Part shown: in pieces, positions 1 to 64,000 of the stretch | How positions within the stretch are numbered: position 1 is the stretch's first letter | How the letters are laid out: each line of letters begins with the position of its first letter | Assembly (NCBI GenBank): GCA_017522255.1 | Contig: JAFWZP010000106.1 | Location: 1,390 to 65,389 of the forward strand | From: Bacteroidales bacterium | GTDB taxonomy: Bacteria; Bacteroidota; Bacteroidia; Bacteroidales; P3 | Length of the DNA: 64,000 nucleotides | Direction: 5' to 3' | Position numbers and translations under genes: made by a program | Notes under the pieces: generated by a model | What the model was told of the DNA's origin: nothing | What the model saw: only the letters and a program-made list of their open reading frames with translations | Database searches by the model: none

Positions 1-55
1 TATACCGGTAGAATAACATATTCTTTTCATAACCTATTCAATTTACTGATGTATA

Positions 56-694
56 TCAATCCGAAATGAAATCATCTTCGTTGTAGAAAAAACAATTCTT
101 GTTGTAATCCATAGCAAGTAGTTTGTTTTTTAGTACAGTATACAGTTCTTTATCCACCGCTGCCAATTCTTTTACTAATTGCATGTATTTTGGATTCATT
201 GTAATCCTAAACAAACAGAAAGCAGCAACAATTTGACAATCCTGATAATATGTTTTATTATTAAGAACACGTTCAAACACCGGTACCACCAATTCGCTTT
301 GAGATATTTTCATGTGTTCAAAAACGTAGATAATAGCCGACGAAACGACTACCGGCGTACGACGTTTTTTTATAGTATCTATGCAGAAATCAAAAATATC
401 AGCACTCTCTATGTTGTTCCAATTGGCACAATCGATAAGGTCCGACACAAATAAAAGATTTTTATCATGAAGATGTAAGTGTATATATTTCCGAATTTCC
501 ATCAATTGTATTTCAGTGAAATTCTCATACTTCTCTAAAATATCACCAACGGAGAGTTTGTTTAAACTTTTACCATCAAGAATGATATTAAATACTTTCT
601 TGGAAAGTTTGGGAACATTTAGTATCATATTTAATTCTTCGGTCGAAAGTATGTACCCACGTCTTTCTATGTATAAAAAATCCGGATTTGGCAT
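56..694 (-). CDS. hypothetical protein (212 aa)
   Basis: Long ATG-initiated ORF in an AT-rich small-gene array. No motif recognised. Confidence 0.55.
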   Translation of the reverse strand: MPNPDFLYIERRGYILSTEELNMILNVPKLSKKVFNIILDGKSLNKLSVGDILEKYENFTEIQLMEIRKYIHLHLHDKNLLFVSDLIDCANWNNIESADIFDFCIDTIKKRRTPVVVSSAIIYVFEHMKISQSELVVPVFERVLNNKTYYQDCQIVAAFCLFRITMNPKYMQLVKELAAVDKELYTVLKNKLLAMDYNKNCFFYNEDDFISD

Positions 695-738
695 ATTTTG
701 TTTTGCTTATTATATCGTTCTCGTATGCTAAACTTCGT

Positions 739-993
739 TTATTTTTCCATATCAATACTGCTGATAGAACTACAAATATTATCAATATCTGCCTTGATAG
801 GTTCCAACGTCGGGTCGATTCCCATCGCTTGCAAAATACCTTCGATACAACACTTTAATTTACAGCTATCGCCTATCGATTCGATTATTCCGGGTATATA
901 ATTTCGATACTCATTTTCCGAAACAACATCATCTACACACAAAGGATTCCATTCCGATAGAATGCTATTTATTTTCAATTCTTTTTCTTTCAT
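739..993 (-). CDS. small hypothetical protein (84 aa from MKEKELK)
   Basis: The 739..1032 ORF is trimmed to the ATG at 993. The upstream in-frame codons overlap the TATCTTTG -7 box at 1022-1029. Confidence 0.5.
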   Translation of the reverse strand: MKEKELKINSILSEWNPLCVDDVVSENEYRNYIPGIIESIGDSCKLKCCIEGILQAMGIDPTLEPIKADIDNICSSISSIDMEK

Positions 994-1044
994 ACTTTTT
1001 TTCTCGTTAGTTTTCGGTTTGCAAAGATACATATTTTCTTTGAA
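981..1044 (-). repeat. 64-bp promoter / 5' UTR / start-codon cassette, copy 1
   Basis: By hand alignment, identical to 1420..1483. Contains the -7 box and the ATG-AAA-GAA-AAA-GAA start. Confidence 0.85.
1022..1029 (-). promoter_or_regulatory. Bacteroidetes -7 box (TATCTTTG on minus strand)
   Basis: The plus strand reads caaagata, matching the TAnnTTTG consensus about 30 nt upstream of the ATG at 993. Confidence 0.6.
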
Positions 1045-1047
1045 CTA

Positions 1048-1380
1048 TTATATTTTTTTCTTTGAACCAATTATAGTTAAGCCATAAATATCTGATGATT
1101 CATCAATACATATAGGTAGCCATCCATATTCTTTGTAATTAATTTTCTCTCCCGTTTTGCAATCATGCGTAGGCCATCCTTCATATCTCCATTTTGCAAT
1201 GGTGTTAAGCGAACAACCCCATGCATATGCCGTGTATTCGTAGTTATCCATTTTTAGATAATCTCTCAGATTTCCTTCATAATCCTTGTCCTTATTATAT
1301 AATTCGCGTGACTCATCAATTAAATCTATTGCGTCGTCCGATGATAATTTCTCATCATAAATCTTTTTAAGTATATCCAT
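1048..1380 (-). CDS. hypothetical protein (110 aa from MDILKK)
   Basis: The ORF-track start at 1398 is TTG and the first ATG is at 1380. Trp/Tyr-rich, with no recognised motif. Confidence 0.5.
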   Translation of the reverse strand: MDILKKIYDEKLSSDDAIDLIDESRELYNKDKDYEGNLRDYLKMDNYEYTAYAWGCSLNTIAKWRYEGWPTHDCKTGEKINYKEYGWLPICIDESSDIYGLTIIGSKKKI

Positions 1381-1419
1381 AAATATTAAATTCAACAAAA
1401 GTAATGTATCCCAATTGTT

Positions 1420-1483
1420 CTTTTTCTTTCATACTTTTTTTCTCGTTAGTTTTCGGTTTGCAAAGATACATATTTTCTTTGAA
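1420..1483 (-). repeat. 64-bp promoter / 5' UTR / start-codon cassette, copy 2
   Basis: Identical to 981..1044. Its ATG at 1433 opens a 21-codon frame that is out of frame with the 1380 ORF. Confidence 0.85.
1461..1468 (-). promoter_or_regulatory. Bacteroidetes -7 box (TATCTTTG on minus strand)
   Basis: Same box as 1022-1029, inside repeat copy 2. Confidence 0.55.
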
Positions 1484-1560
1484 TCAATTATAGACAGCCA
1501 TCTTTATTATTTTCTTTCTCCCGTTTTGCAATCCAGTGTTGCCCGCCTTTCATTACCAAA
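1484..1560 (-). pseudogene. truncated remnant of a paralogue of the 1048..1380 gene (3' end only)
   Basis: caattatag..agccat and ctcccgttttgcaatc align with 1066-1086 and 1147-1162, but with internal deletions and no intact ORF. Confidence 0.35.
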
Positions 1561-1585
1561 TGTTCGAGAATAGAATCAAGTTTGT

Positions 1586-1730
1586 TCGACGAAGGTAGTT
1601 CTCTTTCGACGTAAGGACAGTTCCCTTTCGACGTAAGGATGACTCCCTTTCGACGTAAGGGAATCCTCTGCTCCGAACTTTGTCGAAACCTTTATCGAAC
1701 TTTATCGTAACCACGTTCGAAAAAAAGTAT
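1586..1730. repeat. tandem word repeats (c)cctttcgacgtaagg(a) x3, plus tcgaa-containing words
   Basis: Units read at 1601-1617, 1623-1639 and 1645-1662, with a degenerate unit at 1586-1596. Confidence 0.7.
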
Positions 1731-1753
1731 TTTTCCGTACCGAAACTACTTAA

Positions 1754-2242
1754 TTACCCTAACTCATTCAACGGATAGTCATCATATAAATCAATCACTT
1801 TCGTTGAGTTATCTAATAATTTCAACTCAATTATTCCATTTCCGCCTATTTGATAATCTGAAATAATATCGTCGACAAAATATTCTTTGTAACAATTAAA
1901 CTTGTCTGCCAACTTTATTGCCAATACATTCATTTCACATATTCCAACACACCAAATGTCGCTGAAAAAAACATCTACTATATTAGTAGTAAGAGGCCAT
2001 CGCAAAACGACATTATCTTTTGCACGGACGATGCAAAAAGAATGGTCAACACTAATTATTACTGCCTCAGATGGTAACTCCTTTATTATTGGTAAAATCA
2101 AATCACTTTCCCAAGCAAATTTGTACATAATGTTTTCTATTACAATAGTCGCATAACATCTGTTGTACTTATATTCGCCTGAAAACAATTCGATTATTGG
2201 TAGATTATAATATTCTTCTTTCGATATTCTTGTATAGTTCAT
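1754..2242 (-). CDS. hypothetical protein (162 aa)
   Basis: ATG-initiated ORF with no recognised motif. It overlaps the 3' end of the upstream ORF by 38 nt. Confidence 0.5.
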   Translation of the reverse strand: MNYTRISKEEYYNLPIIELFSGEYKYNRCYATIVIENIMYKFAWESDLILPIIKELPSEAVIISVDHSFCIVRAKDNVVLRWPLTTNIVDVFFSDIWCVGICEMNVLAIKLADKFNCYKEYFVDDIISDYQIGGNGIIELKLLDNSTKVIDLYDDYPLNELG

Positions 2243-2705
2243 TTATCACTTTTTGTGCTTTAATTCGATCTAGATTTACTCCGCATTTATACTTTTTGCC
2301 TTTTCCATATTTAATCAGTATGGTGCCTTGCGGTGTTCCGGTTAGGGATGGATAAGTAAAAAGTTCCACAATAAGACCGGGAGAATATAAAGATATATCA
2401 GTAATTTCATTCCATGGTATTTCTTTTCGTCTTTTGAAAAGTCGGTGTTTTGTAATTACGATTTTCGAGTCGTCGTACTCACATTTCTCTTTGCCAAACA
2501 TCAGCCAAATGGCTTCATCCAAAAAGTAATAAATCCAAGCAAATATAGCAAACAATATCAAAGAAACAATTACAATATCTGAAATTTTACTGCAATCCAA
2601 CAAAATAGAAACATATCCATACACCAAAAAAAGCCCTGCAAGAATTGTTAGTAATAGAAAAACTCCGCCCTTATTTTCCGGCTTGGTTGAATAAACTCGT
2701 TTCAT
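2205..2705 (-). CDS. membrane protein (two predicted TM helices plus a soluble C-terminal domain)
   Basis: Trimmed to MKRVYSTK (ATG at 2705). Hydrophobic stretches: VFLLLTILAGLFLVYGYVSILL and IVIVSLILFAIFAWIYYFL. Confidence 0.5.
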   Translation of the reverse strand: MKRVYSTKPENKGGVFLLLTILAGLFLVYGYVSILLDCSKISDIVIVSLILFAIFAWIYYFLDEAIWLMFGKEKCEYDDSKIVITKHRLFKRRKEIPWNEITDISLYSPGLIVELFTYPSLTGTPQGTILIKYGKGKKYKCGVNLDRIKAQKVINELYKNIERRIL

Positions 2706-2721
2706 AATAAACTTCCTATTT

Positions 2722-3228
2722 TTAATTGGTTCTAACGTGATTGGCATTGTGCATTAATAGCAATTTGTTGAACAATAATCTGTATAAATAAGCATTGATT
2801 GCTAAATATGCGGGGAATAGAATATAGTAATTTCCTTTGTATAATAACGCTGCTAAAATATTGTTCGATGCTATATTGTCTATAAGCATTTGACAAAGCA
2901 ACGAAAATTGAGAAATGGAATACATTATGCCAGAAAATAATTCCCAATAGAGTTCTTTGCTTTCCGGATTTCCAATATTCATCAATGTCAAATTTAAAAG
3001 CATACATAGAACAGACATTAGCCGAATGGAATATCTCCTATCTATACGGAAAATGAATATTTGAATAAAAGAATGGATAGCTATAAGTATAACGCTGTCT
3101 AAACCAATACTACTATGAATGTAATTGTTATATTCCGGCACCACCAAAGTTCCAACGCTCCAAAACAAGATGTTTAGCAGTGTAAGGTATAGAGTAAAGC
3201 CAAAAAAGCAAATAATTTTCTTTTTCAT
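2722..3228 (-). CDS. multi-pass membrane protein (168 aa)
   Basis: Four to five hydrophobic segments. ATG start. Confidence 0.5.
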   Translation of the reverse strand: MKKKIICFFGFTLYLTLLNILFWSVGTLVVPEYNNYIHSSIGLDSVILIAIHSFIQIFIFRIDRRYSIRLMSVLCMLLNLTLMNIGNPESKELYWELFSGIMYSISQFSLLCQMLIDNIASNNILAALLYKGNYYILFPAYLAINAYLYRLLFNKLLLMHNANHVRTN

Positions 3229-3351
3229 AATTCCGGTGTTTTGTTGATATTGTGACGAATGTGGAAAGATAACGCAACTGTAGCTTTATTATTGCATGTG
3301 CTCTATTTAGGCACATAGAAGTACATGAATAATAATACTACTTTTCAGAAA

Positions 3352-3774
3352 GGGAAAATTTCCCTCGTGATGTAGATGAGATTTCCTCGTGATGAAAATT
3401 TGTCCGGATCACGAGGGAGATAAATTTTCCCCGTGAGGTATTTTCATAGCCTTTGTTATGTAGGCAATAAATGGGGGCGAATGCGATTCGCCCGTACGGA
3501 TGCAGGCAGATAATTGTGGGAGCGAATTGTATTCGCCCAACATATTTTACATTTGTAAGTGCCATACTTACGGGGCAAAACTATGGGAGTTTTGGGTCGT
3601 AACCCTAAGGGTTAGGGATGAAAAGTATGGCACTTTTAGCGGCTATGTTGCGGAGTCGAGTCGTCGACGTCGCTCACTCGAGTCGTTGGCGTTTCCCACT
3701 CGAATGGGTGCTATTCCTCGACTCGAGTCCGCCACCTCATCCACTCGAGTCGGCGACGCGGCGGAGTCGAGTCG
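3352..3774. repeat. composite intergenic cluster of word-like direct and inverted repeats
   Basis: Contents: tttcc(c)tcgtgatg / catcacgagg words (3352-3438); hairpin gggcgaat..attcgccc; a 13-bp inverted repeat, aagtgccatactt / aagtatggcactt; and gcggagtcgagtcg at both 3650 and 3761, with actcgagtc words between them. Confidence 0.75.
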
Positions 3775-3781
3775 AAAAACT

Positions 3782-3819
3782 AAAAAAAAAAGAGCCCGAA
3801 AGCAGTGCTTTCGGGCTCT
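3782..3819 (-). terminator. rho-independent terminator of hppA
   Basis: 13-14 bp perfect stem agagcccgaaagc/gctttcgggctct, followed on the minus strand by a T9 run. Confidence 0.85.
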
Positions 3820-3848
3820 TGATTGTATCTATGACTTATAATATTTTC

Positions 3849-6047
3849 TTATAATAAGTGACATGTTACAGTCAAACCTGCCATAACGATACTTACCATC
3901 GACATAAGTTTGATAAGGATGTTCAACGAAGGACCTGATGTATCTTTGAATGGGTCGCCCACTGTATCGCCAACCACAGTTGCTTTGTGGCAGTCGCTAC
4001 CTTTTCCACCGAAGTTACCTTCTTCAACATATTTCTTAGCGTTATCCCATGCACCACCTGCGTTGGCCATAAATACTGCCAATACAAATCCTGCACTCAA
4101 ACCACCGATAAGTAAGCCAAGAACACCGGCAACACCAAGTACCAAACCTGTAACGATAGGAACGATGATGGCCAACAATGATGGGAACAACATTTCTTGT
4201 TGAGCACCTTTGGTAGAGATAGACACGCAACGTGCATAGTCGGGTTCGGCTTTACCTTCAAGAATACCTTTTATGGTGCTGAATTGACGGCGTACTTCTT
4301 CAACCATTTTTTGAGCAGCACGACCTACAGCGTTCATAGTTAAACCGCAGAACAAGAAAGCCATCATAGCTCCAATAAATATACCTACCAATACTATTGG
4401 GTTCATAAGGTTTACATTGTAGGCTTCCATAAAGTCGATAAGTGATGCTTCGGCAGCCTTAATACCATTTGGCAAGTCTTGACCTATACGAACCAAAGCT
4501 ATTTTTATTTCTTCTACATACGATGCCAACAATGCCAAAGCTGTAAGAGCTGCCGAGCCTATGGCGAAACCTTTACCTGTTGCAGCTGTAGTGTTGCCTA
4601 GTGCATCAAGAGCATCGGTGCGTTTACGTACTTCGGGTTCCAAACCACTCATTTCGGCATTACCACCTGCGTTGTCGGCTATTGGGCCGTAAGCGTCGGT
4701 AGCCAAAGTGATTCCAAGTGTAGAAAGCATACCTACTGCGGCAATACCTATACCATAAAGACCCATCGAAAGGCTTTCGGCATTCATTTCGATAACGAAA
4801 CCATTGGCGCACAAATAAGATAATACGATAGCCACACCTACGGTAACTACAGGTATAGCTGTAGAAAGCATACCCAATCCCATACCTGAGATGATAACTG
4901 TAGCAGGACCTGTTTGTGCACTTTCAGATACCTTTTGAGTAGGTTTGAAAGTTTGGGAAGTATAATATTCTGTAGATTTTCCGATTATAACACCCGATAG
5001 CAAACCAACTACTACCGAAAGTGATACTTGCCACCATTGGTTGGTTTCGGTTCCGAACAACCATGCAAATATAGCAAATGTAGCTACTGCTATAAGTATA
5101 GAAGCGATATTAGTACCACGGCTAAGAGCTGCAAGCAATTGTTTCATACCTGCATCTTCTTTGGTTTTTACCATAAAAATACCAATCAAAGAAAGCACCA
5201 CGCCTACAGCGGCTATCAATGCAGGAGCCAAAACAGCTTTAAGTTGCATATCGCCTTCTACAGCCGAAGTGGCGAAAGCCGAAGCACCCAATGCCATAGT
5301 AGCAAGGATAGAACCGGCGTATGATTCGTACAAGTCGGCACCCATACCGGCCACGTCGCCTACGTTGTCGCCTACGTTATCGGCAATAGTAGCAGGGTTG
5401 CGTGGGTCGTCTTCAGGAATATTGTATTCGGTTTTTCCTACAAGGTCGGCTCCAACGTCAGCAGCTTTTGTGTAGATACCGCCACCCACACGGGCAAACA
5501 ATGCTTGAGTAGAAGCACCCATACCAAAGGTAAGCATTGTAGTAGTGATGATAACAAGTTTGTGAGAACCTGAATCTTCAATAAAATGATCAAGCACCAA
5601 GTACCATACCGAAATATCTAATAACGCCAAACCAACAACTACCAAACCCATAACTGCACCCGAACGGAAAGCAACTTGCAAACCACTGTTCAAAGATTTA
5701 CGGGCAGCATTGGCAGTACGTGCCGAAGCGTATGTAGCGGTTTTCATACCAAAGAAACCTGCCAAACCGGAGAACAAACCTCCTGTAAGGAAAGCAAACC
5801 ATACCCATCCGTTTTGCAAATCGAAGTACGCCATAATAGCAAAAAGAGCAGCCAAAATAACGAACACAATGGTTACTACTTTGTACTGCTGCTTAAGGTA
5901 AGCCATAGCCCCTTTACGAACGTGGGCGGCAATCTTCTTCATCAAATCGGTTCCTTCATCTTTCGATAACATTTGTTTATAGAACACAAACGCCATCGCT
6001 AATGCTAGCACTGAAGCTGCTAAAACAAAATAAATCAAACTGTTCAT
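3849..6047 (-). CDS. hppA: membrane-bound ion-translocating pyrophosphatase
   Basis: 732 aa with about 16 TM segments. Motifs GGGIYTKAADVGADLVGK, DNVGDNVGD and GDTVGDPFKDT. The GNTTAA (Ala) signature matches the K+-dependent subfamily. Confidence 0.95.
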   Translation of the reverse strand: MNSLIYFVLAASVLALAMAFVFYKQMLSKDEGTDLMKKIAAHVRKGAMAYLKQQYKVVTIVFVILAALFAIMAYFDLQNGWVWFAFLTGGLFSGLAGFFGMKTATYASARTANAARKSLNSGLQVAFRSGAVMGLVVVGLALLDISVWYLVLDHFIEDSGSHKLVIITTTMLTFGMGASTQALFARVGGGIYTKAADVGADLVGKTEYNIPEDDPRNPATIADNVGDNVGDVAGMGADLYESYAGSILATMALGASAFATSAVEGDMQLKAVLAPALIAAVGVVLSLIGIFMVKTKEDAGMKQLLAALSRGTNIASILIAVATFAIFAWLFGTETNQWWQVSLSVVVGLLSGVIIGKSTEYYTSQTFKPTQKVSESAQTGPATVIISGMGLGMLSTAIPVVTVGVAIVLSYLCANGFVIEMNAESLSMGLYGIGIAAVGMLSTLGITLATDAYGPIADNAGGNAEMSGLEPEVRKRTDALDALGNTTAATGKGFAIGSAALTALALLASYVEEIKIALVRIGQDLPNGIKAAEASLIDFMEAYNVNLMNPIVLVGIFIGAMMAFLFCGLTMNAVGRAAQKMVEEVRRQFSTIKGILEGKAEPDYARCVSISTKGAQQEMLFPSLLAIIVPIVTGLVLGVAGVLGLLIGGLSAGFVLAVFMANAGGAWDNAKKYVEEGNFGGKGSDCHKATVVGDTVGDPFKDTSGPSLNILIKLMSMVSIVMAGLTVTCHLL

Positions 6048-6250
6048 AATCTAGTTTTTTTGTAAGTATTATTATTATTTATATATATTATAGCGTATAG
6101 AAACACATAAAAATTAAATTAAAACATTGAGTTTATTTATATTATCTTAATGATGCATATAAGAAAACCAATTGCAAATTTACATATAATTTTTGTATAT
6201 ATGAAACAAAATCGTACAAAAAGATAAAATTTATGTATTATTTTTTTCAA

Positions 6251-6850
6251 CTATCTCCATTTGGTATGCACATTTTTATGTCTTCCTCCTTTGTAAAATC
6301 TACTATCCCAATATTTTTCGGTGAGCTTACTTATCATCACTCCTTTCGACGAGGAAGCATGAACAAACATGTCTTCTTTTAAATAAATTCCTACATGGTT
6401 TATCTTTCCATTATTCTTGAAAAAAACCAAATCACCTTCACGCAATTCTTTTCTATCTATAATCTGAATATCTTTTACCATATCCATTGCTCTACGGTTT
6501 AGTTTTATACCATACACCGTTTCGTATATTGTTAATGTAAAACACGAGCAATCAATACCGGTCAACGAGCAACCACCCATTTTGTATGGTGTTCCATACC
6601 ACTTTTCTATAGCATCATATAGTTGCACATTGTCCTTGTCGCACAATGTTACATTCATTTTATTCTTTTTGTTTTGTGGTTTAACCGTAGGCTTTGGTGC
6701 CGGACGGGGTACTTCTTTCGAGATTTCTTCTAATATAAAATCTTCCTCAGTTTCCAAATCAGTACTCGCCAACTTTTTAAAAAAACTACACGAATTAGTT
6801 ATAGCTATTACAAATAGCACTCCTCCCCAAAGCAATATCCGTCTTTTCAT
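6251..6850 (-). CDS. NlpC/P60 (C40) peptidoglycan endopeptidase lipoprotein
   Basis: Signal peptide with a lipobox-like NSC. Catalytic-type DCSCF motif, followed by GDLVFF..NHVGIY..HASS. Confidence 0.85.
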   Translation of the reverse strand: MKRRILLWGGVLFVIAITNSCSFFKKLASTDLETEEDFILEEISKEVPRPAPKPTVKPQNKKNKMNVTLCDKDNVQLYDAIEKWYGTPYKMGGCSLTGIDCSCFTLTIYETVYGIKLNRRAMDMVKDIQIIDRKELREGDLVFFKNNGKINHVGIYLKEDMFVHASSSKGVMISKLTEKYWDSRFYKGGRHKNVHTKWR

Positions 6851-6854
6851 TTCC

Positions 6855-7148
6855 TTATTTTTCTCTATTTATTATTATGATATCTTCGTTGGTTCGTTTC
6901 ATATAATAGTTTTCGCGAGCATATTTTTCATACTCTGCCGGATTATTTTTAAAAATCTGTATTTTTATACTATCTTCCTTTATAGCTTCTTCCAAAAACA
7001 ACTTCTCGTTCTCCATAGCTTCCTTTTTGTCTTTAAGCGAAAAAGAGGTCATTATACTATTGTCGTCCACAAAAAATGCCAGTATCAAAAACAATACCGT
7101 ACAAATTACATATTTGTTTTTTAATATTCTACGTATCTTTTTATTCAT
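6855..7148 (-). CDS. septum formation initiator (FtsB/DivIC-like) protein
   Basis: 97 aa with an N-terminal TM helix followed by a coiled coil. The size and layout are typical of this family. Confidence 0.65.
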   Translation of the reverse strand: MNKKIRRILKNKYVICTVLFLILAFFVDDNSIMTSFSLKDKKEAMENEKLFLEEAIKEDSIKIQIFKNNPAEYEKYARENYYMKRTNEDIIIINREK

Positions 7149-7169
7149 TTGAAAATATTTTTAGATTTG

Positions 7170-7177
7170 CAAAGTTA
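7170..7177 (-). promoter_or_regulatory. -7 box (TAACTTTG on minus strand)
   Basis: caaagtta on the plus strand, about 22 nt upstream of the ATG at 7148. Confidence 0.55.
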
Positions 7178-7331
7178 CATCATTATGTAAAGATATTTGC
7201 ATGTAATGATAAAATTTTATCCTCATATCAATGTGAAAAACTCTTAGTTTTCTCATTTACAACAAATAAAAAAAGGTTTACGAGCCTTCACACTCGTAAA
7301 CCTTTTCATTACGTTTTAAGCTATATATAGT

Positions 7332-9461
7332 TTAGAAATATAACACTCTATTATCTTCTATTTCTGTATTTTCTTTTAATACGTCCATAAGATATCTTAG
7401 CTTTTGTTGAGCTTCCATTTCCATACCTTGTTTCTTTACATTAACATCGGCCGGCGATACTTGTTGAACATTGTCTACTTGAATCAAATATACTCCATAA
7501 TATCCTTTTACAGGAGCCAATAATTTAGCTTCTTTTGTAGCAGCCACACTTCCTATAGCATTCATTTCGGGACCAAATTTTCCGAAAGAATAACTATTGA
7601 AATTAACATCAGAAACAGAATCGATAGATGCTTGCAATTTAGCCGATAACGCTACTATATCTTTTGTAGTAGCCACTGCTTCTTCGGCTTTAGCCATAAG
7701 TACTTCGGCTTTCTTTTCGTTTCGCACTTGACCTTCGATATAGTTACGTACTTGATCTAACGATGCATATCCTTTTTGTCTTATTTCTTTTAATGCAACA
7801 ACTACATACATATCGTCCGATTCAAATACTTGAGAAGCCACATCTCCAACCTTAGTTTCTTCATTGAAAGCCCACTGAATTATAGCACGAGCATTTTCAA
7901 CACCTGGTATACGATTAGCATTAGCTGTTGTAAAGTCTGCACTACGAACCATTAGGTTTTGAGCTTTTGCAGCTTCTAACATAGCATTATGCGATAAAGC
8001 CTCGCTTGCAAATTTGTTTGCTTGAGCATACACTGCATTAGCAGTTTCGTCGCTTGGAACTATATCACGAACAATAGTTGCTACTCTGTATTTCTTGGTA
8101 GCAGGTGTTTTGCCTGTAACCTTTACAATATGATAACCACCATTATCGGGACGTTCAAATACAAATACATCATTCAAATTAGCTGCAACAATTTGTTCGT
8201 TAAGCATTCCATATCCACCATCTAATGCCCAACCCATATCACCTTGGTTTTCGGTTTTAGAAGGATCGTCAGAGAAAGTCATTACAGCTTGATTGAAATC
8301 CAATCTTCCTGCTTTTAATTCGCGTTCCAAACTATCAGTCAATGCTTTCGATTGTTCGGCAGTACGTGCTATTTGTTGATTAAAGTTGCTATTCAAAACA
8401 ACTATAACCGAAGCACGTAAACTATCCGGACGATTTTCAATCTTTTGAACTTTCGACATCATCCATTGACGACCTACTATTCGAGGTGCTATAAACTGAC
8501 CTTCGGTAGCATTGGCTATTAACGAATCGAATGGTGCTGCAAACGACGATGACTTAACAAATGTAGAGTCGTATCTTGCATCAGCTTCTGATTCTGAATT
8601 TACAAACATTGGTATTTCGCTGTTTTCAATGGTTTGAAACTCTTCCCATACTTTGAATACTCCATTTTGTATATTTGCCAAATCGGCATTTGTTGGATTG
8701 ACTGGGAAAATAATAAAATCCAAATCGCGAGCATCTGTTTGCTGTTTGTATTCGTTTTTATGTTTTTCGTAATAAGCCTTATAGTCTTGTTCTGTCAATG
8801 TAATTTGATCATCGGCAACACTTTGGAAAGGCAACGATACCACGCGAGTTGCAGCATTGTTATTTTCTATTTCCACCATTTTCTCAGCCATTTTGGTAGG
8901 GAAATAAAAACCCGAAGCTACAAGAACATTATATTTTTCCTGTTCACGGGATTGTTTTACATATTTTTCCAACTGAACCAATTCGGCTTGAGTAGCAGTA
9001 TCCAACTGATCAAAATTATTTATTAACTGAGCCATCATTTGCTTGTTGTATGCACCTGTCGAAGGATCTATAAATGCAGGCATCTGCATCAAATAAGGGT
9101 GAATAAAGTCGCCCAAATACATATCATTCATTTCGCGTTGCGAAACTTGCAATCCCAACTGTCCATACTCCTTTTCAGTCAATTTTGTTTCTACCAATTC
9201 ACGCCAAACATCTTCGCGAATTTGATGCGACTGTTCATTTGTGATTTGGTTTGATTGCATTTGTTGTTTAATCAAATTTTCTCTTTCAGTAATAAGCCCA
9301 TAGTATCGACCATAAGTAATTTCTTCACCATCAATAACTCCAAGGGCAGGTTGTTTGGCATTGCCTTTAAAAAGGTCTCCAATGATAAACGCCAATATAG
9401 CAATACCTACTATTATTACTGCTAAACCTGAGTGTTTTCTAATTTCTCCAATTATTGCCAT
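7332..9461 (-). CDS. periplasmic chaperone / peptidyl-prolyl isomerase (PpiD/SurA-like)
   Basis: 709 aa with an N-terminal TM anchor and a long SurA-N-like region. Parvulin-type motif GDMGW. Confidence 0.8.
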   Translation of the reverse strand: MAIIGEIRKHSGLAVIIVGIAILAFIIGDLFKGNAKQPALGVIDGEEITYGRYYGLITERENLIKQQMQSNQITNEQSHQIREDVWRELVETKLTEKEYGQLGLQVSQREMNDMYLGDFIHPYLMQMPAFIDPSTGAYNKQMMAQLINNFDQLDTATQAELVQLEKYVKQSREQEKYNVLVASGFYFPTKMAEKMVEIENNNAATRVVSLPFQSVADDQITLTEQDYKAYYEKHKNEYKQQTDARDLDFIIFPVNPTNADLANIQNGVFKVWEEFQTIENSEIPMFVNSESEADARYDSTFVKSSSFAAPFDSLIANATEGQFIAPRIVGRQWMMSKVQKIENRPDSLRASVIVVLNSNFNQQIARTAEQSKALTDSLERELKAGRLDFNQAVMTFSDDPSKTENQGDMGWALDGGYGMLNEQIVAANLNDVFVFERPDNGGYHIVKVTGKTPATKKYRVATIVRDIVPSDETANAVYAQANKFASEALSHNAMLEAAKAQNLMVRSADFTTANANRIPGVENARAIIQWAFNEETKVGDVASQVFESDDMYVVVALKEIRQKGYASLDQVRNYIEGQVRNEKKAEVLMAKAEEAVATTKDIVALSAKLQASIDSVSDVNFNSYSFGKFGPEMNAIGSVAATKEAKLLAPVKGYYGVYLIQVDNVQQVSPADVNVKKQGMEMEAQQKLRYLMDVLKENTEIEDNRVLYF

Positions 9462-9496
9462 TTTTTCCTAACATTTTAGATATAATAAATAAGTTG

Positions 9497-9504
9497 CAAA
9501 ATTA
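9497..9504 (-). promoter_or_regulatory. -7 box (TAATTTTG on minus strand)
   Basis: caaaatta on the plus strand, about 36 nt upstream of the ATG at 9461. Confidence 0.55.
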
Positions 9505-9890
9505 CAAAGAAAATTCGGTACATAAAAACTTTTCGTATTTTTTTTATTACACACTTATTGTATTTATATGTAAATCAAAATAGTATTTCCAAAAAAAATA
9601 GACACATTTACCTTATTATTAGTCAAAAAAAGGTGTAAAAAGTTATTTTCTTATCAGTATTTTCTCTAATATTCTGCATATTTTTGCTGTTTTATTTACT
9701 CATTATTGAGGGCTAAGAAAAAGCAGTTTCTCAAGAGAATATAAAGTTTCATTTCACTATAGGACAACTTCGAGGATAATTTTGCTTATAAACGAAACAA
9801 AACAAAGTTGTATTTTGATTTTTATCAACAGATACATTACTGAATTATAGCATAATAAAAAATATTCTTCGCTATTAAATATTAAAAGTG

Positions 9891-9898
9891 TAACTTTG
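9891..9898 (+). promoter_or_regulatory. -7 box TAACTTTG
   Basis: 20 nt upstream of the ATG at 9918. Confidence 0.6.
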
Positions 9899-9917
9899 CA
9901 AAAAAATTAGATACAAA

Positions 9918-11162
9918 ATGAAGTCAATAGAAATAATGTCGCCGGTAGGTTCTTACGAAGCTTTGCAAGCTGCTATGCAAGGTGGAGCCGATTCGGTTTA
10001 TTTTGGCGTTGGAAAATTAAATATGCGTTCCAAATCGGCAAACAATTTCGGTTTGTCGGATCTTGTTAACATTGCAACATTTTGCAACGAACATGGTATA
10101 AAATCATATCTTACAGTAAATACTGTTATCTATAACGATGAAATAGAAGAAATGCACACGTTGGTTAGCACTGCCAAAGAATCCGGAGTATCGGCTGTAA
10201 TTGCTTCGGATATGGCTGTTATCAACTATGCCAATTCCATAGGTATGGAAGTACATATATCCACACAATGCAATATATCTAATTATGAGGCTGTAAAATA
10301 TTATTCACATTTTGCCGATGTAATGGTTACAGCTCGCGAACTGAGCCTTAGGCAAGTGGCCGAAATAACCGATTATATTGCTAAAAACGACATACGTGGT
10401 CCTAAAGGAGAATTAGTGGAAATAGAGGTTTTTGCACATGGTGCGTTATGTATGGCAGTATCTGGCAAATGCTATTTGAGCCTCGACAACTACAACCATT
10501 CTGCCAATCGTGGCGAATGTCTTCAATTATGTCGTCGACAATACAAAGTATCGGACTTGGAGTCGGATATTGAATTGGTAGTAGACAACAAATATATTAT
10601 GTCGCCCAAAGATTTATGCACATTGCCTTTTATCAACAAAGTGCTTAAAGCCGGAGTACGAGTACTTAAAATAGAAGGACGTGGACGTTCGGCCGAATAC
10701 GTAAAAACAGTAACACGCTGCTATAAAGAAGCCGTAAAAGCAGTAGAAGACGGCACTTATTCGCAAGAAAAGATTGCAGGCTGGATAGAAGAACTAAAAA
10801 CAGTATACAATCGTGGTTTTTGGGACGGCTACTATTTGGGACGAACCATGGGTGAATGGACCGAACGCTACGGCTCGCAAGCTACTCAAACCAAAGTGTA
10901 TGTAGGCAAGATAACCAACTATTTTGCCAACATTAATGTAGCTGAAATCAAGATGGAATCGGGCGATATGGCAGTAGGCGATAAAATAATGATAGTAGGT
11001 CCAACCACAGGCGTTTACGAAGCCAATCTATCGGAAATACGTGTCGACCTTATGCCTGTAACTTACACCGAAAAAGGCGATATGTGTTCGATACCTACCA
11101 ACGAACTTGTACGTCGCGGCGACAAAGTATATAAAGTGATAACTATAGTAGATGAATTTTAA
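9918..11162 (+). CDS. U32 family peptidase
   Basis: N-terminal EIMSPVGSYEALQAAMQGGADSVYFG and a central Cys-rich CMAVSGKCYLS..C..LC segment, both typical of U32/PrtC-like proteins. Confidence 0.85.
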   Translation: MKSIEIMSPVGSYEALQAAMQGGADSVYFGVGKLNMRSKSANNFGLSDLVNIATFCNEHGIKSYLTVNTVIYNDEIEEMHTLVSTAKESGVSAVIASDMAVINYANSIGMEVHISTQCNISNYEAVKYYSHFADVMVTARELSLRQVAEITDYIAKNDIRGPKGELVEIEVFAHGALCMAVSGKCYLSLDNYNHSANRGECLQLCRRQYKVSDLESDIELVVDNKYIMSPKDLCTLPFINKVLKAGVRVLKIEGRGRSAEYVKTVTRCYKEAVKAVEDGTYSQEKIAGWIEELKTVYNRGFWDGYYLGRTMGEWTERYGSQATQTKVYVGKITNYFANINVAEIKMESGDMAVGDKIMIVGPTTGVYEANLSEIRVDLMPVTYTEKGDMCSIPTNELVRRGDKVYKVITIVDEF

Positions 11163-11180
11163 TTCTAAACAACTTATACC

Positions 11181-12479
11181 ATGAATAATAAACCTCAAAA
11201 ACAACGCAACCCTATAACTTGGATACCATCAGTCTACTTTGCCATGGGTATTCCTTTTGTAGCCCTCTCGTTGGTATCGGTCATTATGTTGTCCGACTTG
11301 GGTGTCGATGAAGCAAAAATCACTTTTTGGACATCACTGCTTATCCTCCCCTACACACTTAAACCAATATGGAGTCCTATTTTGGAACTATATCGTACAA
11401 AAAAAGAATTTGTGGTTATTACCCAATTACTATCCGGTATATGTTTCACACTCATAGCTTTCTGTTTACCCCTACCCTATTACTTTTCATTCACACTTGC
11501 CCTCATGGCTATAATAGGATTTAGCGGTGCCACTCACGATATAGCCACCGATGGCATATATCTAACATCGTTAACACCGAAAATACAAGCCAAATACATA
11601 GGTTGGCAAGGTGCTTTCTTTAACTTAGCCAAAGTATTGGCAAATGGTGGATTGGTATGGCTTGCCGGCAAACTGATAAGATATTTTCAATCCTCAAATC
11701 CCGAAAAAGCAACCATTTATGCTTGGATGATTATAATGGCTATATTGGGAGGTATGCTTATCTTTCTTTCGATATATCACTTTTTTGTATTGCCCAAAGG
11801 CAAAAATTCGTCCGAAACGCCACAGTCGTTAAAACAAAGCATGGCATCGTTTGTCGAAGTATTTAAAGAATTCTTTACAAAGAAACATATAGCTATCTAT
11901 ATCCTTTTCATTGTGTGCTATCGACTTACAGAAGGTTTTGCACTCAAAATGGTTCCACTGTTTCTCAAAGCCCCGTGCAATATCGGAGGACTAGGACTTA
12001 GCAACGAATATATAGGTCTTGTATATGGCACCATGGGTACTCTAGCCTTTATAGTAGGCTCTATATTAGGAGGATATTACATAGCCCATTTCGGACTCAA
12101 AAAAGTATTATTCTCACTAGTATGCATCTTCAACATTCCTTTTGTGGTTTACTTATTGTTTGCATATTTTCAACCCGAAAATCTCACACTAATAGCCTCC
12201 GGGTTAATAGCTGAATATTTTTGCTATGGATTTGGTTTTGTAGGTCTTACCCTATTTATGATGCAACAAGTGGCAACCGGTAAACACGCCATGGCTCATT
12301 ATGCCTTTGCCTCGGGAATAATGAATTTGGGATTCATGATACCCGGAATGATAAGCGGTTGGATATATAAAGCGGTTGGATATCAAACATTTTTTATAAT
12401 AGCCCTGATATTGGCAATACCGGTGTTCATACTGTCAAGAAAAATCCCTTTTATAAACAACGACAAACCAAGCAACTAA
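11181..12479 (+). CDS. MFS transporter, AmpG-like
   Basis: 432 aa with about 12 TM segments. The N-terminal WIPSVYFAMGIPF..LKPIWSPILE pattern is typical of AmpG-family permeases. Confidence 0.75.
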   Translation: MNNKPQKQRNPITWIPSVYFAMGIPFVALSLVSVIMLSDLGVDEAKITFWTSLLILPYTLKPIWSPILELYRTKKEFVVITQLLSGICFTLIAFCLPLPYYFSFTLALMAIIGFSGATHDIATDGIYLTSLTPKIQAKYIGWQGAFFNLAKVLANGGLVWLAGKLIRYFQSSNPEKATIYAWMIIMAILGGMLIFLSIYHFFVLPKGKNSSETPQSLKQSMASFVEVFKEFFTKKHIAIYILFIVCYRLTEGFALKMVPLFLKAPCNIGGLGLSNEYIGLVYGTMGTLAFIVGSILGGYYIAHFGLKKVLFSLVCIFNIPFVVYLLFAYFQPENLTLIASGLIAEYFCYGFGFVGLTLFMMQQVATGKHAMAHYAFASGIMNLGFMIPGMISGWIYKAVGYQTFFIIALILAIPVFILSRKIPFINNDKPSN

Positions 12480-12490
12480 CATACATCAAA

Positions 12491-12552
12491 TTGATGATAG
12501 GGTATAAAATGCATCACACCCGGGTTTCAAACGATTTATACCCTATCATCAA
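12491..12552. repeat. 18-bp perfect inverted repeat (ttgatgatagggtataaa / tttataccctatcatcaa) with a 26-nt loop
   Basis: Read directly, immediately downstream of the transporter stop. No T-run follows it. Confidence 0.8.
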
Positions 12553-12571
12553 TTACATCATGGTATGGAAG

Positions 12572-12660
12572 AAAAAATCCTCGTGATGCAGCAATCAAAA
12601 CGTCGTGATGCAGCAACAAAAACATCACGACGTTTTTTTACTTTCCTCGTGAGGAAAAAT
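12572..12660. repeat. dispersed cctcgtgatg-word repeat, copy A
   Basis: aaaaatcctcgtgatgcagc..cgtcgtgatgcagc..catcacgacg..tttcctcgtgagg. Aligns with the reverse complement of 24003-24085 and with 3352-3438. Confidence 0.7.
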
Positions 12661-12712
12661 TAAGATGCAAATCTTTTTGGTGTTTCAGTCTCTAAAGTCT
12701 CAATAAATTTTG

Positions 12713-12720
12713 TATCTTTG
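12713..12720 (+). promoter_or_regulatory. -7 box TATCTTTG
   Basis: About 120 nt upstream of the ATG at 12840. Confidence 0.45.
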
Positions 12721-12839
12721 CAGAAAGTTTTGTAGTATAAAAACACACCATTATTAATAGGTTAACAACTAATAATGTACGTTTTAGACGAATAATTACA
12801 TATTATGGTAAATAGTAATAAATAAAAATAATTAAAGTA

Positions 12840-13664
12840 ATGGATAAATTGATTATCACCGCAGCAATATGCGGAGCAGAAGTTACCAAGGAACAAAATC
12901 CTGCCGTTCCTTACACAGTAGAAGAAATAGTAAGAGAAGCTAAATCGGCCGTTGATGCCGGTGCTGCCATTGTACACTTGCACGTTCGCGAAGACGATGG
13001 CACGCCCACACAAAGCAAAGAACGTTTCAAACAATGTATTGACGCCATCTACGAAGTGTGCCCCGATGTTATTCTAATTCCCTCTACCGGAGGTGCAGTA
13101 GGCATGACAGCCGAAGAACGTTTGCAACCAACCGAATTATTCCCCGAAATGGCCACTTTGGACTGTGGCACTTGCAACTTTGGCGACGATGTGTTTGAAA
13201 ACACTATGCCTATGATGCGTGCTTTTGGCAAACGCATGTTGGAAAACAACATCAAACCCGAATACGAATGCTTCGAAATGGGACACTTAGACACTATACT
13301 TACAATGGCAAGAAAAGGTTTAGTGCCGGCTGACCCAATGCAATTCAACTTCGTATTAGGCGTAGCCGGTTGTACTCCTGCCACTGTCGATAATCTTTGC
13401 TGGATGGTAAAATCAATACCTGCCGGTTCTACTTGGACAGCTACAGGTATTGGTCGTCATGCCTTCACATTGGCTGCACCTACTATAGTTATGGGTGGCA
13501 ACGTTCGCGTTGGTTTCGAAGATAATCTATACATATCGAGAGGTGTATTGGCACGCTCTAACGGCGAATTAGTAGAAAAGGTAGTACGTTTATCTCGCGA
13601 ACTAGGCCGCGACATAGCCAGCTCAGCCGAAGCTCGTCAAATATTAGGTTTAAAAGCAAGATAG
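12840..13664 (+). CDS. 3-keto-5-aminohexanoate cleavage enzyme family (BKACE/DUF849) protein
   Basis: 274 aa. The N-terminal IITAAICGAEVTKEQNPAVPYT..IVHLHVRED pattern is typical of BKACE TIM-barrel enzymes. Confidence 0.8.
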   Translation: MDKLIITAAICGAEVTKEQNPAVPYTVEEIVREAKSAVDAGAAIVHLHVREDDGTPTQSKERFKQCIDAIYEVCPDVILIPSTGGAVGMTAEERLQPTELFPEMATLDCGTCNFGDDVFENTMPMMRAFGKRMLENNIKPEYECFEMGHLDTILTMARKGLVPADPMQFNFVLGVAGCTPATVDNLCWMVKSIPAGSTWTATGIGRHAFTLAAPTIVMGGNVRVGFEDNLYISRGVLARSNGELVEKVVRLSRELGRDIASSAEARQILGLKAR

Positions 13665-13688
13665 TAACTAACATATCAACAAACAGAA

Positions 13689-15740
13689 ATGAAAAAAACA
13701 TTTATCTTAGTTGCTTTATGCCTATGTATTATAGGAAGTATAAATGCACAAAACTCGTTTCAAGACGCTCGCACCAAAGCAGCTCAACGAGCCAAAACCA
13801 TGACCAAGGAAGAGCACGATGCTTACAATAAGCACTTCAACGCTCGTCAGGTAAACATCAATCCCAATATTCCGATAGGAGGCAATACTAAATCAGATGT
13901 TGCCACCAAGGGCGTTACCTTGCCCGACAATGTGTGGTATCCGGGCGAATGGGAAGAAGTAGAAGCCATAGTAGTAACATGGCCTTACGAATGTTTTGCC
14001 GCCGAAAACCCCAATTGGTATGCTTCGCCATTGGTTGAAGGCATAGCCGAATTATACTCCTATGGTGCCCAAGGTTGGGTTACACAAGGTTATGGTCCAT
14101 ACGTAGGTGTTCTCGACACTGTGTCGGACATGTATCCTGTGTTTATGAACCTTATCGACGCTATACAAGAAGGTTCTCAAGTATGGATAAACCTATGGTA
14201 TGCCGAAGACACCGTTACAATAAAGAATTTTATGGCACGCAAAGGCAAACCTCTTACCAACTATCGCTTCATCATCTCGTCGGGTAATGCATTCTGGTAT
14301 CGCGACTGCGGTCCTATATGCTTCTACTACGGAGACCAAGACAGTGTGGCAATGTTGGATATAGAATACTATCCGGGACGTGCTTTGGACGACTATCTTC
14401 CAATACATATATCCGAACAAATGGGTATTCCAAACTACATCACCACTGTGGAATGGGAAGGTGGCAACTGCTTACTCGACGGCGCAGGATTTTTGGCAAC
14501 ATCAGATGCAATATACGCAGCCAATGCCGACAGATATGGCCAAATAACCTGGGACGGACAAGACATAAACACATTAAACTACACCAACAAAACACCCCTT
14601 TCGAAACAAGCACTACGCGACTCATTGTCGTACCTGTTGAACCTTAGAAAAATTTCGGTGTTGCCCGCTTTAAAATACGATGGTGGCACAGGACACATCG
14701 ACCTTTATGCCGATATGTGGGACGAAAATAGTTTTGTATTCTCGGCATTCCCCGAAGCATGCAGCAATTGGGCTGACTACAAAACTACCGCTAAAAACAT
14801 CGACAGCCTATGCTCGTATGTAAGCATACACAACGACAACTACAAGAAACAGTATATCCCTTTCCCAAAAATGGACAATGGTAACGACTTTACAAGCCAA
14901 GTTACTTACAACTCAAGATACACTCGTACGTACTCAAATCACACTTTTGTAAACGACATAATAGTACAACCTGTGTTTTCGAATGTAGTCAACAATGAAC
15001 CTACAGCCGAATGGGACAAAGCAGCCATGGACGTGCTTCGCAAAGCATATCCGGGCTACCGCATCTTCCCTATCGACGTACGCTCGTTTGACGGATTGGG
15101 TGGAGCTATACATTGTATAACAAAACAAATACCGGCACAAAACCCAATACGCATACTACACCATGCAATCACAGGCGATGCCAATAAATATAACAAACAA
15201 ATACCCATAACTGCCACTATTACCAATCGCAGTGGCATAGCTTCGGCTACTTGCTATTGGAGATTGGAAGGCGAAGAAAATTGGCAATCGGTGGCACTTA
15301 CTGCCAATGGAAACGACTTTTCGGGAACAATAGATTTGAGCGAAGTAAGTTACTATGATGGCGTGCGTATACAATACTACGTTTCAGCAACTTCGAACAA
15401 CGGCAAAACTATCACAAAACCAATGACAGCTCCCGAAGGATACTATAATTTCTACATCGGAATAGTGGGCATAAATGATGCCGAAAACAACCAAGATTTT
15501 GGCAACTTCTTCCCTAATCCTACAAATAGTATTGCCAATATAGAAATAAACACCAACGAACCTGCTCTATACAACGTTTCTATAATCAACACTATGGGGC
15601 AAATTGTTCACTCATCTTCAGTAAATATAGAAGGCAGCATATTGTATCAAATAGACACTCAAAAACTAAATAGTGGAATATACACTGTTGTGTTTGCGAG
15701 CGAAGGCAAACAAATTTCTCGCCGATTGATAGTTTACTAA
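13689..15740 (+). CDS. secreted agmatine deiminase / Porphyromonas-type peptidylarginine deiminase family protein with T9SS C-terminal domain
   Basis: Signal peptide present. Catalytic-Cys motif GGAIHCITKQ. The last ~80 aa (FPNPTN..GIYTVVF..RLIVY) look like a T9SS sorting domain. Confidence 0.75.
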   Translation: MKKTFILVALCLCIIGSINAQNSFQDARTKAAQRAKTMTKEEHDAYNKHFNARQVNINPNIPIGGNTKSDVATKGVTLPDNVWYPGEWEEVEAIVVTWPYECFAAENPNWYASPLVEGIAELYSYGAQGWVTQGYGPYVGVLDTVSDMYPVFMNLIDAIQEGSQVWINLWYAEDTVTIKNFMARKGKPLTNYRFIISSGNAFWYRDCGPICFYYGDQDSVAMLDIEYYPGRALDDYLPIHISEQMGIPNYITTVEWEGGNCLLDGAGFLATSDAIYAANADRYGQITWDGQDINTLNYTNKTPLSKQALRDSLSYLLNLRKISVLPALKYDGGTGHIDLYADMWDENSFVFSAFPEACSNWADYKTTAKNIDSLCSYVSIHNDNYKKQYIPFPKMDNGNDFTSQVTYNSRYTRTYSNHTFVNDIIVQPVFSNVVNNEPTAEWDKAAMDVLRKAYPGYRIFPIDVRSFDGLGGAIHCITKQIPAQNPIRILHHAITGDANKYNKQIPITATITNRSGIASATCYWRLEGEENWQSVALTANGNDFSGTIDLSEVSYYDGVRIQYYVSATSNNGKTITKPMTAPEGYYNFYIGIVGINDAENNQDFGNFFPNPTNSIANIEINTNEPALYNVSIINTMGQIVHSSSVNIEGSILYQIDTQKLNSGIYTVVFASEGKQISRRLIVY

Positions 15741-15774
15741 CAGCCTTACTTATAGCAAGAAAACCAAGTCAAAA

Positions 15775-15810
15775 AGAGGACTCCCTTAAATGGTGAGTTC
15801 TCTTTTTTTT
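15775..15810 (+). terminator. rho-independent terminator
   Basis: 9-bp stem agaggactc/gagttctct (one G-U pair) followed by T8. Confidence 0.65.
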
Positions 15811-15828
15811 AAGGGAATATTTGATAAT

Positions 15829-15884
15829 ATCAGTGTCCGATAAACAAGCTTAAATCTTGTTCATCGGACACTGATAGTTTTTTA
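15829..15884 (+). terminator. second hairpin terminator (20-bp stem, one mismatch)
   Basis: atcagtgtccgataaacaag / cttgttcatcggacactgat with a 7-nt loop, followed by agttttttatt. Confidence 0.6.
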
Positions 15885-16054
15885 TTGGGCAACTTCACAA
15901 AAATACATTGCAGACTATTGGTGAAACAACACTACTTTTCAAGAAAAAAAGAACGCAAATCAAAGCGAAATTCATAAAGAGTTTAAATGTTAAAATACCA
16001 TTAAAAGTTTTCGGATCATGCACTGTCAAAAAAAGACCTTTGGAAAGTCATTTT

Positions 16055-16190
16055 GCTGACATTCGAATGTCAGCGTCTTGACATTCGAATGTCAAGCTCT
16101 TGACACTCGAATGTCAGCAGCTTGACATTAGAGTCTCAAGACGCTGACATTTGAGTCTCAAGAAACTGAGATTGGGTCTCAAGAAACGAA
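16055..16190. repeat. tandem array of ~22-bp units, most internally palindromic
   Basis: gctgacattcgaatgtcagc and cttgacattcgaatgtcaag are perfect 20-bp palindromes. They are followed by degenerating units containing tgacat..gagtctcaag. Confidence 0.8.
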
Positions 16191-16502
16191 GAATAGAATG
16201 TTTGAAAATCAATCATTTACAATTACAGAAAAATAACTTCGAAATATCGCCCTTAAAATCGGGCATATTTATTTTTTTCGCTCCATAATCACCTTCTTAC
16301 AACAATATTCCATGTCGAAAAAAGTGTTAATATCGCAAGAGAATTCATACCAATATTCAACCCCATCGACAAGGCAAACAAGGGCTGCGAAGCACACGAT
16401 GCGAATAAGAAAATTTCAAGAAAAAAACACTGACGAAGTTGACAACGCAAAAGTTTAAGGAAGAGTTGTTCGATTTCGGACAGAAGGTGGATTTTTTAGA
16501 AG

Positions 16503-16549
16503 TTGATTTTTTAGCGGACATCAATAATTTTATTTGGACTTTTGCCTAT
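16503..16549. repeat. short dispersed repeat, copy 1 (ttgattttttagcggacatcaataat..tttgcctat)
   Basis: Matches the reverse complement of 26300-26357. The core matches at 24 of 26 positions, the 9-mer is identical, and the spacer length differs. Confidence 0.65.
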
Positions 16550-16669
16550 GATTAATGAATTTAGGCTATCAGTTTTTCGAAATAAAACAGACTGCGAAAA
16601 GCTTTGCATTGCCGGTTGGCTTATAATCCGACATTTTATGTTGTTTGCCATCCGGTTCCGATAAAACAA

Positions 16670-18196
16670 CTACTTATGTTGTGCAATATCTTTCATCACC
16701 TGGCGTATAGCAAGACATATATCCGAGGCTGTCATTGATATTTGTCCTATGGTTCCGGCTGCTTTGTCGCCGGCAAGACCATGAAGATACACACCCGATA
16801 CTGCTGCATCTTTAGCTGCAAAGCCTTGTGCCAACAGCGATGTTATAACACCGGTAAGCACATCGCCACTGCCACCGGTAGCCATTCCGGGATTGCCGGT
16901 AGAATTAAAATACACTTTGCCATCGGGGCAACAAACCGACGTATTGGCACCTTTAAGCACCACCACTATGCCATAGTGCATTGCCAGCTGTAGCTGTTTC
17001 TCCAATCGGTCGAAATCGTCAGCCCAATCGCCTACCCAACGGCGGAACTCTTTTACATGAGGAGTGATAATGGTATTGGGTTTCAGCATCGGCAACATTT
17101 CCTCTTTATTCATTGCTATCATATTCAAAGCATCGGCATCAAGCACCAACGGTTTGTTCCAAAGAGAAAGAAAATCCTTTAAAGCGGCAACAGATTTCTC
17201 GTCGGTTCCCAATCCCGGACCTACACCGGCTGCAGTGTATTTATCCATATCGTCAGGAAGAGAAGTGAATATATTATCGTCTCTGTCTATCGACACCATA
17301 GCCTCAGGAAAAGCCACCTGCATACAAGCCACCGCATTAGCGGGAAGATGTATCGTTGTCAACCCACAGCCCATATACATACATGCCTTTGCAGCAAAAA
17401 TGGCAGCACCCACTTTGCCCACACCTCCTGCCACAAGCAAGGCATGACCAAAGGTTCCTTTGTGCGAAAACTTAGGCCTACGTATCATTGTAGAAGGCAT
17501 TTCAACATCTGCAACATAATACATCGACGTAGGAGTTTCGGCTATATATCGGCTATGCAGACCTATATCCAACACATGAAATTCTCCCACAAACCGTTCG
17601 TTTTCGGGGAAAAAGAATGGCAACTTCGGACACTGAAACGTAAGAGTATGATTAGCCTCAAACACAGTATTGCCCACCGACGACCTATCGGCGAACAAAC
17701 CCGACGGCATATCTATAGCAATCTTATAAGCATTGAAAACATTTATCTTTTTGATTATCGATTCAAGCAAACCTTCCGTCGGTCGGCTAAGACCACTTCC
17801 CAAAAGAGCATCTACCACAATAGTCGTTGTAGATGGCAACTCAAAGTCCGAACCCGAAGAAATATATCTCAAATCTATACAATCGAGTTGCGAAAGCCTT
17901 TGCCTATTAATTTCGAAATCAGGTGTGCCTTTATCCGAAAGAACAATAATATAAACCTTCACCTCTATACCGGAGATAGCCAACATACGAGCCAATGCCA
18001 ATCCATCGCCACCGTTGTTGCCCATTCCACATACAACCGCCACAGTGGCTGCCTCTATCTTATCCACATTAGACATCATCCATGTGTAGCACGCCCTTGC
18101 AGCACGCTCCATCAGATTGACAGAAGTTATAGGTTCATTGTCTATAGTATATTTATCTGCCTCACGAATTTGGGCTATCGAAAAAACTTTTTGCAT
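16670..18196 (-). CDS. nnr: bifunctional NAD(P)H-hydrate epimerase / ADP-dependent dehydratase
   Basis: The N-terminal YjeF_N domain carries GMGNNGGDG. The C-terminal carbohydrate-kinase-like domain carries GGSGDVLTG. Confidence 0.9.
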   Translation of the reverse strand: MQKVFSIAQIREADKYTIDNEPITSVNLMERAARACYTWMMSNVDKIEAATVAVVCGMGNNGGDGLALARMLAISGIEVKVYIIVLSDKGTPDFEINRQRLSQLDCIDLRYISSGSDFELPSTTTIVVDALLGSGLSRPTEGLLESIIKKINVFNAYKIAIDMPSGLFADRSSVGNTVFEANHTLTFQCPKLPFFFPENERFVGEFHVLDIGLHSRYIAETPTSMYYVADVEMPSTMIRRPKFSHKGTFGHALLVAGGVGKVGAAIFAAKACMYMGCGLTTIHLPANAVACMQVAFPEAMVSIDRDDNIFTSLPDDMDKYTAAGVGPGLGTDEKSVAALKDFLSLWNKPLVLDADALNMIAMNKEEMLPMLKPNTIITPHVKEFRRWVGDWADDFDRLEKQLQLAMHYGIVVVLKGANTSVCCPDGKVYFNSTGNPGMATGGSGDVLTGVITSLLAQGFAAKDAAVSGVYLHGLAGDKAAGTIGQISMTASDICLAIRQVMKDIAQHK

Positions 18197-18237
18197 AACA
18201 CCTGAATGTTAGAAAAACTCCTAAAAACTATCCATAC

Positions 18238-18268
18238 AGAAAAAGGTTGCCCTTAAACAAAAGCAACC
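18238..18268 (-). terminator. probable terminator after rpmA
   Basis: 7-bp stem aggttgc/gcaacct, then a short T-run on the minus strand. Confidence 0.45.
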
Positions 18269-18319
18269 TCTATTAATAAATGAGAAAGGAGATTTCTCAA
18301 TGAAACGACTTCGTTATAA

Positions 18320-18577
18320 TTATTCTGCCGGAACTACAGATACAAAAGATCTGTCTTGACGTCCTTTTCTGAATTCTACTGTGCCATCAACAAGAGCATA
18401 CAATGTATGATCCTTACCCATACCTACGTTTTTACCCGGGTTATGCACAGTACCACGTTGACGAACGATGATATTACCGGCTATACAACTTTGACCGCCA
18501 TATATCTTAACGCCCAAACGTTTGCTTTCTGATTCACGACCGTTACTCGAACTTCCGACACCTTTCTTATGAGCCAT
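18320..18577 (-). CDS. rpmA: 50S ribosomal protein L27
   Basis: [24 protein letters not shown].. is a canonical L27 N-terminus. Confidence 0.95.
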
Positions 18578-18626
18578 ACTATATTTTTTTTAAAAGGTTA
18601 TTACTAATTTATTTTCTTTTTAAAAA

Positions 18627-18935
18627 CTACTGAATGCTATCAATTTTTATTTGAGTTAAATAGTCGCGATGACCATTCATCTTTTGATAACCTTTTCTAC
18701 GTTTTTTATGGAAAACCAATACTTTGTCTCCCTTTAGGTGTTTCAAAACAGTTACTGTTACTTTCGATCCTGCTATGTAAGGTTGACCGATTTCTACAGC
18801 ACCTTCATTGTCTTTCAGCATCACGGTGTCAAAAGATACTTGGCTGCCTTCTTCGTTTTGAAGACGATTCACAAAGATCTTTTGATCTTGTACTACCTTG
18901 AATTGCTTTCCTGCTATTTCTACTATTGCGTACAT
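18627..18935 (-). CDS. rplU: 50S ribosomal protein L21
   Basis: MYAIVEIAGKQFKV.. is a canonical L21 start, and the rplU-rpmA gene order is conserved. Confidence 0.95.
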   Translation of the reverse strand: MYAIVEIAGKQFKVVQDQKIFVNRLQNEEGSQVSFDTVMLKDNEGAVEIGQPYIAGSKVTVTVLKHLKGDKVLVFHKKRRKGYQKMNGHRDYLTQIKIDSIQ

Positions 18936-18981
18936 TTTTATAATTGAATTATTAACTATTTTCTATCTCTTAAACGAGTTG

Positions 18982-18989
18982 CAAAGGTA
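18982..18989 (-). promoter_or_regulatory. -7 box (TACCTTTG on minus strand)
   Basis: caaaggta on the plus strand, upstream of rplU. Confidence 0.55.
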
Positions 18990-19079
18990 CAACTTTTTTC
19001 TCATATAGCAAAACTTTTATCAAATATTATTTTATCAACATTATATATCAAGTAATTACATTTTAATTTTCTTATAAAA

Positions 19080-20258
19080 TCACTCTTCATATCGTATTAT
19101 TTTTCCTTTATCGAGAGAAGTTTTCAACAAATTTGACATCGTTTTTTGCAATATTGGATGCACATAATCGGGCATAATTTCGCATAACGGAACAAGCACA
19201 AAATTACGCTGATGAATGCGAGGATGTGGCACTATCAAATCAGGGGTATCTATACATTTGTTATCAACAAAAAGAATATCGATATCCATTGTTCGAGAAG
19301 AATAACCATTACCCGATCTCACACGTCCTAGCTGAGTCTCTATAAATAATGCTTTACCGAGAACTTCATGAGGCTCCAACCTCGTTTCGACTACTACTGC
19401 TTGATTAAGGAAACTTTGTTCTGCTTCAAAACCCCATGCTTCGCTTTCGTATATCGACGACAACTGCACTATATCTCCTATCTGTTGCCCTATCATATCG
19501 CATGCCTGTTTCAACAATCCGACTCTCTCTCCTTGATTGCCACCTATTAGCAATGTTACTCTATATTTCGATTTCATCATATCTTTATTCCACTTACCCT
19601 TCAATGTTTTTCTTTGATTAGATAAGAAAAGTATCGAAAGAAAATCCTCTTTGCTTATTGATTGAGCTCCTAACGAAATCAAGTGTGATGTTTCTTGCTG
19701 TGCATCGATGTACAAAAAATTATTGACATCTGCAAAATCTACCAATGCCACAAGGCAAACCTTCGAAGCATCGGTCATCTTGGCAAACATCGATTCGCCA
19801 AAAAAAGCAGCGCCAAGCGACACTCCATACAATCCTCCTACCAATTCTCCATTATAATAAGCCTCAAAAGAATGAGCATACCCCATTTCATGCAACGTAG
19901 TATAGGCATCTATCATCTCGTCGGTTATCCATGTTCCATCTTGTCCTGTGCGTTTTATGGTAGCACATTGCAGCATCACTTCTCTGAAAGCCGTATCAAT
20001 CCGCACTTCATATTTGCCGGATTTGACACATCGCCACAACGATTTGGAACAATTAAAACTATCGGGAAACAACACCATTCTCGGATTTAGCGACCACCAC
20101 ATCAGCGGCTCCCCTTCGGCATACCATGGAAATATTCCATTACGATAAGCCTCCAGCAACCGTTCGGGCAACAAATCGCCACCTAGGGCCAACAAACCAT
20201 CGTCTTCGCTAAGAAGAGGATTGGGGAACACAATCTCCGAATTAAGTTCAAACAGCAT
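19080..20258 (-). CDS. aat-folK: fusion protein: leucyl/phenylalanyl-tRNA--protein transferase (N) plus 6-hydroxymethyl-dihydropterin pyrophosphokinase (C)
   Basis: The N-terminal ~225 aa carry LALGGDL..LLEAYRNGIFPWY..WWS (Aat). The C-terminal ~160 aa carry IGGNQG..SSIYESEAWG..RTMDIDIL..HPR..R.FVL.PL (FolK). A single uninterrupted frame ends in TGA. Confidence 0.85.
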   Translation of the reverse strand: MLFELNSEIVFPNPLLSEDDGLLALGGDLLPERLLEAYRNGIFPWYAEGEPLMWWSLNPRMVLFPDSFNCSKSLWRCVKSGKYEVRIDTAFREVMLQCATIKRTGQDGTWITDEMIDAYTTLHEMGYAHSFEAYYNGELVGGLYGVSLGAAFFGESMFAKMTDASKVCLVALVDFADVNNFLYIDAQQETSHLISLGAQSISKEDFLSILFLSNQRKTLKGKWNKDMMKSKYRVTLLIGGNQGERVGLLKQACDMIGQQIGDIVQLSSIYESEAWGFEAEQSFLNQAVVVETRLEPHEVLGKALFIETQLGRVRSGNGYSSRTMDIDILFVDNKCIDTPDLIVPHPRIHQRNFVLVPLCEIMPDYVHPILQKTMSNLLKTSLDKGKIIRYEE

Positions 20259-20333
20259 TATCCATTCCTATAGAATAAAGAAGAGGGCAAATAATCACCC
20301 TCTTCTTATAATTATACAATATAATCAAATATA

Positions 20334-22553
20334 TTAATTGTTACGTGATTTGTTGTCGCGGTTTGGTCTTCTACCACCATTGTCGCGATGAGGTTTGCGG
20401 TCGCCACGTGGCTTGCTTTCGGTTTCGGGCATACCTTCAGGACGAGGCAACAATGCCTTTCTCGACAAACGAAGTTTTCCGGTCTTCTCGTCTATTTCAA
20501 GAAGTTTTACTTGGACTTCGTCACCTTCGTGCATCAAATCTTTTATCGATTCAGTTCGAGTCCAATCATATTCCGAAATATGCAACAAACCTTCTTTACC
20601 CGGCAATATTTCAACAAAAGCACCAAAGTCAACTATACTTTTAACCTTGCCTTCATATACTGTACCTACTTCAGGGACAGCTGTCAAACCTTTTATCCAA
20701 TTAATAGCAGCATCAATAGACGCTTTATCTACAGCCGATATATCCACTATACCAAGTTCGCCTTTTTCTTCGATAGTGATTAGCGAGTTGGTTTCTTTTT
20801 GTATTTCTTGGATAACCTTACCTCCTGTTCCTATCACAGCACCAATAAAATCTTTTGGAATTTCTATTTGTACTATGCGAGGAACGAATGGTTTATAATC
20901 ATCACGTGGTTGACTAATAGTAGCTTCTATTATATCCATTATATGCATACGACCGGCGTTGGCTTGTGCCAATGCTTGAGCAAGCACTTCGTAAGAAAGA
21001 CCATCAACCTTGATATCCATTTGGCAAGCAGTAATACCATCACGAGTACCTGTAACCTTAAAATCCATATCACCAAGATGGTCTTCGTCGCCCAAGATAT
21101 CGGAAAGCACTGCCCATTTATCGCCTTTCGAAATCAATCCCATTGCAATACCTGTAACAGGTTTCTTTATCTTAACACCTGCGTCCATAAGAGCTAAAGT
21201 TCCGGCACATACTGTAGCCATAGACGACGAACCATTCGATTCCAATATATCAGACACTACACGTATAGTGTATGGATTTTCGGGACCTGTAGGTATCACA
21301 TATTTCAAAGCACGCCATGCAAGGTTACCGTGACCTATCTCTCTACGGCTCAAACCTCTGTTACCTTTCACCTCACCTGTAGCAAATCCGGGGAAGTTGT
21401 AGTGAAGCATAAAGTTACGAGTACCTTCGATAACGGCTCCATCTATCAATTGTTCATCTAATTTTGTTCCCAATGTAACTGTAGACAACGATTGAGTTTC
21501 GCCACGGGTAAATATCGAAGAACCATGTGCCGATGGCAAGTAATCCACTTCGCACCATATCGGACGTATTTCGTCCAACTTACGACCGTCCAAACGAGTA
21601 CGTTCGGTAAGCACCATATCGCGCATAGCCTCTTTTTCGATATCATGGAAATAGCGGTCTATCATAAACGACTTTTCAGCCAATTCATCTTCGGTCAAAG
21701 CCAACGACTCAACAAATTCTGTCTTAATAGCTTCGAAACCTTCCGAACGCATTTGTTTGTTAGGAATACCTTGCTTTGCAAAGTCGTAACATTTTTGATA
21801 TACAGCCTCGTGCATTTGAGCCTTAAATTCAGGGTCATTAACCTCGTGACAGTATTCACGTTTTTCTGTTTTACCTGCAGCTATAGTAAGTTCGCCCAAT
21901 GCATCACATTGTATACGTATTGCATCGTGAGCTGTTTTCAACGCTTCAAGCATCAATTCTTCCGATACTTCTTTCATTTCGCCTTCCACCATCATAATGT
22001 TTTCGTTGGTAGCAGCTACTATCAAATCCAAATCGGCTTCTTCGATATCTTGCAAAGGAGGGTTAATTACAAACTGACCGTTTAGGTATGACACTCTCAC
22101 TTCTGATACAGGACCGTTGAAAGGAATATCCGACACAGCCAATGCGGCAGCGGCAGCCAATGCAGCCAATGCATCGGGAGCGGTATTTTTGTCACCCGAA
22201 ATTAAAGTGATTTGCACTTGTACTTCGGCATGAAAATCGTCAGGAAAAAGAGGACGCAAAGCTCTATCTACCAAACGAGCTATCAATATTTCGTATTCCG
22301 AAGGACGAGCTTCACGCTTGAAAAAACCACCCGGGAAACGACCCATAGCGGCATATTTTTCTTGATACTCTACTGTTAGTGGCATAAAATCCACATTCTC
22401 ACCGGCTTCTTTTTTTGCACATACAGTTGCCAAAAGCATAGTGTTGTTCATACGAACCACTGCCGAACCATCGGCTTGCTTGGCCAATTTACCGGTTTCG
22501 ATTTCGATAACTTGTCCGTTACCCAAATCAATTGTTTTCTTTACAATGTTCAT
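20334..22553 (-). CDS. pnp: polyribonucleotide nucleotidyltransferase (PNPase)
   Basis: 739 aa with two RNase PH domains (NGSSSMA motif), then KH and S1 domains and a basic tail. Confidence 0.97.
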
Positions 22554-22616
22554 CTTATTATTTTCTTCTTTTTAAACCAACAGCATATACAATCATCACG
22601 TATATGCTTTTTTATA

Positions 22617-22648
22617 ACAAAAAAAGGCAATTAGACTCTAATTGCCTT
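22617..22648 (-). terminator. rpsO terminator / pnp leader hairpin
   Basis: 9-bp perfect stem aaggcaatt/aattgcctt, followed on the minus strand by a T-run. The rpsO-pnp arrangement is classic. Confidence 0.7.
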
Positions 22649-22675
22649 CAACCATAACCAAATAAATATGAAAAA

Positions 22676-22945
22676 CTATTTTCTTATATTCAATTCTTTA
22701 ATTATATGACGATAACGTTCGATATCATTAATTTTCAAATAGTCTAACAAACGTCTGCGTTTACCTACCAAACGCACCAACGAACGTTGAGTATTCAAAT
22801 CTTTGCGTTGTTGTTTCATGTGTTCGGTCAAATGTTGGATTCTATAAGTAAACAATGCTATTTGAGCTTCTGGCGATCCACAATCTTCAGCCGATTTACC
22901 GAACTTTGCAAATATCTCTTTTTTCTTTTCTGTTGATAAATACAT
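22676..22945 (-). CDS. rpsO: 30S ribosomal protein S15
   Basis: Trimmed to the ATG at 22945 (MYLSTEKKKEIFAKFG..HLTEH...RRRLLDYL). 89 aa. Confidence 0.95.
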   Translation of the reverse strand: MYLSTEKKKEIFAKFGKSAEDCGSPEAQIALFTYRIQHLTEHMKQQRKDLNTQRSLVRLVGKRRRLLDYLKINDIERYRHIIKELNIRK

Positions 22946-22993
22946 ATCTACTATTTCTATTTTTTCTTTATTAATTACATTACAATCGATTTG

Positions 22994-23001
22994 CAAAAGT
23001 A
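22994..23001 (-). promoter_or_regulatory. -7 box (TACTTTTG on minus strand)
   Basis: caaaagta on the plus strand, about 50 nt upstream of the rpsO ATG. Confidence 0.55.
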
Positions 23002-23252
23002 CTTCTTTTTTTTGAATTAAAAAGCATTTTCTGATATTTTTTTATCATAAAAACATCAATAAACTAATTATCATACACATAGAAGTGAAAATATTTTTCT
23101 CTTTTTCTCCTTTCTTCCCCTGTTTTATCCACAAAAAGTTGTTGGTTTCTTTATTTTTGACACATTTTTATGCTATTTTTACACCATCTTTATCATTTAT
23201 CGCAATATATCCCTTTATTTCAACTATATAGACACAAAAACACCTTCTATTA

Positions 23253-23894
23253 CTATGGTATAATATGTTTTTCTGCTATTATATTCAAACGTTCATAATC
23301 AACCTTAATAATATCAAAAGATTTGACTTCGTAGTTGTAATAATCATCAGAAAATATGCATTCGTATGTATATTCATTTTCGAACCACGAAAATGCAAAT
23401 TCTTCGGTTGATACAGAATCTCTTTTACAAAACGCATAATCCGGAGATAATTTCACTATCATTCTGGCTTTGACCGGAATGATATAAAGTTCATCCCGTT
23501 TCACATAATAGTTACTACTATTGGACGTAACACTTATCGACAACACCCTGGATGGATATTTCACATTGGCTTTTATCGGATTCAACTTGCTCAATTCTTC
23601 GAAATTCTTTCGATAACCTTCGAAATTACCACTCGCTTGTGCCATATTTATTGCTCTTTTCAAACTGTCATCAGAATTGTTATAATCAAAACTTTTACAT
23701 CCCTCCAAAGGAATAAAATAATAAGTAGATGGCGAAACCAATATAGTTCCATCAAGTATCTCATCTATTACTATTCGGTTTTCATAGTCTTTTTTCTTCT
23801 CATTGTACATTGAAATATTTTCATGAGTTAAGATAGCACACGAATCCATGACTATCACACAAACAATACAAAATAAAAATACAAATCGTTTCAT
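23253..23894 (-). CDS. hypothetical lipoprotein (213 aa)
   Basis: Signal peptide with Cys (VIVMDSC). No other motif recognised. Confidence 0.6.
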   Translation of the reverse strand: MKRFVFLFCIVCVIVMDSCAILTHENISMYNEKKKDYENRIVIDEILDGTILVSPSTYYFIPLEGCKSFDYNNSDDSLKRAINMAQASGNFEGYRKNFEELSKLNPIKANVKYPSRVLSISVTSNSSNYYVKRDELYIIPVKARMIVKLSPDYAFCKRDSVSTEEFAFSWFENEYTYECIFSDDYYNYEVKSFDIIKVDYERLNIIAEKHIIP

Positions 23895-23938
23895 ACATAA
23901 TGTATTTATGCACTATTATTATTCTTTATTTCAAGTTG

Positions 23939-23946
23939 CAAAGATA
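23939..23946 (-). promoter_or_regulatory. -7 box (TATCTTTG on minus strand)
   Basis: caaagata on the plus strand, about 45 nt upstream of the ATG at 23894. Confidence 0.55.
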
Positions 23947-24002
23947 CAATTTTTTCCCTAATCGACAAAACTTTTCCAAGAAGTCCTTTTGCCTTAAAAA
24001 AT

Positions 24003-24085
24003 ACATCACGACGTTGTAAAATTTTCCTCGCGACGTTGTTCGTGCTACATCACGAGGATTTTTGTGCGAGATCGCGATGCAGTTT
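24003..24085. repeat. dispersed cctcgtgatg-word repeat, copy B (inverted relative to copy A)
   Basis: catcacgacg..tttcctcgcgacg..catcacgaggattttt. Its reverse complement aligns with 12572-12660. Confidence 0.7.
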
Positions 24086-24360
24086 TTAAGCCCCGATTAT
24101 CCCAAAAAAAAATAACAGTATATCATAAATTGTTTGATAGTAGGGTATGAAAACTTTTATGGTATACCGTCATAAAAACGGCAGTATACCCCCTATAAAC
24201 AGAACCACAACTCATACATATTGACAGCACAAAAACAAAAATATGACATTTTGACAGAAAAGAACATATTGGCACACTTTTTGTTGTTTACCTAAGTGTG
24301 CTTCGACACATAACCAAATAAATAATATAGTATCAATTGAACGAATAAATACAAACAACT

Positions 24361-26238
24361 ATGAAAGGTAATATTAATGTACAAACGGAAAATATATTCC
24401 CCGTTATAAAGAAATTCTTATACTCCGACCACGAAATATTTTTGCGTGAACTAGTATCGAATGCCACCGATGCCACTCAAAAACTCAAAGCCTTGGTATC
24501 GATGGGACAAGCCAGTGTAGAACTCGGCGACCTTACCATAAACATAAAAATAGACGGCAACAAACTTATAATAAGCGACCGCGGTATAGGTATGAGCCAA
24601 GAAGAGGTTGAAAAATACATCAATCAAATAGCATTCTCGGGTGCCGAAGACTTTTTGGAAAAATACAAAAACGTGTCCGAAAACCTTATAGGACACTTCG
24701 GATTGGGTTTCTACTCGGCATTTATGGTAGCCGACAAAGTGGAAATACGCACCAAATCGTATACCGATGCTCCGGCTGTGGAATGGATGTGCGACGGCTC
24801 GCCCGAATACACTATGAAAGAGATTGACAAAACCGACCGCGGAACCGACATAATTCTGCACATCGCCGATGACTCCAAGGAATTTCTTGAAGAAAACCGT
24901 ATATTGGATTTGCTTAAAAAATACTGCCGCTTTATGCCTGTGGCTATATGCTTTGGCGAAGAAAGCTATTGGGTAGACTCCGAAACCAAAAAGGATAAAG
25001 ATGGCAAACCCGAACGCGAAGAAAAGAAACGCCCTCGCATAATAAACGACACCAACCCGGCTTGGAAAAAGAAACCTACCGACCTTACCGACGAAGATTA
25101 CCGCAAGTTCTACCACGAATTGTACCCAATGAACTTTGAAGACCCATTGTTCCAAATACATCTAAACGTGGACTATCCGTTCAACCTTACAGGTATACTA
25201 TACTTCCCAAAGGTGAAACGCACCATAGACCCCAACCGCAACAAGATACAACTATACTGCAACCAAGTGTTTGTTACCGACTCGGTAGAAGGCGTTGTAC
25301 CCGAATACTTGATGTTGCTACATGGTGTGTTAGACTCGCCGGATATTCCACTCAACGTGTCTCGCTCATACTTGCAAAGCGACAGCAACGTAAAGAAAAT
25401 ATCGTCGCACATAAGTAAGAAAGTAGCCGACAAGTTAGAAGAGCTGTTCAAAAACAACCGCGAAGACTTTGAAGCCAAATGGGACGACCTGAAGATATTC
25501 ATCGAATATGGTATGCTTTCGGAAGAAAAATTCTTCGACCGTGCCGAAAAGTTCTCGTTGCTGAAGAATGTAGATAAACAATACTTCACCTTCGAAGACT
25601 ATAAGAAAAAGATAGAACCACTACAAACCGACAAAGACAAAGTGTTGGTATACCTCTATGCCACCAACGCCGAAGAGCAACATGCCTACATAGCCAAAGC
25701 CAAGGAAAAAGGCTACGATGTGTTGCTGATGGACACCGTGTTGGACAACCACTTTGTAAACCTATTAGAACAAAAATGGAGCGGCACTCGCTTTGTACGT
25801 GTAGATAGCGACGTGGTAGAAAAACTTATTCCTAAGGAGGATAGCATTCCGGAAAAACTTTCGAAGGAAGAACAAGAAAAACTTAAACCAATAATAGAAA
25901 GCGAGATAGACACCAAGAAATACACCGTAATGCTCGAAAGCTTGGAAGAAACCGACCAACCTATGCTTATAACTCAAAACGAGTTTATGCGTCGCTACAA
26001 AGAGATGTCCATGATGGGAGGCGGTGGAATGAGTTTTTATGGCGAATTGCCCGAGTCGTACAACCTTGTAGTAAACATCAACCACCCACTTGTAGGCGAG
26101 ATATTAAACGACACCGACCAAGAACACCAAAAAGAACTTGTTCACCAACTTACCGACCTTGCTCTATTATCCAACGGTTTGCTGAAAGGCGAAGCTCTTA
26201 CAAACTTCATCAATCGAAGTGTAAAGATAATAAAATAG
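24361..26238 (+). CDS. htpG: molecular chaperone HtpG (Hsp90)
   Basis: GHKL ATPase motifs LRELVSNATDA and GHFGLGFYSAFMVADKV. 625 aa. Confidence 0.95.
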   Translation: MKGNINVQTENIFPVIKKFLYSDHEIFLRELVSNATDATQKLKALVSMGQASVELGDLTINIKIDGNKLIISDRGIGMSQEEVEKYINQIAFSGAEDFLEKYKNVSENLIGHFGLGFYSAFMVADKVEIRTKSYTDAPAVEWMCDGSPEYTMKEIDKTDRGTDIILHIADDSKEFLEENRILDLLKKYCRFMPVAICFGEESYWVDSETKKDKDGKPEREEKKRPRIINDTNPAWKKKPTDLTDEDYRKFYHELYPMNFEDPLFQIHLNVDYPFNLTGILYFPKVKRTIDPNRNKIQLYCNQVFVTDSVEGVVPEYLMLLHGVLDSPDIPLNVSRSYLQSDSNVKKISSHISKKVADKLEELFKNNREDFEAKWDDLKIFIEYGMLSEEKFFDRAEKFSLLKNVDKQYFTFEDYKKKIEPLQTDKDKVLVYLYATNAEEQHAYIAKAKEKGYDVLLMDTVLDNHFVNLLEQKWSGTRFVRVDSDVVEKLIPKEDSIPEKLSKEEQEKLKPIIESEIDTKKYTVMLESLEETDQPMLITQNEFMRRYKEMSMMGGGGMSFYGELPESYNLVVNINHPLVGEILNDTDQEHQKELVHQLTDLALLSNGLLKGEALTNFINRSVKIIK

Positions 26239-26267
26239 AATTTTGTTTTTATTTTTCATTTTTTGTG

Positions 26268-26300
26268 GCAGTCCCCAATACAAAGGGGCTGCCTTTTTTA
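26268..26300 (+). terminator. htpG rho-independent terminator
   Basis: ggcagtcccc..ggggctgcc stem followed by T6. Confidence 0.8.
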
Positions 26301-26357
26301 TAGGCAAATTCTAAAATTTAAAATATGGATTATTATTAATGTCCGCCAAAAAATCAA
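26300..26357. repeat. short dispersed repeat, copy 2 (inverted)
   Basis: ataggcaaa..attattaatgtccgccaaaaaatcaa is the reverse complement of the 16503-16549 element. Confidence 0.65.
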
Positions 26358-26551
26358 ATCTAGCCATGTTAGATGTTTATTTTGTCGGACAGTCGCTATA
26401 TTGATGATACAGAAGTAAAAATTCAAAAGAAACGCCTATAAGACGTAAATATCACAAAGAGTTTAGACCATTTTTGTACATTGCTCTACTATGCAAAATA
26501 CAGACTCAAATTTCAGCATACAAACGATTAGATATTCAATATAGGATCTAC

Positions 26552-26597
26552 TCAAGAAAAACAACCCCCAATCTACTGAATCACAGAGATTGGGGGT
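26552..26597 (-). terminator. terminator at the distal end of the 27-kb minus-strand operon
   Basis: 11-bp perfect stem acccccaatct/agattgggggt, followed on the minus strand by gttgtttttctt. Confidence 0.75.
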
Positions 26598-26654
26598 AAT
26601 ATATCATGTTTAGCGGACAGTGATGAAAATAAATAAAACCTATCAGTGTAGAAA

Positions 26655-26933
26655 TCAAAATCCAAGTTTTTTTCGCCACTCTTCTTCATCTTTCTCAAAT
26701 TGGTCGAGCATACGCTCTGTGTTAGAGATAAATGAATCGGTGTTTCCAAGCAATGCCGCAGTACGTAATCTAATCTCTATCCGCTTACGCACAAAGCCAG
26801 CTTCATCATCTTTTGCTCCAATAGCGTTCATCACATTCCTAAGGCACACCTCGGTATTGTCCAACTTTACACCGCAACGCTCTATAGACTTATCCAAAGT
26901 CTTTTGTCTGTCTGTTAAACTATTCCAACTCAT
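26655..26933 (-). CDS. hypothetical protein (92 aa)
   Basis: ATG-initiated ORF, the last gene of the operon. Charged and helical-looking, with no motif recognised. Confidence 0.6.
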   Translation of the reverse strand: MSWNSLTDRQKTLDKSIERCGVKLDNTEVCLRNVMNAIGAKDDEAGFVRKRIEIRLRTAALLGNTDSFISNTERMLDQFEKDEEEWRKKLGF

Positions 26934-26956
26934 ATTGCTTTATTTTTTTATCTCTA

Positions 26957-27385
26957 CTAATCTATAACTCTTGTAGTAACCGGATGACTAGCAAGTCTAT
27001 TAAATTCACTCTGAATTTTATCCATAACTAGCTTATCTAGTTTGTTTTGCTGTATCATACCCCAAATTTGAGGTATCGCAAACGGCCACCAAACACATAG
27101 GGTTAAAACCGTTGGTATAACCTGCTGTCCAAATATACCTACACTTGCTTTCACATAGACATGTGGCACAGCAGGTGATATTTTAATTTTTAATGCTGTC
27201 TGCAAACCCAAAACAGCCTTAAACAAGTCTCCCTTCTTGATGGAAATATCCCAATCACCTGAAGGTAATTTTACTCCAGCAACCTCATATCCATCATAAC
27301 GCATAGAAGACATTAAACTATTGGCAACTGCATCTGCGTGAGATGCTACATTGCAAAATAACTTTGTTGATTTAAAAAGTCCCAT
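26957..27385 (-). CDS. hypothetical protein (142 aa) with one hydrophobic segment
   Basis: ATG-initiated ORF. The hydrophobic stretch VIPTVLTLCVWWPFAIPQIWGMI is a possible membrane association. Confidence 0.6.
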   Translation of the reverse strand: MGLFKSTKLFCNVASHADAVANSLMSSMRYDGYEVAGVKLPSGDWDISIKKGDLFKAVLGLQTALKIKISPAVPHVYVKASVGIFGQQVIPTVLTLCVWWPFAIPQIWGMIQQNKLDKLVMDKIQSEFNRLASHPVTTRVID

Positions 27386-27427
27386 AATTGTTTTTCTTAT
27401 ATTGAGGGTAGTGTATCTTAAAATCTA

Positions 27428-27925
27428 TCATTGAACAAATAATTTGGATAAATAAAGTTTGTCATCATCCTCTTTGTAACCACTAAAACCTAATTGTTTT
27501 AGAATATGTATAGAGGCGTTGTTATTTTTATACACATCTGTCGATACTTTACAACATAGTTTAGACTTTCCAAGATAATCCATAATTACCGAAACAGCAT
27601 CTTTCATATAGCCTTGTAAACGATATGTAGGATGCATAGCATAAAATAGGGCAGGGTTGTCTGATATATCCATTATCGCCACAAAGCCAACTAACTCATT
27701 GTTATACTTAATACCCCATAAATATCCTTCACATTCCTGCGCATATTGTTCAAAGGATGAAGTGAATTTCCAAAGTCCACCATTAGAGTCTAGTAGTTCA
27801 TATAACTCAGGAAGAAATCTTCTGGTCTCAGCATCATCGAAGACTTCTTTAAGTTTGCTCATATCATCTGCTGATATGCGAGTAAGCAGGCTGTACTTTG
27901 TCCTTATATCTGGAGTAAAATTCAT
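27428..27925 (-). CDS. GNAT family N-acetyltransferase (RimJ/RimL-like)
   Basis: 165 aa. ..VGFVAI..YRLQGYMKDAV..N..S...LKQLGF.. is a typical GNAT core. Its ATG overlaps the radical-SAM stop (ATGA). Confidence 0.75.
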   Translation of the reverse strand: MNFTPDIRTKYSLLTRISADDMSKLKEVFDDAETRRFLPELYELLDSNGGLWKFTSSFEQYAQECEGYLWGIKYNNELVGFVAIMDISDNPALFYAMHPTYRLQGYMKDAVSVIMDYLGKSKLCCKVSTDVYKNNNASIHILKQLGFSGYKEDDDKLYLSKLFVQ

Positions 27926-29151
27926 TTTATCAGCCCTCTTTCTGCCATTTCACAAAATACATACATAAATACACGAGTATATACCTGTTCATTGTGACAT
28001 AACACATCCCATTGCTCATCCGTATACTCTATGGCTGTCAAACACATATTACACATCCTGACAGCATAACAATTTTTACAGCGAGTAACTCGCCTGTTAT
28101 AATAATTCCTAACAATGTCATTTGCCTTATTCCAATCTATACCATCTTTGATGCTACCAATGCGATAGTTGTCCGACATCTTCTCACATACTCCTATCTG
28201 AAGGTTCGTATCAATGTACAACTTTGTGTTATTCGGAAGACAGGTAGCCATCGGCACTGCAGACATTGGTTCAAAAATTGGACGCTCTTTCCAGTATGCA
28301 ACACAAGATTCAAACAACTTTCTCAATACTACCCAATCTTGATGTTTCTCATAAGTATCAAGCAATGTATTGTAGAACTCTTTCACCTCTTCGTAATCAG
28401 CCCGATCAACACCTTGAGTGAAATTCGGAACCAAAGAATTCATCATCGTGGGTGCCATGTCATGTAAAATTTCATCATTATGCCACGCCTCTGCTATCTC
28501 TGCTATCTTGTCAAATGACGCAAGGGTCATAATTAAAGACATCTTCTTTGTGTATTCAGGATAAGTCGATTTGATGTATGACAGAGCCTCATATAGTTTA
28601 GAATATGAGCCATTACCCAAAGCATCAACTCGGTAACGGTCGTGAAATGATTCTGTACCATCGATAGAGACAGCCAATATAACATTATTAACCACCAACC
28701 TGTCTATGCGTTCCTTGGTCAAAGTAGTACCATTTGTGGAAACCGTAAAACTTACATCATTATTCCATCGCTTACGAGCTTTGTCAATAACATATTCAAC
28801 CAGGTTATAATTGAGCAATGGCTCTCCACCGTATATAAAAAATTTAATCGGACGCCTGCTTGCAAATGAATCTATAAATGCAAAAATCTCATCAACACCG
28901 CCTGAATCCATAGAGGAAGTATTGTGAACTCGCTTATTTGCATAGTTTCCAGAATAGCAACAATAAGTACAACGCAAATTACATTGTTCTGTCAAACCCA
29001 ATATGAAAGAGTCTACCTCTGGCAATGATTCAAAATAAACAAAAGGTGCAAACCTCCACATTGGAAGTTGCACACTTATATCACCGCCGACAATTTCACC
29101 CGTTTGTTTATTGTAGGAATATATATTGCCGGAACGTGTTTGAATCTTCAT
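27922..29151 (-). CDS. radical SAM enzyme with C-terminal SPASM/twitch-like Cys cluster (peptide-maturase-like)
   Basis: CNLRCTYC (CX3CX2C) near residue 57. C-terminal GVCEK ... CKNCYAVRMCNMC cluster. Confidence 0.85.
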   Translation of the reverse strand: MKIQTRSGNIYSYNKQTGEIVGGDISVQLPMWRFAPFVYFESLPEVDSFILGLTEQCNLRCTYCCYSGNYANKRVHNTSSMDSGGVDEIFAFIDSFASRRPIKFFIYGGEPLLNYNLVEYVIDKARKRWNNDVSFTVSTNGTTLTKERIDRLVVNNVILAVSIDGTESFHDRYRVDALGNGSYSKLYEALSYIKSTYPEYTKKMSLIMTLASFDKIAEIAEAWHNDEILHDMAPTMMNSLVPNFTQGVDRADYEEVKEFYNTLLDTYEKHQDWVVLRKLFESCVAYWKERPIFEPMSAVPMATCLPNNTKLYIDTNLQIGVCEKMSDNYRIGSIKDGIDWNKANDIVRNYYNRRVTRCKNCYAVRMCNMCLTAIEYTDEQWDVLCHNEQVYTRVFMYVFCEMAERGLIK

Positions 29152-29156
29152 CCTTA

Positions 29157-29360
29157 TTATTTAATTTTGAAGGAATGCTGTATATACTTCCCTCCTCGTC
29201 CATGGGCTGTACAACATTTATACGACATGCAAGCCACCTGACAAGACGAAATACCCATTGCTTGTATAGCCTCTTTCTTATTCTCTTCTTCAATAACGTT
29301 ATTATTCAATATTGCAAGAACATTATTAATATCTACTGTTTCTCTCAAAGTTGTATTCAT
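29157..29360 (-). CDS. candidate RiPP precursor peptide (67 aa, Cys-rich C-terminus)
   Basis: MNTTLRETVDINNVLAILNNNVIEEENKKEAIQAMGISSCQVACMSYKCCTAHGRGGKYIQHSFKIK. It fills the gap between the M48 stop (19 nt upstream) and the rSAM start (5 nt downstream). Confidence 0.55.
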   Translation of the reverse strand: MNTTLRETVDINNVLAILNNNVIEEENKKEAIQAMGISSCQVACMSYKCCTAHGRGGKYIQHSFKIK

Positions 29361-29379
29361 TGGTATTATCAATTTTCTA

Positions 29380-30204
29380 TTATCTTAGACATCTATTGTT
29401 ATTTATAATTCTATCATATTCTCCCGTCTGATACCAGAGCAATAATTCCGAAGCTCTCAAAACCAACCAAGGCATACAGGCCGCATTTATCGATAAATAT
29501 TTTATCATTTCATCGAAAATACCAGAGTGGTTTTTACTAAAATCTATTGCCTGTTGAATAAATGAATTTATATGAATCTGATTGTGATACTTTTTGGGAA
29601 GCCCTGCCATTTTTATCATAGTCTTAATAGCCACTTCAATATCTTGGCAACACAAAAGTCCCATACGATCTGCCGTAAAATCCGACACTCGATACCAATT
29701 AAGTAGAGGCATCTTAACAAGATTCATAATAATGCCCCAATCCGAAGCAATCATTGGCCGATACATAGCCTCAGTCAACATATGATATGTTTTATGACCA
29801 CATTTCATGTGTCCAAGTTCGTGACCAATCAAGAAATTTAACTCCTCCGCTGTCAATAAATCTACTGAACCGGATGGGAAAACTATCCGTCTATTCTTCT
29901 CCCCAACAGAAAAAGAACCAATATGGTAAAACCAGTTTATGGAACAATTTGGAATTTCCTTTATATCAAGTATTCTGCAAGCTTCCCTAATCTGACTATT
30001 CAATGTAGGAAGGCATTGTGACGACACATTGATTCCTTCTCCTGAATATTCAACCGCAGCATATTTTTCCATTATACTGCCGACTGTCTTGTCTACAACA
30101 GTCTTAAACCCTGGAATCTTTTTCAGGGTATCCATTGTTGATTTGTCTTCAGGATGTAGAATAGTTGAAACATCTAATCCTTTTATGGCTGTTTTTGTAA
30201 CCAT
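29380..30204 (-). CDS. soluble M48-family Zn-metallopeptidase
   Basis: HELGHMKCGH (HExxH) plus downstream SDFTADRMG (Glu ligand region). No TM segment or signal peptide. Confidence 0.8.
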   Translation of the reverse strand: MVTKTAIKGLDVSTILHPEDKSTMDTLKKIPGFKTVVDKTVGSIMEKYAAVEYSGEGINVSSQCLPTLNSQIREACRILDIKEIPNCSINWFYHIGSFSVGEKNRRIVFPSGSVDLLTAEELNFLIGHELGHMKCGHKTYHMLTEAMYRPMIASDWGIIMNLVKMPLLNWYRVSDFTADRMGLLCCQDIEVAIKTMIKMAGLPKKYHNQIHINSFIQQAIDFSKNHSGIFDEMIKYLSINAACMPWLVLRASELLLWYQTGEYDRIINNNRCLR

Positions 30205-30215
30205 ATGTAACCTCT

Positions 30216-32015
30216 TTAGTACATAATTCCGCAGTGATATTCGTATATATTTTCTATATCTGCGGCATCAAATTGAATTTGTTTGTAAAGTGATAAATAT
30301 TTGTAGGACTGTTTAGCTTTATATAATCCCCCAAAGTCACTCCAGAAGTAGTATGTGATTGTCCCCCCGTTTTCTTTGATTTCAACATTAGGAGTTAAAT
30401 TAGATGTTACATTCAAACATAAATTAAGATAGAACTCTGTTGTTTCTAAATCATTTATTATATCTCCAATGTCAAAAACAATTTTCTGTGCATTATACGC
30501 CCCATGCCACCTATATCCAACAAATGAATCTGTTAAGTATAATAATAATGCCTGCCATACAGATTGTTCGTTATTATCTAAGGACAGAACACAAAAGGGA
30601 GATATAAATGGAGGCATCAAGTCTGATTGATTTATTTCCTCATCAGAAGCAAGAGCTTCTAATTCTATTCTTGAAATTACCCAATCATCGACATTAGCCC
30701 ATGGAATGTTATCTTTCTCCCACTTTGCTAAGTTCAATTCAGTTGGAGCACTTACAATCTTTGGGATAGCATATAATTGTAAAATATTATTTGTGCTGTA
30801 ATTAGAGCGATAATCCTTAATCTCATAATCAGGATGTATATGTAGCAGTTTCAATGATTTTAAGATAACACCCCACTGTTTTTTTTCTAGTAGAGCGTTA
30901 TTGCATTTTATAAAGTCAATGTAATCTTTATACATAACTTCATAAATTGAAACCTCTTTATTGGAAGTATTTGCAAAATCTGCAAAAATCATTGCTACGC
31001 CTTCAGCTACAATTGTTGATGGATTGGGCACCATAAAAGGCTCTTTCCCCAGACATGATGAAATATATTCTTTGACGATAGGATGTTTACAAGAACCTCC
31101 AGACAGAATTATACGAGAAATGTTCTCTCTGTCACAACCATGTTTATTAAGCAACGAGTAAATGTTAGACTCTATTACCCCCAGAAGATGAAGAATTAAC
31201 TGTATATAGGTGGTGCGAGATAGTGTAGTATGAACAAATGGACAATCAATATCTACAACATCTGCTAAAGCCAAATCGATTTTTGCTTTTTCAGCAATGT
31301 AGGCTAGTTCGTATAAACTTTTAAAGCCTGATGCGCCCTCTGACTCAAGTAACCAGTCAACGACACAAACATCAAAATCACTACCTCCAAGCGGTAAAAT
31401 AACACTATCTGTAAATATCCTCCACTTGCCATCATCATTTTGTTTGTAGTCTACAAGATAAATCTTTGTATATGAACAGCCAATATCTATAAATAAATTC
31501 TGAGATGGTTTATTTCTTCCCTTATAATAATGCTGGATAATAGCAGTACTTTCCTTGACAAATGTGATATTCTTCCAACCCGCCTTTTGTGCTGACAGTC
31601 GTATTACATTCTTTTCTTTGTTGCCAAAACTATCTGGTATTGCTATGGCCACATCACAAAAGTCGTCAGGGATATACTTATTTACTTTATTTCTTATCCC
31701 TATGAAGAATAAACCTATTAGATCTATTAATTCTATACTCATTGGGCCGTCATTAGTCGAAAATGTATATCCTGATTCTTCTACTATATGACAACGCTTT
31801 AGTCGCATCGCGCAACTTCCAGAATTAAGCGTTCCCTTAACTTTCGCACTATGTCCGATCTCAAATGTTTCATGCTGAGAATCGTAGTACAAATATGAAG
31901 GACATGAAGTCTTATCTGTTTCAATCGGTAAAACATTGATTGCTCCACTAGACTGTGTCGCTATAACACAATTTTCATCGCCAAAATCAAGGAATATTTT
32001 TGGAATAGCAGTCAT
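30216..32015 (-). CDS. Hsp70/actin-fold ATPase-like protein with degenerate phosphate motifs plus ~250 aa C-terminal domain of unknown function
   Basis: IFLDFGDENCV (degenerate phosphate-1), LFIDIGCSYTKIYLV (phosphate-2-like) and IILSGGSCKHPIV (adenosine motif, shared with the 33239 ORF). Confidence 0.65.
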   Translation of the reverse strand: MTAIPKIFLDFGDENCVIATQSSGAINVLPIETDKTSCPSYLYYDSQHETFEIGHSAKVKGTLNSGSCAMRLKRCHIVEESGYTFSTNDGPMSIELIDLIGLFFIGIRNKVNKYIPDDFCDVAIAIPDSFGNKEKNVIRLSAQKAGWKNITFVKESTAIIQHYYKGRNKPSQNLFIDIGCSYTKIYLVDYKQNDDGKWRIFTDSVILPLGGSDFDVCVVDWLLESEGASGFKSLYELAYIAEKAKIDLALADVVDIDCPFVHTTLSRTTYIQLILHLLGVIESNIYSLLNKHGCDRENISRIILSGGSCKHPIVKEYISSCLGKEPFMVPNPSTIVAEGVAMIFADFANTSNKEVSIYEVMYKDYIDFIKCNNALLEKKQWGVILKSLKLLHIHPDYEIKDYRSNYSTNNILQLYAIPKIVSAPTELNLAKWEKDNIPWANVDDWVISRIELEALASDEEINQSDLMPPFISPFCVLSLDNNEQSVWQALLLYLTDSFVGYRWHGAYNAQKIVFDIGDIINDLETTEFYLNLCLNVTSNLTPNVEIKENGGTITYYFWSDFGGLYKAKQSYKYLSLYKQIQFDAADIENIYEYHCGIMY

Positions 32016-32046
32016 AAACTAATTTATATAATAATTTATCTGAGTA

Positions 32047-32394
32047 TCAACCTCCTCCCATAGAATAGTCTCCTTCAGCATATAAGATACACTTACGACA
32101 TCGAGAGCAACTGATTAAAGTGCGAGTTTCATTCGGCATTTCCGATAAAGAATTCAGGGTGTTACATCCTGGGCACTCGATGTAATATGTCTTGCAATGC
32201 TCGCAATAATATAAATCCAGTGTTCTAAAATCTGGATTCTGTTTGCTGGAGCGCCACTCTCCTGACCAAAAATGGTCAACACCATTTATAATCGACCCAC
32301 ATATAGCAAGACCGATTCCCTCCTTTGATTTCAAATCTTTGAACTTTGACCAAGGTTGGAGGTCGTGAAGACACTTTTTACATTTGTGTGACAT
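32047..32394 (-). CDS. multi-CxxC zinc-ribbon protein (115 aa)
   Basis: CxxC motifs CKKC, CEHC, CPGC and CSRCRKC. Confidence 0.65.
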   Translation of the reverse strand: MSHKCKKCLHDLQPWSKFKDLKSKEGIGLAICGSIINGVDHFWSGEWRSSKQNPDFRTLDLYYCEHCKTYYIECPGCNTLNSLSEMPNETRTLISCSRCRKCILYAEGDYSMGGG

Positions 32395-32474
32395 AATATA
32401 CTTTGTTTACTTCTTGAATATTATATCAAGTATTGTTTGACATACATAGCGAGTTTTTTAGACAGTTCATATGT

Positions 32475-32482
32475 CAAATTTA
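32475..32482 (-). promoter_or_regulatory. possible internal -7 box (TAAATTTG on minus strand)
   Basis: Lies in the only sizeable intergenic gap of the island (32395-32644), about 80 nt upstream of the ATG at 32394. A 9-bp inverted repeat, tttgacata/tatgtcaaa, overlaps it. Confidence 0.35.
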
Positions 32483-32644
32483 TGACAAATCCAAGCAATA
32501 ATTGTTGTAGCAAAAGATCTATACTTTGATAAGAATCAGTCTGTTCAACATCTTGATTAAGTATCTAAAAATCCTTCAAACCTTCTGCAAAATCCGAAGG
32601 ACAGATAATTTTTACTCCATAAGAAATCTGATTACAATATTAAG

Positions 32645-33205
32645 TTATTTCCCTTTTAATTTCAATAAAGCACGAAATTTAAACCATGATCCTTTATTAT
32701 TTTCGAGTTGATTTATCATATATCTTAGACCTTCTCCATAAATAGGGTCTGGATTCTGTAGCATTGATAACTTCCACGCATTTCCCAATTTACTGAACTG
32801 AGTAGAAAGGACATGATATGCGAGTAACTCACAAAATCCTTCTTCCTCCATAACAGAGAGATTTAGTCTGTTATCGCGACACCATGTGTGCCCCATCTCG
32901 TGTGCAACAACTGACAATAAGAATATGTAAGTTCTATTCTCTAAGAGCCAAATTTTATGCAGTTTGCCTTCTACGCTTATAGGGCATGTCAGGCCGACAA
33001 CATTCTGCATAGTTGGTTGTAATTTCTTTATTTCAGTTGTATTAACTATCTCAAATGAAATACATTTGGAATCTACAACTATGCCAATATTGCCTAATAA
33101 CAACTCCGCCTTGTGAATAATCTGATTAAGTTTTAATTGATCAGATTTATTCACAAGGGAGTCATTTAGTCTCTCTTCTTCTTCATCATTAAATGATTTT
33201 GCCAT
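32645..33205 (-). CDS. DA1-like (HEMxH..EEGxC) Zn-metallopeptidase
   Basis: VVAHEMGHTWCRDNRLNLSVMEEEGFCELLAYHVL closely parallels the plant DA1 peptidase core AHEMMHAWLRL..EEGICQVL. Confidence 0.6.
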   Translation of the reverse strand: MAKSFNDEEEERLNDSLVNKSDQLKLNQIIHKAELLLGNIGIVVDSKCISFEIVNTTEIKKLQPTMQNVVGLTCPISVEGKLHKIWLLENRTYIFLLSVVAHEMGHTWCRDNRLNLSVMEEEGFCELLAYHVLSTQFSKLGNAWKLSMLQNPDPIYGEGLRYMINQLENNKGSWFKFRALLKLKGK

Positions 33206-33238
33206 AAGAGACGAAATAGAAATGTATCTTATAACTAA

Positions 33239-34780
33239 TTAAACATTAAGAGATAAATCCTTTGGCGTTTTCTTGATATACGAAGAATACTTTGCATAGA
33301 AATCATCCCAGTCTTCACAATCAATTATGTTTGCCTCGCCGCTTGCAGATTGCATCAGTTTTACCAAATCATCTTTGATTGTCTCTACAGTGTCATCGTT
33401 AAGATTAACTACATAGGTGTTAAAACTCAGAAGACTAGATTCGTCAAGGGTAAATTCGGTGAATACAGGATGAAGAAAACCAGTAATATCAAGAGGAATC
33501 TCAATTACGTCAATCTCTTTATTATCTGCGAAAAGATGTTCTTCTCCTTCTATTACAAATGAACGTACCAGCGGAGATGTTGCACTTACACTTGCTGCCT
33601 GTATTGCTCGGCATGGAACTACAGTACCCTTTTCAAGAAGAATCGCATTAATTTTTTCGTCATTAACAATGAGATCGGTACCTAGAGAATGAGGAATTTT
33701 AATAGTTCTGCCAACGTCTATATCACCAGACGGAGTTTTTAGTGCGTGATGATAGATAGCAGCTCCTTCTGTCACAAAGCAATCAAGATTTGGTGCCGTA
33801 AAAGGGTCCTTACCAATTATATCTTTAACAAAATCTCTAACAAGTGGATGTTTGCAAGAGCCACCGACAAGAACAAAACGGTTTATGTCATCCATATCAA
33901 TGTGTGAACCATCAATCACGCTATTATTTACGGTCCTCTTGATTGTTTCACCAATTTGATCGAGCTTGCTCTGAATAAGTTTCTTATACTTCTCACGAGT
34001 CAAGACAACTTCATTTGGCATGTACACAGGATGAGAAACTTGAGTTTCATTAAGGCTGGCCAGTTCAATCTTTGCCGCCTCAGCAACAGCTTTTAACTCA
34101 AGCTTATTCTTGAACCCTTTAGAGCCATTTTGAACCATCCAGTCAATAATAATATTATCAAAATCATCACCACCAAGATAATGATCTCCATCCCAATTCA
34201 CGGGATTAATAATATGCTTGTTGAGTTTTCTGTCAAAATTCACGTCCAAAACAGTTACGTCAAAAGTACCTCCACCAAGGTCAACAACACAAATCGTTTG
34301 ACGAGTTTTTGCCTCTAACCCATAACGAATAGCAGCTGCTGTTGGTTCTGGAATAATTGCAATCGGATTAAGGCCTGCATCAATTGCTGCTTTTTTAACT
34401 TCGCCGATTTCCTGGAATCCGAAATAAGCGGGAACTGTAATAACAGCGTCATTAACCTCATCTTTCAATGTCTTTGCAACTTCACGCTTCAAATAAGCAA
34501 GAATAATGGTTGCAGCGTCAGTTGGAGTAAACGTTTCTCCGCCAATCTGGTATGTTGTTGAACTTCCCAAATCGCGTTTTGTTGAAATCAAAATGCGATC
34601 AGGATCAACAGCAACATGCTGCTTTGCCTCTCTGCCGACTACATAATCACCATCAGGATTTACCCAAATAATGGATGGTGTTGTCATTGAACCCTTTAGC
34701 TGGATTGTGTGACTAGTGCCCATTTCATATACAGAAACAGCACTATTGGTAGTTCCTAAATCAATACCAATAATTTTCAT
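33239..34780 (-). CDS. Hsp70 family ATPase paralogue (513 aa)
   Basis: IGIDLGTTNSAVSVY, VVDLGGGTFDVTVLDV and FVLVGGSCKHPLVRDFV. The short C-terminal region has no helical lid. Confidence 0.85.
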   Translation of the reverse strand: MKIIGIDLGTTNSAVSVYEMGTSHTIQLKGSMTTPSIIWVNPDGDYVVGREAKQHVAVDPDRILISTKRDLGSSTTYQIGGETFTPTDAATIILAYLKREVAKTLKDEVNDAVITVPAYFGFQEIGEVKKAAIDAGLNPIAIIPEPTAAAIRYGLEAKTRQTICVVDLGGGTFDVTVLDVNFDRKLNKHIINPVNWDGDHYLGGDDFDNIIIDWMVQNGSKGFKNKLELKAVAEAAKIELASLNETQVSHPVYMPNEVVLTREKYKKLIQSKLDQIGETIKRTVNNSVIDGSHIDMDDINRFVLVGGSCKHPLVRDFVKDIIGKDPFTAPNLDCFVTEGAAIYHHALKTPSGDIDVGRTIKIPHSLGTDLIVNDEKINAILLEKGTVVPCRAIQAASVSATSPLVRSFVIEGEEHLFADNKEIDVIEIPLDITGFLHPVFTEFTLDESSLLSFNTYVVNLNDDTVETIKDDLVKLMQSASGEANIIDCEDWDDFYAKYSSYIKKTPKDLSLNV

Positions 34781-34804
34781 AATTTAATTATTTTTGATTA
34801 ATGT

Positions 34805-37570
34805 TTAAAAATCAGGTGTTACTGCTGTAGCTTTACGCGAAACCCATGGAGATTCATATCCAATCTGATTTACATCTATAATTGTTTCAGAACCAAGTGC
34901 CTTGATATGTGACTTTTCCTCTTCTGATAACTTTATTATGTTGAACAAATTTGTGGCATTAAACCACTGATATTTTGAATCAGAATGCTGTTCTTCAAAC
35001 AGTCTTGGACAGATTATTGTATATCCGAAATCTGTTATTAAGCTATATACTTTATAATACAGTTTGTTCAACGTATCAATGTCCATTTTTGCATCAATTA
35101 ATTGTTTTCGAATGAATGGGACAGTACTCAATTGATAAAGACGAACAAATTTTGAAAAACTATCAGATTTAACAATGTTAGAGATGAATTTTTTTGAAAG
35201 ATGTTCTTTTACTTCACTTTCCGGGATTGTTAAATAATCAGCCCCAAAGAACGACTCTGAGTCTCCAAGTACTCTTACAGAGAAATCCTCAGACCAGGAT
35301 AATATACCAGCACTTAGACCACTTACACCTTTAGTTAAAGGCGTAATAAACCCTTCCTTGATAGTAGAATTGTCTAAATCCTTATATACGTTTTTGAATA
35401 ATTCTGTTATATCAGTTAATGTTTCCTGGATTTGAATAAGATAATGTGCATTTTTATTCTGTGCAACTTCTTTCATCTTTGCTAATGAAGCGTTAAGGCG
35501 GATTATGTTCTCAGCTTGAGATTTTTTCTCTTTATCAAGCTCTACAATTCGTTCTTTTGCAGATTTTATCTCGCCTTCCTTTGTCTTGACTTTCTCTTCG
35601 GCTTTATTCTTGGCTTTTATAGCCTCTTCTTTCTGCTTCTCTAAGTTAGTCTTCTCTCTTTTATAAGTAGAGATTAAGATGTATTCTTCGTTTATCTTCT
35701 TTTTATAAGTAGATTCAACTTTATGTTTTTCATCAACCCGAGCTTTTATAACAGCATCGGCAATAGCCTTATCTGTATCTTTTAGCTTTTCATTAGCTTC
35801 TGACAATTTACTAACAATTTCCGTATACTGCTCAGATGTTGGACGTTTTGAAAGTGATTCTATTTGTTCTCTAGCAGACTGAAGTTCTTTCAACAAATCA
35901 GTTGGATTGACATCAGGCTCTGTTATCTTATTTTCTATAGAAATTACACGACTATCCTTTACTATGAGTATCGTACCGTCATTTAATTGATAATTACCAT
36001 CTGGAGAAGCAATATCATTTATAGAAGGTTTTTCACCCTGGGTAATAACAGTAATCTTCTTGTTGTCGATAGAAATTAGAGTTATTACATTTTGGGATTG
36101 TTGTGGAGAAGATATTCTAATGTTATCAATGCGATTATTGCGTACCTCATATATTACACCTTCGCGTGATTCAAATTGATAAAACTTCTTAGAATTTATC
36201 TGTATTGGAGAAATAACCTCATCATTTTTTTGAGGAGTGTCATTTGTAAGTACTACTCTATAAATCTTGGTGGTCTTTATATCTTTGATTGATTTAGAAA
36301 TTGAATTAATCTTCTGTGCTTCAATCTTGATAACATAATCTTCTATCTCATATGTTCCTTTTCCTTCTACAGATGCTCCCTTACAAATCGAGAACGGAGT
36401 TCCATTTAGATCAATTTTAATGCATGGTGAAATATCATTCGCATTCTCCATATTATAGATGAATGCTGTATCATTTTTGCACTCTATCTTCCTTCCAATA
36501 AAAAATAGTTCAGGAAATAAGCTCAATTTTTTTCTCCTTTTAAAACGATAAATATATCCATCTGCAGTCCTACATTCACCTGGACGATTTGATAAATTTC
36601 CTATTTGTGGCTCATCGTTACACAGAATCTTGTATTTTTTCTGTGTATATGTATCCTCATAACATTTTGCCCCCTTAAATTTACGTTTAATGTAAAAACG
36701 CAAACATACCATCAATACAAGAAGTATGACAATTAGTGACACGGTAAGACCGATAACAAATTCCCATGTTGAATACCCACCATACTCAAAAGGACTTTTA
36801 ATTTTGAAAATTAAAATACTATTGTTTGCCAAATCATTATGATCAACAACATCGTACAATAATGTTACATTATATGTAGTATCCTTAAGAAGATAGGCTG
36901 GGTTTATTTCAAAGCTTAACTCTTTATTCTCGCTAAGTTCAATCGGTATCTCTTTGTCAGAGTATTGAAGTCTAACATTCTCAATTTTTATTTTTTCACA
37001 CCCATTCAACTTGTATTTAAAAGAAGCTAAAGTGTCTTTCCTAAAGACACTAATTCTTTCTTTGAAATCACAAATTTGTTTGTCGACATAAATCGGCGTA
37101 CAACTAATCTTTTTAACAATGTCAGAAGCGGATAACTCTTTCTCCTTGATTACGATTGTACCAACTAATATACTATCTCTATAAAATCTTATTATTTCTC
37201 CTTCTCTTAAAGTAATTTCAGACTTTAAAGTCTTGGTATTTTTGTCACTACATTTAATAGTGTTACTCGTCGTCTTATCTTCATTTATGAACGTTAGAGG
37301 GCCTCCATTTATGGTTACTTTATGAGGAACAGGATTAGGTACATCATTACCTTCTTTATTCCTGATCATAATCTTTGGTCTCTCCATTATTTCAATCTCG
37401 GTAATTCGTCCTGTGTAATCAAGAGTATCATTAATACTAGTAACAGAAGTGATGTTTGAACCTTCTACTTTACATTCTTTAATCTTATCACGAGAGTAGG
37501 TGATCGTAATAACTTGTGCATTAACTCTAATGCAACATAGCAATAACAGTAAATATATTATTCTATTCAT
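34805..37570 (-). CDS. single-pass membrane protein with external N-domain, cytoplasmic beta-hairpin-like repeats, long coiled coil and C-terminal domain (921 aa)
   Basis: Signal peptide LLLLLCCIRVNAQ and TM segment FVIGLTVSLIVILLVLMVCL. Repeated G.Y....G.I..V motifs and a Lys/Glu-rich heptad region. Confidence 0.7.
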   Translation of the reverse strand: MNRIIYLLLLLCCIRVNAQVITITYSRDKIKECKVEGSNITSVTSINDTLDYTGRITEIEIMERPKIMIRNKEGNDVPNPVPHKVTINGGPLTFINEDKTTSNTIKCSDKNTKTLKSEITLREGEIIRFYRDSILVGTIVIKEKELSASDIVKKISCTPIYVDKQICDFKERISVFRKDTLASFKYKLNGCEKIKIENVRLQYSDKEIPIELSENKELSFEINPAYLLKDTTYNVTLLYDVVDHNDLANNSILIFKIKSPFEYGGYSTWEFVIGLTVSLIVILLVLMVCLRFYIKRKFKGAKCYEDTYTQKKYKILCNDEPQIGNLSNRPGECRTADGYIYRFKRRKKLSLFPELFFIGRKIECKNDTAFIYNMENANDISPCIKIDLNGTPFSICKGASVEGKGTYEIEDYVIKIEAQKINSISKSIKDIKTTKIYRVVLTNDTPQKNDEVISPIQINSKKFYQFESREGVIYEVRNNRIDNIRISSPQQSQNVITLISIDNKKITVITQGEKPSINDIASPDGNYQLNDGTILIVKDSRVISIENKITEPDVNPTDLLKELQSAREQIESLSKRPTSEQYTEIVSKLSEANEKLKDTDKAIADAVIKARVDEKHKVESTYKKKINEEYILISTYKREKTNLEKQKEEAIKAKNKAEEKVKTKEGEIKSAKERIVELDKEKKSQAENIIRLNASLAKMKEVAQNKNAHYLIQIQETLTDITELFKNVYKDLDNSTIKEGFITPLTKGVSGLSAGILSWSEDFSVRVLGDSESFFGADYLTIPESEVKEHLSKKFISNIVKSDSFSKFVRLYQLSTVPFIRKQLIDAKMDIDTLNKLYYKVYSLITDFGYTIICPRLFEEQHSDSKYQWFNATNLFNIIKLSEEEKSHIKALGSETIIDVNQIGYESPWVSRKATAVTPDF

Positions 37571-37579
37571 AACTATAAT

Positions 37580-40500
37580 TTATGCGTATGGCCACATACT
37601 ATGTTTAAATGTGTTATTTGTTTCAACATCAATTTTAACTGGTGCAGATGCTTCAAATTCCAAATCACCTGCGGTAAATGTCATTTCATTCTTCTCATTT
37701 ATCTCAAGACGTATATGTACATTTCTTGTGTCTTGGCAAACACTTCCAGGATTGAATGCTGCCATAATTGAAATGTAGTCATTTCGTCTCTCTTCATCTT
37801 CATAATCATCAGCAGGATAAGGCGAATAACACTGAACCAAATAAGCTTCAATAGTATTCCTCATGTCTAAGTTTATGTAGTCAGTTGAAGAATCTGCAGA
37901 GAAACGGTCTGTATCGTAGGTAAAGACTTGCATGCCATTTTGCTGCCCTGAGACATTAATTGAGCGATTCGTAGTCTTCGTTTCTGTATCTATGAGAGGC
38001 TGATAAGCCCATCTGTTCTTTCTATCAATATACAAAACTCCATACTTCGCATATATGTTTTTATTGTATAATATAACAGATGATGCTCTCTTCCCATATA
38101 ATGCTGCATAATACAAAGCACCTTGGGCCACTACCGTCTTTAAGTCTTCTCCGTTAATCTCGAGTGACACACAACTATTATCATCGTTCCATATATTTAC
38201 TTTGTTTCGTAACCTTGTCTTGATGTCGCCGAACTGAATGCTGCGACCAGCCATTATTAAGGTATCAATAGGAGACTCATCCATCTTTAGATGTCCGAGT
38301 TGAGTGAAACGTTCGAATAATGTGTCTGTACATTCCGTAATAAAAGACTGTACATGTTTATTGGACCTAATCAAATCAAGATCAATTTCAACATCATTGA
38401 AATCCACGCCCATCATTGTTTGGCCATTCCAAGCAGAGAAAACAATTGTATCAGACGAGAACAAACTAGGCTTTAATGTGTTCTTGATAAAGAATTTTAA
38501 TTTACCCAAGAGATTTTGCATTGTATCGTCTTTTGAATGCTCTAATATCTCTTTTGGGAAGACTTGTGGATATTCATCAACCAAAGCTTCTGCAAGAACG
38601 TAGTCGAGATAGTTTCCAGCTTTATTAAGTCCCATCTTTGAAAGCATTGATACCTTTTTATCTCCATCAGACAAATGTTCGATAGTTAGGTATGTCAAGT
38701 CCAAAGTACCAGCCCCCATGTCATAGACAAGAACATGTTCTACAAAAGTGTCACTTCCTATATTACGATTCTTGTTATACTTTCCCCAATTTTTGAGATA
38801 AAAATATGCAATAGAATCTGATTCACTTACAAACCATACATAATCAGGTCTAATGGAAGGTATTTCTTTTAAAACAATCTTTCGTAAATATTCAATATGG
38901 TGTGGAGTGTAGGTGTTAGGTACGCTAAGGACAATCTTATTTACCAATTTACCTTTGGGTATGCATTCGTTAATATAGTCTTTGAATAAAGTTCTATAAG
39001 TTGACCTAAAAATTGCATCAACATCAAGAGGTGATTGGGCAAACGTCAAAACTTGTGTGTCTGATTCATGTAGCTTATATTTAAAATTTGCATACATTTC
39101 ACCATTAGGAATATTCTTGTAACCAACCAAAGCTTTCATGTATGGTAGTCTGAAACCTTCTGAATGGAATCGAGGTTCGCTTGGTGACAGATATACTAAT
39201 GATTTCTTGTAAGAGTCCGAATCTACTGAAGGTGTGTCTGATTGTAACATTATATTCGAAGATAAGAAGTTGCTTCCTTCTTCAAAGCGAGGATTACGGT
39301 ATCTGTCGTTTTCCCTTTCGTCAATTATTTCTTTGTTACGATCGTTAAGCTTTAACAATTGGAAATTTCTTTCTGTACCATCTCCGAAAACTGCTACAGT
39401 TGCAGATGTACCATAGTCAACACACAACCACTCGCGTCCTGGATCTTTTTCAATTTCAATAATAGCTTCTGAATGGAAGTGACTCCACACCATTTCTTCA
39501 AGATTGTACCTGCCTCTTTCATCTTCAATATAATCAAATTCTATGTTAAAGATTATTTTAGAGTTATATGATGGTATATCTTCAATATTCTTGTGAAGCA
39601 GTTTACAAGTATACGTGATAAATGAGTCAACACCATTCTTTAATGTATATATGCCTTCATCAATATCCTTAATATCTAAAAAATCAATACTTGGCGATGA
39701 GATAATCTCCTGGTCATTGACAATAGGATAAATCTTAATGTTTTTGAGAACAACTGCAGAGTCCGAGGATGCACCCTTATTGGTCGCCTCATTACCCAAT
39801 TGTATTTTAGCAATCTGTATAAGTCCAGAAAACCTTTCTGCCTTCCCTGTTTGATGTTCTATCCAATTGTAATGTCCATATGTGGTTTTAGAATTATTGT
39901 CAACCTCTTTACCATTGCAAATGACCGATAGACGAGTTCGTGTAAAATCCCTATAAACAGGGACAACACAGTCAATTGGGTCGGTTGGAACATCATTAAG
40001 GATGTTTTTTGCTATCGCAACAAATTTTTCCAGTCTGACTTCATTTTCGGGATTTTCCAACTTGTCTAAATCCAAGAAAACAGGTATAGAAACAATGTTC
40101 TGAGTAGATAATTTTTTCAACTCTATTTCTTGCCCCGAAATTCTATTTAATTTAAGCATTGAAATAGGTTCCTCGTCAGCACCTCTTAATCCGGATATTT
40201 CAAAATACGGATTGTCTTCGACAATGTCCTTAGGCATTGCGAAAGAGACTAAATTTTCCGAAAACTGAGTAGGATATTTAATAGATAAATTAAGTGCTGC
40301 TAGTTCAGCATATCTATATGCACAGGAATTTTCTATTTCAAAATGACCTACACATACATTGTCATGCTTGTATTTAAGATCATTTTTTGAAAGAAAGTTT
40401 ATCGTACAATCAGGTTTTGCCTTAACCAATCTTACAACGACAATATAATCTTCGCTTATAACTTGGTTTTCAAAAGAAAACTTGACTTTAAATTTTATTT

Positions 40501-40840
40501 CTGCACTTTCTTTGTCCAAATCATTACAATCCAAAATCGCATCATGATTCAAAAGAACTTGATATGGATTGTTGTATGAAGTTAGATTGAAATTCTTTAT
40601 CGACACTCCTTCTTTGCCAACACCGCCAATAAATTTCAATTTTAAAAGCGAAGAAGAATCAACTACTAAATAATCAGAAGTCTGAATCCCATCAATAGAG
40701 AAATTATCAACGGGAACATTAATTATTTGTTTCTGAAAAAGAATATTCCTTCGTACAGGGAAATCAATACTGCTGGAATCTATTTCACGGTAACCGCTAT
40801 CCAACCCAAAATTGTGTATTGCAGTTTTTTTAACAGACAT
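37580..40840 (-). CDS. giant Hsp70-fold fusion protein (1086 aa: ~470 aa unknown N-region plus Hsp70-like NBD plus C-region)
   Basis: WLCVDYGTSATVAVFGDG, LVYDMGAGTLDLTYLTI and TLIMAGRSIQFGDIK, in the correct order and spacing for an Hsp70 nucleotide-binding domain. Confidence 0.75.
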   Translation of the reverse strand: MSVKKTAIHNFGLDSGYREIDSSSIDFPVRRNILFQKQIINVPVDNFSIDGIQTSDYLVVDSSSLLKLKFIGGVGKEGVSIKNFNLTSYNNPYQVLLNHDAILDCNDLDKESAEIKFKVKFSFENQVISEDYIVVVRLVKAKPDCTINFLSKNDLKYKHDNVCVGHFEIENSCAYRYAELAALNLSIKYPTQFSENLVSFAMPKDIVEDNPYFEISGLRGADEEPISMLKLNRISGQEIELKKLSTQNIVSIPVFLDLDKLENPENEVRLEKFVAIAKNILNDVPTDPIDCVVPVYRDFTRTRLSVICNGKEVDNNSKTTYGHYNWIEHQTGKAERFSGLIQIAKIQLGNEATNKGASSDSAVVLKNIKIYPIVNDQEIISSPSIDFLDIKDIDEGIYTLKNGVDSFITYTCKLLHKNIEDIPSYNSKIIFNIEFDYIEDERGRYNLEEMVWSHFHSEAIIEIEKDPGREWLCVDYGTSATVAVFGDGTERNFQLLKLNDRNKEIIDERENDRYRNPRFEEGSNFLSSNIMLQSDTPSVDSDSYKKSLVYLSPSEPRFHSEGFRLPYMKALVGYKNIPNGEMYANFKYKLHESDTQVLTFAQSPLDVDAIFRSTYRTLFKDYINECIPKGKLVNKIVLSVPNTYTPHHIEYLRKIVLKEIPSIRPDYVWFVSESDSIAYFYLKNWGKYNKNRNIGSDTFVEHVLVYDMGAGTLDLTYLTIEHLSDGDKKVSMLSKMGLNKAGNYLDYVLAEALVDEYPQVFPKEILEHSKDDTMQNLLGKLKFFIKNTLKPSLFSSDTIVFSAWNGQTMMGVDFNDVEIDLDLIRSNKHVQSFITECTDTLFERFTQLGHLKMDESPIDTLIMAGRSIQFGDIKTRLRNKVNIWNDDNSCVSLEINGEDLKTVVAQGALYYAALYGKRASSVILYNKNIYAKYGVLYIDRKNRWAYQPLIDTETKTTNRSINVSGQQNGMQVFTYDTDRFSADSSTDYINLDMRNTIEAYLVQCYSPYPADDYEDEERRNDYISIMAAFNPGSVCQDTRNVHIRLEINEKNEMTFTAGDLEFEASAPVKIDVETNNTFKHSMWPYA

Positions 40841-40852
40841 AATATAATTGTT

Positions 40853-42034
40853 TTAAATCTTGATTTCTTTAGCAATTGGTTTATATATATTGCTTCTATA
40901 AATAATATAAACTACTATAGCAATCAATATAAAAATAATGATCCAAGCCCAAGTGTTTGCGGCTGTAGTTTGTGATGAAGTCCAGAATGAGATAGAGAAC
41001 AAGAAATCTGGGAGTGGGACAATGCCAAGAATAGAGGCGTCCTTTTCTTTTTTTATGACAACTCTACGAGTTAATCCCTCAGAACCTTGCAACTTGGACC
41101 CTTTGGGGTGTAGAACGGTATTATTGTAAATTTCATCACATAGTTTAACCCATGAATCTATTTCTATATGAACGTTATTTATTTCACTCTTTGATATTTG
41201 CAATTCTATTTCTTGATTTGCGTGGATTTCTTGCGATGAAATAATTTTATCGCCATTATAGAGACTAAGAACTAGTTTTTGAATCTCATAATCTTTATTT
41301 TGAATAGCATCAGTGGCGAATTTTACACTATATGAACTCTTTTTGCGTTCGGCAATAATCTCATGAGGGAAATCCAACACAGATTCTAATGCGAAATATT
41401 GCTGCAAAGGTATAAATTCATATAATTGAACATATCCTCCAATTATAGATTTACTTCCCAGATATTCACAAAAATAATTCGTCTGAACATTTTTTATTGA
41501 CTTTTTAAATTCATTATTTCCTTCTTGAGAAAAATTATTCCTCACAAAAGAAACCTCGCCATAGTAATCGTCATTTCCGTTATACTTACCATCAGTAATT
41601 ATTGCCATAAAAGTTCGATTAGTTAAAGCCATATCTTTTAGAGCTATTAAAGAATAGGGTTTAGCGAAGCTAGTAATAGAAAAGAAGGAACCGATAGGTA
41701 GTTGTGAATGCAAGCTATTTAGCAAATCAGAATAGCCGTCAGTTGCAGGTCTGGGTTTTACAATTACCTTAGAGAAATCTTTAGGTGATAGGGCACCTTC
41801 TCTAACACCATATAAAACTCCGGACACTAAATCTGGAGCGACATTATGCTCACGAGTTATTCCTAAAATGGCTTCTGATACACTATTTGATTTCCAAAAA
41901 GGAGCACCATTAACCCTAGGAGCTCGTACATCGAGAGCAATGATTAAAGAAGATTTCTGTTTTGAAACCTCCGTTTGTGCATAAATTATTAGTGATAATA
42001 ATAAAAAATTGAAAAATAACAATAAACGTTTCAT
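40853..42034 (-). CDS. exported, C-terminally membrane-anchored protein, possibly vWA-like
   Basis: Signal peptide and a C-terminal TM segment WAWIIIFILIAIVVYIIY. LIIALDVRAP and FMAIITDGKYNG resemble vWA strands, but the MIDAS DxSxS motif is not conserved. Confidence 0.6.
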   Translation of the reverse strand: MKRLLLFFNFLLLSLIIYAQTEVSKQKSSLIIALDVRAPRVNGAPFWKSNSVSEAILGITREHNVAPDLVSGVLYGVREGALSPKDFSKVIVKPRPATDGYSDLLNSLHSQLPIGSFFSITSFAKPYSLIALKDMALTNRTFMAIITDGKYNGNDDYYGEVSFVRNNFSQEGNNEFKKSIKNVQTNYFCEYLGSKSIIGGYVQLYEFIPLQQYFALESVLDFPHEIIAERKKSSYSVKFATDAIQNKDYEIQKLVLSLYNGDKIISSQEIHANQEIELQISKSEINNVHIEIDSWVKLCDEIYNNTVLHPKGSKLQGSEGLTRRVVIKKEKDASILGIVPLPDFLFSISFWTSSQTTAANTWAWIIIFILIAIVVYIIYRSNIYKPIAKEIKI

Positions 42035-42039
42035 ATATG

Positions 42040-43674
42040 CTAATTATGTATTATTTGACTAAATTCTATATCATTTCCACGAATATCACCATTTGGTATT
42101 TTACAATGTACAGTAACCAAGGTTTCAGTTGCTTCTATATCGATATATATAGGAATGTCATTCAATTTACGTCCATGTGAATAGATGATATATTCGGAAA
42201 AATCTATATTACCAATATATTTTCGATTTTTTCTACTATTTCCTTCTCCTTGATATAATTGTACGGTCCCAATATCCACTATGTCTCCACTATTTGACAG
42301 CTTTGTGGGGTAATAAATTTTATGAGAAATTGCTGGTGACAATGCATTTGCTTCTATCAAGACATCTAATTTTCCATTAAATTTTTCAAGATAAAGAGCA
42401 TGTGATACTCGTGTTTTCATTTTCTCGATCGCATTGCCTTGTTTGAACGGATGATATTTTGTGTTATATATTTCATCACTTTTCATCGCAGAGAATATAC
42501 TTGCTCCGTTTGCGACGATAGTGAAATTATCCATCATATTCGACGTCGTTAGTTCTTTGGCATTAGGGTGAATATTTGTTACAAGGTCTCTGAATGCAGG
42601 TATAAAAGACGTGCCACCCACAGGAACTATAAAATTTACAGATTCTTTATTAATCCTTGCCTTACTATAGATTTGATTCAAACATTCAGAGAATTCTTCG
42701 ATCATATTTCTTTTGCTGCCAAGCTGACCTGATAAAATAGAATTCAAATTATCTCTCGTTATTTCCAACTCAATGTAGCCACCATCAACTCCAAATAGAT
42801 TTGAACACATAAATGAATAGTGTTCGTTGATTGACAAGTTATGTTTAGCTTCCTTACATTCTTCTATTAATCTTGCCTTATTTAGCAAAAGATGTCTATC
42901 GTCTAAATTTAGATTTTCTATACCTTCGTGATAAATTACGTAGTCTAACAATAATTCATCAATATCGTCACCGCCAAAGTTACAGATTCCATCATTAGCT
43001 AGAACCTCATACTCAAAAGTGCTGTTATTATTCGTTATTCTGACTAGGGTAAGATCTAATGTACCACCACCTATGTCATAAATCAAAAACACCTTCGAGT
43101 CGATAGATGATTCATGTAACTGATAAATGCAAGCCAAAGATGCGGCTATCGGTTCGGGAAGCAAGAAAATCTCCGCATTATAATTCAATTGACTTTTTAA
43201 GGCATTTTGGGCTGCCTTTAATATAAATGCATTTTCATTTTCTCCAAAATAATATGGAACAGTAACCGTAATTACACCTGGCGAAAACTCATGATCCGTT
43301 AGTTTCACTTCTTTTGAGAAGTCGGAGATTATGGATTCAACAATATCTACATTTGTATATTCTTTATTTGATAAAATATACTTGTCTGCAGATGTTATCC
43401 TCCGTTTTACACTCACAACGACATTTTGAGGATCCGTTATCCTTCTGTTATATGCTGCAGCTCCAGTCCTTATTACTCCATTGTCATGGTCTAATAGGGC
43501 AATTGAGGGGTACAGAAAACTACTTGTTAATGGAAAATTAAAACTTGTCGGTCCTGTAACAAGCGTAGACTGTTTATAGCCACTCATAACACTATTGGAA
43601 GTTCCAAAGTCAATTCCAATAGGAATACAACTTTGGATATTTGTAAGCTTTATTGGATTAATCGGTTTGTTCAT
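42040..43674 (-). CDS. Hsp70 family ATPase paralogue (544 aa)
   Basis: IGIDFGTSNSVMSGY, IYDIGGGTLDLTLVRI and IVPVGGTSFIPAFRDLV. Its ATG overlaps the upstream stop (ATGA). Confidence 0.85.
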   Translation of the reverse strand: MNKPINPIKLTNIQSCIPIGIDFGTSNSVMSGYKQSTLVTGPTSFNFPLTSSFLYPSIALLDHDNGVIRTGAAAYNRRITDPQNVVVSVKRRITSADKYILSNKEYTNVDIVESIISDFSKEVKLTDHEFSPGVITVTVPYYFGENENAFILKAAQNALKSQLNYNAEIFLLPEPIAASLACIYQLHESSIDSKVFLIYDIGGGTLDLTLVRITNNNSTFEYEVLANDGICNFGGDDIDELLLDYVIYHEGIENLNLDDRHLLLNKARLIEECKEAKHNLSINEHYSFMCSNLFGVDGGYIELEITRDNLNSILSGQLGSKRNMIEEFSECLNQIYSKARINKESVNFIVPVGGTSFIPAFRDLVTNIHPNAKELTTSNMMDNFTIVANGASIFSAMKSDEIYNTKYHPFKQGNAIEKMKTRVSHALYLEKFNGKLDVLIEANALSPAISHKIYYPTKLSNSGDIVDIGTVQLYQGEGNSRKNRKYIGNIDFSEYIIYSHGRKLNDIPIYIDIEATETLVTVHCKIPNGDIRGNDIEFSQIIHN

Positions 43675-45056
43675 ATAGTAGGATTATCCTCTGAGCTTGT
43701 CTTCGCTACTTTGGTTCCGTAAACAGATATTTTCGCAGGTCTCGTAACAAAATCTATATCTCCATCAGAATTGTACTTTGCAAAGCCTACATCAGTAATT
43801 GACGAAATACACTCAATCATCTCTGCAGAAGGTGCATCTTCAGATACAAGTACATCATACCAATTGACATCGTATTGATTGAAATTTCTATTTATTTCAA
43901 GTTCCAGAGGCTGTATATTGTATGCATTCTTCAAAAAAGAAACAATAGTACAAAGTAGTTTTTCAATCATATCAGAAAACTTCAAACAACAAAGTTTGCT
44001 GATCTCGTCAATCTGAGGAAGTTCCTGCTCAAGAACACGAAAATCAGAAAGACTCTTATTTAGTGTGTCATATAGTTTGTAAACCTCAACAAGAGAAGTT
44101 GTATATATACGTTTGCTAAGAGAACTCAAATTATTTTGGAGTTCTTGAACTTGTTGATACAAACTTCGTGCTTCATTTATGAATTTATCAGGGTTCCCAA
44201 TTATAGAGGCAAGAGTATCAGGCAACAAGATGTATTTCTCGTTTATATCACCACTTATTTCTTCCCCCGTATCTCTAAGTTGGAGAACAAGATTTTTGTC
44301 TTCACCAAGTTTTTGCAGTGATGGCAATTCGATTTTTTCCAAGGATGAGTCTAAGTTGGTGTCTATAGACACTGTTTTTAGGAGTGCTAAGCGAAGTGAT
44401 TCAGAGCAGTCTTTAATGAATTTAAAAAACATCCATGTTTTAGAAGAGAATACATAAATGGAATCACGAACTTTTGCACTTACATTTTGAACTTGGGCTT
44501 GATTAGCCTTGTAGTAATAAACATCCTTTGGTAATGGAAATACGCTGCTATATAAGTTTCGGTTTATGAAGATTCTAATATTCTCCTTGTTTTCTTCTTT
44601 CACAGAATTCTCCATTACATAACACCACTGATTAATCCACTCATCCTTGTCATCGTAATCTTCAAACAACGGTAGTGCGTAATACAGTTTTTCGCCCCAA
44701 TTGGCATTTTCCACGACGTTCGCAAATTCTCTTTTGAACGAATCGTACAATTCATTCGACAGAATGGAATCTGCTTTAAGATTTTCATGAATTTTTTTCA
44801 AATCATTAATTTGGTCTATAAGCTTATCGTACTGTTGAATGATTTCAAAAAGAGACGCGTTATCTTTAGAATATAAATTCTCTAAGGATGATATTCTATT
44901 TAACAATGATGTGTACTCATCCTCTGTAGTTGATTCAAGATTTTCTTGCTCACAAGAATCTTGTGCAGATAAGTTTTGAGGACTTTCAAACTGCTCAGAT
45001 ACAGAATTTGTTAAATCCTGATTTGAGTTGTCCTGTATATTATTTGTATTATCCAT
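43671..45056 (-). CDS. coiled-coil protein with GrpE-like C-terminal segment (candidate nucleotide-exchange factor)
   Basis: Acidic N-terminus and long helical regions. The C-terminus ..DVGFAKYNSDGDIDFVTRPAKISVYG resembles the GrpE motif G[FY]x..[LIV]RPAxVxV. Confidence 0.6.
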   Translation of the reverse strand: MDNTNNIQDNSNQDLTNSVSEQFESPQNLSAQDSCEQENLESTTEDEYTSLLNRISSLENLYSKDNASLFEIIQQYDKLIDQINDLKKIHENLKADSILSNELYDSFKREFANVVENANWGEKLYYALPLFEDYDDKDEWINQWCYVMENSVKEENKENIRIFINRNLYSSVFPLPKDVYYYKANQAQVQNVSAKVRDSIYVFSSKTWMFFKFIKDCSESLRLALLKTVSIDTNLDSSLEKIELPSLQKLGEDKNLVLQLRDTGEEISGDINEKYILLPDTLASIIGNPDKFINEARSLYQQVQELQNNLSSLSKRIYTTSLVEVYKLYDTLNKSLSDFRVLEQELPQIDEISKLCCLKFSDMIEKLLCTIVSFLKNAYNIQPLELEINRNFNQYDVNWYDVLVSEDAPSAEMIECISSITDVGFAKYNSDGDIDFVTRPAKISVYGTKVAKTSSEDNPTI

Positions 45057-45061
45057 ATCTA

Positions 45062-46654
45062 TTATGAAAATTGGATTTGTCCTTCTGTGTGAAGATCAGA
45101 ACCATCTTCATTACCTTGAGGAACGTTAATAATTACCTTAACATTTGTAGCTTCAGCAAGTAATGTTACTGAAATTAGAATATCCTTCTTAATACGTCCG
45201 TGTGTATAAATCGTAGGTATAGGAATACTTCCAATTATATCATTACCTTGTTTTACAGTTAAAGAATCGATAGAGGCGGTAGCACCATCAGCACTTAATT
45301 TTGAAGGTCTATAGACTCTAGTGCCAGAGATAGGCGTAAATTTGTTTGAGGAAATTATGGTGTCTACCCTATTTGTATCTGTAATGATACCTAAGTTATG
45401 AGCAGTCTTGGGTCTTATTATAATATCATCCCAATAATGTAAATGTCTATGGTAGTCAGGGTTATTCGCATTGCTCTTGTCCAGAAAATAAGCAGCATAT
45501 ATACATGCTCCACGGGCTACAGTTTCTGAAGGCTTAGGACTTTGATACATTTTGTCACTGCCAAATTTTTGTTCAAGCATCTTTCTTATACAGGGGATAT
45601 TGCTAGATCCTCCAACGAGAACAACCCTATCGATCATTTGTCGTTTTAACTCAGCTTTGTTGAGACACCTATCAACAATATCTTCAATTTTTGATATATA
45701 GTCTTTTTTTAGTCCTTCTTCACCTCTTAGAATTTTCTCTATATGTTTGTCGGTGAGAGTGAAATTGAGCATTGGTTGATCATAAAAACCATTAACAATT
45801 ACGGAAGTACTGCTTACAGAGGATAATATACATTTTGCATCCGTAGTTTCCAAATACAAAGAAGCATAACTATTCTTGTATTTAGGATCTTTTTCCATAT
45901 TTACATCTATTCCATTCTTTTCTAAAATGAATCTTCGAATAGATGCATCAAAATCCTCACCTCCTAGTCGAGCGTCACCATCTGTGGCGAGGACTGTAAA
46001 TTCCAATTTCTTATCATTAAGTGAGTTTTTTAATTCGTATATTGTTACATCAAAAGTACCACCACCTAAATCAAAAATTAATATATTTTGATGCTTAATT
46101 GAGTCCGAAAAAGAAAACGCATAGTCTAAGCCTGCAGCAATTGGCTCGGGGACAGTCTTTAAATTAAGACTATCCTCATATTCCATATGTTCACCATAAA
46201 CTCCCTCTAATGCAATAGATAGAGATGTGCATGTATTCTCTTTTGGGCGTTCTGTAAAATAATAAGGAACAGAAACTACTACACCTTCAGGAATAAAATC
46301 AGCACCTTCTACTGGATTCACAGCTGCTTTAAACATGTGTTTAAGCAACATTGAACTCAGTTCAATTGGAGTGATTTCCCCATGTTCATTTTCAAAAGGG
46401 GTGTTGTCGTCCATGCCACGCTTAAAAGCGGAATAAAACTTGTCAGGAGCAGTTAGACAATGCTTTATCGCACCACTTCCATACATGACATTTTCCTTGT
46501 CATTAAAATCTGGGATGAAGATCTTAGATGCAATATAGTATTTGCATTCCTGCGGAAAATGATAGCAAGTTGGACCTAGTTCTAAACCAGAATCTTTCCA
46601 GCCAGCAATTGCACTATATGTAGTGCCTAAATCGATACCTATAGGCTTACTCAT
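45062..46654 (-). CDS. Hsp70 family ATPase paralogue (530 aa)
   Basis: IGIDLGTTYSAIAGW, IFDLGGGTFDVTIYEL and VVLVGGSSNIPCIRKML. Confidence 0.85.
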   Translation of the reverse strand: MSKPIGIDLGTTYSAIAGWKDSGLELGPTCYHFPQECKYYIASKIFIPDFNDKENVMYGSGAIKHCLTAPDKFYSAFKRGMDDNTPFENEHGEITPIELSSMLLKHMFKAAVNPVEGADFIPEGVVVSVPYYFTERPKENTCTSLSIALEGVYGEHMEYEDSLNLKTVPEPIAAGLDYAFSFSDSIKHQNILIFDLGGGTFDVTIYELKNSLNDKKLEFTVLATDGDARLGGEDFDASIRRFILEKNGIDVNMEKDPKYKNSYASLYLETTDAKCILSSVSSTSVIVNGFYDQPMLNFTLTDKHIEKILRGEEGLKKDYISKIEDIVDRCLNKAELKRQMIDRVVLVGGSSNIPCIRKMLEQKFGSDKMYQSPKPSETVARGACIYAAYFLDKSNANNPDYHRHLHYWDDIIIRPKTAHNLGIITDTNRVDTIISSNKFTPISGTRVYRPSKLSADGATASIDSLTVKQGNDIIGSIPIPTIYTHGRIKKDILISVTLLAEATNVKVIINVPQGNEDGSDLHTEGQIQFS

Positions 46655-46666
46655 TCTTGTGTCATT

Positions 46667-48367
46667 TTAGTAGTTCCACTTAATATCATCTGTTTTAATA
46701 GGATTGCCATCCACCTTGCCAGTTAGCTGAAGAGACTTATCCTCGTTAATGGACATTGTCAGTTCAATATCAAGGGTGCCAGCTGGCTTACGGGGAATCT
46801 CAACGTTAAATTCACCAATCCAGGTGAATAAGCGAGTTCCATTCTTGTCCGTTTCATGAACTGAATGTTCACATGTTATGTTATTGCCATCCTGCTCTAC
46901 CTCTATCTGTACAGGAATCGTCCAACCTACAAGAGATAGTTGACCAGAATCATTTGCATTCGTAAAATGACGAGTACGGCTTATTTTTCCATTCTCAAGA
47001 GTCTCACCTTTTAACAACATTGGCCCGAAAGTTCCCCCCTCCAATTCAATGCCATAATTCTTCGCTAAGGGGTCGATTATTACACTTGTACCCAAGTTGC
47101 CTAGGTTGTCAATGTCTATGATGTCAGAACCAAAATAGGATGCACCAGCAGCAACAAAGGTGTCAACGTTTGGAGCTACATAAGGATCCCTCTCCATCTT
47201 GTCCTTTACAGCATCAAAAACCCATGGAGCTTTGCTTGAGCCTCCAACAAGGACAATTCGATTTATGCCATCTATATCTGTTTTACTTTCAGATAGAACT
47301 TCCTTCAAGGTGTCGATAGTCCTATTAACATAGGGAGCAATTACATTAAGAAAATCTGACTTCGTAATTACTTCCTTAAAGTCATATGAGTTGCCGTTAA
47401 TAGTAAGGCTTCTCTCAAACTCATATTCTGCAGAACCACCTGAATATTCTTTTTTAGCCTCTTCGGCCCAAATCTTGAGTATTGCTTTCGTTTTGAGAGA
47501 ATCCTCACCTTCAAGTATGTTGATTCCTGCAGATTTAGAAAGTTTCAACACTAACAAGTCAACTAATGCCCAGTCAAGATCGTCTCCTCCAAGCTTAGAA
47601 TCACCACCTTTATTTATAAGGTTAAACTCTGGCATAGTTTTGCCAGACTTTGCAGACACCTCAAGAAGAGTTACATCGAAAGTTCCACCACCAAAGTCAT
47701 AAATAAGGAGCTTTTGAGATTTATTTTTTGTTCCCCCAAAAAGACCATCCATGAGTCCGTAGGCAATTGCAGCTGCTGTTGGCTCCTCTAAGATGGTTAC
47801 ACCCTTAGGATGGCCATTTTCATCGTATAGCATTTCTTGTGTGTCTTCATCCCAAGTTCCAAATCCTGCAAGTTTTGCAGCTTTGAACACATTCTCAATG
47901 TAAGTCGGTTGGCATTGTGCAGGAACACAAATAACAGCCTTGCATATAGTACCAGCAGTACCATATACTGGATGGTTTTGAACAGCATCACGTATCTTTA
48001 TTAGAACTTGTGTTGCCATGAATGTAGGATCAAGTTCTTCACCATCTATGGTGTATTTCGCCTTGACCTGTGGATCTAAAGCCCATTCGCTGGACGCCAT
48101 TTGCGTCTTAAATGAAGAGAAAACTTCGTCAGGCTTAGATACAATCCACTTTTTTGCTAAAGTTCCGATCTGTAGATCATCCCTACTGCGATCTGGGAAT
48201 CGAACTACAGAAGGCATAGAAAGTCCTTCTTCCGGAATGTTTACCACATCCATACCCTGAGGGCCGTAAACAGCGACACTCGAATTCGTTGTTCCCAGGT
48301 CTATACCTAGTACATATTTTGAAATTACTCTTTCAAAATGACCGTTATCTTGATTAATTTCACACAT
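46667..48367 (-). CDS. Hsp70 family ATPase paralogue (566 aa from first ATG)
   Basis: LGIDLGTTNSSVAVY, IYDFGGGTFDVTLLEV and IVLVGGSSKAPWVFDAV. The SBD-beta-like end reads IEVPRKPAGTLDIELTMSINEDKSLQL. The ORF-track start at 48385 is TTG. Confidence 0.85.
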   Translation of the reverse strand: MCEINQDNGHFERVISKYVLGIDLGTTNSSVAVYGPQGMDVVNIPEEGLSMPSVVRFPDRSRDDLQIGTLAKKWIVSKPDEVFSSFKTQMASSEWALDPQVKAKYTIDGEELDPTFMATQVLIKIRDAVQNHPVYGTAGTICKAVICVPAQCQPTYIENVFKAAKLAGFGTWDEDTQEMLYDENGHPKGVTILEEPTAAAIAYGLMDGLFGGTKNKSQKLLIYDFGGGTFDVTLLEVSAKSGKTMPEFNLINKGGDSKLGGDDLDWALVDLLVLKLSKSAGINILEGEDSLKTKAILKIWAEEAKKEYSGGSAEYEFERSLTINGNSYDFKEVITKSDFLNVIAPYVNRTIDTLKEVLSESKTDIDGINRIVLVGGSSKAPWVFDAVKDKMERDPYVAPNVDTFVAAGASYFGSDIIDIDNLGNLGTSVIIDPLAKNYGIELEGGTFGPMLLKGETLENGKISRTRHFTNANDSGQLSLVGWTIPVQIEVEQDGNNITCEHSVHETDKNGTRLFTWIGEFNVEIPRKPAGTLDIELTMSINEDKSLQLTGKVDGNPIKTDDIKWNY

Positions 48368-48378
48368 AAATTTTATTT

Positions 48379-50145
48379 TTACCAAGGTTGATTTATAGGT
48401 TCATTATCACCCACTTTTACACTTATAGTTAATGAATTGTCATTCAGTATTGTAAGTGTCAAAGTTATATCAAGAGTGTGAGGTGCTGCTTTGGGCACTT
48501 CTATTGTTAATTGTCCAAATGATTGGAACAATTTTGTGTTGTCAGGTTTAACATAATGCACAGACTTACTTGAGGACATCATTCCCTGATCATCCAATAT
48601 AGGATTCCCATTCTCATCTTTATCTATTATGTCTTCTTGAGTTGACCATCCAGTAATATAAATTAAACCTGAGTCGTTAGGATTCGTACATTTTATAGAT
48701 CCTGAATATGAAGGGTGAGCTTCGTCAAACACCAATCCTTTTGCAATGAGAGGTATAAAGAAGCCGCCACGAACTTCTACGCCATAATACTGTGATGTTT
48801 TATTCAGAATAGTAGGTTTATCACTTACATCACTATGCTCTTCGCGCTCATCATTTTCTTTCTTGTCATCCTTAGGTTCTGAATCAAAAATTATGAGCGG
48901 TTCAATATCCTCATAAGCTAACAAAGCAGCACCTTCACCAACTATAACATCAACATTGTCGGCGATATATGGTTCCCTCTCTATGAAATTCCTCACGATG
49001 TCTTGTACCCAAGGAGCTTTTGTAGAGCCTCCTACTAAAACAAATCTATTGATGTCATCAAGTTCTAATTTACTTTCTTGAATTGCTTTTTTTGTGCATT
49101 CAATAGTTTTATCTAATAGTGGCTTTATAGCATCGAGGAATTGTTCTTTTTTAATAATAACATCAAGATTGCAGTCTTGCTCAACATCAGGGTCATAAAT
49201 CAATGCCAACTGCTCAAGTTCTGATTCTGGGACTCCAACTGCAAAATCTTCAATTTTTGCTCTCTCAGATAGTTCCTTGAGAGTCGAATGAGCCATTAGA
49301 ATGTCACGTTTAGCTATACCCTTATTATCTTTGTTGACATTAATTAAGTCAATCTTGTGTTCCTTATAAAATTGCTTTGCTGCAATTTTCATAATTTCAT
49401 AATCTATATCATCACCACCCAGGTGAGTGATTCCATAGGTTCCTAAAAGTGTGAAAACAGGATTTTTGCCTTTTTCGGTGATAACATTGATGATGCTAAC
49501 ATCAAATGTTCCTCCACCAAAATCATACACCATAATGTTCTGATCTTTAGATTTTTCAGGATCAAAAAAGCCGTTTTTAAAACCGTAGGAATATGCTGCA
49601 GCAAAGGGTTCCTCAACAATTGATATACCTAAAGGCTGATTATTCTCGTCAAGAATAACATTATCTGTCTCATCTTTCTCACCGAAACCTGCAGTTATAG
49701 CGGCCTTTATCACTTCCTTTTTATAATAGGGAGTTGATGCGGCAGGAACACAAATCTTGATATTATTGATGACATTTTCACTTGCAAAAGGAGATTTTTG
49801 AGCTACTTCATATATATGAGTCAGCAATTTAGCAGCCATGTCAGTTGGGGTGTACTGCTTCCCATCAATTTTATAATGCTCAACAAGCTTTGGGTCATTT
49901 AGCCATTCTTCATTCTGCATTAGAGACTTGAATGAAACAAAAACTTCCTTGGGTTTTGAAATGGCAAATCTTTTTGCAAGGCGACCAACTATAATTTCGT
50001 CAGTCTTCCTATCTACAAAACGTATTGCAGAAGGCATGGTTTGACTTCCTGGCTCTAGTTCAAGGAATGTTGCAATATTATCCTTGACAATTGCAGCGCA
50101 GGTATTTGTCGTACCAAGGTCTACACCAATTGTAATTTTACTCAT
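48379..50145 (-). CDS. Hsp70 family ATPase paralogue (588 aa)
   Basis: IGVDLGTTNTCAAIV, VYDFGGGTFDVSIINV, FVLVGGSTKAPWVQDIV and IEVPKAAPHTLDITLTLTILNDNSL. It is the closest paralogue of the 46667 ORF. Confidence 0.85.
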   Translation of the reverse strand: MSKITIGVDLGTTNTCAAIVKDNIATFLELEPGSQTMPSAIRFVDRKTDEIIVGRLAKRFAISKPKEVFVSFKSLMQNEEWLNDPKLVEHYKIDGKQYTPTDMAAKLLTHIYEVAQKSPFASENVINNIKICVPAASTPYYKKEVIKAAITAGFGEKDETDNVILDENNQPLGISIVEEPFAAAYSYGFKNGFFDPEKSKDQNIMVYDFGGGTFDVSIINVITEKGKNPVFTLLGTYGITHLGGDDIDYEIMKIAAKQFYKEHKIDLINVNKDNKGIAKRDILMAHSTLKELSERAKIEDFAVGVPESELEQLALIYDPDVEQDCNLDVIIKKEQFLDAIKPLLDKTIECTKKAIQESKLELDDINRFVLVGGSTKAPWVQDIVRNFIEREPYIADNVDVIVGEGAALLAYEDIEPLIIFDSEPKDDKKENDEREEHSDVSDKPTILNKTSQYYGVEVRGGFFIPLIAKGLVFDEAHPSYSGSIKCTNPNDSGLIYITGWSTQEDIIDKDENGNPILDDQGMMSSSKSVHYVKPDNTKLFQSFGQLTIEVPKAAPHTLDITLTLTILNDNSLTISVKVGDNEPINQPW

Positions 50146-50150
50146 AATTT

Positions 50151-51020
50151 TTAATATTTTATTCTACGCAATTTTTCAGCTATGCCAGCCTTAGAAACAT
50201 TGTCTATTACATTTATATATTTCACATACTCTCCACTTTCAATCCAATTAAGCAATTCAGCTGCTCTCATTACAGTCCAAGGGTGAGAATTATCTGCAAT
50301 AGAAATGAATTTGATAACTTTACTCATTGCATCATAATCCAACTGTTTGAACTCTGTTGCTTGTTGGATAAATGTCTGGTAATTCATATTATTGAATTCC
50401 TTAATGGGCATACCTGCCATCTTCATAAATGCACGAATGGCTGCATCTTTATTCTGACAACAGAGTAATCCTGCTCGGTCAGCAGTAAACTCAGACATTC
50501 TATCCCAATAGTATAATGCGTACTGCAATGGAGCGGCTGCTATACTACCAAACGGGATAGAATCAATACAAATGTTAATGACTTGCGCCATCATATGGTA
50601 GAGCATATGATTACTCTTAATGTGTCCGCATTCATGACCGATAATAAACATTATCTCATCGTCATCGCACAAATCAATAAGACCTGAGTTTAACACAATG
50701 ATTGGATTCTCAGAGCCGACAGTAAATGCGTTTATACTATACCCCCATTCAATATACAACTCTGGAACTTTAGGTAAATCCAAGATCTGACAGGCATATT
50801 GTAAATACTCGTAAATTTTCGGATAGTTTTCGCTTGTTACCTTCAAGTTACTTCCAGTGTATTGTACTGTATAAATCTTCTCAATGGTATGCTTCGTAAT
50901 AAAGTTACCAACAAGGTCAACACCTGGGGTGCTTTGCAATGCACTCAAAGCCTTTTGGTCAAATGGATGCTCATACTGTGAGTGGTCCAAACCTTTAAGT
51001 ATTCTCTTATTCCTTATCAT
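50151..51020 (-). CDS. soluble M48-family Zn-metallopeptidase
   Basis: GHECGHIKSNH and SEFTADRAGLLCCQN. Paralogue of the 29380 and 51036 ORFs. Confidence 0.8.
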   Translation of the reverse strand: MIRNKRILKGLDHSQYEHPFDQKALSALQSTPGVDLVGNFITKHTIEKIYTVQYTGSNLKVTSENYPKIYEYLQYACQILDLPKVPELYIEWGYSINAFTVGSENPIIVLNSGLIDLCDDDEIMFIIGHECGHIKSNHMLYHMMAQVINICIDSIPFGSIAAAPLQYALYYWDRMSEFTADRAGLLCCQNKDAAIRAFMKMAGMPIKEFNNMNYQTFIQQATEFKQLDYDAMSKVIKFISIADNSHPWTVMRAAELLNWIESGEYVKYINVIDNVSKAGIAEKLRRIKY

Positions 51021-51035
51021 ACAACATCTATATTA

Positions 51036-51821
51036 TTATTGTTGCAATATGAATTGTTCCAATTGGTTGATTCTATTATTATACATCGGGTGTATATTAC
51101 TCAACTCAAAATACTGTGCTATTTGATTTGTCTCTTTGATAGTCGTATTGCACAATTTTGAAAATAATGATTTAATGTGTGTTATACTTTTCGCACATAT
51201 GAATCCTGCTCTATCGGCTGTATATTCAGCACATCTGTACCATTGGTTGAGGGGAACATCTATCAAGTCAGATACGATAGGACCAAGAATCTCCGATTTA
51301 CTATTAAGATTATCCAATAGACCTTTAATCGTATGACACATCAGATTTTTCTGAAGAATATGTCCCAATTCGTGACCAATCATAAATTTTAGTTCACCAT
51401 CAGATAAACTTATCATTGCTTTGCGGCTAATAAGAATGATTGGAGCACTATCGGTTCCAACACTTAATGCATTAATACCTTTGAGTTGATTCGTGACATA
51501 TACTTCTGGGACTTCCTCAATATTCAAAGATTTATAGCAACTTTGAAGGATATTATAAAAATGAGGATAATTACTATTACTAACTAATTGCCCAGTGGAT
51601 TTTATCTTCTGGATTTGCTCCTTGCAGTACTTGTCAGCAAACAACTGAAGGGACTTTCTAACCAAACCATTTGAGAGAATAGAATCCATGTAATTGTCAC
51701 AAGGATATGCATACGGAAGAGGTGCATCTTTCTTTTGAGAAAGAAGTTTTGAAGTCTTTACAGATTCAACAATTTGCTCTGCCTTACTCTTCAGTTTATT
51801 ATATCCTTCTGCAAAGGGCAT
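51036..51821 (-). CDS. soluble M48-family Zn-metallopeptidase
   Basis: GHELGHILQKN and AEYTADRAGFICAKS. Confidence 0.8.
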   Translation of the reverse strand: MPFAEGYNKLKSKAEQIVESVKTSKLLSQKKDAPLPYAYPCDNYMDSILSNGLVRKSLQLFADKYCKEQIQKIKSTGQLVSNSNYPHFYNILQSCYKSLNIEEVPEVYVTNQLKGINALSVGTDSAPIILISRKAMISLSDGELKFMIGHELGHILQKNLMCHTIKGLLDNLNSKSEILGPIVSDLIDVPLNQWYRCAEYTADRAGFICAKSITHIKSLFSKLCNTTIKETNQIAQYFELSNIHPMYNNRINQLEQFILQQ

Positions 51822-51844
51822 ATGTCGCTTAGTTTATTATAACA

Positions 51845-52144
51845 TCAAAAACTTTCATGTGTGCAATCTATTTCTCCTGATGGGCTTCGTCTTGTACCTA
51901 ATCCACATTCGCAACATTTCCAATAATTATATCCAAAAAAACTTTGTAGTTTAGTTAATCCTATTACATCATGTGCTATGCCTAGACCATGTAATACTGG
52001 GGTTATTATTGGATTTTCATCAGAATTAATGTTTTCGTATTTCATATTTAATGCGCACATTTCATGATACGAAATTTTAATATGTCTCGTATGTTTCCCA
52101 CATTTTGGGCATAGAAAGGAATTTGTGTTACTCATTGTTTCCAT
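51845..52144 (-). CDS. zinc-ribbon protein (99 aa)
   Basis: CPKC ... CCEC pairs, separated by a ~60 aa insert. Confidence 0.6.
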   Translation of the reverse strand: METMSNTNSFLCPKCGKHTRHIKISYHEMCALNMKYENINSDENPIITPVLHGLGIAHDVIGLTKLQSFFGYNYWKCCECGLGTRRSPSGEIDCTHESF

Positions 52145-52502
52145 TGTAATTTATTACTATTATACTATCTAATTCCTTACTCATTCTGCTTAATCTATCA
52201 TACAATCCATTTGTCTTGGATAATTTTGATTTTTGCTTTGGAATGAATAAATTATTTTGTTCCGGTGCAAATGCCGCTGCTGAATATGCTATATCCGAGA
52301 ATGATGCTTCATTCATCGGAATGCAATTTTCAGAAATCTCTAATTGTTCACCTAAATAATCAACTGTGTCATTATCCATTAAGCATAAGACTCGCTCATA
52401 CTCTTCGGGATGCTCGCATAGATATTTTCTTACAAAGTTTCGCTCTTCTGCGGTTACAGTCCCTTCGACATAACAGGCAATCAGTTCATCACTTATTTTC
52501 AT
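52128..52502 (-). CDS. putative cytoplasmic anti-sigma factor (124 aa)
   Basis: The N-terminus LIACYVEGTVTAEERNFVRKYLCEHPEEYERVLCL resembles the zf-HC2 anti-sigma N-domain. It overlaps the sigma gene by 14 nt and has no TM segment. Confidence 0.5.
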   Translation of the reverse strand: MKISDELIACYVEGTVTAEERNFVRKYLCEHPEEYERVLCLMDNDTVDYLGEQLEISENCIPMNEASFSDIAYSAAAFAPEQNNLFIPKQKSKLSKTNGLYDRLSRMSKELDSIIVINYNGNNE

Positions 52503-53154
52503 ACCAGTCTTTTTTAATCTGTTCTACAATAGCTTTGACCTCCCTGAGAGCCCTTGCCTTATTCATATCTACATAGTGAGCATCAGGAACGACTATCTTG
52601 CCTTTATAGAAGGTTACTTTATTCTCTTTCTTTCTTTTAGCAACCATCATTTCCGCGATTTCCTTATGATTGTATCCTTCAAGCTCCTTGATGAGAATGA
52701 AGCGATAGTCATCATTTTCCAATCGATTGAGAGCCTCCATAAGCATCACCAGTTTCTGATTTTCAGGTTCTGGTTTAGGCTCAGGCAACGGTTTGTCTCC
52801 GCCATCTGTACCTTTAGAGCCGTCTTTACCCCCTAAACCTATCAATTCATCTCTCTTTTCGAGAAATAAATGTGATGCAACGGAGCAAAACCAAGTTCTA
52901 AATTTACACTTCCATTGGAACGACTTCAAAGGCTGCCAGTCTCCCTCCTTGCCCTTAAACTGTATGTACAGATAGTTGATCAAATCTTCAAGATAAGCCA
53001 ACGAATCGTAATATCTCCATGCATAAAACTTCAAATCATCCTCGTATCTGTCATACAGCAGATAGAGCATAGCTTCTTCGTTTCCTGCAATTACAAGATC
53101 AACAATCTCCCTATCGCTCATATACTTGTATGATTTTTGCAGATTTACTTGCAT
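52489..53154 (-). CDS. sigma-70 family (ECF-like) RNA polymerase sigma factor with an insertion in region 4
   Basis: Region 2-like: EEAMLYLLYDRYEDDLKFYAWRYY..LEDLINYLYIQF..FRTWFCSVASHLFLEKR. Region 4-like: YRFILIKELEGYNHKEIAEMM....ARALREVKAIV. Confidence 0.65.
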   Translation of the reverse strand: MQVNLQKSYKYMSDREIVDLVIAGNEEAMLYLLYDRYEDDLKFYAWRYYDSLAYLEDLINYLYIQFKGKEGDWQPLKSFQWKCKFRTWFCSVASHLFLEKRDELIGLGGKDGSKGTDGGDKPLPEPKPEPENQKLVMLMEALNRLENDDYRFILIKELEGYNHKEIAEMMVAKRKKENKVTFYKGKIVVPDAHYVDMNKARALREVKAIVEQIKKDWYENK

Positions 53155-53167
53155 TATACTTCTCTAT

Positions 53168-53746
53168 TTAGCAGGTTAAACAGTTTTTTGCTATCCTGAC
53201 GCAGGCATAGCCCAATCCATTAAGCCTTACAGCCACCATAGATGTTTTGTCATCAATATGGCTCACCATTCCTTCCAATCCTCTTAATGGACCTGACATT
53301 ACACACACTTCATCGCCTACATCGATATCTTTCACTATCGTTACTTCCGAGTCGGCATTGTCAAGCATAAATCTTAGTCTGTCGATCTGATCGTCGGGAA
53401 TAGGTGTTGCAAAACCTTTTTCGGCCTCCTTGGTTCCGGGAAGTGCCAACATCTTGTAAACATACGACTGATTTCGCAAAAAAGTCTCTTCATCAACTGT
53501 TACTTTTACAAATACGACCATTGGAATTACTATTCTGTCAATCTTTTTCCTACGGTCGCTCCAATTGTGTATCTCACTCTGGACAGGAACGTATGTATCG
53601 TAACCAAGTTTTGCTAATTTGTTAGATGTCCGCTTTTCGCAGTTCATCTTACACAAAATTGCTATCCAACGCTTCAATACGGCTTCGCCGTCGTTTGTCC
53701 CATCGACAAACGTTCCCCTCCTGATAACTTCATCACACCTATCCAT
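53168..53746 (-). CDS. UpxY-family (NusG-like) transcription antiterminator
   Basis: NGN-like WIAILCKMNCEKRTSNKLAKLGYDTYVPVQ..IVIPMVVFVKV. KOW-like VGDEVCVMSGPLRGLEGMV. Trimmed to the first ATG, because 53764 is TTG. Confidence 0.8.
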   Translation of the reverse strand: MDRCDEVIRRGTFVDGTNDGEAVLKRWIAILCKMNCEKRTSNKLAKLGYDTYVPVQSEIHNWSDRRKKIDRIVIPMVVFVKVTVDEETFLRNQSYVYKMLALPGTKEAEKGFATPIPDDQIDRLRFMLDNADSEVTIVKDIDVGDEVCVMSGPLRGLEGMVSHIDDKTSMVAVRLNGLGYACVRIAKNCLTC

Positions 53747-53776
53747 AGCAATTTTTATTAGCAATAGATTATATAA

Positions 53777-53794
53777 TTTTGAAATGCAAAAGTA
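53777..53794. repeat. left arm of the 18-bp perfect inverted repeat (ttttgaaatgcaaaagta)
   Basis: Its reverse complement is identical to 54967-54984, and 22 of 24 positions match when extended inward. It contains the operon -7 box. Confidence 0.85.
53787..53794 (-). promoter_or_regulatory. -7 box (TACTTTTG on minus strand) for the UpxY-led operon
   Basis: caaaagta on the plus strand, about 40 nt upstream of the ATG at 53746. No TTTG -33 element sits at the expected distance in the present orientation. Confidence 0.55.
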
Positions 53795-53884
53795 AAGTTT
53801 ATTTATAATAGCTTAAATTTGTGCTGACTTATAAAATAGTCATGCAACTATATATTACTAAATATCAATTAAAAAAACACTAAC

Positions 53885-54856
53885 ATGAATAATTTGAATT
53901 GCCAACAAACAAATGAGCCGGCATTACTGCAACAAAAATATCAAAAAAAAACAATAGATATTTCTATAAAAGACCTTATAGTAGGACGGCAAGAAAAACT
54001 GAGAGAACATACCAGAATGGTTGATTTATCGCTACTGAAAAACTTGGAAAATTTTTCAAAGAAAACTACTCTAAATGTAAAATCAATTGATACTGATTTT
54101 TGCTATAAGTTTGCTAACTATTTGGTAAACAAAACCGGTGTAAAAATAAGTACAGCCACCACCTATATGCAAAAACTACATGCTGTTTTGCAGGAAGCTG
54201 TTTATTCGGGATATATAAAAAGCAACCCTATGCCCCCTATAAAAAGATTGTTGCCAAAGTGTATATCACATCAAAAAGCCAACCTCAGCATACACGAAGT
54301 AGAACTACTAAGTAAATGCAATTGTCCTCACCTGATAACTAAGATGGCGTTTTTATTTTCGTGCTATACGGGGTTGAGACTATCTGATATCGAAACTCTT
54401 CAATGGAATAATATTCATAAAAGAAATGGCATATACATGTTGAACAAGATACAGGTTAAAACAAATACCGAAGTATCCATACCACTATGCCGACATGCCC
54501 TGCTTATTCTTAAACAAGTTCAGGATAAAAAGTTATCAAAGGGTGAAAATATATTTCCAATGTATTCTCGCACCACCATATATTCCGATCTAAAACAATG
54601 GGCAAAAAATGCCGGGATAGATAAGCACATAACATTCCATGTGTCAAGAATAACATTTGTAACCCTCTCGATATCGGCAGGAATGAATATGTATGTAATA
54701 TCTAAGCTATGTGGACATAGCAACATAAAAACCACACAAGTATATGCACGAATGATAGACACCACTTATATAACCGCTATCAATATGTTCGAAAGCATAT
54801 TCAAACATAAAAGAAGTAAACAAAAATATATTCAAAAAGTTGAATTATTGTTATAA
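53885..54856 (+). CDS. tyrosine-type site-specific recombinase/integrase
   Basis: GLRLSDI (Arg I), HVSRITFVT (HxxR) and LCGHSNIKTTQVYAR (His..Tyr nucleophile). N-terminal SAM-like domain. Confidence 0.9.
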   Translation: MNNLNCQQTNEPALLQQKYQKKTIDISIKDLIVGRQEKLREHTRMVDLSLLKNLENFSKKTTLNVKSIDTDFCYKFANYLVNKTGVKISTATTYMQKLHAVLQEAVYSGYIKSNPMPPIKRLLPKCISHQKANLSIHEVELLSKCNCPHLITKMAFLFSCYTGLRLSDIETLQWNNIHKRNGIYMLNKIQVKTNTEVSIPLCRHALLILKQVQDKKLSKGENIFPMYSRTTIYSDLKQWAKNAGIDKHITFHVSRITFVTLSISAGMNMYVISKLCGHSNIKTTQVYARMIDTTYITAINMFESIFKHKRSKQKYIQKVELLL

Positions 54857-54943
54857 AATCCTGCTAAAAATAGCATAAAGTGAAAAAAACAATACGATAA
54901 GAATATTGCAAATCAGAATATTACATCTATCTAAAAAATAAAT

Positions 54944-54984
54944 TTTGCCAAATCAGAAATAAATTGTACTTTTGCATTTCAAAA
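54944..54984 (+). promoter_or_regulatory. full Bacteroidetes promoter TTTG-N19-TACTTTTG, overlapping the right arm of the inverted repeat (54967-54984)
   Basis: TTTG at 54944-54947 and TACTTTTG at 54967-54974. It faces rightward into a region without ORFs. Confidence 0.6.
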
Positions 54985-55353
54985 GACAAACAAAGCTATA
55001 TATCAATAGATTAAGTAATATTTTCATATTACAGATAACGATTAAACAACTAACGGTAATATCTAAAAATTGCACAGCTAAGGATTGGTAAAAATTCTAC
55101 TTCGTAGAAGTTGCAATTAAGCCGACAAAGAGTAATGCCTCGGCATCAGCCACTACAAGCAACATCGACTAAGTCAACGGTACGCAAATCACCTACAAAG
55201 CAATTTTTAGGAATTGCGTTTGTGTCTCGCCTTTCGCCGACGAAGTTTCAAAATAAAACCCCTATCTTTTTCCTCGAATGGTTCTCTTACTGTGCCGGAT
55301 ATCAACCTCTAAATCACTCGACAACACCATTCTCTACCTCTTGGAAAGTTTTG

Positions 55354-55385
55354 CAAAGTTACGACCATTTTCTCAATCTACCAAA
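55354..55385 (-). promoter_or_regulatory. full promoter TTTG-N20-TAACTTTG on the minus strand
   Basis: caaagtta at 55354-55361 and caaa at 55382-55385. It faces leftward toward the recombinase segment, and no ORF lies downstream. Confidence 0.5.
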
Positions 55386-55440
55386 TTTTTTTCGAAAAAA
55401 AAATCTCAGAAATTTTTGTTCGAAAACCATGTGGTTTGCA

Positions 55441-55503
55441 GGTCAAAAGTATCCGGTTTATGGGTCAAAACTCCCATGGTTTTAGGTCAAAACCATGGGA
55501 GTT
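55441..55503. repeat. three ggtcaaaa units at 22-nt spacing, plus a 15-bp perfect hairpin (aactcccatggtttt / aaaaccatgggagtt)
   Basis: Read directly. The related word caaaactatgggagtttt occurs at about 3576-3594. Confidence 0.8.
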
Positions 55504-55550
55504 ACAGTGGCTAAACTGCGTGGTTACGCTAAAGCTACTCAAGACACAAC

Positions 55551-55650
55551 GGACTACGGACAACAGTCGGGCGGTAGCCGGCTCATTGCTCACAGGTCTT
55601 TCGTAAACGAAGTTCAAAGGCTGTTGTCCGTTGACGGTTATCTCTAGTCC
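55551..55650. repeat. ~100-nt stem-loop (ggacta+acggacaacag ... ctgttgtccgt...tagtcc)
   Basis: 11-bp perfect stem (55556-55566 / 55621-55631) plus a 6-bp outer stem. Confidence 0.7.
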
Positions 55651-55670
55651 TTAAATCCAAAATTCGACAT

Positions 55671-55768
55671 TGTCAGCCCCGCCTCACCACCGTATCCCCC
55701 CGTATTCCCCCTTATAGGGGAATACTTAAGGGGGATACTTGAGTGGTGGCGGACGGAGGTGCTGACAA
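55671..55768. repeat. nested imperfect palindrome (tgtcagc..caccac gtatccccc gtattcccc / ggggaatac gggggatac gtggtg..gctgaca)
   Basis: Three nested perfect sub-stems read directly. Confidence 0.75.
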
Positions 55769-55962
55769 GTCGCCGCTTTTGGCTACACCGGAATTACGGA
55801 TTAACAGAACTACGGAATTTGGGAGGCTTCGCTGACTCATAACTCGCAGCTCATTGCTTAATGCTTACTACCCACAGCTCTCTAGTCTGCAAAACCTAGT
55901 TGAACCATAGGTAATTACAAGAAAAACAAGACAAAAAGGTAAAGTAGAAATTCGGATATTCG

Positions 55963-55970
55963 TATCTTTG
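55963..55970 (+). promoter_or_regulatory. -7 box TATCTTTG
   Basis: About 290 nt upstream of the ATG at 56258. Candidate promoter for the porZ-like gene. Confidence 0.4.
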
Positions 55971-56257
55971 CAAAACCAAACCGAAAAGTGCGTATACTGT
56001 TAATACGTTGAACGAAAAGACTTTTGCTGCTACCTCACCTCTCTTACATCCTCGCAAAAGTATTTCAATCAACAAAGACACCATGTGTACAACGGCAAGG
56101 GAAAGAGTTATTTGAAATGCTTTAAGGCAACTTATAAAATTTGCCTATAGGGAGAAACTTTCAATTACATTCCTCTCATTTCCATATAAATTTCAACATC
56201 TCCAAATACTAAAACCGACGTTTTGTAGTTTATATAGAGCTTAAAAATCTATTATCA

Positions 56258-58564
56258 ATGAAAAGAATCGGATCCCTAATAATATTATTATCCACAATAT
56301 GTGGCATAGTGTTTTCGCAAAACATAGGACTGGGCAAATGGCGCAGTCATTTCTCGTACGACAAATTATACAAGGTAATACCTGCCGACAACTACATATA
56401 CGCACAAGGTGGCTTAGGACTCTTTTGCTACGACGACGACGAAAAGACAGTAAGCAAACACTCCAAAATAGAAGGTCTTAACGATGTGGATATAAAAACC
56501 GTGGCTTATGACACTGAGACCAAATGTTTGGCCATAGCCTACAAAAACTCCAATATCGACCTGATGATAAATGATGTGGTATACAATATTTCGGACATTA
56601 AGCGCAAAGAGATAAGTGGCGACAAGGCTATCTACAATATCAGCTTTGACAACAAAAAAGCCTACCTTGCCTGCGGTTTTGGAATAGTGGTGATAGACAT
56701 AACCCGGAAAGAAATATTTGATGTATACTACCTTGGTCCCAATGGCACATATATCAAAATAAACGATATAGCTTTTACATCTAACGCCATTGTGGTAGCC
56801 ACCGACGATGGTGTAATGCATATAGACAGGCAAAACCCCTTCCCCAACATAGCCGACAATTGGACTCACGACACTATTTCGGTGTTGGCTCACCAGCAAG
56901 TATGCGACCTACACGTGTTTAACAACAAGCTATTAGCCACCACACATCAAGGTGTCGACAGTTGCACCATATACACCCACGAAGGCGACGACCATTATAT
57001 GCCATGGATAATAGGGAACATAAAATCCGTCGAAAGCACCAATAATGAAGTGATAGTGTCAGCCTATGACCGAGTGATGATTTACGACCGCAACCTACAA
57101 CTCAAAGCCGAAGTAAAGGAAAGCAACACCTCGTGGTTTTCTATGGCCGCTATGCACGCTGCCCTCGACCGCCAAAACAAACTATGGATAGCCCACGAAT
57201 GGGCCGGCATGGTTATCTTTCGCGACTACACAAAGAAAGGTATCGAAACACTTAAACCATCGGGACCACGAAGCGACGACATATACAATCTATCGCCCTA
57301 CGGCAACGGAGTAATACTATCGCCCGGCAGTCGCAGAGGAGACTACTTTGTGGAAGCCAATGTGGCCACATACCAAAACAACGAGTGGACCAACCTCGAC
57401 GGAAGCCAATGCAAAGATACCTCGTGGAACATACTTGATGTAATAATAGACCCTACCAACAATAACAGAATGCTTGCAACATCGTGGCGCAACGGAGTGA
57501 TGGTGATAGAAAACAACAAAGCCATAGATTTATACAACGAAGAAAACACTTCCAATGCCTTATCGGCCTACACCGAAGGCAACTATCGCTCGCTGAGAGT
57601 GGGCGCTTGTGCTGCCGACGAATATAAAAACGTATGGTTTACCAACTCTTTAAAAGAAAATGGTTTGGTGGTACGTCGCAACGATGGCAGCTGGCAAGCT
57701 TTCAACACCCGTAATATGGTAACAGACGAAATATTCCGGATATTGGTGGACAGCATATACAACTATAAATGGTTTTATGGCGAAGGCAACCGCATATATG
57801 TACACGACGGCGAAGACCGTATGGCATACATAAACCCCAACAACGGCAGCAAACTGGAAACATCGAAGGTGAACTGCATAGTGCAAGACCACACCAACGA
57901 ACTATGGATAGGAACCGACAAAGGCATAAAAGTGATATACAACACCTCGTCAGCATTCAAGAATGGAGGCAACGGCGAAATGTCGCCAATAACATGTAGC
58001 AACATATTATACAGCGAAAACGACATAGTGGAATACCTGCTTGCCTACGAAAGTGTAAGCTGTATAGCCGTAGATGGAGCCAACCGCAAATGGATTGGAA
58101 CAGCATCGGGTGGCGTATTCCTCGTTTCGGAAAATGGATTGGAACAACTACAACATTTTTCGGAAAACAACAGCCCGTTGCCCTCCAACAAAATAGTGTC
58201 CATAGCCATATCGCCCGAAACCGGCGAAGTGTTTATAGGCACCGACAAAGGCCTGGTATCGTATAAAGGCACAGCCACCTACGCCACCTCGCAGCCAAGC
58301 CAAGAAATATATGCCTTCCCCAACCCGGTACGCCCCGAATACAATGGCAATATAGCCATAAAAGGATTTACCCGCAATGCCATAGTGCATATAACCGACG
58401 CAAGCGGCAAGGTAGTGTACAGCACCCAAGCCCATGGCGGACAAGCTATATGGAACGGCAAAACCAACCAAGGCATACGTGTGGCAACGGGAGTATACTA
58501 CGTGTTCGCTTCCGACCAAAACGGCAAAAACACATCGGTGGCAAAAATATTATTTGTAAACTAA
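56258..58564 (+). CDS. porZ: PorZ-like T9SS component (double beta-propeller protein with T9SS C-terminal domain)
   Basis: 768 aa with a signal peptide and many two-component-regulator-propeller-type repeats. C-terminal FPNPVRP..GVYYVFASD..AKILFVN. Gene order is porZ-recO. Confidence 0.7.
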   Translation: MKRIGSLIILLSTICGIVFSQNIGLGKWRSHFSYDKLYKVIPADNYIYAQGGLGLFCYDDDEKTVSKHSKIEGLNDVDIKTVAYDTETKCLAIAYKNSNIDLMINDVVYNISDIKRKEISGDKAIYNISFDNKKAYLACGFGIVVIDITRKEIFDVYYLGPNGTYIKINDIAFTSNAIVVATDDGVMHIDRQNPFPNIADNWTHDTISVLAHQQVCDLHVFNNKLLATTHQGVDSCTIYTHEGDDHYMPWIIGNIKSVESTNNEVIVSAYDRVMIYDRNLQLKAEVKESNTSWFSMAAMHAALDRQNKLWIAHEWAGMVIFRDYTKKGIETLKPSGPRSDDIYNLSPYGNGVILSPGSRRGDYFVEANVATYQNNEWTNLDGSQCKDTSWNILDVIIDPTNNNRMLATSWRNGVMVIENNKAIDLYNEENTSNALSAYTEGNYRSLRVGACAADEYKNVWFTNSLKENGLVVRRNDGSWQAFNTRNMVTDEIFRILVDSIYNYKWFYGEGNRIYVHDGEDRMAYINPNNGSKLETSKVNCIVQDHTNELWIGTDKGIKVIYNTSSAFKNGGNGEMSPITCSNILYSENDIVEYLLAYESVSCIAVDGANRKWIGTASGGVFLVSENGLEQLQHFSENNSPLPSNKIVSIAISPETGEVFIGTDKGLVSYKGTATYATSQPSQEIYAFPNPVRPEYNGNIAIKGFTRNAIVHITDASGKVVYSTQAHGGQAIWNGKTNQGIRVATGVYYVFASDQNGKNTSVAKILFVN

Positions 58565-58573
58565 CAACCTACC

Positions 58574-59302
58574 ATGATAGCAAACACACAAGGTTTTGTA
58601 TTGCGTACCATACCATACTCCGAAAGCAGTGTAATAGCCAAAATATTTACACAGCACAATGGATTGCAGTCTTTTATAATAAAAGGAGTACGCAGTGCAA
58701 AGGGGCGAAACAAACAAAACATGCTGCAACCACTATCATACATAGACTTTACGTTTTACCAAAACAGCAAAGCCGAAATAAAATACATAAAAGAAATAAA
58801 ACCCGCCAAACAATGGCACTCCATACCTTTCGATTGCACAAAAACATCGATACTATTCTTTATGACCGAGCTGCTATACAAAACAGTACGCGAAGAAGAA
58901 GAAAACCACACCATGTTTGCCCATATACTCAACTCCGTTTCAGCACTCGACGAGCAAAACGAAGCACTCGCCAACTTCCCAATAACTTTTATGATATCTA
59001 CAGCCAAGCAATTAGGCATAATACCACTCAACAACTACGACAACCAACACACCATATTCAGTATGCACGAAGGACGCTTTGTAAACGACAACCCTTTGGT
59101 TTACACCAAGCAGCAAACCTTACTCAACAAAGACACCAGTCTTGTGCTACACCTTTACTTATCCTCTGCATCACTCATTCCCACTCCCCCATTCGCGCTA
59201 CGTATGGCAGTACTTACTGCTTTGTTGGACTACTACAAAATACATTTCAACGACCTCCACGATTTTCAATCGCACCTGATACTACATCAAGTACTGCAAT
59301 AA
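58574..59302 (+). CDS. recO: DNA repair protein RecO
   Basis: N-terminal OB-fold pattern GFVLRTIPYSESSVIAKIFT...G..SFIIKG. 242 aa. Confidence 0.85.
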   Translation: MIANTQGFVLRTIPYSESSVIAKIFTQHNGLQSFIIKGVRSAKGRNKQNMLQPLSYIDFTFYQNSKAEIKYIKEIKPAKQWHSIPFDCTKTSILFFMTELLYKTVREEEENHTMFAHILNSVSALDEQNEALANFPITFMISTAKQLGIIPLNNYDNQHTIFSMHEGRFVNDNPLVYTKQQTLLNKDTSLVLHLYLSSASLIPTPPFALRMAVLTALLDYYKIHFNDLHDFQSHLILHQVLQ

Positions 59303-59389
59303 CAACTACCATAATTTAACATCGTATATGTGTTGCCTATAAGCAAAGGACTATAGGCGAACCGAAACAGACTGCTTTCGAGGCAGGAA

Positions 59390-59690
59390 ATATATCCCTT
59401 CGAAAGCAATGGTCGGCAAACTTCGATTACTATAGTCGGCAAACTTCGATTAGCATAGTCGACAAAATACGAGAGCGATGGTTCGCTATCGCCGTGAGGG
59501 CGGTTCCCTCACGGCGTGAGGAGGGTGTCCTCAGGGCGTGAGGGAGGTCTCCTCACGCCGTAAGGAGACTATCGCAATCGAAGTTTATCGACTATCACTC
59601 TCGAACTCTTTCGACTATCGCTCTCGAAATTTATTGACCATCATTCTCGAACAAAATGTAAATTAACTGAAATACAAACACATAAAACCA
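59390..59690. repeat. ~300-bp cluster of inverted word repeats around a G/C-rich cctcacggcgtgagg core
   Basis: Left-side units agtcggcaaacttcgatta (x2) and agtcgacaaaatacgagagcgat recur as reverse complements on the right (gcaatcgaagtttatcgact, atcgctctcgaaatttattgaccat). Confidence 0.75.
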
Positions 59691-59795
59691 CAACAAAATG
59701 TCTATAGGATTTTAAAAGAACTGCGGCCTATCGGACAAAAATTCCACATTCCAAGCCTCTATCTTATCCAAAGCCACAACACTTTCGAAAACATA

Positions 59796-59889
59796 TTAAG
59801 GCAACTTCTAAAAATTCCACGTTTCAGTAAAATAGAAGAATTCTTCTTTAAACTTTTGCGTGCAAAGCAATTTTTTGAAATTGCCTTAA
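59796..59889. mobile_element. MITE-like 94-bp element with imperfect terminal inverted repeats (ttaaggcaacttc.. / ..gaaattgccttaa)
   Basis: Its 66-bp core (59798-59863) is identical to 62275-62340. Confidence 0.55.
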
Positions 59890-59985
59890 ACGATTTGGTT
59901 TCTGTTTATCCACAAACCTACTAATACTAAAACAAGATATTTATATCTATTCATTTGGTATTTTATTTCTTAATAAATATCTTTC

Positions 59986-60507
59986 TTAATTACCTGTACA
60001 CGTTGTAAAACGATTTGTACACTGATTTATTTGAGACACCCAATAGTATTTACCATTATTCCACTTTATTTGAACAAACCCACTACTTACATCTACATCG
60101 TAAACTTTATATTCGCCTTCAATATCATCCATGCTTATAGTAACAAACTCACTACTTACATTCGGCATTTCATATAAATGTATCTTTTTGTCGCTATGAC
60201 AAGTTAACCATACACCGGTATTTTCTAATTGTATCCATCCTGCTACATATTGACCTTTTACACCCTCAAATTCCATTTCTACAAAATAAAATCCATTTTC
60301 TTTTTTTCTAATAGTAATACCTCACCATAGTTCATATTCAGAATAATCCGACACTTTTGCCACTATTTTTCCATCGGTAGCAGTGGTATCATAAACTGTT
60401 ATACTTTTATTATCAAGAATAAACAAACTTATCGGATAAAGTAAAGATGTTTGAGAAACAGCACCCAATGGTGCTACAATGCTCAATATAAGAATTATTT
60501 TCCTCAT
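59986..60507 (-). pseudogene. secreted small protein gene interrupted by one in-frame TGA (at 60322-60324)
   Basis: ORFs 60322..60507 (signal peptide) and 59986..60276 share a frame. Reading through gives ..SEYELW*GITIRKKENGFYFVEMEFEG... Confidence 0.6.
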
Positions 60508-60518
60508 TGCTCTACCAT

Positions 60519-61292
60519 TTATTTGTTTAAATCCGTCCTAATATCCCAATTTGTATTTAGCTTGATTAAATCCTCTACTGTAAAAGATTCAACTGTGTTA
60601 TCATCTTTCCATAATGTTACAACCATATCTTCATATTCGGCATCAAAATATATTGTTAAAGACTCATCAACCTCGCTATATTCAATGCTATTAATCTCTA
60701 ATGTCTTGGAAACAAAATCATCAGCATACAAAAACTTTACTGTATAGTTTTTACCACGTTGTATGGTTGTTGAAATTTGAGAACTTGCCAAAACAGAATA
60801 TGTATGCAGTATTGCAGAAGTATTCAGCCAAGAGTCTATATCATGTACCGATTTCGAATTGATATAAAATTGCCGTGGTTTAAGAAAATCATCTTCCGTC
60901 TTCGAATCTATTCTTATTAAATGTAGTGTATCATTGCCTTGTGTAAGACACATTCTATGCCCAAATATCAATTCATGTGGCAATGTATAGGTAAACAAAA
61001 TAGAATCGCTATTGCTTAATTCCTCTATCAAAACGGCATTATAATCATACAAACAATTGTGTGAAACAATAATCGTATCGTTGTTGTGAGTATACTTTCC
61101 GATATATCCAAATTTCCTCGAAAAACATTCATCACTATTATGCAAAAACATAATACTATCGCCTATTATAACACACCTATTATAGTACTGATTTTCATTA
61201 CTTGCAGCAACATATATTCCATTTGGTATTTGTGCACATAGCGATGTGGTATCACACAACATAATCAAACATACAATTAAAATTTTCTTCAT
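60519..61292 (-). CDS. hypothetical secreted protein (257 aa)
   Basis: Signal peptide MKKILIVCLIMLCDTTSLCAQ. No other motif recognised. Confidence 0.6.
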   Translation of the reverse strand: MKKILIVCLIMLCDTTSLCAQIPNGIYVAASNENQYYNRCVIIGDSIMFLHNSDECFSRKFGYIGKYTHNNDTIIVSHNCLYDYNAVLIEELSNSDSILFTYTLPHELIFGHRMCLTQGNDTLHLIRIDSKTEDDFLKPRQFYINSKSVHDIDSWLNTSAILHTYSVLASSQISTTIQRGKNYTVKFLYADDFVSKTLEINSIEYSEVDESLTIYFDAEYEDMVVTLWKDDNTVESFTVEDLIKLNTNWDIRTDLNK

Positions 61293-61489
61293 ACTACTAC
61301 CATCTATATATTAATAATTTTCATATTGTATTATAAAGGTTAAACTACTTATACTACCGATGTTCTCTTTTGCTATACTCGTAACCACTTGTTAGTCTTA
61401 TAACGTTTCTTTCGTTATTTTATTTTCTTATTTTATAATTTGCAAGAATATACATTCTAAACTTTCTTGGTCCGGAGAATCTTATTTAG

Positions 61490-62095
61490 TCATATCCCTC
61501 TATAAAAGAATTTGAGAATATTTACTTCTTTTATAGTACATTTTCGACTAAAAGAATAGTCTATTTCTGTGTTTGGCTTTAAATATCCATACTTTTCCCG
61601 CCAATCTACATCTATAACAGCCCCACCTAAGCCATAACCCTCATACATAAGCTCTCCCTTCATTGAATATAATCCAAGAAATTCATTGGCTACACCACAT
61701 TTGTTTTCGCTTCCATCTGCCATAAAGAAAAATGTATCGCCATCTTGCTGAACCGACAATCCAATTACCGGAATAGTTTGGTATAATAATCTTTTGCCAT
61801 TGGTTGTATAAGCATATTTCTTGGGAATATTTACACTCTTACAATACTTCATAATACCGTTTTTGTAAACAGCAATTTTCTGTTCTCGTATAATCGGGTA
61901 TATAGGCACTGCCAAACTATCATTCCATTCCAACGTATCTTTGTAAATAACGGTCAGCAAACACAGTCTAATATCATCTTGTTCAATATTAGCATAAATA
62001 GTGTCATACAAATTACCTTCAACTTTAGTTACCTGTGCCAAAATATTAGTGGTAAAAACAACAAAGCCAAAGCATATTATAATTATCTTTTTCAT
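61490..62095 (-). CDS. hypothetical secreted protein (201 aa)
   Basis: Signal peptide MKKIIIICFGFVVFTTNILAQ. Confidence 0.6.
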   Translation of the reverse strand: MKKIIIICFGFVVFTTNILAQVTKVEGNLYDTIYANIEQDDIRLCLLTVIYKDTLEWNDSLAVPIYPIIREQKIAVYKNGIMKYCKSVNIPKKYAYTTNGKRLLYQTIPVIGLSVQQDGDTFFFMADGSENKCGVANEFLGLYSMKGELMYEGYGLGGAVIDVDWREKYGYLKPNTEIDYSFSRKCTIKEVNILKFFYRGI

Positions 62096-62274
62096 TTCTT
62101 CAGTAATTGTCCTATTGGTGTTGCTATCATTGAAATATTTGACATATTAGTTAAAACACATCTCTCGTCTATAACAGATTTGAAATTTTCTTTCCAATCT
62201 GATTTATCGGTCACAATGGATATTTGCTGTCGCCATACATCTATTAAAGTCATAATTATAGTTTTATTGTATTA

Positions 62275-62475
62275 AAGGCAACTTCTAAAAATTCCACGTT
62301 TCAGTAAAATAGAAGAATTCTTCTTTAAACTTTTGCGTGCTTTACGTTTTTTGCCGAAATCTTTCTATTTCTTTTTCAATCGCATAGCCCGCTATGCTCA
62401 ATCAAAAGAAAGTAGAAATCTTTTTAGCAAAATTCCGTAAATCACTTGCAAAGCAATTTTTAGAAATTGCCTATA
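62275..62475. mobile_element. second copy of the MITE-like element, carrying a ~105-bp nested palindromic insertion
   Basis: The 66-bp identical core is followed by an insertion at 62341-62446 with tttacg../..cgtaaa ends. The shared tail tgcaaagcaattttt.gaaattgcct then resumes. Confidence 0.55.
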
Positions 62476-62615
62476 AATAATTTGTTCATTCGATTTTTCA
62501 CAACATACTCCAAACACCGATTTATATGCATCGGCTTTGGTCTGTGAATCGCCCACCCCTTCTATAATCTCTATCTTTTGCATCAGTTCCAAATTCTTAA
62601 GGTTTTCGCCAATAG

Positions 62616-63128
62616 CTACTGCACTTGTTGTGGTTGAACTACTTGTATTGTAGGCGGTTGGCTTTGGCGGCGTTCTCTTTCGCTATACTTACAGCCATTG
62701 GCATTGATAAAGTGCTGTATTCCTTCGGGGTTGAGTTTCTTGTCTTTGATTAAATTCCAACGTGCAATCAGTTTAGCAACGGTTTCTTCTTTAAGTATCA
62801 ATGGTGAATCTATTTCTGCTACATCTTGGTAGCCATTAAACGAGAACACCAAATAAACCACCGGCACCCCATTAGGGCGTTGTGGGGTGGTCTTGTCCTT
62901 ATCGGTAAAGCTCTGCTGCGTAATAGTAATAAGCAAGTCGTTGTTCTCGTTGCTTATAAAAAACTGACAAGTGGTGCTCAACAGCTTGCAGCCTTCCTTT
63001 TCTATGTATGCCAAAGTGTCGCCGTTTACTATCATTTCGCCGTCTTTACCTACGGTTACTTTTTGTCTTTGTGCAAAGCCTGCCATGCTTATAGCCAACA
63101 GCATTGCAATTGTTAGTGCTTTTTTCAT
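62616..63128 (-). CDS. hypothetical secreted protein (170 aa)
   Basis: Signal peptide MKKALTIAMLLAISMAGFAQ. Confidence 0.6.
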   Translation of the reverse strand: MKKALTIAMLLAISMAGFAQRQKVTVGKDGEMIVNGDTLAYIEKEGCKLLSTTCQFFISNENNDLLITITQQSFTDKDKTTPQRPNGVPVVYLVFSFNGYQDVAEIDSPLILKEETVAKLIARWNLIKDKKLNPEGIQHFINANGCKYSERERRQSQPPTIQVVQPQQVQ

Positions 63129-63148
63129 GATATTTTATTTTTAATAAT

Positions 63149-63892
63149 TTAATCTACAGCAGTATATTCAAAAAGTTCTTTCCATCTTGTAACATGTCCA
63201 TTTAAAGTGAGTGTTCGAGTAATCAATACACATGTCAAACGTTCTTCTTTATCGTAAACAAAGGTTCTGTCTATTATATATTCCCTCATAACAAATCTAT
63301 CGGATACCAATTTGCCTTTTATTGTAGTGTACATAAAGAATTTAAATTGACACTCAACAGGTACGCCATATTTAAGAAAAGAATGTCCTACATCTTTATC
63401 GCATCTTGTATACATTGTATAAGACGGAATACTATCTACCGAACTTACTGTCCTTATGCGACCACTTTCCCATACAACTAACTCCATTATTGTATCTGCA
63501 AAAATTGTATCCATAGTCATTGGACTATGAAATAAGTATTCATACGGAGTCTCATACATAGAGATTACGCCATATTTATCATTTTCGAACAATGTCGAAT
63601 TTCTTTTAGTAATATCTTGAACAAATGAATTATTATGTTTTGATATGTATTCAATCAAAGCGTTGTTGTCGAGATATTTTATCGATTTTTCAGTTTTATC
63701 AATTTCATATAGCTTTTTCGTATCCGAAAAGAGCAGAATTTTACTAGAGATATCAATCCAAGGATGATATACCCAATCATTACTCCACCAACTTGACATT
63801 ACTGTTTTATTATACTCTATCTTAACATTTTGAGCATTGCATAAAGAAAAAAGCAGTATAGCAAATACTAATAGTATTATATTATTTTTCAT
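63149..63892 (-). CDS. hypothetical secreted protein (247 aa)
   Basis: Signal peptide MKNNIILLVFAILLFSLCNAQ. Confidence 0.6.
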   Translation of the reverse strand: MKNNIILLVFAILLFSLCNAQNVKIEYNKTVMSSWWSNDWVYHPWIDISSKILLFSDTKKLYEIDKTEKSIKYLDNNALIEYISKHNNSFVQDITKRNSTLFENDKYGVISMYETPYEYLFHSPMTMDTIFADTIMELVVWESGRIRTVSSVDSIPSYTMYTRCDKDVGHSFLKYGVPVECQFKFFMYTTIKGKLVSDRFVMREYIIDRTFVYDKEERLTCVLITRTLTLNGHVTRWKELFEYTAVD

Positions 63893-64000
63893 CTTTATCT
63901 TTTTTTCATTTCATTTATTTTCTCTAAGACCTTCTATGTTCCCTGATTAGTTATAAAATGTCTACTATAATATTTTGCATTTAATAGTTAGTCTATAACT

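What the first reader, a model, noticed from the sequence alone, without database searches (positions are those of the whole stretch)
26552..53794. 27-kb single-strand operon-like island built around seven Hsp70-fold ATPase paralogues and four soluble Zn-metalloproteases
**Seen in the sequence**
- 24 ORFs lie on the minus strand. Spacers are 5-42 nt or the genes overlap by 4-17 nt, and there is only one 250-nt gap. The block runs from a -7 box at 53787-53794 to a strong terminator at 26552-26597.
- Seven ORFs carry the Hsp70 phosphate-1, phosphate-2 and adenosine motifs in the correct order: 48379, 46667, 45062, 42040, 37580, 33239 and 30216. The 30216 copy is degenerate and the 37580 copy is embedded in a 1086 aa protein.
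- None of the seven has the canonical C-terminal helical lid.
- Interleaved with them are three M48-type proteases and one DA1-like HExxH protease without TM segments, two CxxC zinc-ribbon proteins, and a coiled-coil protein with a GrpE-like tail.
- The block also encodes two membrane-anchored proteins with external domains, an ECF-like sigma/anti-sigma pair, a UpxY antiterminator and a distal radical-SAM/RiPP-like module.
- By eye the block is clearly more AT-rich than the flanking hppA, pnp and htpG genes. This was not computed.
- It abuts a tyrosine recombinase, which suggests horizontal acquisition.
- I found no J-domain protein.

**Established knowledge:** Bacteria normally carry 1-3 Hsp70s (DnaK, HscA, HscC). 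Dedicated DnaK/GrpE/DnaJ triads and protease-coupled chaperones are known, but I know of no described system with this composition.

**Inference**
- It could be a dedicated substrate-capture (Hsp70) plus proteolysis (M48/DA1) machine.
- A conflict or defence role, an envelope-stress role sensing through the two membrane proteins, or a role in processing the co-encoded peptide are all possible.
- None of these is demonstrated.
Basis: partly seen in the sequence, partly recalled or inferred. Interest (0 to 1): 0.9.

Follow-up and report, generated by a model that had tools for sequence, protein, structure and literature searches.

The report
Mobile multi-Hsp70 operon with swappable cargo
This 27-kb operon with seven Hsp70-like ATPases is real and conserved, and it is one cargo variant of an apparently undescribed family of mobile gut-Bacteroidales operons whose shared regulator-plus-protease head more often drives a known anti-phage module, so it is probably a new kind of defence/conflict system.

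Summary
There are 24 co-directional ORFs at the stated spacings, with a -7 box and a terminator. Seven are Hsp70-fold proteins without lids: six by Pfam, the 1086-aa one by structure. Three M48 and one DA1-like protease lack TM segments. A UpxY antiterminator, an ECF sigma factor and a radical-SAM/Cys-rich-peptide module are also present. The "GrpE-like tail" failed every test, and the AT bias is modest.

The locus is a composite of exchangeable modules.
- **Head:** UpxY, sigma, anti-sigma-like protein and two M48 proteases. It recurs in at least 66 gut-Bacteroidales loci.
- **Cargo behind that head:** vWA/PP2C/kinase (TerY-P-like) genes in 32 loci, a peptide cassette in 14, and the Hsp70 module in only 7.
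- **Swap evidence:** an Hsp70-type and a TerY-P-type locus are 94% identical over 10.8 kb, and identity ends about 65 nt before the M48b stop.
- **Context:** heads lie beside conjugative-transposon tra genes or bpMoxR-vWA systems.
- **Hsp70 module:** it contains a membrane protein / giant Hsp70 / membrane protein triad found in over 50 species.

Best reading: a mobile, inducible conflict system with Hsp70s as sensor or switch and proteases as signal processors or effectors. The function is inferred, not shown. No description was found in the literature searched.

The parts
53787..53794 (-). Bacteroidetes-type -7 promoter box, TACTTTTG. It lies inside the left arm of a 33-nt inverted repeat.
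   Evidence: Sequence read; inverted repeat.
53168..53764 (-). UpxY-family NusG-like transcription antiterminator. First gene of the head cassette.
   Evidence: NCBIfam NF033644 scores 118 bits against a cutoff of 100. Pfam NusG and KOW hits. Conserved at the head of related loci.
52489..53154 (-). ECF-type sigma-70 family sigma factor (head cassette).
   Evidence: TIGR02937 E = 3.3e-8, below cutoff. A profile of 7 orthologues hits E. coli sigma-E (1or7) with E = 1.8e-6 over residues 10-173.
52128..52502 (-). Small cytoplasmic anti-sigma-like protein (head cassette). The function is assigned by position and by an N-terminal motif only.
   Evidence: It always follows the sigma gene, overlapping it here by 14 nt. 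The conserved ELxAxYxxG..EER..VRxYL and FxDIAxxAAAFAP motifs are seen. It has no TM segment and no Pfam or PDB hit.
51845..52144 (-). 99-aa protein with two CxxC pairs (putative Zn ribbon). A lineage-specific insertion in the head.
   Evidence: CxxC at residues 12 and 77. Nucleotide homology with other heads is interrupted exactly here, at window 52150-51823. The gene is absent from L080-L082 and L086.
51036..51821 (-). M48a, a soluble M48 Zn-metalloprotease (head cassette).
   Evidence: Pfam Peptidase_M48 E = 3.3e-12. HELGH plus EYTADRAG motifs. No TM segment. Weak PADLOC RmrA and CapP hits.
50151..51020 (-). M48b, a soluble M48 Zn-metalloprotease and the last gene of the head. It is the most conserved protein of the locus. 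The module-swap junction lies at about 50226-50242, within its last 25-30 codons.
   Evidence: Pfam E = 3.2e-24. There are 2356 homologous clusters, the closest 97% identical in Parabacteroides pacaensis. Homology breakpoints are mapped. C-terminal tails co-vary with cargo type.
48379..50145 (-). H1, a lidless Hsp70 (NBD plus SBD-beta) with catalytic residues intact.
   Evidence: Pfam HSP70 E = 4.9e-55; DnaK alignment.
46667..48385 (-). H2, a lidless Hsp70 and paralogue of H1 (36% identity).
   Evidence: Pfam E = 3.6e-58.
45062..46654 (-). H3, a lidless Hsp70.
   Evidence: Pfam E = 4.6e-45.
43671..45056 (-). 461-aa helical (coiled-coil-like) protein with a small C-terminal beta element. Function unknown. 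A GrpE relationship is not supported.
   Evidence: AF2 model with pLDDT 75. No Foldseek hit at E < 0.001. No GrpE match by PDB profile or hhalign. Only 27 homologous clusters, all in the same operon type.
42040..43674 (-). H4, a lidless Hsp70 and paralogue of H3 (27% identity). An H4-like gene also precedes the triad in type-B operons.
   Evidence: Pfam E = 1.5e-33.
40853..42034 (-). Triad member 1. A signal peptide, then a periplasmic domain with vWA-like motifs (MIDAS degenerate here), one C-terminal TM helix, and a short conserved cytoplasmic tail (YxPxxDxIxI).
   Evidence: TM segments at residues 1 and 356. Alignment of 17 orthologues. DxSxS is intact only in L010, L011 and L013. No Pfam or PDB hit. 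hhalign against a true vWA gives only 14% probability.
37580..40840 (-). Triad member 2, the giant Hsp70. Residues 1-465 are all-beta (several beta-sandwich domains), followed by an Hsp70 NBD (about 470-916) and an SBD-beta-like domain (about 930-1063).
   Evidence: AF2 model with pLDDT 73.9. Foldseek hits DnaK/BiP with E = 2.5e-15. Invariant VDYGTS, DMGAGTLD and GRS motifs. 67 GTDB species loci. The N-domain occurs in only 24 of 1.84 billion representative clusters and is always fused to the Hsp70 part.
34805..37570 (-). Triad member 3. A signal peptide, then a periplasmic domain, a TM helix at about residue 266, a cytoplasmic region with coiled coil, and a conserved C-terminal domain.
   Evidence: TM prediction. 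The family is present in 54 loci. Residues 1-600 are 13-28% identical among close relatives, whereas residues 700-921 are 53-78% identical.
33239..34780 (-). H5, the most DnaK-like lidless Hsp70.
   Evidence: Pfam HSP70 E = 2.4e-73.
32645..33205 (-). DA1-like soluble HExxH Zn-peptidase.
   Evidence: Pfam DA1-like scores 28.2 bits against a cutoff of 25. HEMGH plus EEGFCE motifs. Also found in Hsp70-free cargo (L087, L158).
32047..32394 (-). 115-aa protein with four CxxC pairs (putative double Zn ribbon).
   Evidence: Motifs. Orthologues are 58-64% identical in L008 and L009.
30216..32015 (-). H6, a degenerate Hsp70 NBD (predicted ATPase-dead) plus an uncharacterised C-terminal region of about 250 aa. 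Lineage-specific.
   Evidence: Pfam HSP70 E = 2.5e-27. DIGCSYTK replaces DxGGGTFD. No orthologue in L008, L009 or L012, which carry a 188-198 aa gene at this position.
29380..30204 (-). M48c, a soluble M48 protease that travels with the peptide/radical-SAM cassette.
   Evidence: Pfam E = 1.8e-11. 87% identical to L012 while the Hsp70 core is 34-44% identical. M48c, peptide and radical-SAM genes directly follow M48b in 14 loci.
29157..29360 (-). 67-aa Cys-rich precursor-like peptide (...MGISSCQVACMSYKCCTAHGRGGK...).
   Evidence: The ORF and its conserved counterparts in L012 and L008. It is called as a gene in metagenome contigs.
27922..29151 (-). Radical-SAM/SPASM peptide maturase.
   Evidence: Pfam Radical_SAM E = 1.2e-16. 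NCBIfam CcpM E = 6.9e-56 and GG_samocin_CFB E = 8.4e-44, both below the family cutoffs.
27428..27925 (-). GNAT acetyltransferase (part of the tail cassette).
   Evidence: Pfam Acetyltransf_3 E = 5e-14.
26957..27385 (-). 142-aa protein of unknown function with a hydrophobic C-terminal half.
   Evidence: No family hit. 71-75% identical in L008 and L009.
26655..26933 (-). 92-aa protein of unknown function. Last ORF of the block.
   Evidence: No family hit. Not found in related loci.
26554..26598 (-). Intrinsic terminator: a G+C-rich hairpin followed by a U-run.
   Evidence: RNA fold with z = -3.96.
53885..54856 (+). Adjacent divergent tyrosine recombinase, bracketed by 33-nt inverted repeats (53777-53809 and 54952-54984). 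It is not a conserved part of the system.
   Evidence: Pfam Phage_integrase E = 1.8e-24. Inverted repeat. All 5 metagenome contigs read show the same orientation (3 places listed). Absent upstream of L080-L082.

Best explanation
**What it is**

The block is one transcription unit made of three separately exchangeable modules.

1. **Head.** It holds a UpxY antiterminator, an ECF sigma factor, a small cytoplasmic anti-sigma-like protein and two soluble M48 Zn-proteases. The same head precedes many different cargoes in gut Bacteroidales.
2. **Hsp70 cargo.** It holds four lidless, catalytically intact Hsp70s (H1-H4), a helical protein and a conserved triad. The triad is a periplasm-facing vWA-like membrane protein, a giant Hsp70 with N-terminal beta-sandwich domains, and a second bitopic membrane protein. 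That second protein has a hypervariable outer and juxtamembrane part and a conserved cytoplasmic C-terminus. After the triad come H5, a DA1-like peptidase and a Zn-ribbon protein.
3. **Tail.** It holds an M48 protease, a Cys-rich peptide, a radical-SAM maturase and a GNAT acetyltransferase.

**Most likely function (inferred)**

It is a mobile-element-borne, inducible conflict or anti-phage system.
- The two membrane proteins sense an event at the envelope.
- They pass the signal to the giant Hsp70 and its lidless paralogues. These act as ATP-driven clamps or as a hetero-oligomeric switch.
- The switch licenses the head M48 proteases, possibly through the cargo-specific C-terminal tail of M48b.
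- The proteases then cleave the anti-sigma-like protein (self-amplification) and/or target proteins.
- The DA1-like peptidase and the peptide cassette would be added effectors.

**What is shown:** the anatomy, the conservation, the modular exchange and the genomic contexts.

**What is inferred:** the sensing step, Hsp70 oligomerisation, the protease substrates and the defence outcome.
For: **Real, conserved unit**
- The same gene order recurs in L008, L009, L012 and L080-L082 at 36-74% identity.

**Modularity**
- M48b homologues number 2356 clusters.
- Of 66 classifiable loci, the cargo behind the head is vWA/PP2C/Ser-Thr kinase in 32, the peptide cassette in 14, and Hsp70 in 7.
- L119 (Hsp70 type) and L124 (TerY-P type) share 94.3% nucleotide identity over 10,783 bp. 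That identity ends about 65 nt before the M48b stop.
- Homology between the window and the other heads ends at 50226-50242.
- The M48b C-terminal tail co-varies with the cargo.

**Link to known defence systems**
- Sister cargo proteins hit PADLOC TerY (E = 2.7e-32) and STK_OB (E = 1.4e-42), and Pfam Pkinase, PP2C_2 and VWA.
- TerY-P-like modules with an OB-fused kinase are reported to act as stand-alone anti-phage systems (PMC11090510, citing Gao 2020).

**Mobile or conflict context**
- Upstream genes include TraM, DUF4138, a TraG-type coupling protein and a lysozyme.
- Other loci have bpMoxR, a CoxE-like vWA protein and an SNF2 helicase upstream.
- Integrases lie next to several loci.
- The Hsp70-type operon occurs in at least four different contexts.

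**Arms-race signature**
- TM921 residues 1-600 are 13-28% identical among relatives whose Hsp70s are 56-88% identical.

**Functional Hsp70s**
- Catalytic residues are kept in H1-H5.
- The giant protein is a full NBD plus SBD-beta.

**Triad autonomy**
- The triad occurs in more than 50 species loci.
- It is paired with either Hsp70s or a tubulin-like protein.
Against: - There is no experimental evidence of any kind.
- No classical effector (nuclease, NADase, pore-former) was recognised.
- PADLOC gives only weak or partial hits to the window proteins.
- The defence inference rests on guilt by association through a shared regulatory head, and such a head could serve unrelated cargo.
- In this window the island sits between housekeeping genes (htpG, porZ). 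Only a recombinase is adjacent, with no tra or defence genes.
- No J-domain protein or nucleotide-exchange factor was found, so a normal Hsp70 cycle is not evident.
- The vWA assignment of TM393 is at motif level only.
- The anti-sigma role is unproven.
- The metagenome sample is biased towards close M48b relatives from gut samples.
Confidence: 0.5

Rival explanations
1. The locus is a dedicated envelope-stress, proteostasis or surface-assembly machine. The ECF sigma factor responds to envelope damage. The Hsp70 paralogues hold or extract membrane or secreted clients presented by the two membrane proteins. The soluble Zn-proteases then degrade those clients. This would resemble the sigma-32/DnaK/FtsH logic and would have no role in conflict.
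For: - An ECF sigma factor and an anti-sigma-like gene sit at the head.
- The Hsp70 catalytic residues and SBD-beta are intact.
- Two bitopic membrane proteins are present.
- In this window the island lies between htpG and a T9SS gene.
- Makarova and Koonin proposed a membrane-remodelling role for related tubulin-like/vWA operons (PMC2875224).
Against: - Distribution is patchy and rare. The window-type giant Hsp70 has 22 clusters among 5.8 billion proteins, and its N-domain has 24 representative clusters among 1.84 billion.
- Related loci lie on conjugative transposons and next to integrases.
- The cargo is exchanged with TerY-P-like modules behind the same head.
- The outer part of TM921 is hypervariable.
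- No J protein or nucleotide-exchange factor is present.
Confidence: 0.2
2. The locus makes, processes and exports a modified peptide (a bacteriocin or a signal). The Cys-rich peptide is cross-linked by the radical-SAM enzyme, trimmed by M48 or DA1 peptidases, and handled by the Hsp70s and membrane proteins. The purpose would be interbacterial antagonism or signalling.
For: - A conserved Cys-rich precursor lies next to a CcpM / GG_samocin_CFB-like maturase and a GNAT acetyltransferase.
- M48c co-travels with the peptide.
- The M48c, peptide and radical-SAM cassette directly follows M48b in 14 loci.
Against: - The cassette is exchanged independently of the Hsp70 core: 87/78/61% identity against 34-44% in L012.
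- L009 has the Hsp70 core without the cassette.
- The Hsp70 module in Aureisphaera and Saprospiraceae has neither an M48 protease nor the peptide cassette.
- No exporter (ABC or peptidase C39) was found.
- Most head-bearing loci carry kinase, phosphatase and vWA genes instead.
Confidence: 0.12
3. The locus serves the mobile element itself, for example in establishment, entry exclusion or addiction of a conjugative or integrative element. It would not defend the host cell.
For: - The head cassette lies immediately downstream of tra genes and a lysozyme in several loci.
- Integrases or recombinases are adjacent in the window, L027 and L086.
Against: - The window copy and L080 have no tra genes nearby.
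- The same head occurs next to bpMoxR-vWA systems rather than tra genes in 9 loci.
- Cargo diversity of this kind is more typical of defence hotspots.
- This function overlaps with, and is hard to separate from, the conflict reading.
Confidence: 0.1
4. The genes are a chance juxtaposition, or a decaying array of Hsp70 duplicates with no joint function.
For: One copy (H6) is degenerate and lineage-specific.
Against: - Gene order is conserved at 30-74% identity across families and classes.
- The paralogues are anciently diverged (20-36% identity) and each has its own orthologues.
- Spacing is tight or overlapping.
- Catalytic motifs are intact.
Confidence: 0.01

Closest known systems
TerY-P anti-phage module (vWA TerY + PP2C phosphatase + Ser/Thr kinase; Anantharaman 2012, Gao 2020, as summarised in PMC11090510)
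   Same: Sister loci carry TerY-P-like genes (PADLOC TerY and STK_OB) behind the same UpxY / sigma / anti-sigma / M48 / M48 head and at the same junction. Nucleotide identity reaches 94% up to the M48b 3' end. The Hsp70 module therefore occupies the slot that a validated defence module usually occupies.
   Different: The window has no kinase and no phosphatase. Its only vWA-like protein is periplasmic, membrane-anchored and unconfirmed. The head cassette itself is not part of the published TerY-P system.
DO-GTPase/GAP1 conflict systems with tubulin or HSP70+GrpE themes (Kaur, Burroughs, Iyer, Aravind 2020, PMC7159879)
   Same: Both are membrane-proximal multi-gene systems in which tubulin-like or Hsp70 proteins alternate as the NTPase theme. 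Both carry vWA proteins with an extracellular domain and associated peptidases. The triad family here likewise pairs with either a tubulin-like protein or Hsp70s.
   Different: No P-loop GTPase exists in any window protein or in any conserved cluster of the related loci. No GAP1, FNIII/DnaJ fusion or GrpE was found. The published systems carry one or two Hsp70s, not six or seven.
FtsZl1 (Tubulin_2)/vWA operons (Makarova and Koonin 2010, PMC2875224)
   Same: The commonest relatives of the triad (type A, about 35 loci) encode a tubulin-like protein with the GSLFGGTGASG motif and a weak Tubulin_2 hit. That paper includes a Bacteroides caccae FtsZl1 and notes vWA and membrane proteins in its operons.
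   Different: The window has no tubulin-like gene. The paper does not mention Hsp70-like proteins, M48 proteases or the head cassette.
Canonical bacterial Hsp70 systems (DnaK/DnaJ/GrpE, HscA/HscB, HscC) and the sigma-32/DnaK/FtsH circuit
   Same: The NBD and SBD-beta folds are shared, and H1-H5 keep the catalytic residues. A sigma factor, Hsp70s and Zn-metalloproteases occur in one regulatory unit, which recalls chaperone-titrated, protease-controlled sigma-32.
   Different: There is no helical lid, no J-domain partner and no supported GrpE. NCBIfam scores are far below the DnaK/HscA cutoffs, for example 203 bits against 648. There are six or seven paralogues in one operon. The proteases are soluble M48 enzymes rather than membrane AAA+ FtsH.
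Hsp70-like CnuD of type III CoCoNuT systems, and PADLOC candidate PDC-M61B
   Same: These are Hsp70-like NBD/SBD proteins recruited into predicted defence operons, often alongside TerY-P. PDC-M61B gives partial hits to H3, H4 and the giant Hsp70, with E from 3e-10 to 3e-7.
   Different: The window has no McrBC, HEPN or helicase genes. CnuD ATPase motifs are degenerate, whereas H1-H5 are intact. The PADLOC hits cover only part of the NBD.
Metalloprotease-plus-regulator switches (ImmA/IrrE, CapP-CapH of CBASS)
   Same: A soluble Zn-protease is encoded next to a small regulator at the head of a defence operon. M48a gives weak PADLOC hits to RmrA (E = 1.8e-4) and CapP (E = 2.8e-3).
   Different: The proteases here are M48 family and occur as a tandem pair. 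The regulator is a sigma / anti-sigma-like pair rather than an HTH repressor. Cleavage is untested.

Membership tests
Hsp70 superfamily (actin-fold ATPase with peptide-binding domain) | NBD with phosphate-1, phosphate-2 and adenosine motifs and the catalytic residues (DnaK D8, K70, E171, D194, T199, D201). | tested here: met
   H1-H5 keep all of them and have Pfam HSP70 E from 2.4e-73 to 1.5e-33. The giant protein keeps DYGTS, DMGAGTLD and GRS. H6 fails phosphate-2 (DIGCSYTK), so it is a degenerate member.
Hsp70 superfamily (actin-fold ATPase with peptide-binding domain) | A beta-sandwich substrate-binding domain following the NBD. | tested here: met
   The alignment to DnaK SBD-beta holds for H1-H5. 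The giant Hsp70 model aligns to full-length DnaK over about 650 columns.
Canonical DnaK/HscA/HscC chaperone systems | C-terminal helical lid (SBD-alpha). | tested here: not met
   All copies end at or shortly after SBD-beta. NCBIfam scores are 75-203 bits against cutoffs of 620-1019.
Canonical DnaK/HscA/HscC chaperone systems | A dedicated J-domain co-chaperone. | tested here: not met
   No DnaJ or J-domain hit in the 23 ORFs scanned against Pfam; the 67-aa peptide ORF was not scanned.
Canonical DnaK/HscA/HscC chaperone systems | A GrpE-type nucleotide-exchange factor. | tested here: not met
   The 461-aa protein has no Pfam GrpE hit, no PDB profile hit, 0.1% hhalign probability against E. coli GrpE and no Foldseek hit. 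The tail of the model has low confidence, so a very divergent GrpE-like element cannot be fully excluded.
TerY-P defence system | TerY-type vWA protein plus PP2C phosphatase plus Ser/Thr kinase. | tested here: not met
   No Pkinase or PP2C hit in the 23 ORFs scanned against Pfam. The 10 proteins from M48a to TM921 scanned against PADLOC also gave no TerY or STK_OB hit. Both are met in sister loci such as L124 and L132.
DO-GTPase/GAP1 conflict systems (Kaur 2020) | One or two TRAFAC-class P-loop GTPases, plus GAP1. | tested here: not met
   No Walker A motif in any window protein, and none conserved in the accessory clusters of related loci. GAP1 has no model in the libraries, so it was not directly testable.
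FtsZl1/Tubulin_2-vWA operons | A tubulin/FtsZ-like GTPase gene. | tested here: not met
   Absent from the window. Present in type-A relatives of the triad.
vWA domain (for the 393-aa membrane protein) | Rossmann-like fold with a MIDAS motif (DxSxS...T...D). | tested here: inconclusive
   The family alignment shows HxIxAxD(xSxS) and NRTxLxxxTDxxYNG. DxSxS is intact only in L010, L011 and L013. There is no Pfam or PDB hit, and hhalign gives 14% probability.
Peptidase family M48 | HExxH plus a downstream Glu in an ExxAD motif. | tested here: met
   M48a has HELGH/EYTADR, M48b has HECGH/EFTADR, and M48c has HELGH/DFTADR with Asp in place of Glu. All three Pfam scores are above the cutoff. Unlike HtpX and Ste24, they have no TM segments.
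UpxY family antiterminators | NusG-like NGN plus KOW domains, scoring above the NF033644 cutoff, as first gene of a long operon. | tested here: met
   118.1 bits against a cutoff of 100. It is the first gene of the block.
ECF sigma / anti-sigma pair | Sigma regions 2 and 4, plus a cognate anti-sigma domain encoded downstream. | tested here: inconclusive
   The sigma profile hits sigma-E with E = 1.8e-6, and TIGR02937 gives 33 bits against a cutoff of 42.9. The downstream 124-aa protein has no detectable anti-sigma domain and is assigned by position only.
Radical-SAM/SPASM RiPP maturase systems (CcpM, GG_samocin_CFB, ranthipeptide or sactipeptide types) | A radical-SAM CxxxCxxC cluster, a C-terminal Cys-rich SPASM region, and an adjacent Cys-rich precursor. 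| tested here: met
   CNLRCTYC is at residues 57-64 and there are C-terminal CxxC pairs. Pfam and NCBIfam hits are, and the precursor. Scores are below every specific family cutoff (190 against 500; 150 against 300), so the subfamily is not assigned.

The most novel reading that the evidence does not exclude
The Hsp70 module may be a new class of prokaryotic immune machinery. In this reading a set of lidless Hsp70 paralogues and a giant beta-sandwich-fused Hsp70 assemble on two envelope-spanning receptors into an ATP-driven sensor or polymer. That assembly detects invaders and triggers proteolysis.

It would be one cargo of an apparently undescribed, widespread "plug-and-play" defence locus on Bacteroidales conjugative elements. 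New cargo would recombine into that locus at a fixed junction inside the 3' end of a protease gene, and the protease's C-terminal tail would serve as the cargo-specific adaptor.
Probability: 0.3. Interest if true: 0.9.

Novelty: new variant of a known kind. Interest (0 to 1): 0.78.

Why it matters
- Bacteria normally keep one to three Hsp70s for proteostasis. An operon built on six or seven anciently diverged, lidless paralogues with no J protein implies a use of the Hsp70 fold outside classical chaperoning.
- The comparative data give that idea a concrete, testable frame. The same regulator-plus-protease head drives a validated anti-phage module in sister loci. The cargo is swapped at a nucleotide-defined junction. 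The loci ride on conjugative transposons of abundant human and animal gut bacteria.
- If the inference is right, three things follow. It would add a chaperone-based sensor class to bacterial immunity. It would reveal a modular cargo-exchange locus in the Bacteroidales mobilome. It would also give a function to a membrane protein / giant Hsp70 / membrane protein triad that is spread over several phyla and alternates between tubulin-like and Hsp70 partners.

Tried and rejected
**Tested and rejected**
- **GrpE-like tail of the 461-aa protein.** Tested with Pfam, a PDB profile, hhalign against E. coli GrpE, and an AF2 model with Foldseek. No support.
- **DO-GTPase/GAP1 membership.** No P-loop anywhere.
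- **Type-A accessory clusters as divergent Hsp70, DA1 or M48 counterparts.** An hhalign screen of nine related-locus clusters (c1, c2, c3, c4, c5, c7, c9, c10 and the TM393 family) against the window families found none above 30% probability. The 539-aa protein is tubulin-like rather than Hsp70.

**Inconclusive**
- **vWA identity of the 393-aa protein.** The Pfam scan of 17 orthologues, the PDB profile and hhalign gave no clear answer.

**Searches that found nothing**
- **Phage or plasmid origin.** tblastn of the giant Hsp70 against phage and plasmid collections, and IMG/VR scans with the giant Hsp70 and M48b, found nothing.
- **Empty-site comparison.** All 12 contigs carrying the identical HtpG were either island-bearing or too short to tell; none showed an empty site.
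- **Phase variation through the 33-nt inverted repeats around the recombinase.** All five contigs have the same orientation, and read-level data were not available.
- **att-like direct repeats at the island ends.** None of 13 nt or longer.
- **Rfam and tRNA scans of the window.** Nothing found.
- **PDB sequence searches** for M48b, DA1, TM921 and the anti-sigma profile. No hits.
- **Literature searches.** Searches combining Hsp70 with M48, conflict systems, defence systems and vWA, and UpxY with conjugative transposon, vWA and metallopeptidase, found no description of this system.

Full report
**1. The observation**

Between 26.6 and 53.8 kb the minus strand carries 24 ORFs. Their spacers and overlaps are 13, -14, -17, 23, 15, 5, -7, 12, 5, -4, 5, 12, 9, 24, 33, 250, 31, 11, 19, 5, -4, 42 and 23 nt. 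A Bacteroidetes-type -7 box (TACTTTTG) lies at 53794-53787. A G+C-rich hairpin with a U-run lies at about 26598-26554 (z = -3.96).

Six ORFs hit Pfam HSP70, with E from 2.4e-73 to 2.5e-27. The 1086-aa ORF has no Pfam hit. Its family keeps invariant DYGTS, DMGAGTLD and GRS motifs. Its AF2 model (pLDDT 73.9) shows about 465 residues of beta-sandwich domains followed by an NBD and a beta domain. That model matches full-length DnaK and BiP with E = 2.5e-15 over about 650 columns.

Aligned to E. coli DnaK, H1-H5 keep D8, K70, E171, D194 and GGGT. H6 has DIGCSYTK in place of DxGGGTFD. Every copy stops at or just after SBD-beta, so none has a lid. The paralogues are only 20-36% identical to one another, so they are old duplicates and not a recent amplification.

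Other components were checked as follows.
- Three M48 proteases and one DA1-like protease have intact HExxH motifs and no hydrophobic segments.
- UpxY passes its NCBIfam cutoff.
- A profile of the sigma-like protein hits E. coli sigma-E.
- The radical-SAM enzyme resembles Cys-rich-peptide maturases. It sits next to a conserved 67-aa Cys-rich peptide.

Two details did not hold up. The GrpE-like tail found no support in four independent tests. The AT bias is modest: 35.4% GC in the island against 37.7% elsewhere, although the adjacent htpG and porZ genes are 42.5% and 45.2%.

**2. It is a conserved unit**

The giant Hsp70 has only 22 clusters among 5.8 billion proteins at detectable word similarity, and all are metagenomic. 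Contigs carrying homologues at 47%, 38% and 36% identity (L008, L009, L012) have the same gene order: M48, H1, H2, H3, helical protein, H4, membrane protein, giant Hsp70, membrane protein, H5, DA1-like, Zn ribbon. The same holds for contigs found through the 461-aa protein (L080-L082). Those contigs also show the conserved head, which is NusG/UpxY, sigma, a 113-aa protein, M48 and M48. The 99-aa Zn-ribbon gene and the degenerate H6 have no counterparts elsewhere and are specific to this lineage.

**3. A deeper core: the triad**

A profile of the giant Hsp70 retrieved 67 loci from GTDB species representatives. Most are Bacteroidales. They include isolates of Bacteroides cellulolyticus, Parabacteroides sp., Prevotella lacticifex and a Muribaculaceae strain. 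Others are Saprospiraceae, Aureisphaera (Flavobacteriaceae), Longimicrobium, Fibrobacter, Bacillota and Sulfuricurvum.

Gene-order maps show a conserved triad.
- **First member:** a membrane protein with a signal peptide, a periplasmic domain, one C-terminal TM helix and a conserved cytoplasmic YxPxxDxIxI tail.
- **Second member:** the giant Hsp70.
- **Third member:** a second bitopic membrane protein.

The triad comes in three operon types.
- **Type A (about 35 loci):** it adds four other families, including a tubulin-like protein with a GSLFGGTGASG motif and a weak Tubulin_2 hit. These loci are often headed by UpxY and lie next to integrase, primase and lysozyme genes.
- **Type B (about 12 loci):** it adds an H4-like Hsp70 and a membrane protein with about 19 TM helices.
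- **Type C:** the Hsp70-rich window type. In Aureisphaera and Saprospiraceae this type occurs without any M48 protease.

The N-terminal beta region of the giant Hsp70 occurs in only 24 of 1.84 billion representative clusters. Nearly all (20 of 24) are 1080-1160-aa proteins that carry it at the same N-terminal position; the other four are short fragments.

The first membrane protein has vWA-like motifs, and DxSxS is intact in three lineages. Pfam, PDB and hhalign tests were inconclusive. No P-loop is present in any window protein or conserved in the accessory families.

**4. The key finding: head and cargo are separable**

M48b is the most conserved protein of the locus. It is 74-87% identical in relatives whose Hsp70s are 34-74% identical. 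It has 2356 homologous clusters, including a 97% match in Parabacteroides pacaensis.

In P. pacaensis the same head follows an integrase and mobilisation genes. The genes after the head are vWA-like proteins, two protein kinases, a coiled-coil protein and a transglutaminase-core protein. In a Bacteroidaceae MAG the genes after the head are an 836-aa protein, DUF4407, a DA1-like peptidase, vWA, PP2C, a kinase-vWA fusion, a small peptide and an M48 protease.

A metagenome scan with M48b returned 80 loci. Together with three further head-bearing loci (L086-L088) found through M48b homologues, 66 could be classified.
- 32 have vWA/PP2C/Ser-Thr-kinase cargo.
- 14 have the M48c, peptide and radical-SAM cassette first.
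- 7 have the Hsp70 module.
- The remainder fall into several smaller types.

Representative cargo proteins hit PADLOC TerY (E = 2.7e-32) and STK_OB (E = 1.4e-42). These are components of the TerY-P module, which is reported to be a stand-alone anti-phage system (PMC11090510, citing Gao et al. 2020).

Upstream genes fall into two recurring sets. One set is TraM, DUF4138, a TraG-type coupling protein and a lysozyme, which marks a Bacteroides conjugative transposon. The other is bpMoxR, a CoxE-like vWA protein and an SNF2 helicase, which marks a MoxR-vWA ternary conflict system as described in PMC7159879.

The exchange is visible at nucleotide level. L119 (Hsp70 cargo) and L124 (TerY-P-like cargo) are 94.3% identical over 10,783 bp, from the tra genes through nearly all of M48b. 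Similarity stops about 65 nt before the M48b stop codon. L102 and L113 behave the same way (99.3% upstream). The window's own head is 95% identical to a TerY-P-type locus (L089) over 51342-50226. All head homologies end at 50226-50242. Accordingly, the M48b C-terminal tail after HPWTVMRAAELLNWIxxGEY differs systematically with cargo type.

The tail of the window operon (M48c, peptide, radical-SAM enzyme, GNAT) is a third exchangeable unit. It is 87%, 78% and 61% identical to the copy in a Rikenellaceae MAG whose Hsp70 core is 34-44% identical.

**5. Interpretation**

What is shown:
- The locus is a single-strand operon built from a regulatory/protease head, an Hsp70-plus-triad cargo and a peptide cassette.
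- Each part is conserved and independently mobile.
- The head is shared with TerY-P-like cargo.
- Related loci lie on conjugative elements, next to integrases or next to other conflict systems.
- The N-terminal 600 residues of the second membrane protein are hypervariable (13-28% identity), while its C-terminal 220 residues are conserved at 53-78%.

What I infer:
- The system is an inducible conflict or defence device.
- The two envelope proteins are the sensors.
- The giant Hsp70 and the lidless paralogues form an ATP-dependent switch or oligomer. Lid-truncated BiP crystallised in an oligomeric state is among the structural matches (7a4u).
- The head M48 pair processes the anti-sigma-like protein and/or targets. 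This is by analogy with protease-regulator switches, and M48a gives weak CapP and RmrA hits.
- The M48b tail may dock the protease to its cargo.

I put the conflict reading at about 0.5. The detailed mechanism is much less certain.

**6. Rivals**
- **Envelope-stress or proteostasis machine (0.2).** This fits the ECF sigma factor and the intact Hsp70s. It does not fit the rarity, the mobility or the cargo swapping.
- **Peptide production locus (0.12).** This fits the tail cassette. However, that cassette moves independently and is absent from several Hsp70-type loci.
- **A function for the mobile element itself (0.1).** This overlaps with the conflict reading.
- **Chance juxtaposition.** This is excluded by synteny.

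**7. Comparison with known systems**

The locus fails the defining features of every named system I considered.
- Canonical DnaK, HscA or HscC systems: no lid, no J protein, no GrpE, and scores far below cutoffs.
- TerY-P: no kinase and no phosphatase.
- DO-GTPase/GAP1 systems: no GTPase.
- FtsZl1-vWA operons: no tubulin-like gene.
- CoCoNuTs: no McrBC or HEPN genes.

It resembles the Kaur et al. concept of NTPase/chaperone-centred, membrane-proximal conflict systems with interchangeable tubulin or Hsp70 themes. Its type-A relatives probably overlap the FtsZl1 operons of Makarova and Koonin.

Full-text searches found no description of the multi-Hsp70 module, the triad or the UpxY / sigma / M48 / M48 head family. 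The searchable library is incomplete, so this is not proof of absence.

**8. Verdict**

The finding is real and more interesting than a paralogue cluster. It is a rare cargo variant in a modular, mobile operon family that otherwise carries a known defence module. I class it as a new variant of a known kind (chaperone/NTPase-centred conflict systems). There is a substantial chance that the Hsp70 module is mechanistically new. Function remains untested.

Noticed in passing
window 53777-53809 and 54952-54984: A 33-nt inverted repeat (88% complementary) brackets the tyrosine recombinase gene. Each arm carries an outward-facing TACTTTTG -7 box, so the operon promoter is duplicated on the far side of the recombinase. 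All five metagenome contigs show the same orientation, so there is no evidence of inversion. No read-level test was possible.
   Followed up: partly
window 54985-56257: About 1.3 kb lies between the right repeat arm and porZ with no convincing ORF, no Rfam family and no tRNA. It contains short G+C-rich palindromic stretches, for example around 55680-55760. It could be a remnant of an integration site or an unannotated RNA.
   Followed up: partly
window 50151-50242 (3' end of M48b); loci L086-L168: The last 25-30 codons of M48b are part of the swapped cargo. Their sequence is specific to each cargo type. Hsp70-type loci end in ...KLRRIKY or ...LSLGDFTFG. The largest TerY-P-type subgroup (the k4 group; 5 of its 8 loci) ends in ...RKNKYLNQ, and the other vWA/kinase subgroups have their own tails, such as ...LLLPYKNK. 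This suggests a cargo-specific docking peptide and a preferred recombination junction.
   Followed up: yes
window 40853-40910 (C-terminal tail of the 393-aa membrane protein); alignment A3: The short cytoplasmic tail after the TM helix carries a motif, Y-x-P-x-x-[DN]-x-[IFL]-x-[IL]. It is conserved across Bacteroidales, Fibrobacter and Longimicrobium orthologues. It is a candidate ligand for the giant Hsp70.
   Followed up: no
window 27428-30204 vs L012:17595-20371: The M48c, peptide, radical-SAM and GNAT cassette is 87%, 78% and 61% identical (protein) to the copy in a Rikenellaceae MAG, while the rest of the operon is 34-44% identical. This indicates recent lateral exchange of the cassette alone.
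   Followed up: yes
loci L016-L065 (for example L027:7634-19737, Bacteroides cellulolyticus): A widespread operon (type A) combines UpxY, a vWA-like membrane protein, the giant Hsp70, a second membrane protein, a 400-aa protein, a 3-TM 183-aa protein, a tubulin-like 539-aa protein and a 1150-aa protein. It often lies next to integrase, primase and lysozyme genes of a conjugative element. Type B replaces the last four with an 880-aa protein, a 250-aa protein and a 19-TM protein of 1200-1800 aa. All of these are uncharacterised.
   Followed up: partly
window 13689-15740 (+): A 683-aa protein carries precomputed Pfam hits to PAD_porph (the Porphyromonas-type peptidylarginine/agmatine deiminase family) and to a T9SS C-terminal sorting domain. 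It is a secreted PPAD-like enzyme in an apparently gut-derived Bacteroidales genome.
   Followed up: no
window 32395-32644: The single 250-nt gap in the operon contains a terminator-like hairpin on the minus strand (32602-32571, followed by TTTT). It could separate the Hsp70/DA1 part from the downstream Zn-ribbon, H6 and peptide part, or attenuate read-through in the absence of UpxY.
   Followed up: no

Follow-up and report, generated by a model that had tools for sequence, protein, structure and literature searches.

The 1208-bp segment at positions 53777-54984 of the 64-kb stretch of Bacteroidales DNA analysed here (the window) is probably a self-contained invertible promoter cassette that carries its own tyrosine recombinase and controls a 27-kb operon. 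From its layout and from arrangements seen in relatives, we infer that the segment inverts in the strain of the window, that its 323-aa enzyme catalyses the reaction and that transcription is affected.

The segment is delimited by an 18-nt perfect inverted repeat, in which 53777-53794 (TTTTGAAATGCAAAAGTA) and 54967-54984 are exact reverse complements of each other. The initial annotation had reported this repeat together with matches at 22 of 24 inward positions, and both coordinates and counts were reproduced. The similarity continues inward to 33 nt at 88% identity, giving a left (5'-side) arm at 53777-53809 and a right (3'-side) arm at 54952-54984. For arms up to 3 kb apart, this pair is the sole perfect inverted repeat of at least 18 nt in the window, and none of 200 simulated windows (first-order Markov) contained a perfect repeat of at least that length. 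Even with up to three mismatches tolerated, the 18-mer has only two sites in the 64 kb. The concern that it might be a promoter word common in the surrounding DNA is therefore not borne out, as it is unique to the arm pair.

The sole ORF between the arms (53885-54856, plus strand) encodes the 323-aa tyrosine recombinase that had been proposed to lie there. Its product matches the Pfam domains Phage_integrase (PF00589, 1.8e-24) and Phage_int_SAM_5 (PF13102), and the catalytic residues R165, K188/K192, H252, R255, H278 and Y287 are invariant across a 39-sequence alignment. All protein domains found in the enzyme are of the tyrosine-recombinase type, with none of the serine, DDE or HUH type. No curated NCBIfam invertase family was reached, and the only matches, to Xer and integron-integrase families, were sub-threshold.

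Bacteroidetes promoters follow the consensus -33 TTTG / -7 TAnnTTTG (PMC8748976). The cassette holds a single complete promoter of this type, at 54944-54974 on the plus strand and reading outward to the right. Its -33 TTTG (54944-54947) lies within the segment and, after a 19-nt spacer, its -7 box TACTTTTG (54967-54974) lies within the right arm. The left arm carries the same box facing outward to the left (from 53794 to 53787) without a -33 TTTG, the position expected for that element being occupied by TTTA. Both parts of the earlier description, an outward box on each arm and a correctly spaced -33 element on the right arm only, are thus seen. Including this one, the window has four sites with the full consensus TTTG-N19-TAnnTTTG, where 0.74 would be expected, and comparison with the consensus found no complete promoter 5' of upxY in the present orientation. 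Within the segment, TAAATTTG at 53816-53823 (plus strand) could serve the recombinase gene as a -7 box and is not kept in other cassettes.

On the left, the cassette is followed by an operon led by an UpxY-family gene, and here too the initial annotation holds. The gene upxY (53168-53764, minus strand) begins 13-34 nt past the left arm and encodes a true UpxY antiterminator (NCBIfam NF033644, 118 bits against a cutoff of 100). It is the first gene of a candidate operon whose remainder (26957-53154) is a minus-strand gene run extending to about 26957. This run includes an ECF-sigma-like gene, small ORFs, three M48 peptidases, seven Hsp70-like ATPases, large unannotated proteins, a DA1-like protein and a radical SAM enzyme. 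PADLOC assigned no defence system to the operon proteins, returning only weak radical-SAM/viperin-like and PDC matches.

The right flank (54985-56257, plus strand), which the promoter now faces, is made up of short, conserved non-coding elements arranged as a patchwork. It contains no supported ORF, the longest being a 124-aa TTG-start ORF without a Pfam match, in agreement with its description as a 1.27-kb ORF-free region. Hairpins at 55458-55503 could terminate transcription. The minus-strand promoter reported outside the segment is present at 55385-55354 as a promoter-like site, TTTG-N20-TAACTTTG, and a terminator-like hairpin lies between this external promoter (55354-55385) and the segment, into which the initial annotation had suggested that it might read. 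No Rfam family was found in the whole window at gathering thresholds, and a permissive scan of 53700-56300 returned a chance miRNA match only, so a known RNA does not explain the right flank. A conserved 190-nt block at 55951-56141 was considered as a structured RNA and rejected (fold z-score -0.99).

In the present orientation, the complete promoter would drive transcription into the non-coding right flank and the UpxY operon would be left with a -7 box alone, a state we read as OFF or low. Judging from the left arm's perfect -7 box and its TTTA, the operon may be merely down-shifted rather than off. The recombinase is predicted to pair the two arms and invert the segment between them, which would shift the -33 element, the upstream promoter DNA and read-through from the recombinase gene to the opposite side. 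As both arms hold a -7 box and start region, with transcription predicted to begin near 53780 (minus strand) and 54981 (plus strand), inversion would leave those in place. The complete promoter would then stand about 40 nt upstream of upxY, an arrangement that can be read as ON.

Comparison with relatives supports this model. Some 20 cassette types found in uncultured Bacteroidales share the layout of repeat, recombinase, TTTG-N19-TAnnTTTG and repeat; they span 1.05-1.3 kb and have recombinases 36-99% identical (lower end about 36-40%). About 17 types have TTTG-N19/20-TAnnTTTG at the arm on the recombinase 3' side, and no type has it at the 5' arm. Across the cassette types compared, the -33 element is consistently found within the segment, next to the recombinase 3' end, and never at the 5' end. 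The two arms also co-vary: over the 12 nt past the -7 box, identity is 90% within a locus, compared with 60% between loci. The earlier proposal of a recombinase within its own invertible segment is supported by this architecture, conserved with co-varying arms across the types. In around 110 homologues at greater distance (30-40% identity; Segatella, Muribaculaceae), the layout is absent and repeat scores stay at a background of 8-13, and a crude scan found no convincing canonical small invertons beside them.

These comparisons also bear on a simpler account, in which the arms are copies of a promoter word at two static divergent promoters that serve upxY and a rightward transcript, and no recombination takes place. 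The conserved arm core is indeed the Bacteroidetes -7 box TAnnTTTG and, TTTGCAAA being palindromic, pairs of promoters can look like short inverted repeats, for example at 55348-55364 and 55960-55976. However, arm identity runs 10-12 nt past the -7 box and co-varies across loci, the 18-mer is restricted to the arm pair, and a 5' arm never has a -33 element. In four types (L018, L025, L028 and L036), the 5' arm lacks even the -7 box yet remains repeat-like. Together with the inverted junctions present in relatives, these observations largely refute static promoters and leave the idea scarcely credible.

The inverted junctions come from several loci. Logan contigs are built with k=31 from k-mers seen at least twice, and one of them, L190, ends in exactly the inverted junction predicted for L188/L189 (recombinase 74% identical). 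Its end consists of 30 nt of 3' inner sequence, followed by the 16-nt repeat and then by 14 nt from the opposite flank, with 60 of 60 nt matching. A stop at 14+16 = 30 = k-1 is as expected if both orientations were present in the sample, and L165 shows the same contig-end arithmetic (10+20 = 30). A sigma-like/M48 operon that is 94.4% identical at the DNA level over 3.8 kb between L191 and L006 lies on the cassette's 5' side in the former and on its 3' side in the latter. Likewise, L004 and L193, whose cassettes are 98-99% identical to that of the window, have one flank in common (flank G), which adjoins the 3' arm in L004 and the 5' arm in L193. The initial annotation had proposed looking for the opposite orientation in homologous loci, and these three comparisons supply it. 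Its suggestion that inversion would bring the sole -33 element to the operon side thus gains comparative support, from both orientations in relatives and from the constant position of that element on the recombinase 3' side.

Some other candidate signs of inversion were set aside. Short contigs (~1.2 kb) were rejected as a sign of heterogeneity for repeats of at least 30 nt (L005, L180, L181 and L186), at which k=31 graphs break in any case, and this sign was retained only for repeats below k-1 in length (L190 and L165). A 141-nt terminal inverted duplication in L087/L173 was rejected as an inversion hairpin artefact, the 174-nt repeat exceeding the MEGAHIT k. The comparison of L168/L169 with L170 is suggestive only, as a misjoin across a long repeat is possible.

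For the strain of the window itself, three contigs encoding the identical protein match the window at 100% identity over 8-9 kb and show one orientation only; they represent the window sequence and so are not independent with regard to orientation. The inverted left junction is predicted to read AGATTATATAA+TTTTGAAATGCAAAAGTA+CAATTTATTTC, with a counterpart on the right. A scan of JGI metagenomes gave 0 matches to the left junction, a count that is uninformative because the species is absent from that collection (best protein-guided match 57% identity).

Cassettes 97-99% identical to that of the window adjoin four different flanks, namely the UpxY operon, a sigma-like/M48 operon (flank S; L004 and L191), a gene for a 416-aa ATPase (flank G; L004 and L193) and a pair of 80-aa and AAA_25 genes (flank T; L191 and L193). 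Homology among these cassettes ends precisely where the repeats meet the flanks. An IS-like transposon could be expected to look similar, with terminal repeats, a tyrosine-recombinase transposase and an outward promoter at one end that activates neighbours without in-place inversion. Terminal inverted repeats do lie at the exact limits of the conserved unit, and the same unit occurs in several contexts, each from different samples. The enzyme, however, is a tyrosine recombinase rather than a DDE, HUH or serine transposase, and target-site duplications are absent: the bases flanking the left and right arms are TATATAA and GACAAAC in the window, AATTAA and GATACTT in L004, and AAGTATC and GTCTAAA in L193, with none duplicated. 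Copies within one MAG are only 60-74% identical and differ at their ends, unlike those of an active IS. One flank is found at either arm with the same joining nucleotide. Inversion predicts this outcome, whereas separate insertion events would need to strike one and the same base in either orientation. At least one arm also abuts a gene or operon start in every locus annotated on both sides. An IS-like element is accordingly very improbable.

With C denoting the cassette, the flank combinations S/C/G, S/C/T and G/C/T are impossible from one two-site inversion. They require at least three sites or cassette exchange, which raises the question of whether the cassette recombines with further sites in the manner of a shufflon, or is exchanged between loci or genomes. 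One promoter cassette would then be set before alternative gene sets, and the window would show one arrangement of several. Adjoining genes have 42% protein identity compared with 98% for the cassette, and are thus far more diverged. Single MAGs carry four or more paralogous cassettes, and mosaic cassettes exist, that of L191 being foreign in its 5' 290 nt. The window's only further match to the site is a 10-nt half-site, TTTGAAATGC (56111-56120), at the distal end of the non-coding region, with an orientation that fits a third site; it was rejected as such, showing no co-variation with the cassette repeat in L006. On the other side, the different contexts stem from different samples and could reflect different strains or species, paralogues within one MAG differ in repeat sequence, which argues for private enzyme-site pairs, and the lack of target-site duplications around the cassettes of the window, L004 and L193 counts against a portable module. 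Such multi-site or portable behaviour is therefore rather unlikely, and it would extend the inversion switch rather than replace it.

Several known systems resemble the cassette. The closest are the Tsr-type invertible promoters of Bacteroidales (the BT1927 S-layer, capsule and resistance-gene switches), which share with it the -33/-7 promoter type, short inverted repeats, a locus-encoded tyrosine recombinase, a promoter directly 3' of the recombinase gene and an upxY-led target. Such targets, promoters and local tyrosine invertases have been published in Bacteroidales, with the invertase gene outside a small element, for example one of 256 bp with 22-bp repeats, and invertases near invertons have been described as not regulatable by those invertons (PMC8748976; PMC4611039). 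In the cassette, by contrast, the -7 box belongs to the repeat itself. No repeat copy is present between the recombinase stop codon (54856) and the -33 element (54944). The partner repeat is found 5' of the recombinase gene, which is thereby included in the 1.2-kb invertible piece. We found no description in the open-access literature of a tyrosine recombinase within its own invertible promoter in Bacteroidales. As a recombinase outside a small element is typical of the known gut Bacteroidales switches but not strictly defining, the cassette can be classed as a variant of these, a tyrosine-recombinase switch of Hin-like layout with the enzyme carried inside.

The Salmonella Hin/H segment has the same order of repeat, recombinase gene, outward promoter, repeat and controlled operon, and is also about 1 kb long. 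Hin is a serine invertase that requires an enhancer and Fis, and the H segment promoter lies wholly inside the segment without overlapping hix. Since the cassette enzyme is a tyrosine recombinase, chemistry and synapsis differ, and a Fis-bound enhancer within the segment is not expected. Hin has been cited as an example of an enzyme carried inside its own segment (PMC5903667). The label Hin-like given in the initial annotation is thus apt for the layout and wrong for the enzyme class.

Other comparisons are looser. In the fimS switch of Escherichia coli, tyrosine recombinases invert a promoter element with short repeats, and its orientation sets operon expression. This element is 314 bp long and is served, with directional bias, by two enzymes, FimB and FimE, whose genes lie outside, whereas the single recombinase gene of the cassette lies inside. 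In shufflons (Rci of IncI plasmids and multi-site shuffling in Bacteroides), a tyrosine recombinase acts on several short sites to give many arrangements. Shufflons reassort coding segments while the cassette carries a promoter, although shufflon-like multi-site action is a possible source of the three flank combinations. Bacteroides IS elements have terminal inverted repeats and an outward promoter able to activate an adjacent gene. They use another enzyme class and show target duplications, neither of which was found for the cassette, and they occur as near-identical copies, those of the cassette within one MAG being 60-74% identical.

In terms of significance, the cassettes define a conserved family in which an invertase sits inside its own inverton and a -7 box lies within the recombination site. 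Scans restricted to small repeat-flanked elements beside invertase genes, a limit that current tools may share to some degree, would miss such 1.1-1.3-kb switches with the gene inside. The unit is compact (about 1.2 kb, one enzyme, one promoter, 16-34-nt sites and many orthogonal variants) and could serve as a Bacteroidales genetic part. For the organism itself, the switch would mark as phase-variable a 27-kb operon containing UpxY, an ECF-sigma-like gene, Hsp70-like ATPases, M48 peptidases and a radical SAM enzyme, and phase variation strongly hints that this operon is costly or under phage or host pressure.

Tentatively, the cassette may be the founding example of a family of promoter-recombinase modules, portable and self-inverting, from uncultured Bacteroidales of gut and rumen. 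Each would have its own enzyme, private ends and one promoter, with a -7 box doubling as part of the recombination site. These modules would toggle between the gene sets on their two sides and be exchangeable between loci or use extra sites. If so, examples of such toggles would be two divergent giant paralogues in L008 and, for the type found in the window, flanks S, G and T. Phase variation would then be a mobile trait in these bacteria, pluggable before unrelated operons.

The tyrosine recombinase gene of the cassette (53777-54984) is enclosed by an exact inverted repeat, in which the 18 nt at 53777-53794 (TTTTGAAATGCAAAAGTA) are the perfect reverse complement of 54967-54984. The match extends inward, covering 33 nt at 88% identity. 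It is the sole perfect inverted repeat of at least 18 nt in the window with arms up to 3 kb apart, and 0 of 200 first-order Markov simulations of the window yielded such a repeat. With up to three mismatches permitted, the 64-kb window holds no further copy of the 18-mer, which makes it specific to the arm pair rather than a widespread word. The only ORF between the arms (53885-54856, plus strand) encodes 323 aa with both Pfam tyrosine recombinase domains. Aligning 39 homologues showed no variation at its catalytic residues R165, K188/K192, H252, R255, H278 and Y287, and the protein reached no curated NCBIfam family. The initial annotation, which had described a recombinase gene bracketed by this repeat, thus agrees with the coordinates and sequence found here.

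The consensus for Bacteroidales promoters is a -33 TTTG and a -7 TAnnTTTG(Y) element (PMC8748976). Both arms carry an outward-reading TACTTTTG, and TTTG lies exactly 19 nt upstream of the -7 box only at the right arm (54944-54947), inside the segment. The TTTG-N19-TAnnTTTG pattern is found four times in the window (0.74 expected), and two of the three other sites precede genes. The gene to the left encodes a genuine UpxY antiterminator, scoring 118 bits with NF033644, whose cutoff is 100. It heads the candidate controlled operon, a series of minus-strand genes spanning about 27 kb (26957-53764). This operon includes an ECF-sigma-like gene (33 bits, under cutoff), three M48 peptidases, seven Hsp70-like ATPases, a DA1-like protein, a radical SAM enzyme, and proteins of 461, 393, 1086 and 921 aa without families; no PADLOC system matched its proteins. 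A consensus scan of the window found no complete promoter upstream of upxY in the present orientation. On the right, 54985-56257 contains no supported ORF, and a PorZ-like gene and then recO lie beyond. The one-sided promoter, the UpxY-led operon and the ORF-free right flank had all been proposed earlier, and each holds.

Homologues of the recombinase number in the hundreds, and uncultured Bacteroidales from the guts of ruminants and humans account for nearly all of them. The gene was located in 190 loci, and the best bracketing repeat was sought in each. At roughly 40% identity or more to the window's recombinase, plus one locus at 36%, repeats score 16-136 and span 1.05-1.3 kb; in about 110 remoter homologues (Segatella copri, Muribaculaceae and others) scores of 8-13 equal background. 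The common core of the arms is TGCAAAAGTAAA, the -7 box read on the other strand. Over the 12 nt past the -7 box, identity is 60% between loci versus 90% between the arms of one locus, a co-variation that promoter function alone does not require and recombination sites do. About 17 cassette types have a complete promoter at the recombinase 3' arm, and none has one at the 5' arm. Four types (L018, L025, L028 and L036) have lost the -7 box from the 5' arm and kept it in the 3' arm. Given the conserved repeats and the one-sided promoter, the unit comprises a repeat, the recombinase gene, one outward promoter and a repeat. By sequence comparison, the window cassette is a member of a conserved cassette family.

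Single genomes hold four or more paralogous cassettes with differing repeat ends, such as L006, L007, L009 and L011 in the MAG RGIG9913 and L008, L012, L015 and L017 in RGIG7727. These face unrelated gene sets (the M48/sigma operon, HU-HIG triplets, giant proteins and others). In one cassette type (L011, L182-L185), an insertion sequence (transposase starting MSKSTHFFGQPVYG) separates the recombinase gene from the -33 element, about 90 nt past the stop, and takes away the promoter arm. L186 is the intact form of this type, with TTTG-N19-TACTTTTG and a perfect repeat of 30 nt. L171-L175 are interrupted by the same insertion sequence end.

Inversion is documented, at the level of assembled sequence, in close relatives. 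For example, the 42-kb ENA contigs L188 and L189 (recombinase 74% identical) carry a cassette divergent from a four-gene operon, with the 16-nt repeat GAAATGCAAAAGTAAA. L190, a Logan contig from another run and 99.9% identical to these, terminates in the exact predicted inverted junction: 30 nt of 3' inner sequence, the repeat and 14 nt of L188's 5'-arm flank (60/60 nt match). Logan assemblies are built from 31-mers with two or more occurrences (PMC12424806). L190 stops at 14+16 = 30 = k-1, the point at which the graph has to branch if two inner sequences follow the same flank and repeat, and its other end is exactly the outer repeat edge. The same arithmetic applies to L165 (76% identity), with 10 nt of flank and a 20-nt repeat.

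Flanks are also swapped between loci. L191 and L192 share with L006 a sigma-like/118-aa/M48 operon (94.4% identity across 3839 nt), which is found 5' of the cassette in L191 and 3' of it in L006. In L004, flank G (319 nt, the 416-aa ATPase side) is attached to the 3' arm; in L193 it is attached to the 5' arm. These cassettes are 98-99% identical to the window's. Further cases are L014/L086 versus L013/L015 (91% over 1.3 kb) and L028 versus L036/L021/L009. The window's M48 gene and three non-coding right-flank pieces map to L006 on the strand opposite to the cassette, with the order of the pieces shuffled. The comparison of homologous loci suggested in the initial annotation therefore revealed the opposite orientation, and its invertible-switch reading is supported by the conserved layout and by inversion in relatives. 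The window's own strain was found in the present orientation only, in same-protein contigs that are 100% identical to the window over 8-9 kb and not independent; the species is absent from the JGI collection.

A larger segment of about 2.25 kb with repeats of at least 174 nt occurs in a 55% identical relative (L169:1284-3538; also L168, L170 and L173). These repeats start with the same core, TTTACTTTTGCAAyTCAAAAC, and run on as the common leader of paralogous 301-aa genes. One flank is found at either arm, but the repeat is longer than the assembler's k, and all 19 contigs of this type are under 5 kb.

Short elements (55951-56141, 55652-55776 and 55110-55188) are pieced together in the right flank; they match parts of L006, L007 and L193 at 94-97% identity, whereas genes of those loci are only about 74% identical. 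Their order and strand vary between loci, and related pieces occur at 62426-62477 and 3553-3613 in the window. A -7 box (TATCTTTG at 55963) immediately precedes the 190-nt block 55951-56141, whose predicted fold does no better than shuffles (z = -0.99) and for which Rfam gave no match. At 55458-55503 lies a perfect 15-bp hairpin with a terminator-like site. A second inverted pair (55348-55364 / 55960-55976; 17 nt, one mismatch) has an outward -7 box inside TCGTAnCTTTGCAAAAC in each arm, and the left arm also has TTTG at N20 (55385-55354, minus strand), directed at the cassette. The pair could be a second invertible piece without a recombinase, or just two promoters with the palindromic TTTGCAAA in common. 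At the distal end of the region, TTTGAAATGC (56111-56120) equals the outermost 10 nt of the cassette's repeat in left-arm orientation and is a possible third half-site, although the two do not co-vary in L006.

Window-type cassettes lie between the sigma-like/M48 operon and flank G (L004), between that operon and 80-aa plus AAA_25 genes (L191), and between flank G and the latter genes (L193); in the window itself the UpxY operon is on the left. One two-site inversion cannot produce the first three combinations, which implies further sites or cassette exchange. A portable or multi-site module, with extra shufflon-like sites or exchange between loci or strains, would account for them. It would also fit homology between contexts that always stops at the outer repeat edge, a cassette 98% identical beside adjoining genes at 42% protein identity, and the four or more paralogous cassettes of single MAGs. 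We give it a low probability, though a higher one than a classical IS, which is unlikely, since neither target-site duplications nor a transposase were found. The first ~290 nt of the L191 cassette (L191:3894-4183; 5' untranslated region and recombinase N-terminus) are L165/L006-like and the remainder is 96.7% identical to the window type, a mosaic that indicates recombination between cassette variants. In L008 (4555-6282), the cassette is flanked by giant paralogous ORFs in divergent orientation (1567 and 1596 aa, both cut by the locus ends), whose common leader and start (~220 nt, 93% identity) form an extended inverted repeat. This arrangement is likely an either/or toggle, in which a single promoter would drive one giant gene or the other.

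The inversion switch proposed for the window is a variant of a well-known kind. In published Bacteroidales switches, a small invertible promoter lies directly downstream of, and outside, the invertase gene (for instance 256 bp with 22-bp repeats), and invertases near invertons are described as not regulatable themselves (PMC8748976; PMC4611039). Recombinase genes lying within the invertible segment are mentioned as an occasional case, exemplified by Hin (PMC5903667); searches of open-access papers turned up no description of this arrangement in Bacteroidales. The earlier label "Hin-like" fits the layout, which is that of the Salmonella H segment, and fails for the enzyme class: unlike in that segment, the enzyme is a tyrosine recombinase and the promoter's -7 box is part of the repeat.

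In the window's strain, the recombinase would bring the two arms together and invert the 1.2-kb segment. Because the -7 box and predicted start region lie inside the repeat, they remain on both sides after inversion. Inversion would shift the -33 element, along with the A/T-rich stretch preceding it (…AAGAAAATAAATTTTGC…, conserved in many types), and any read-through from the recombinase gene. At present the complete promoter is directed at the non-coding flank, where 55458-55503 could terminate transcription; after inversion it would lie about 40 nt from the upxY start. As the promoter would reach upxY only in the inverted orientation, the 27-kb operon is most likely in an OFF or low state, and inversion would be expected to change its expression.
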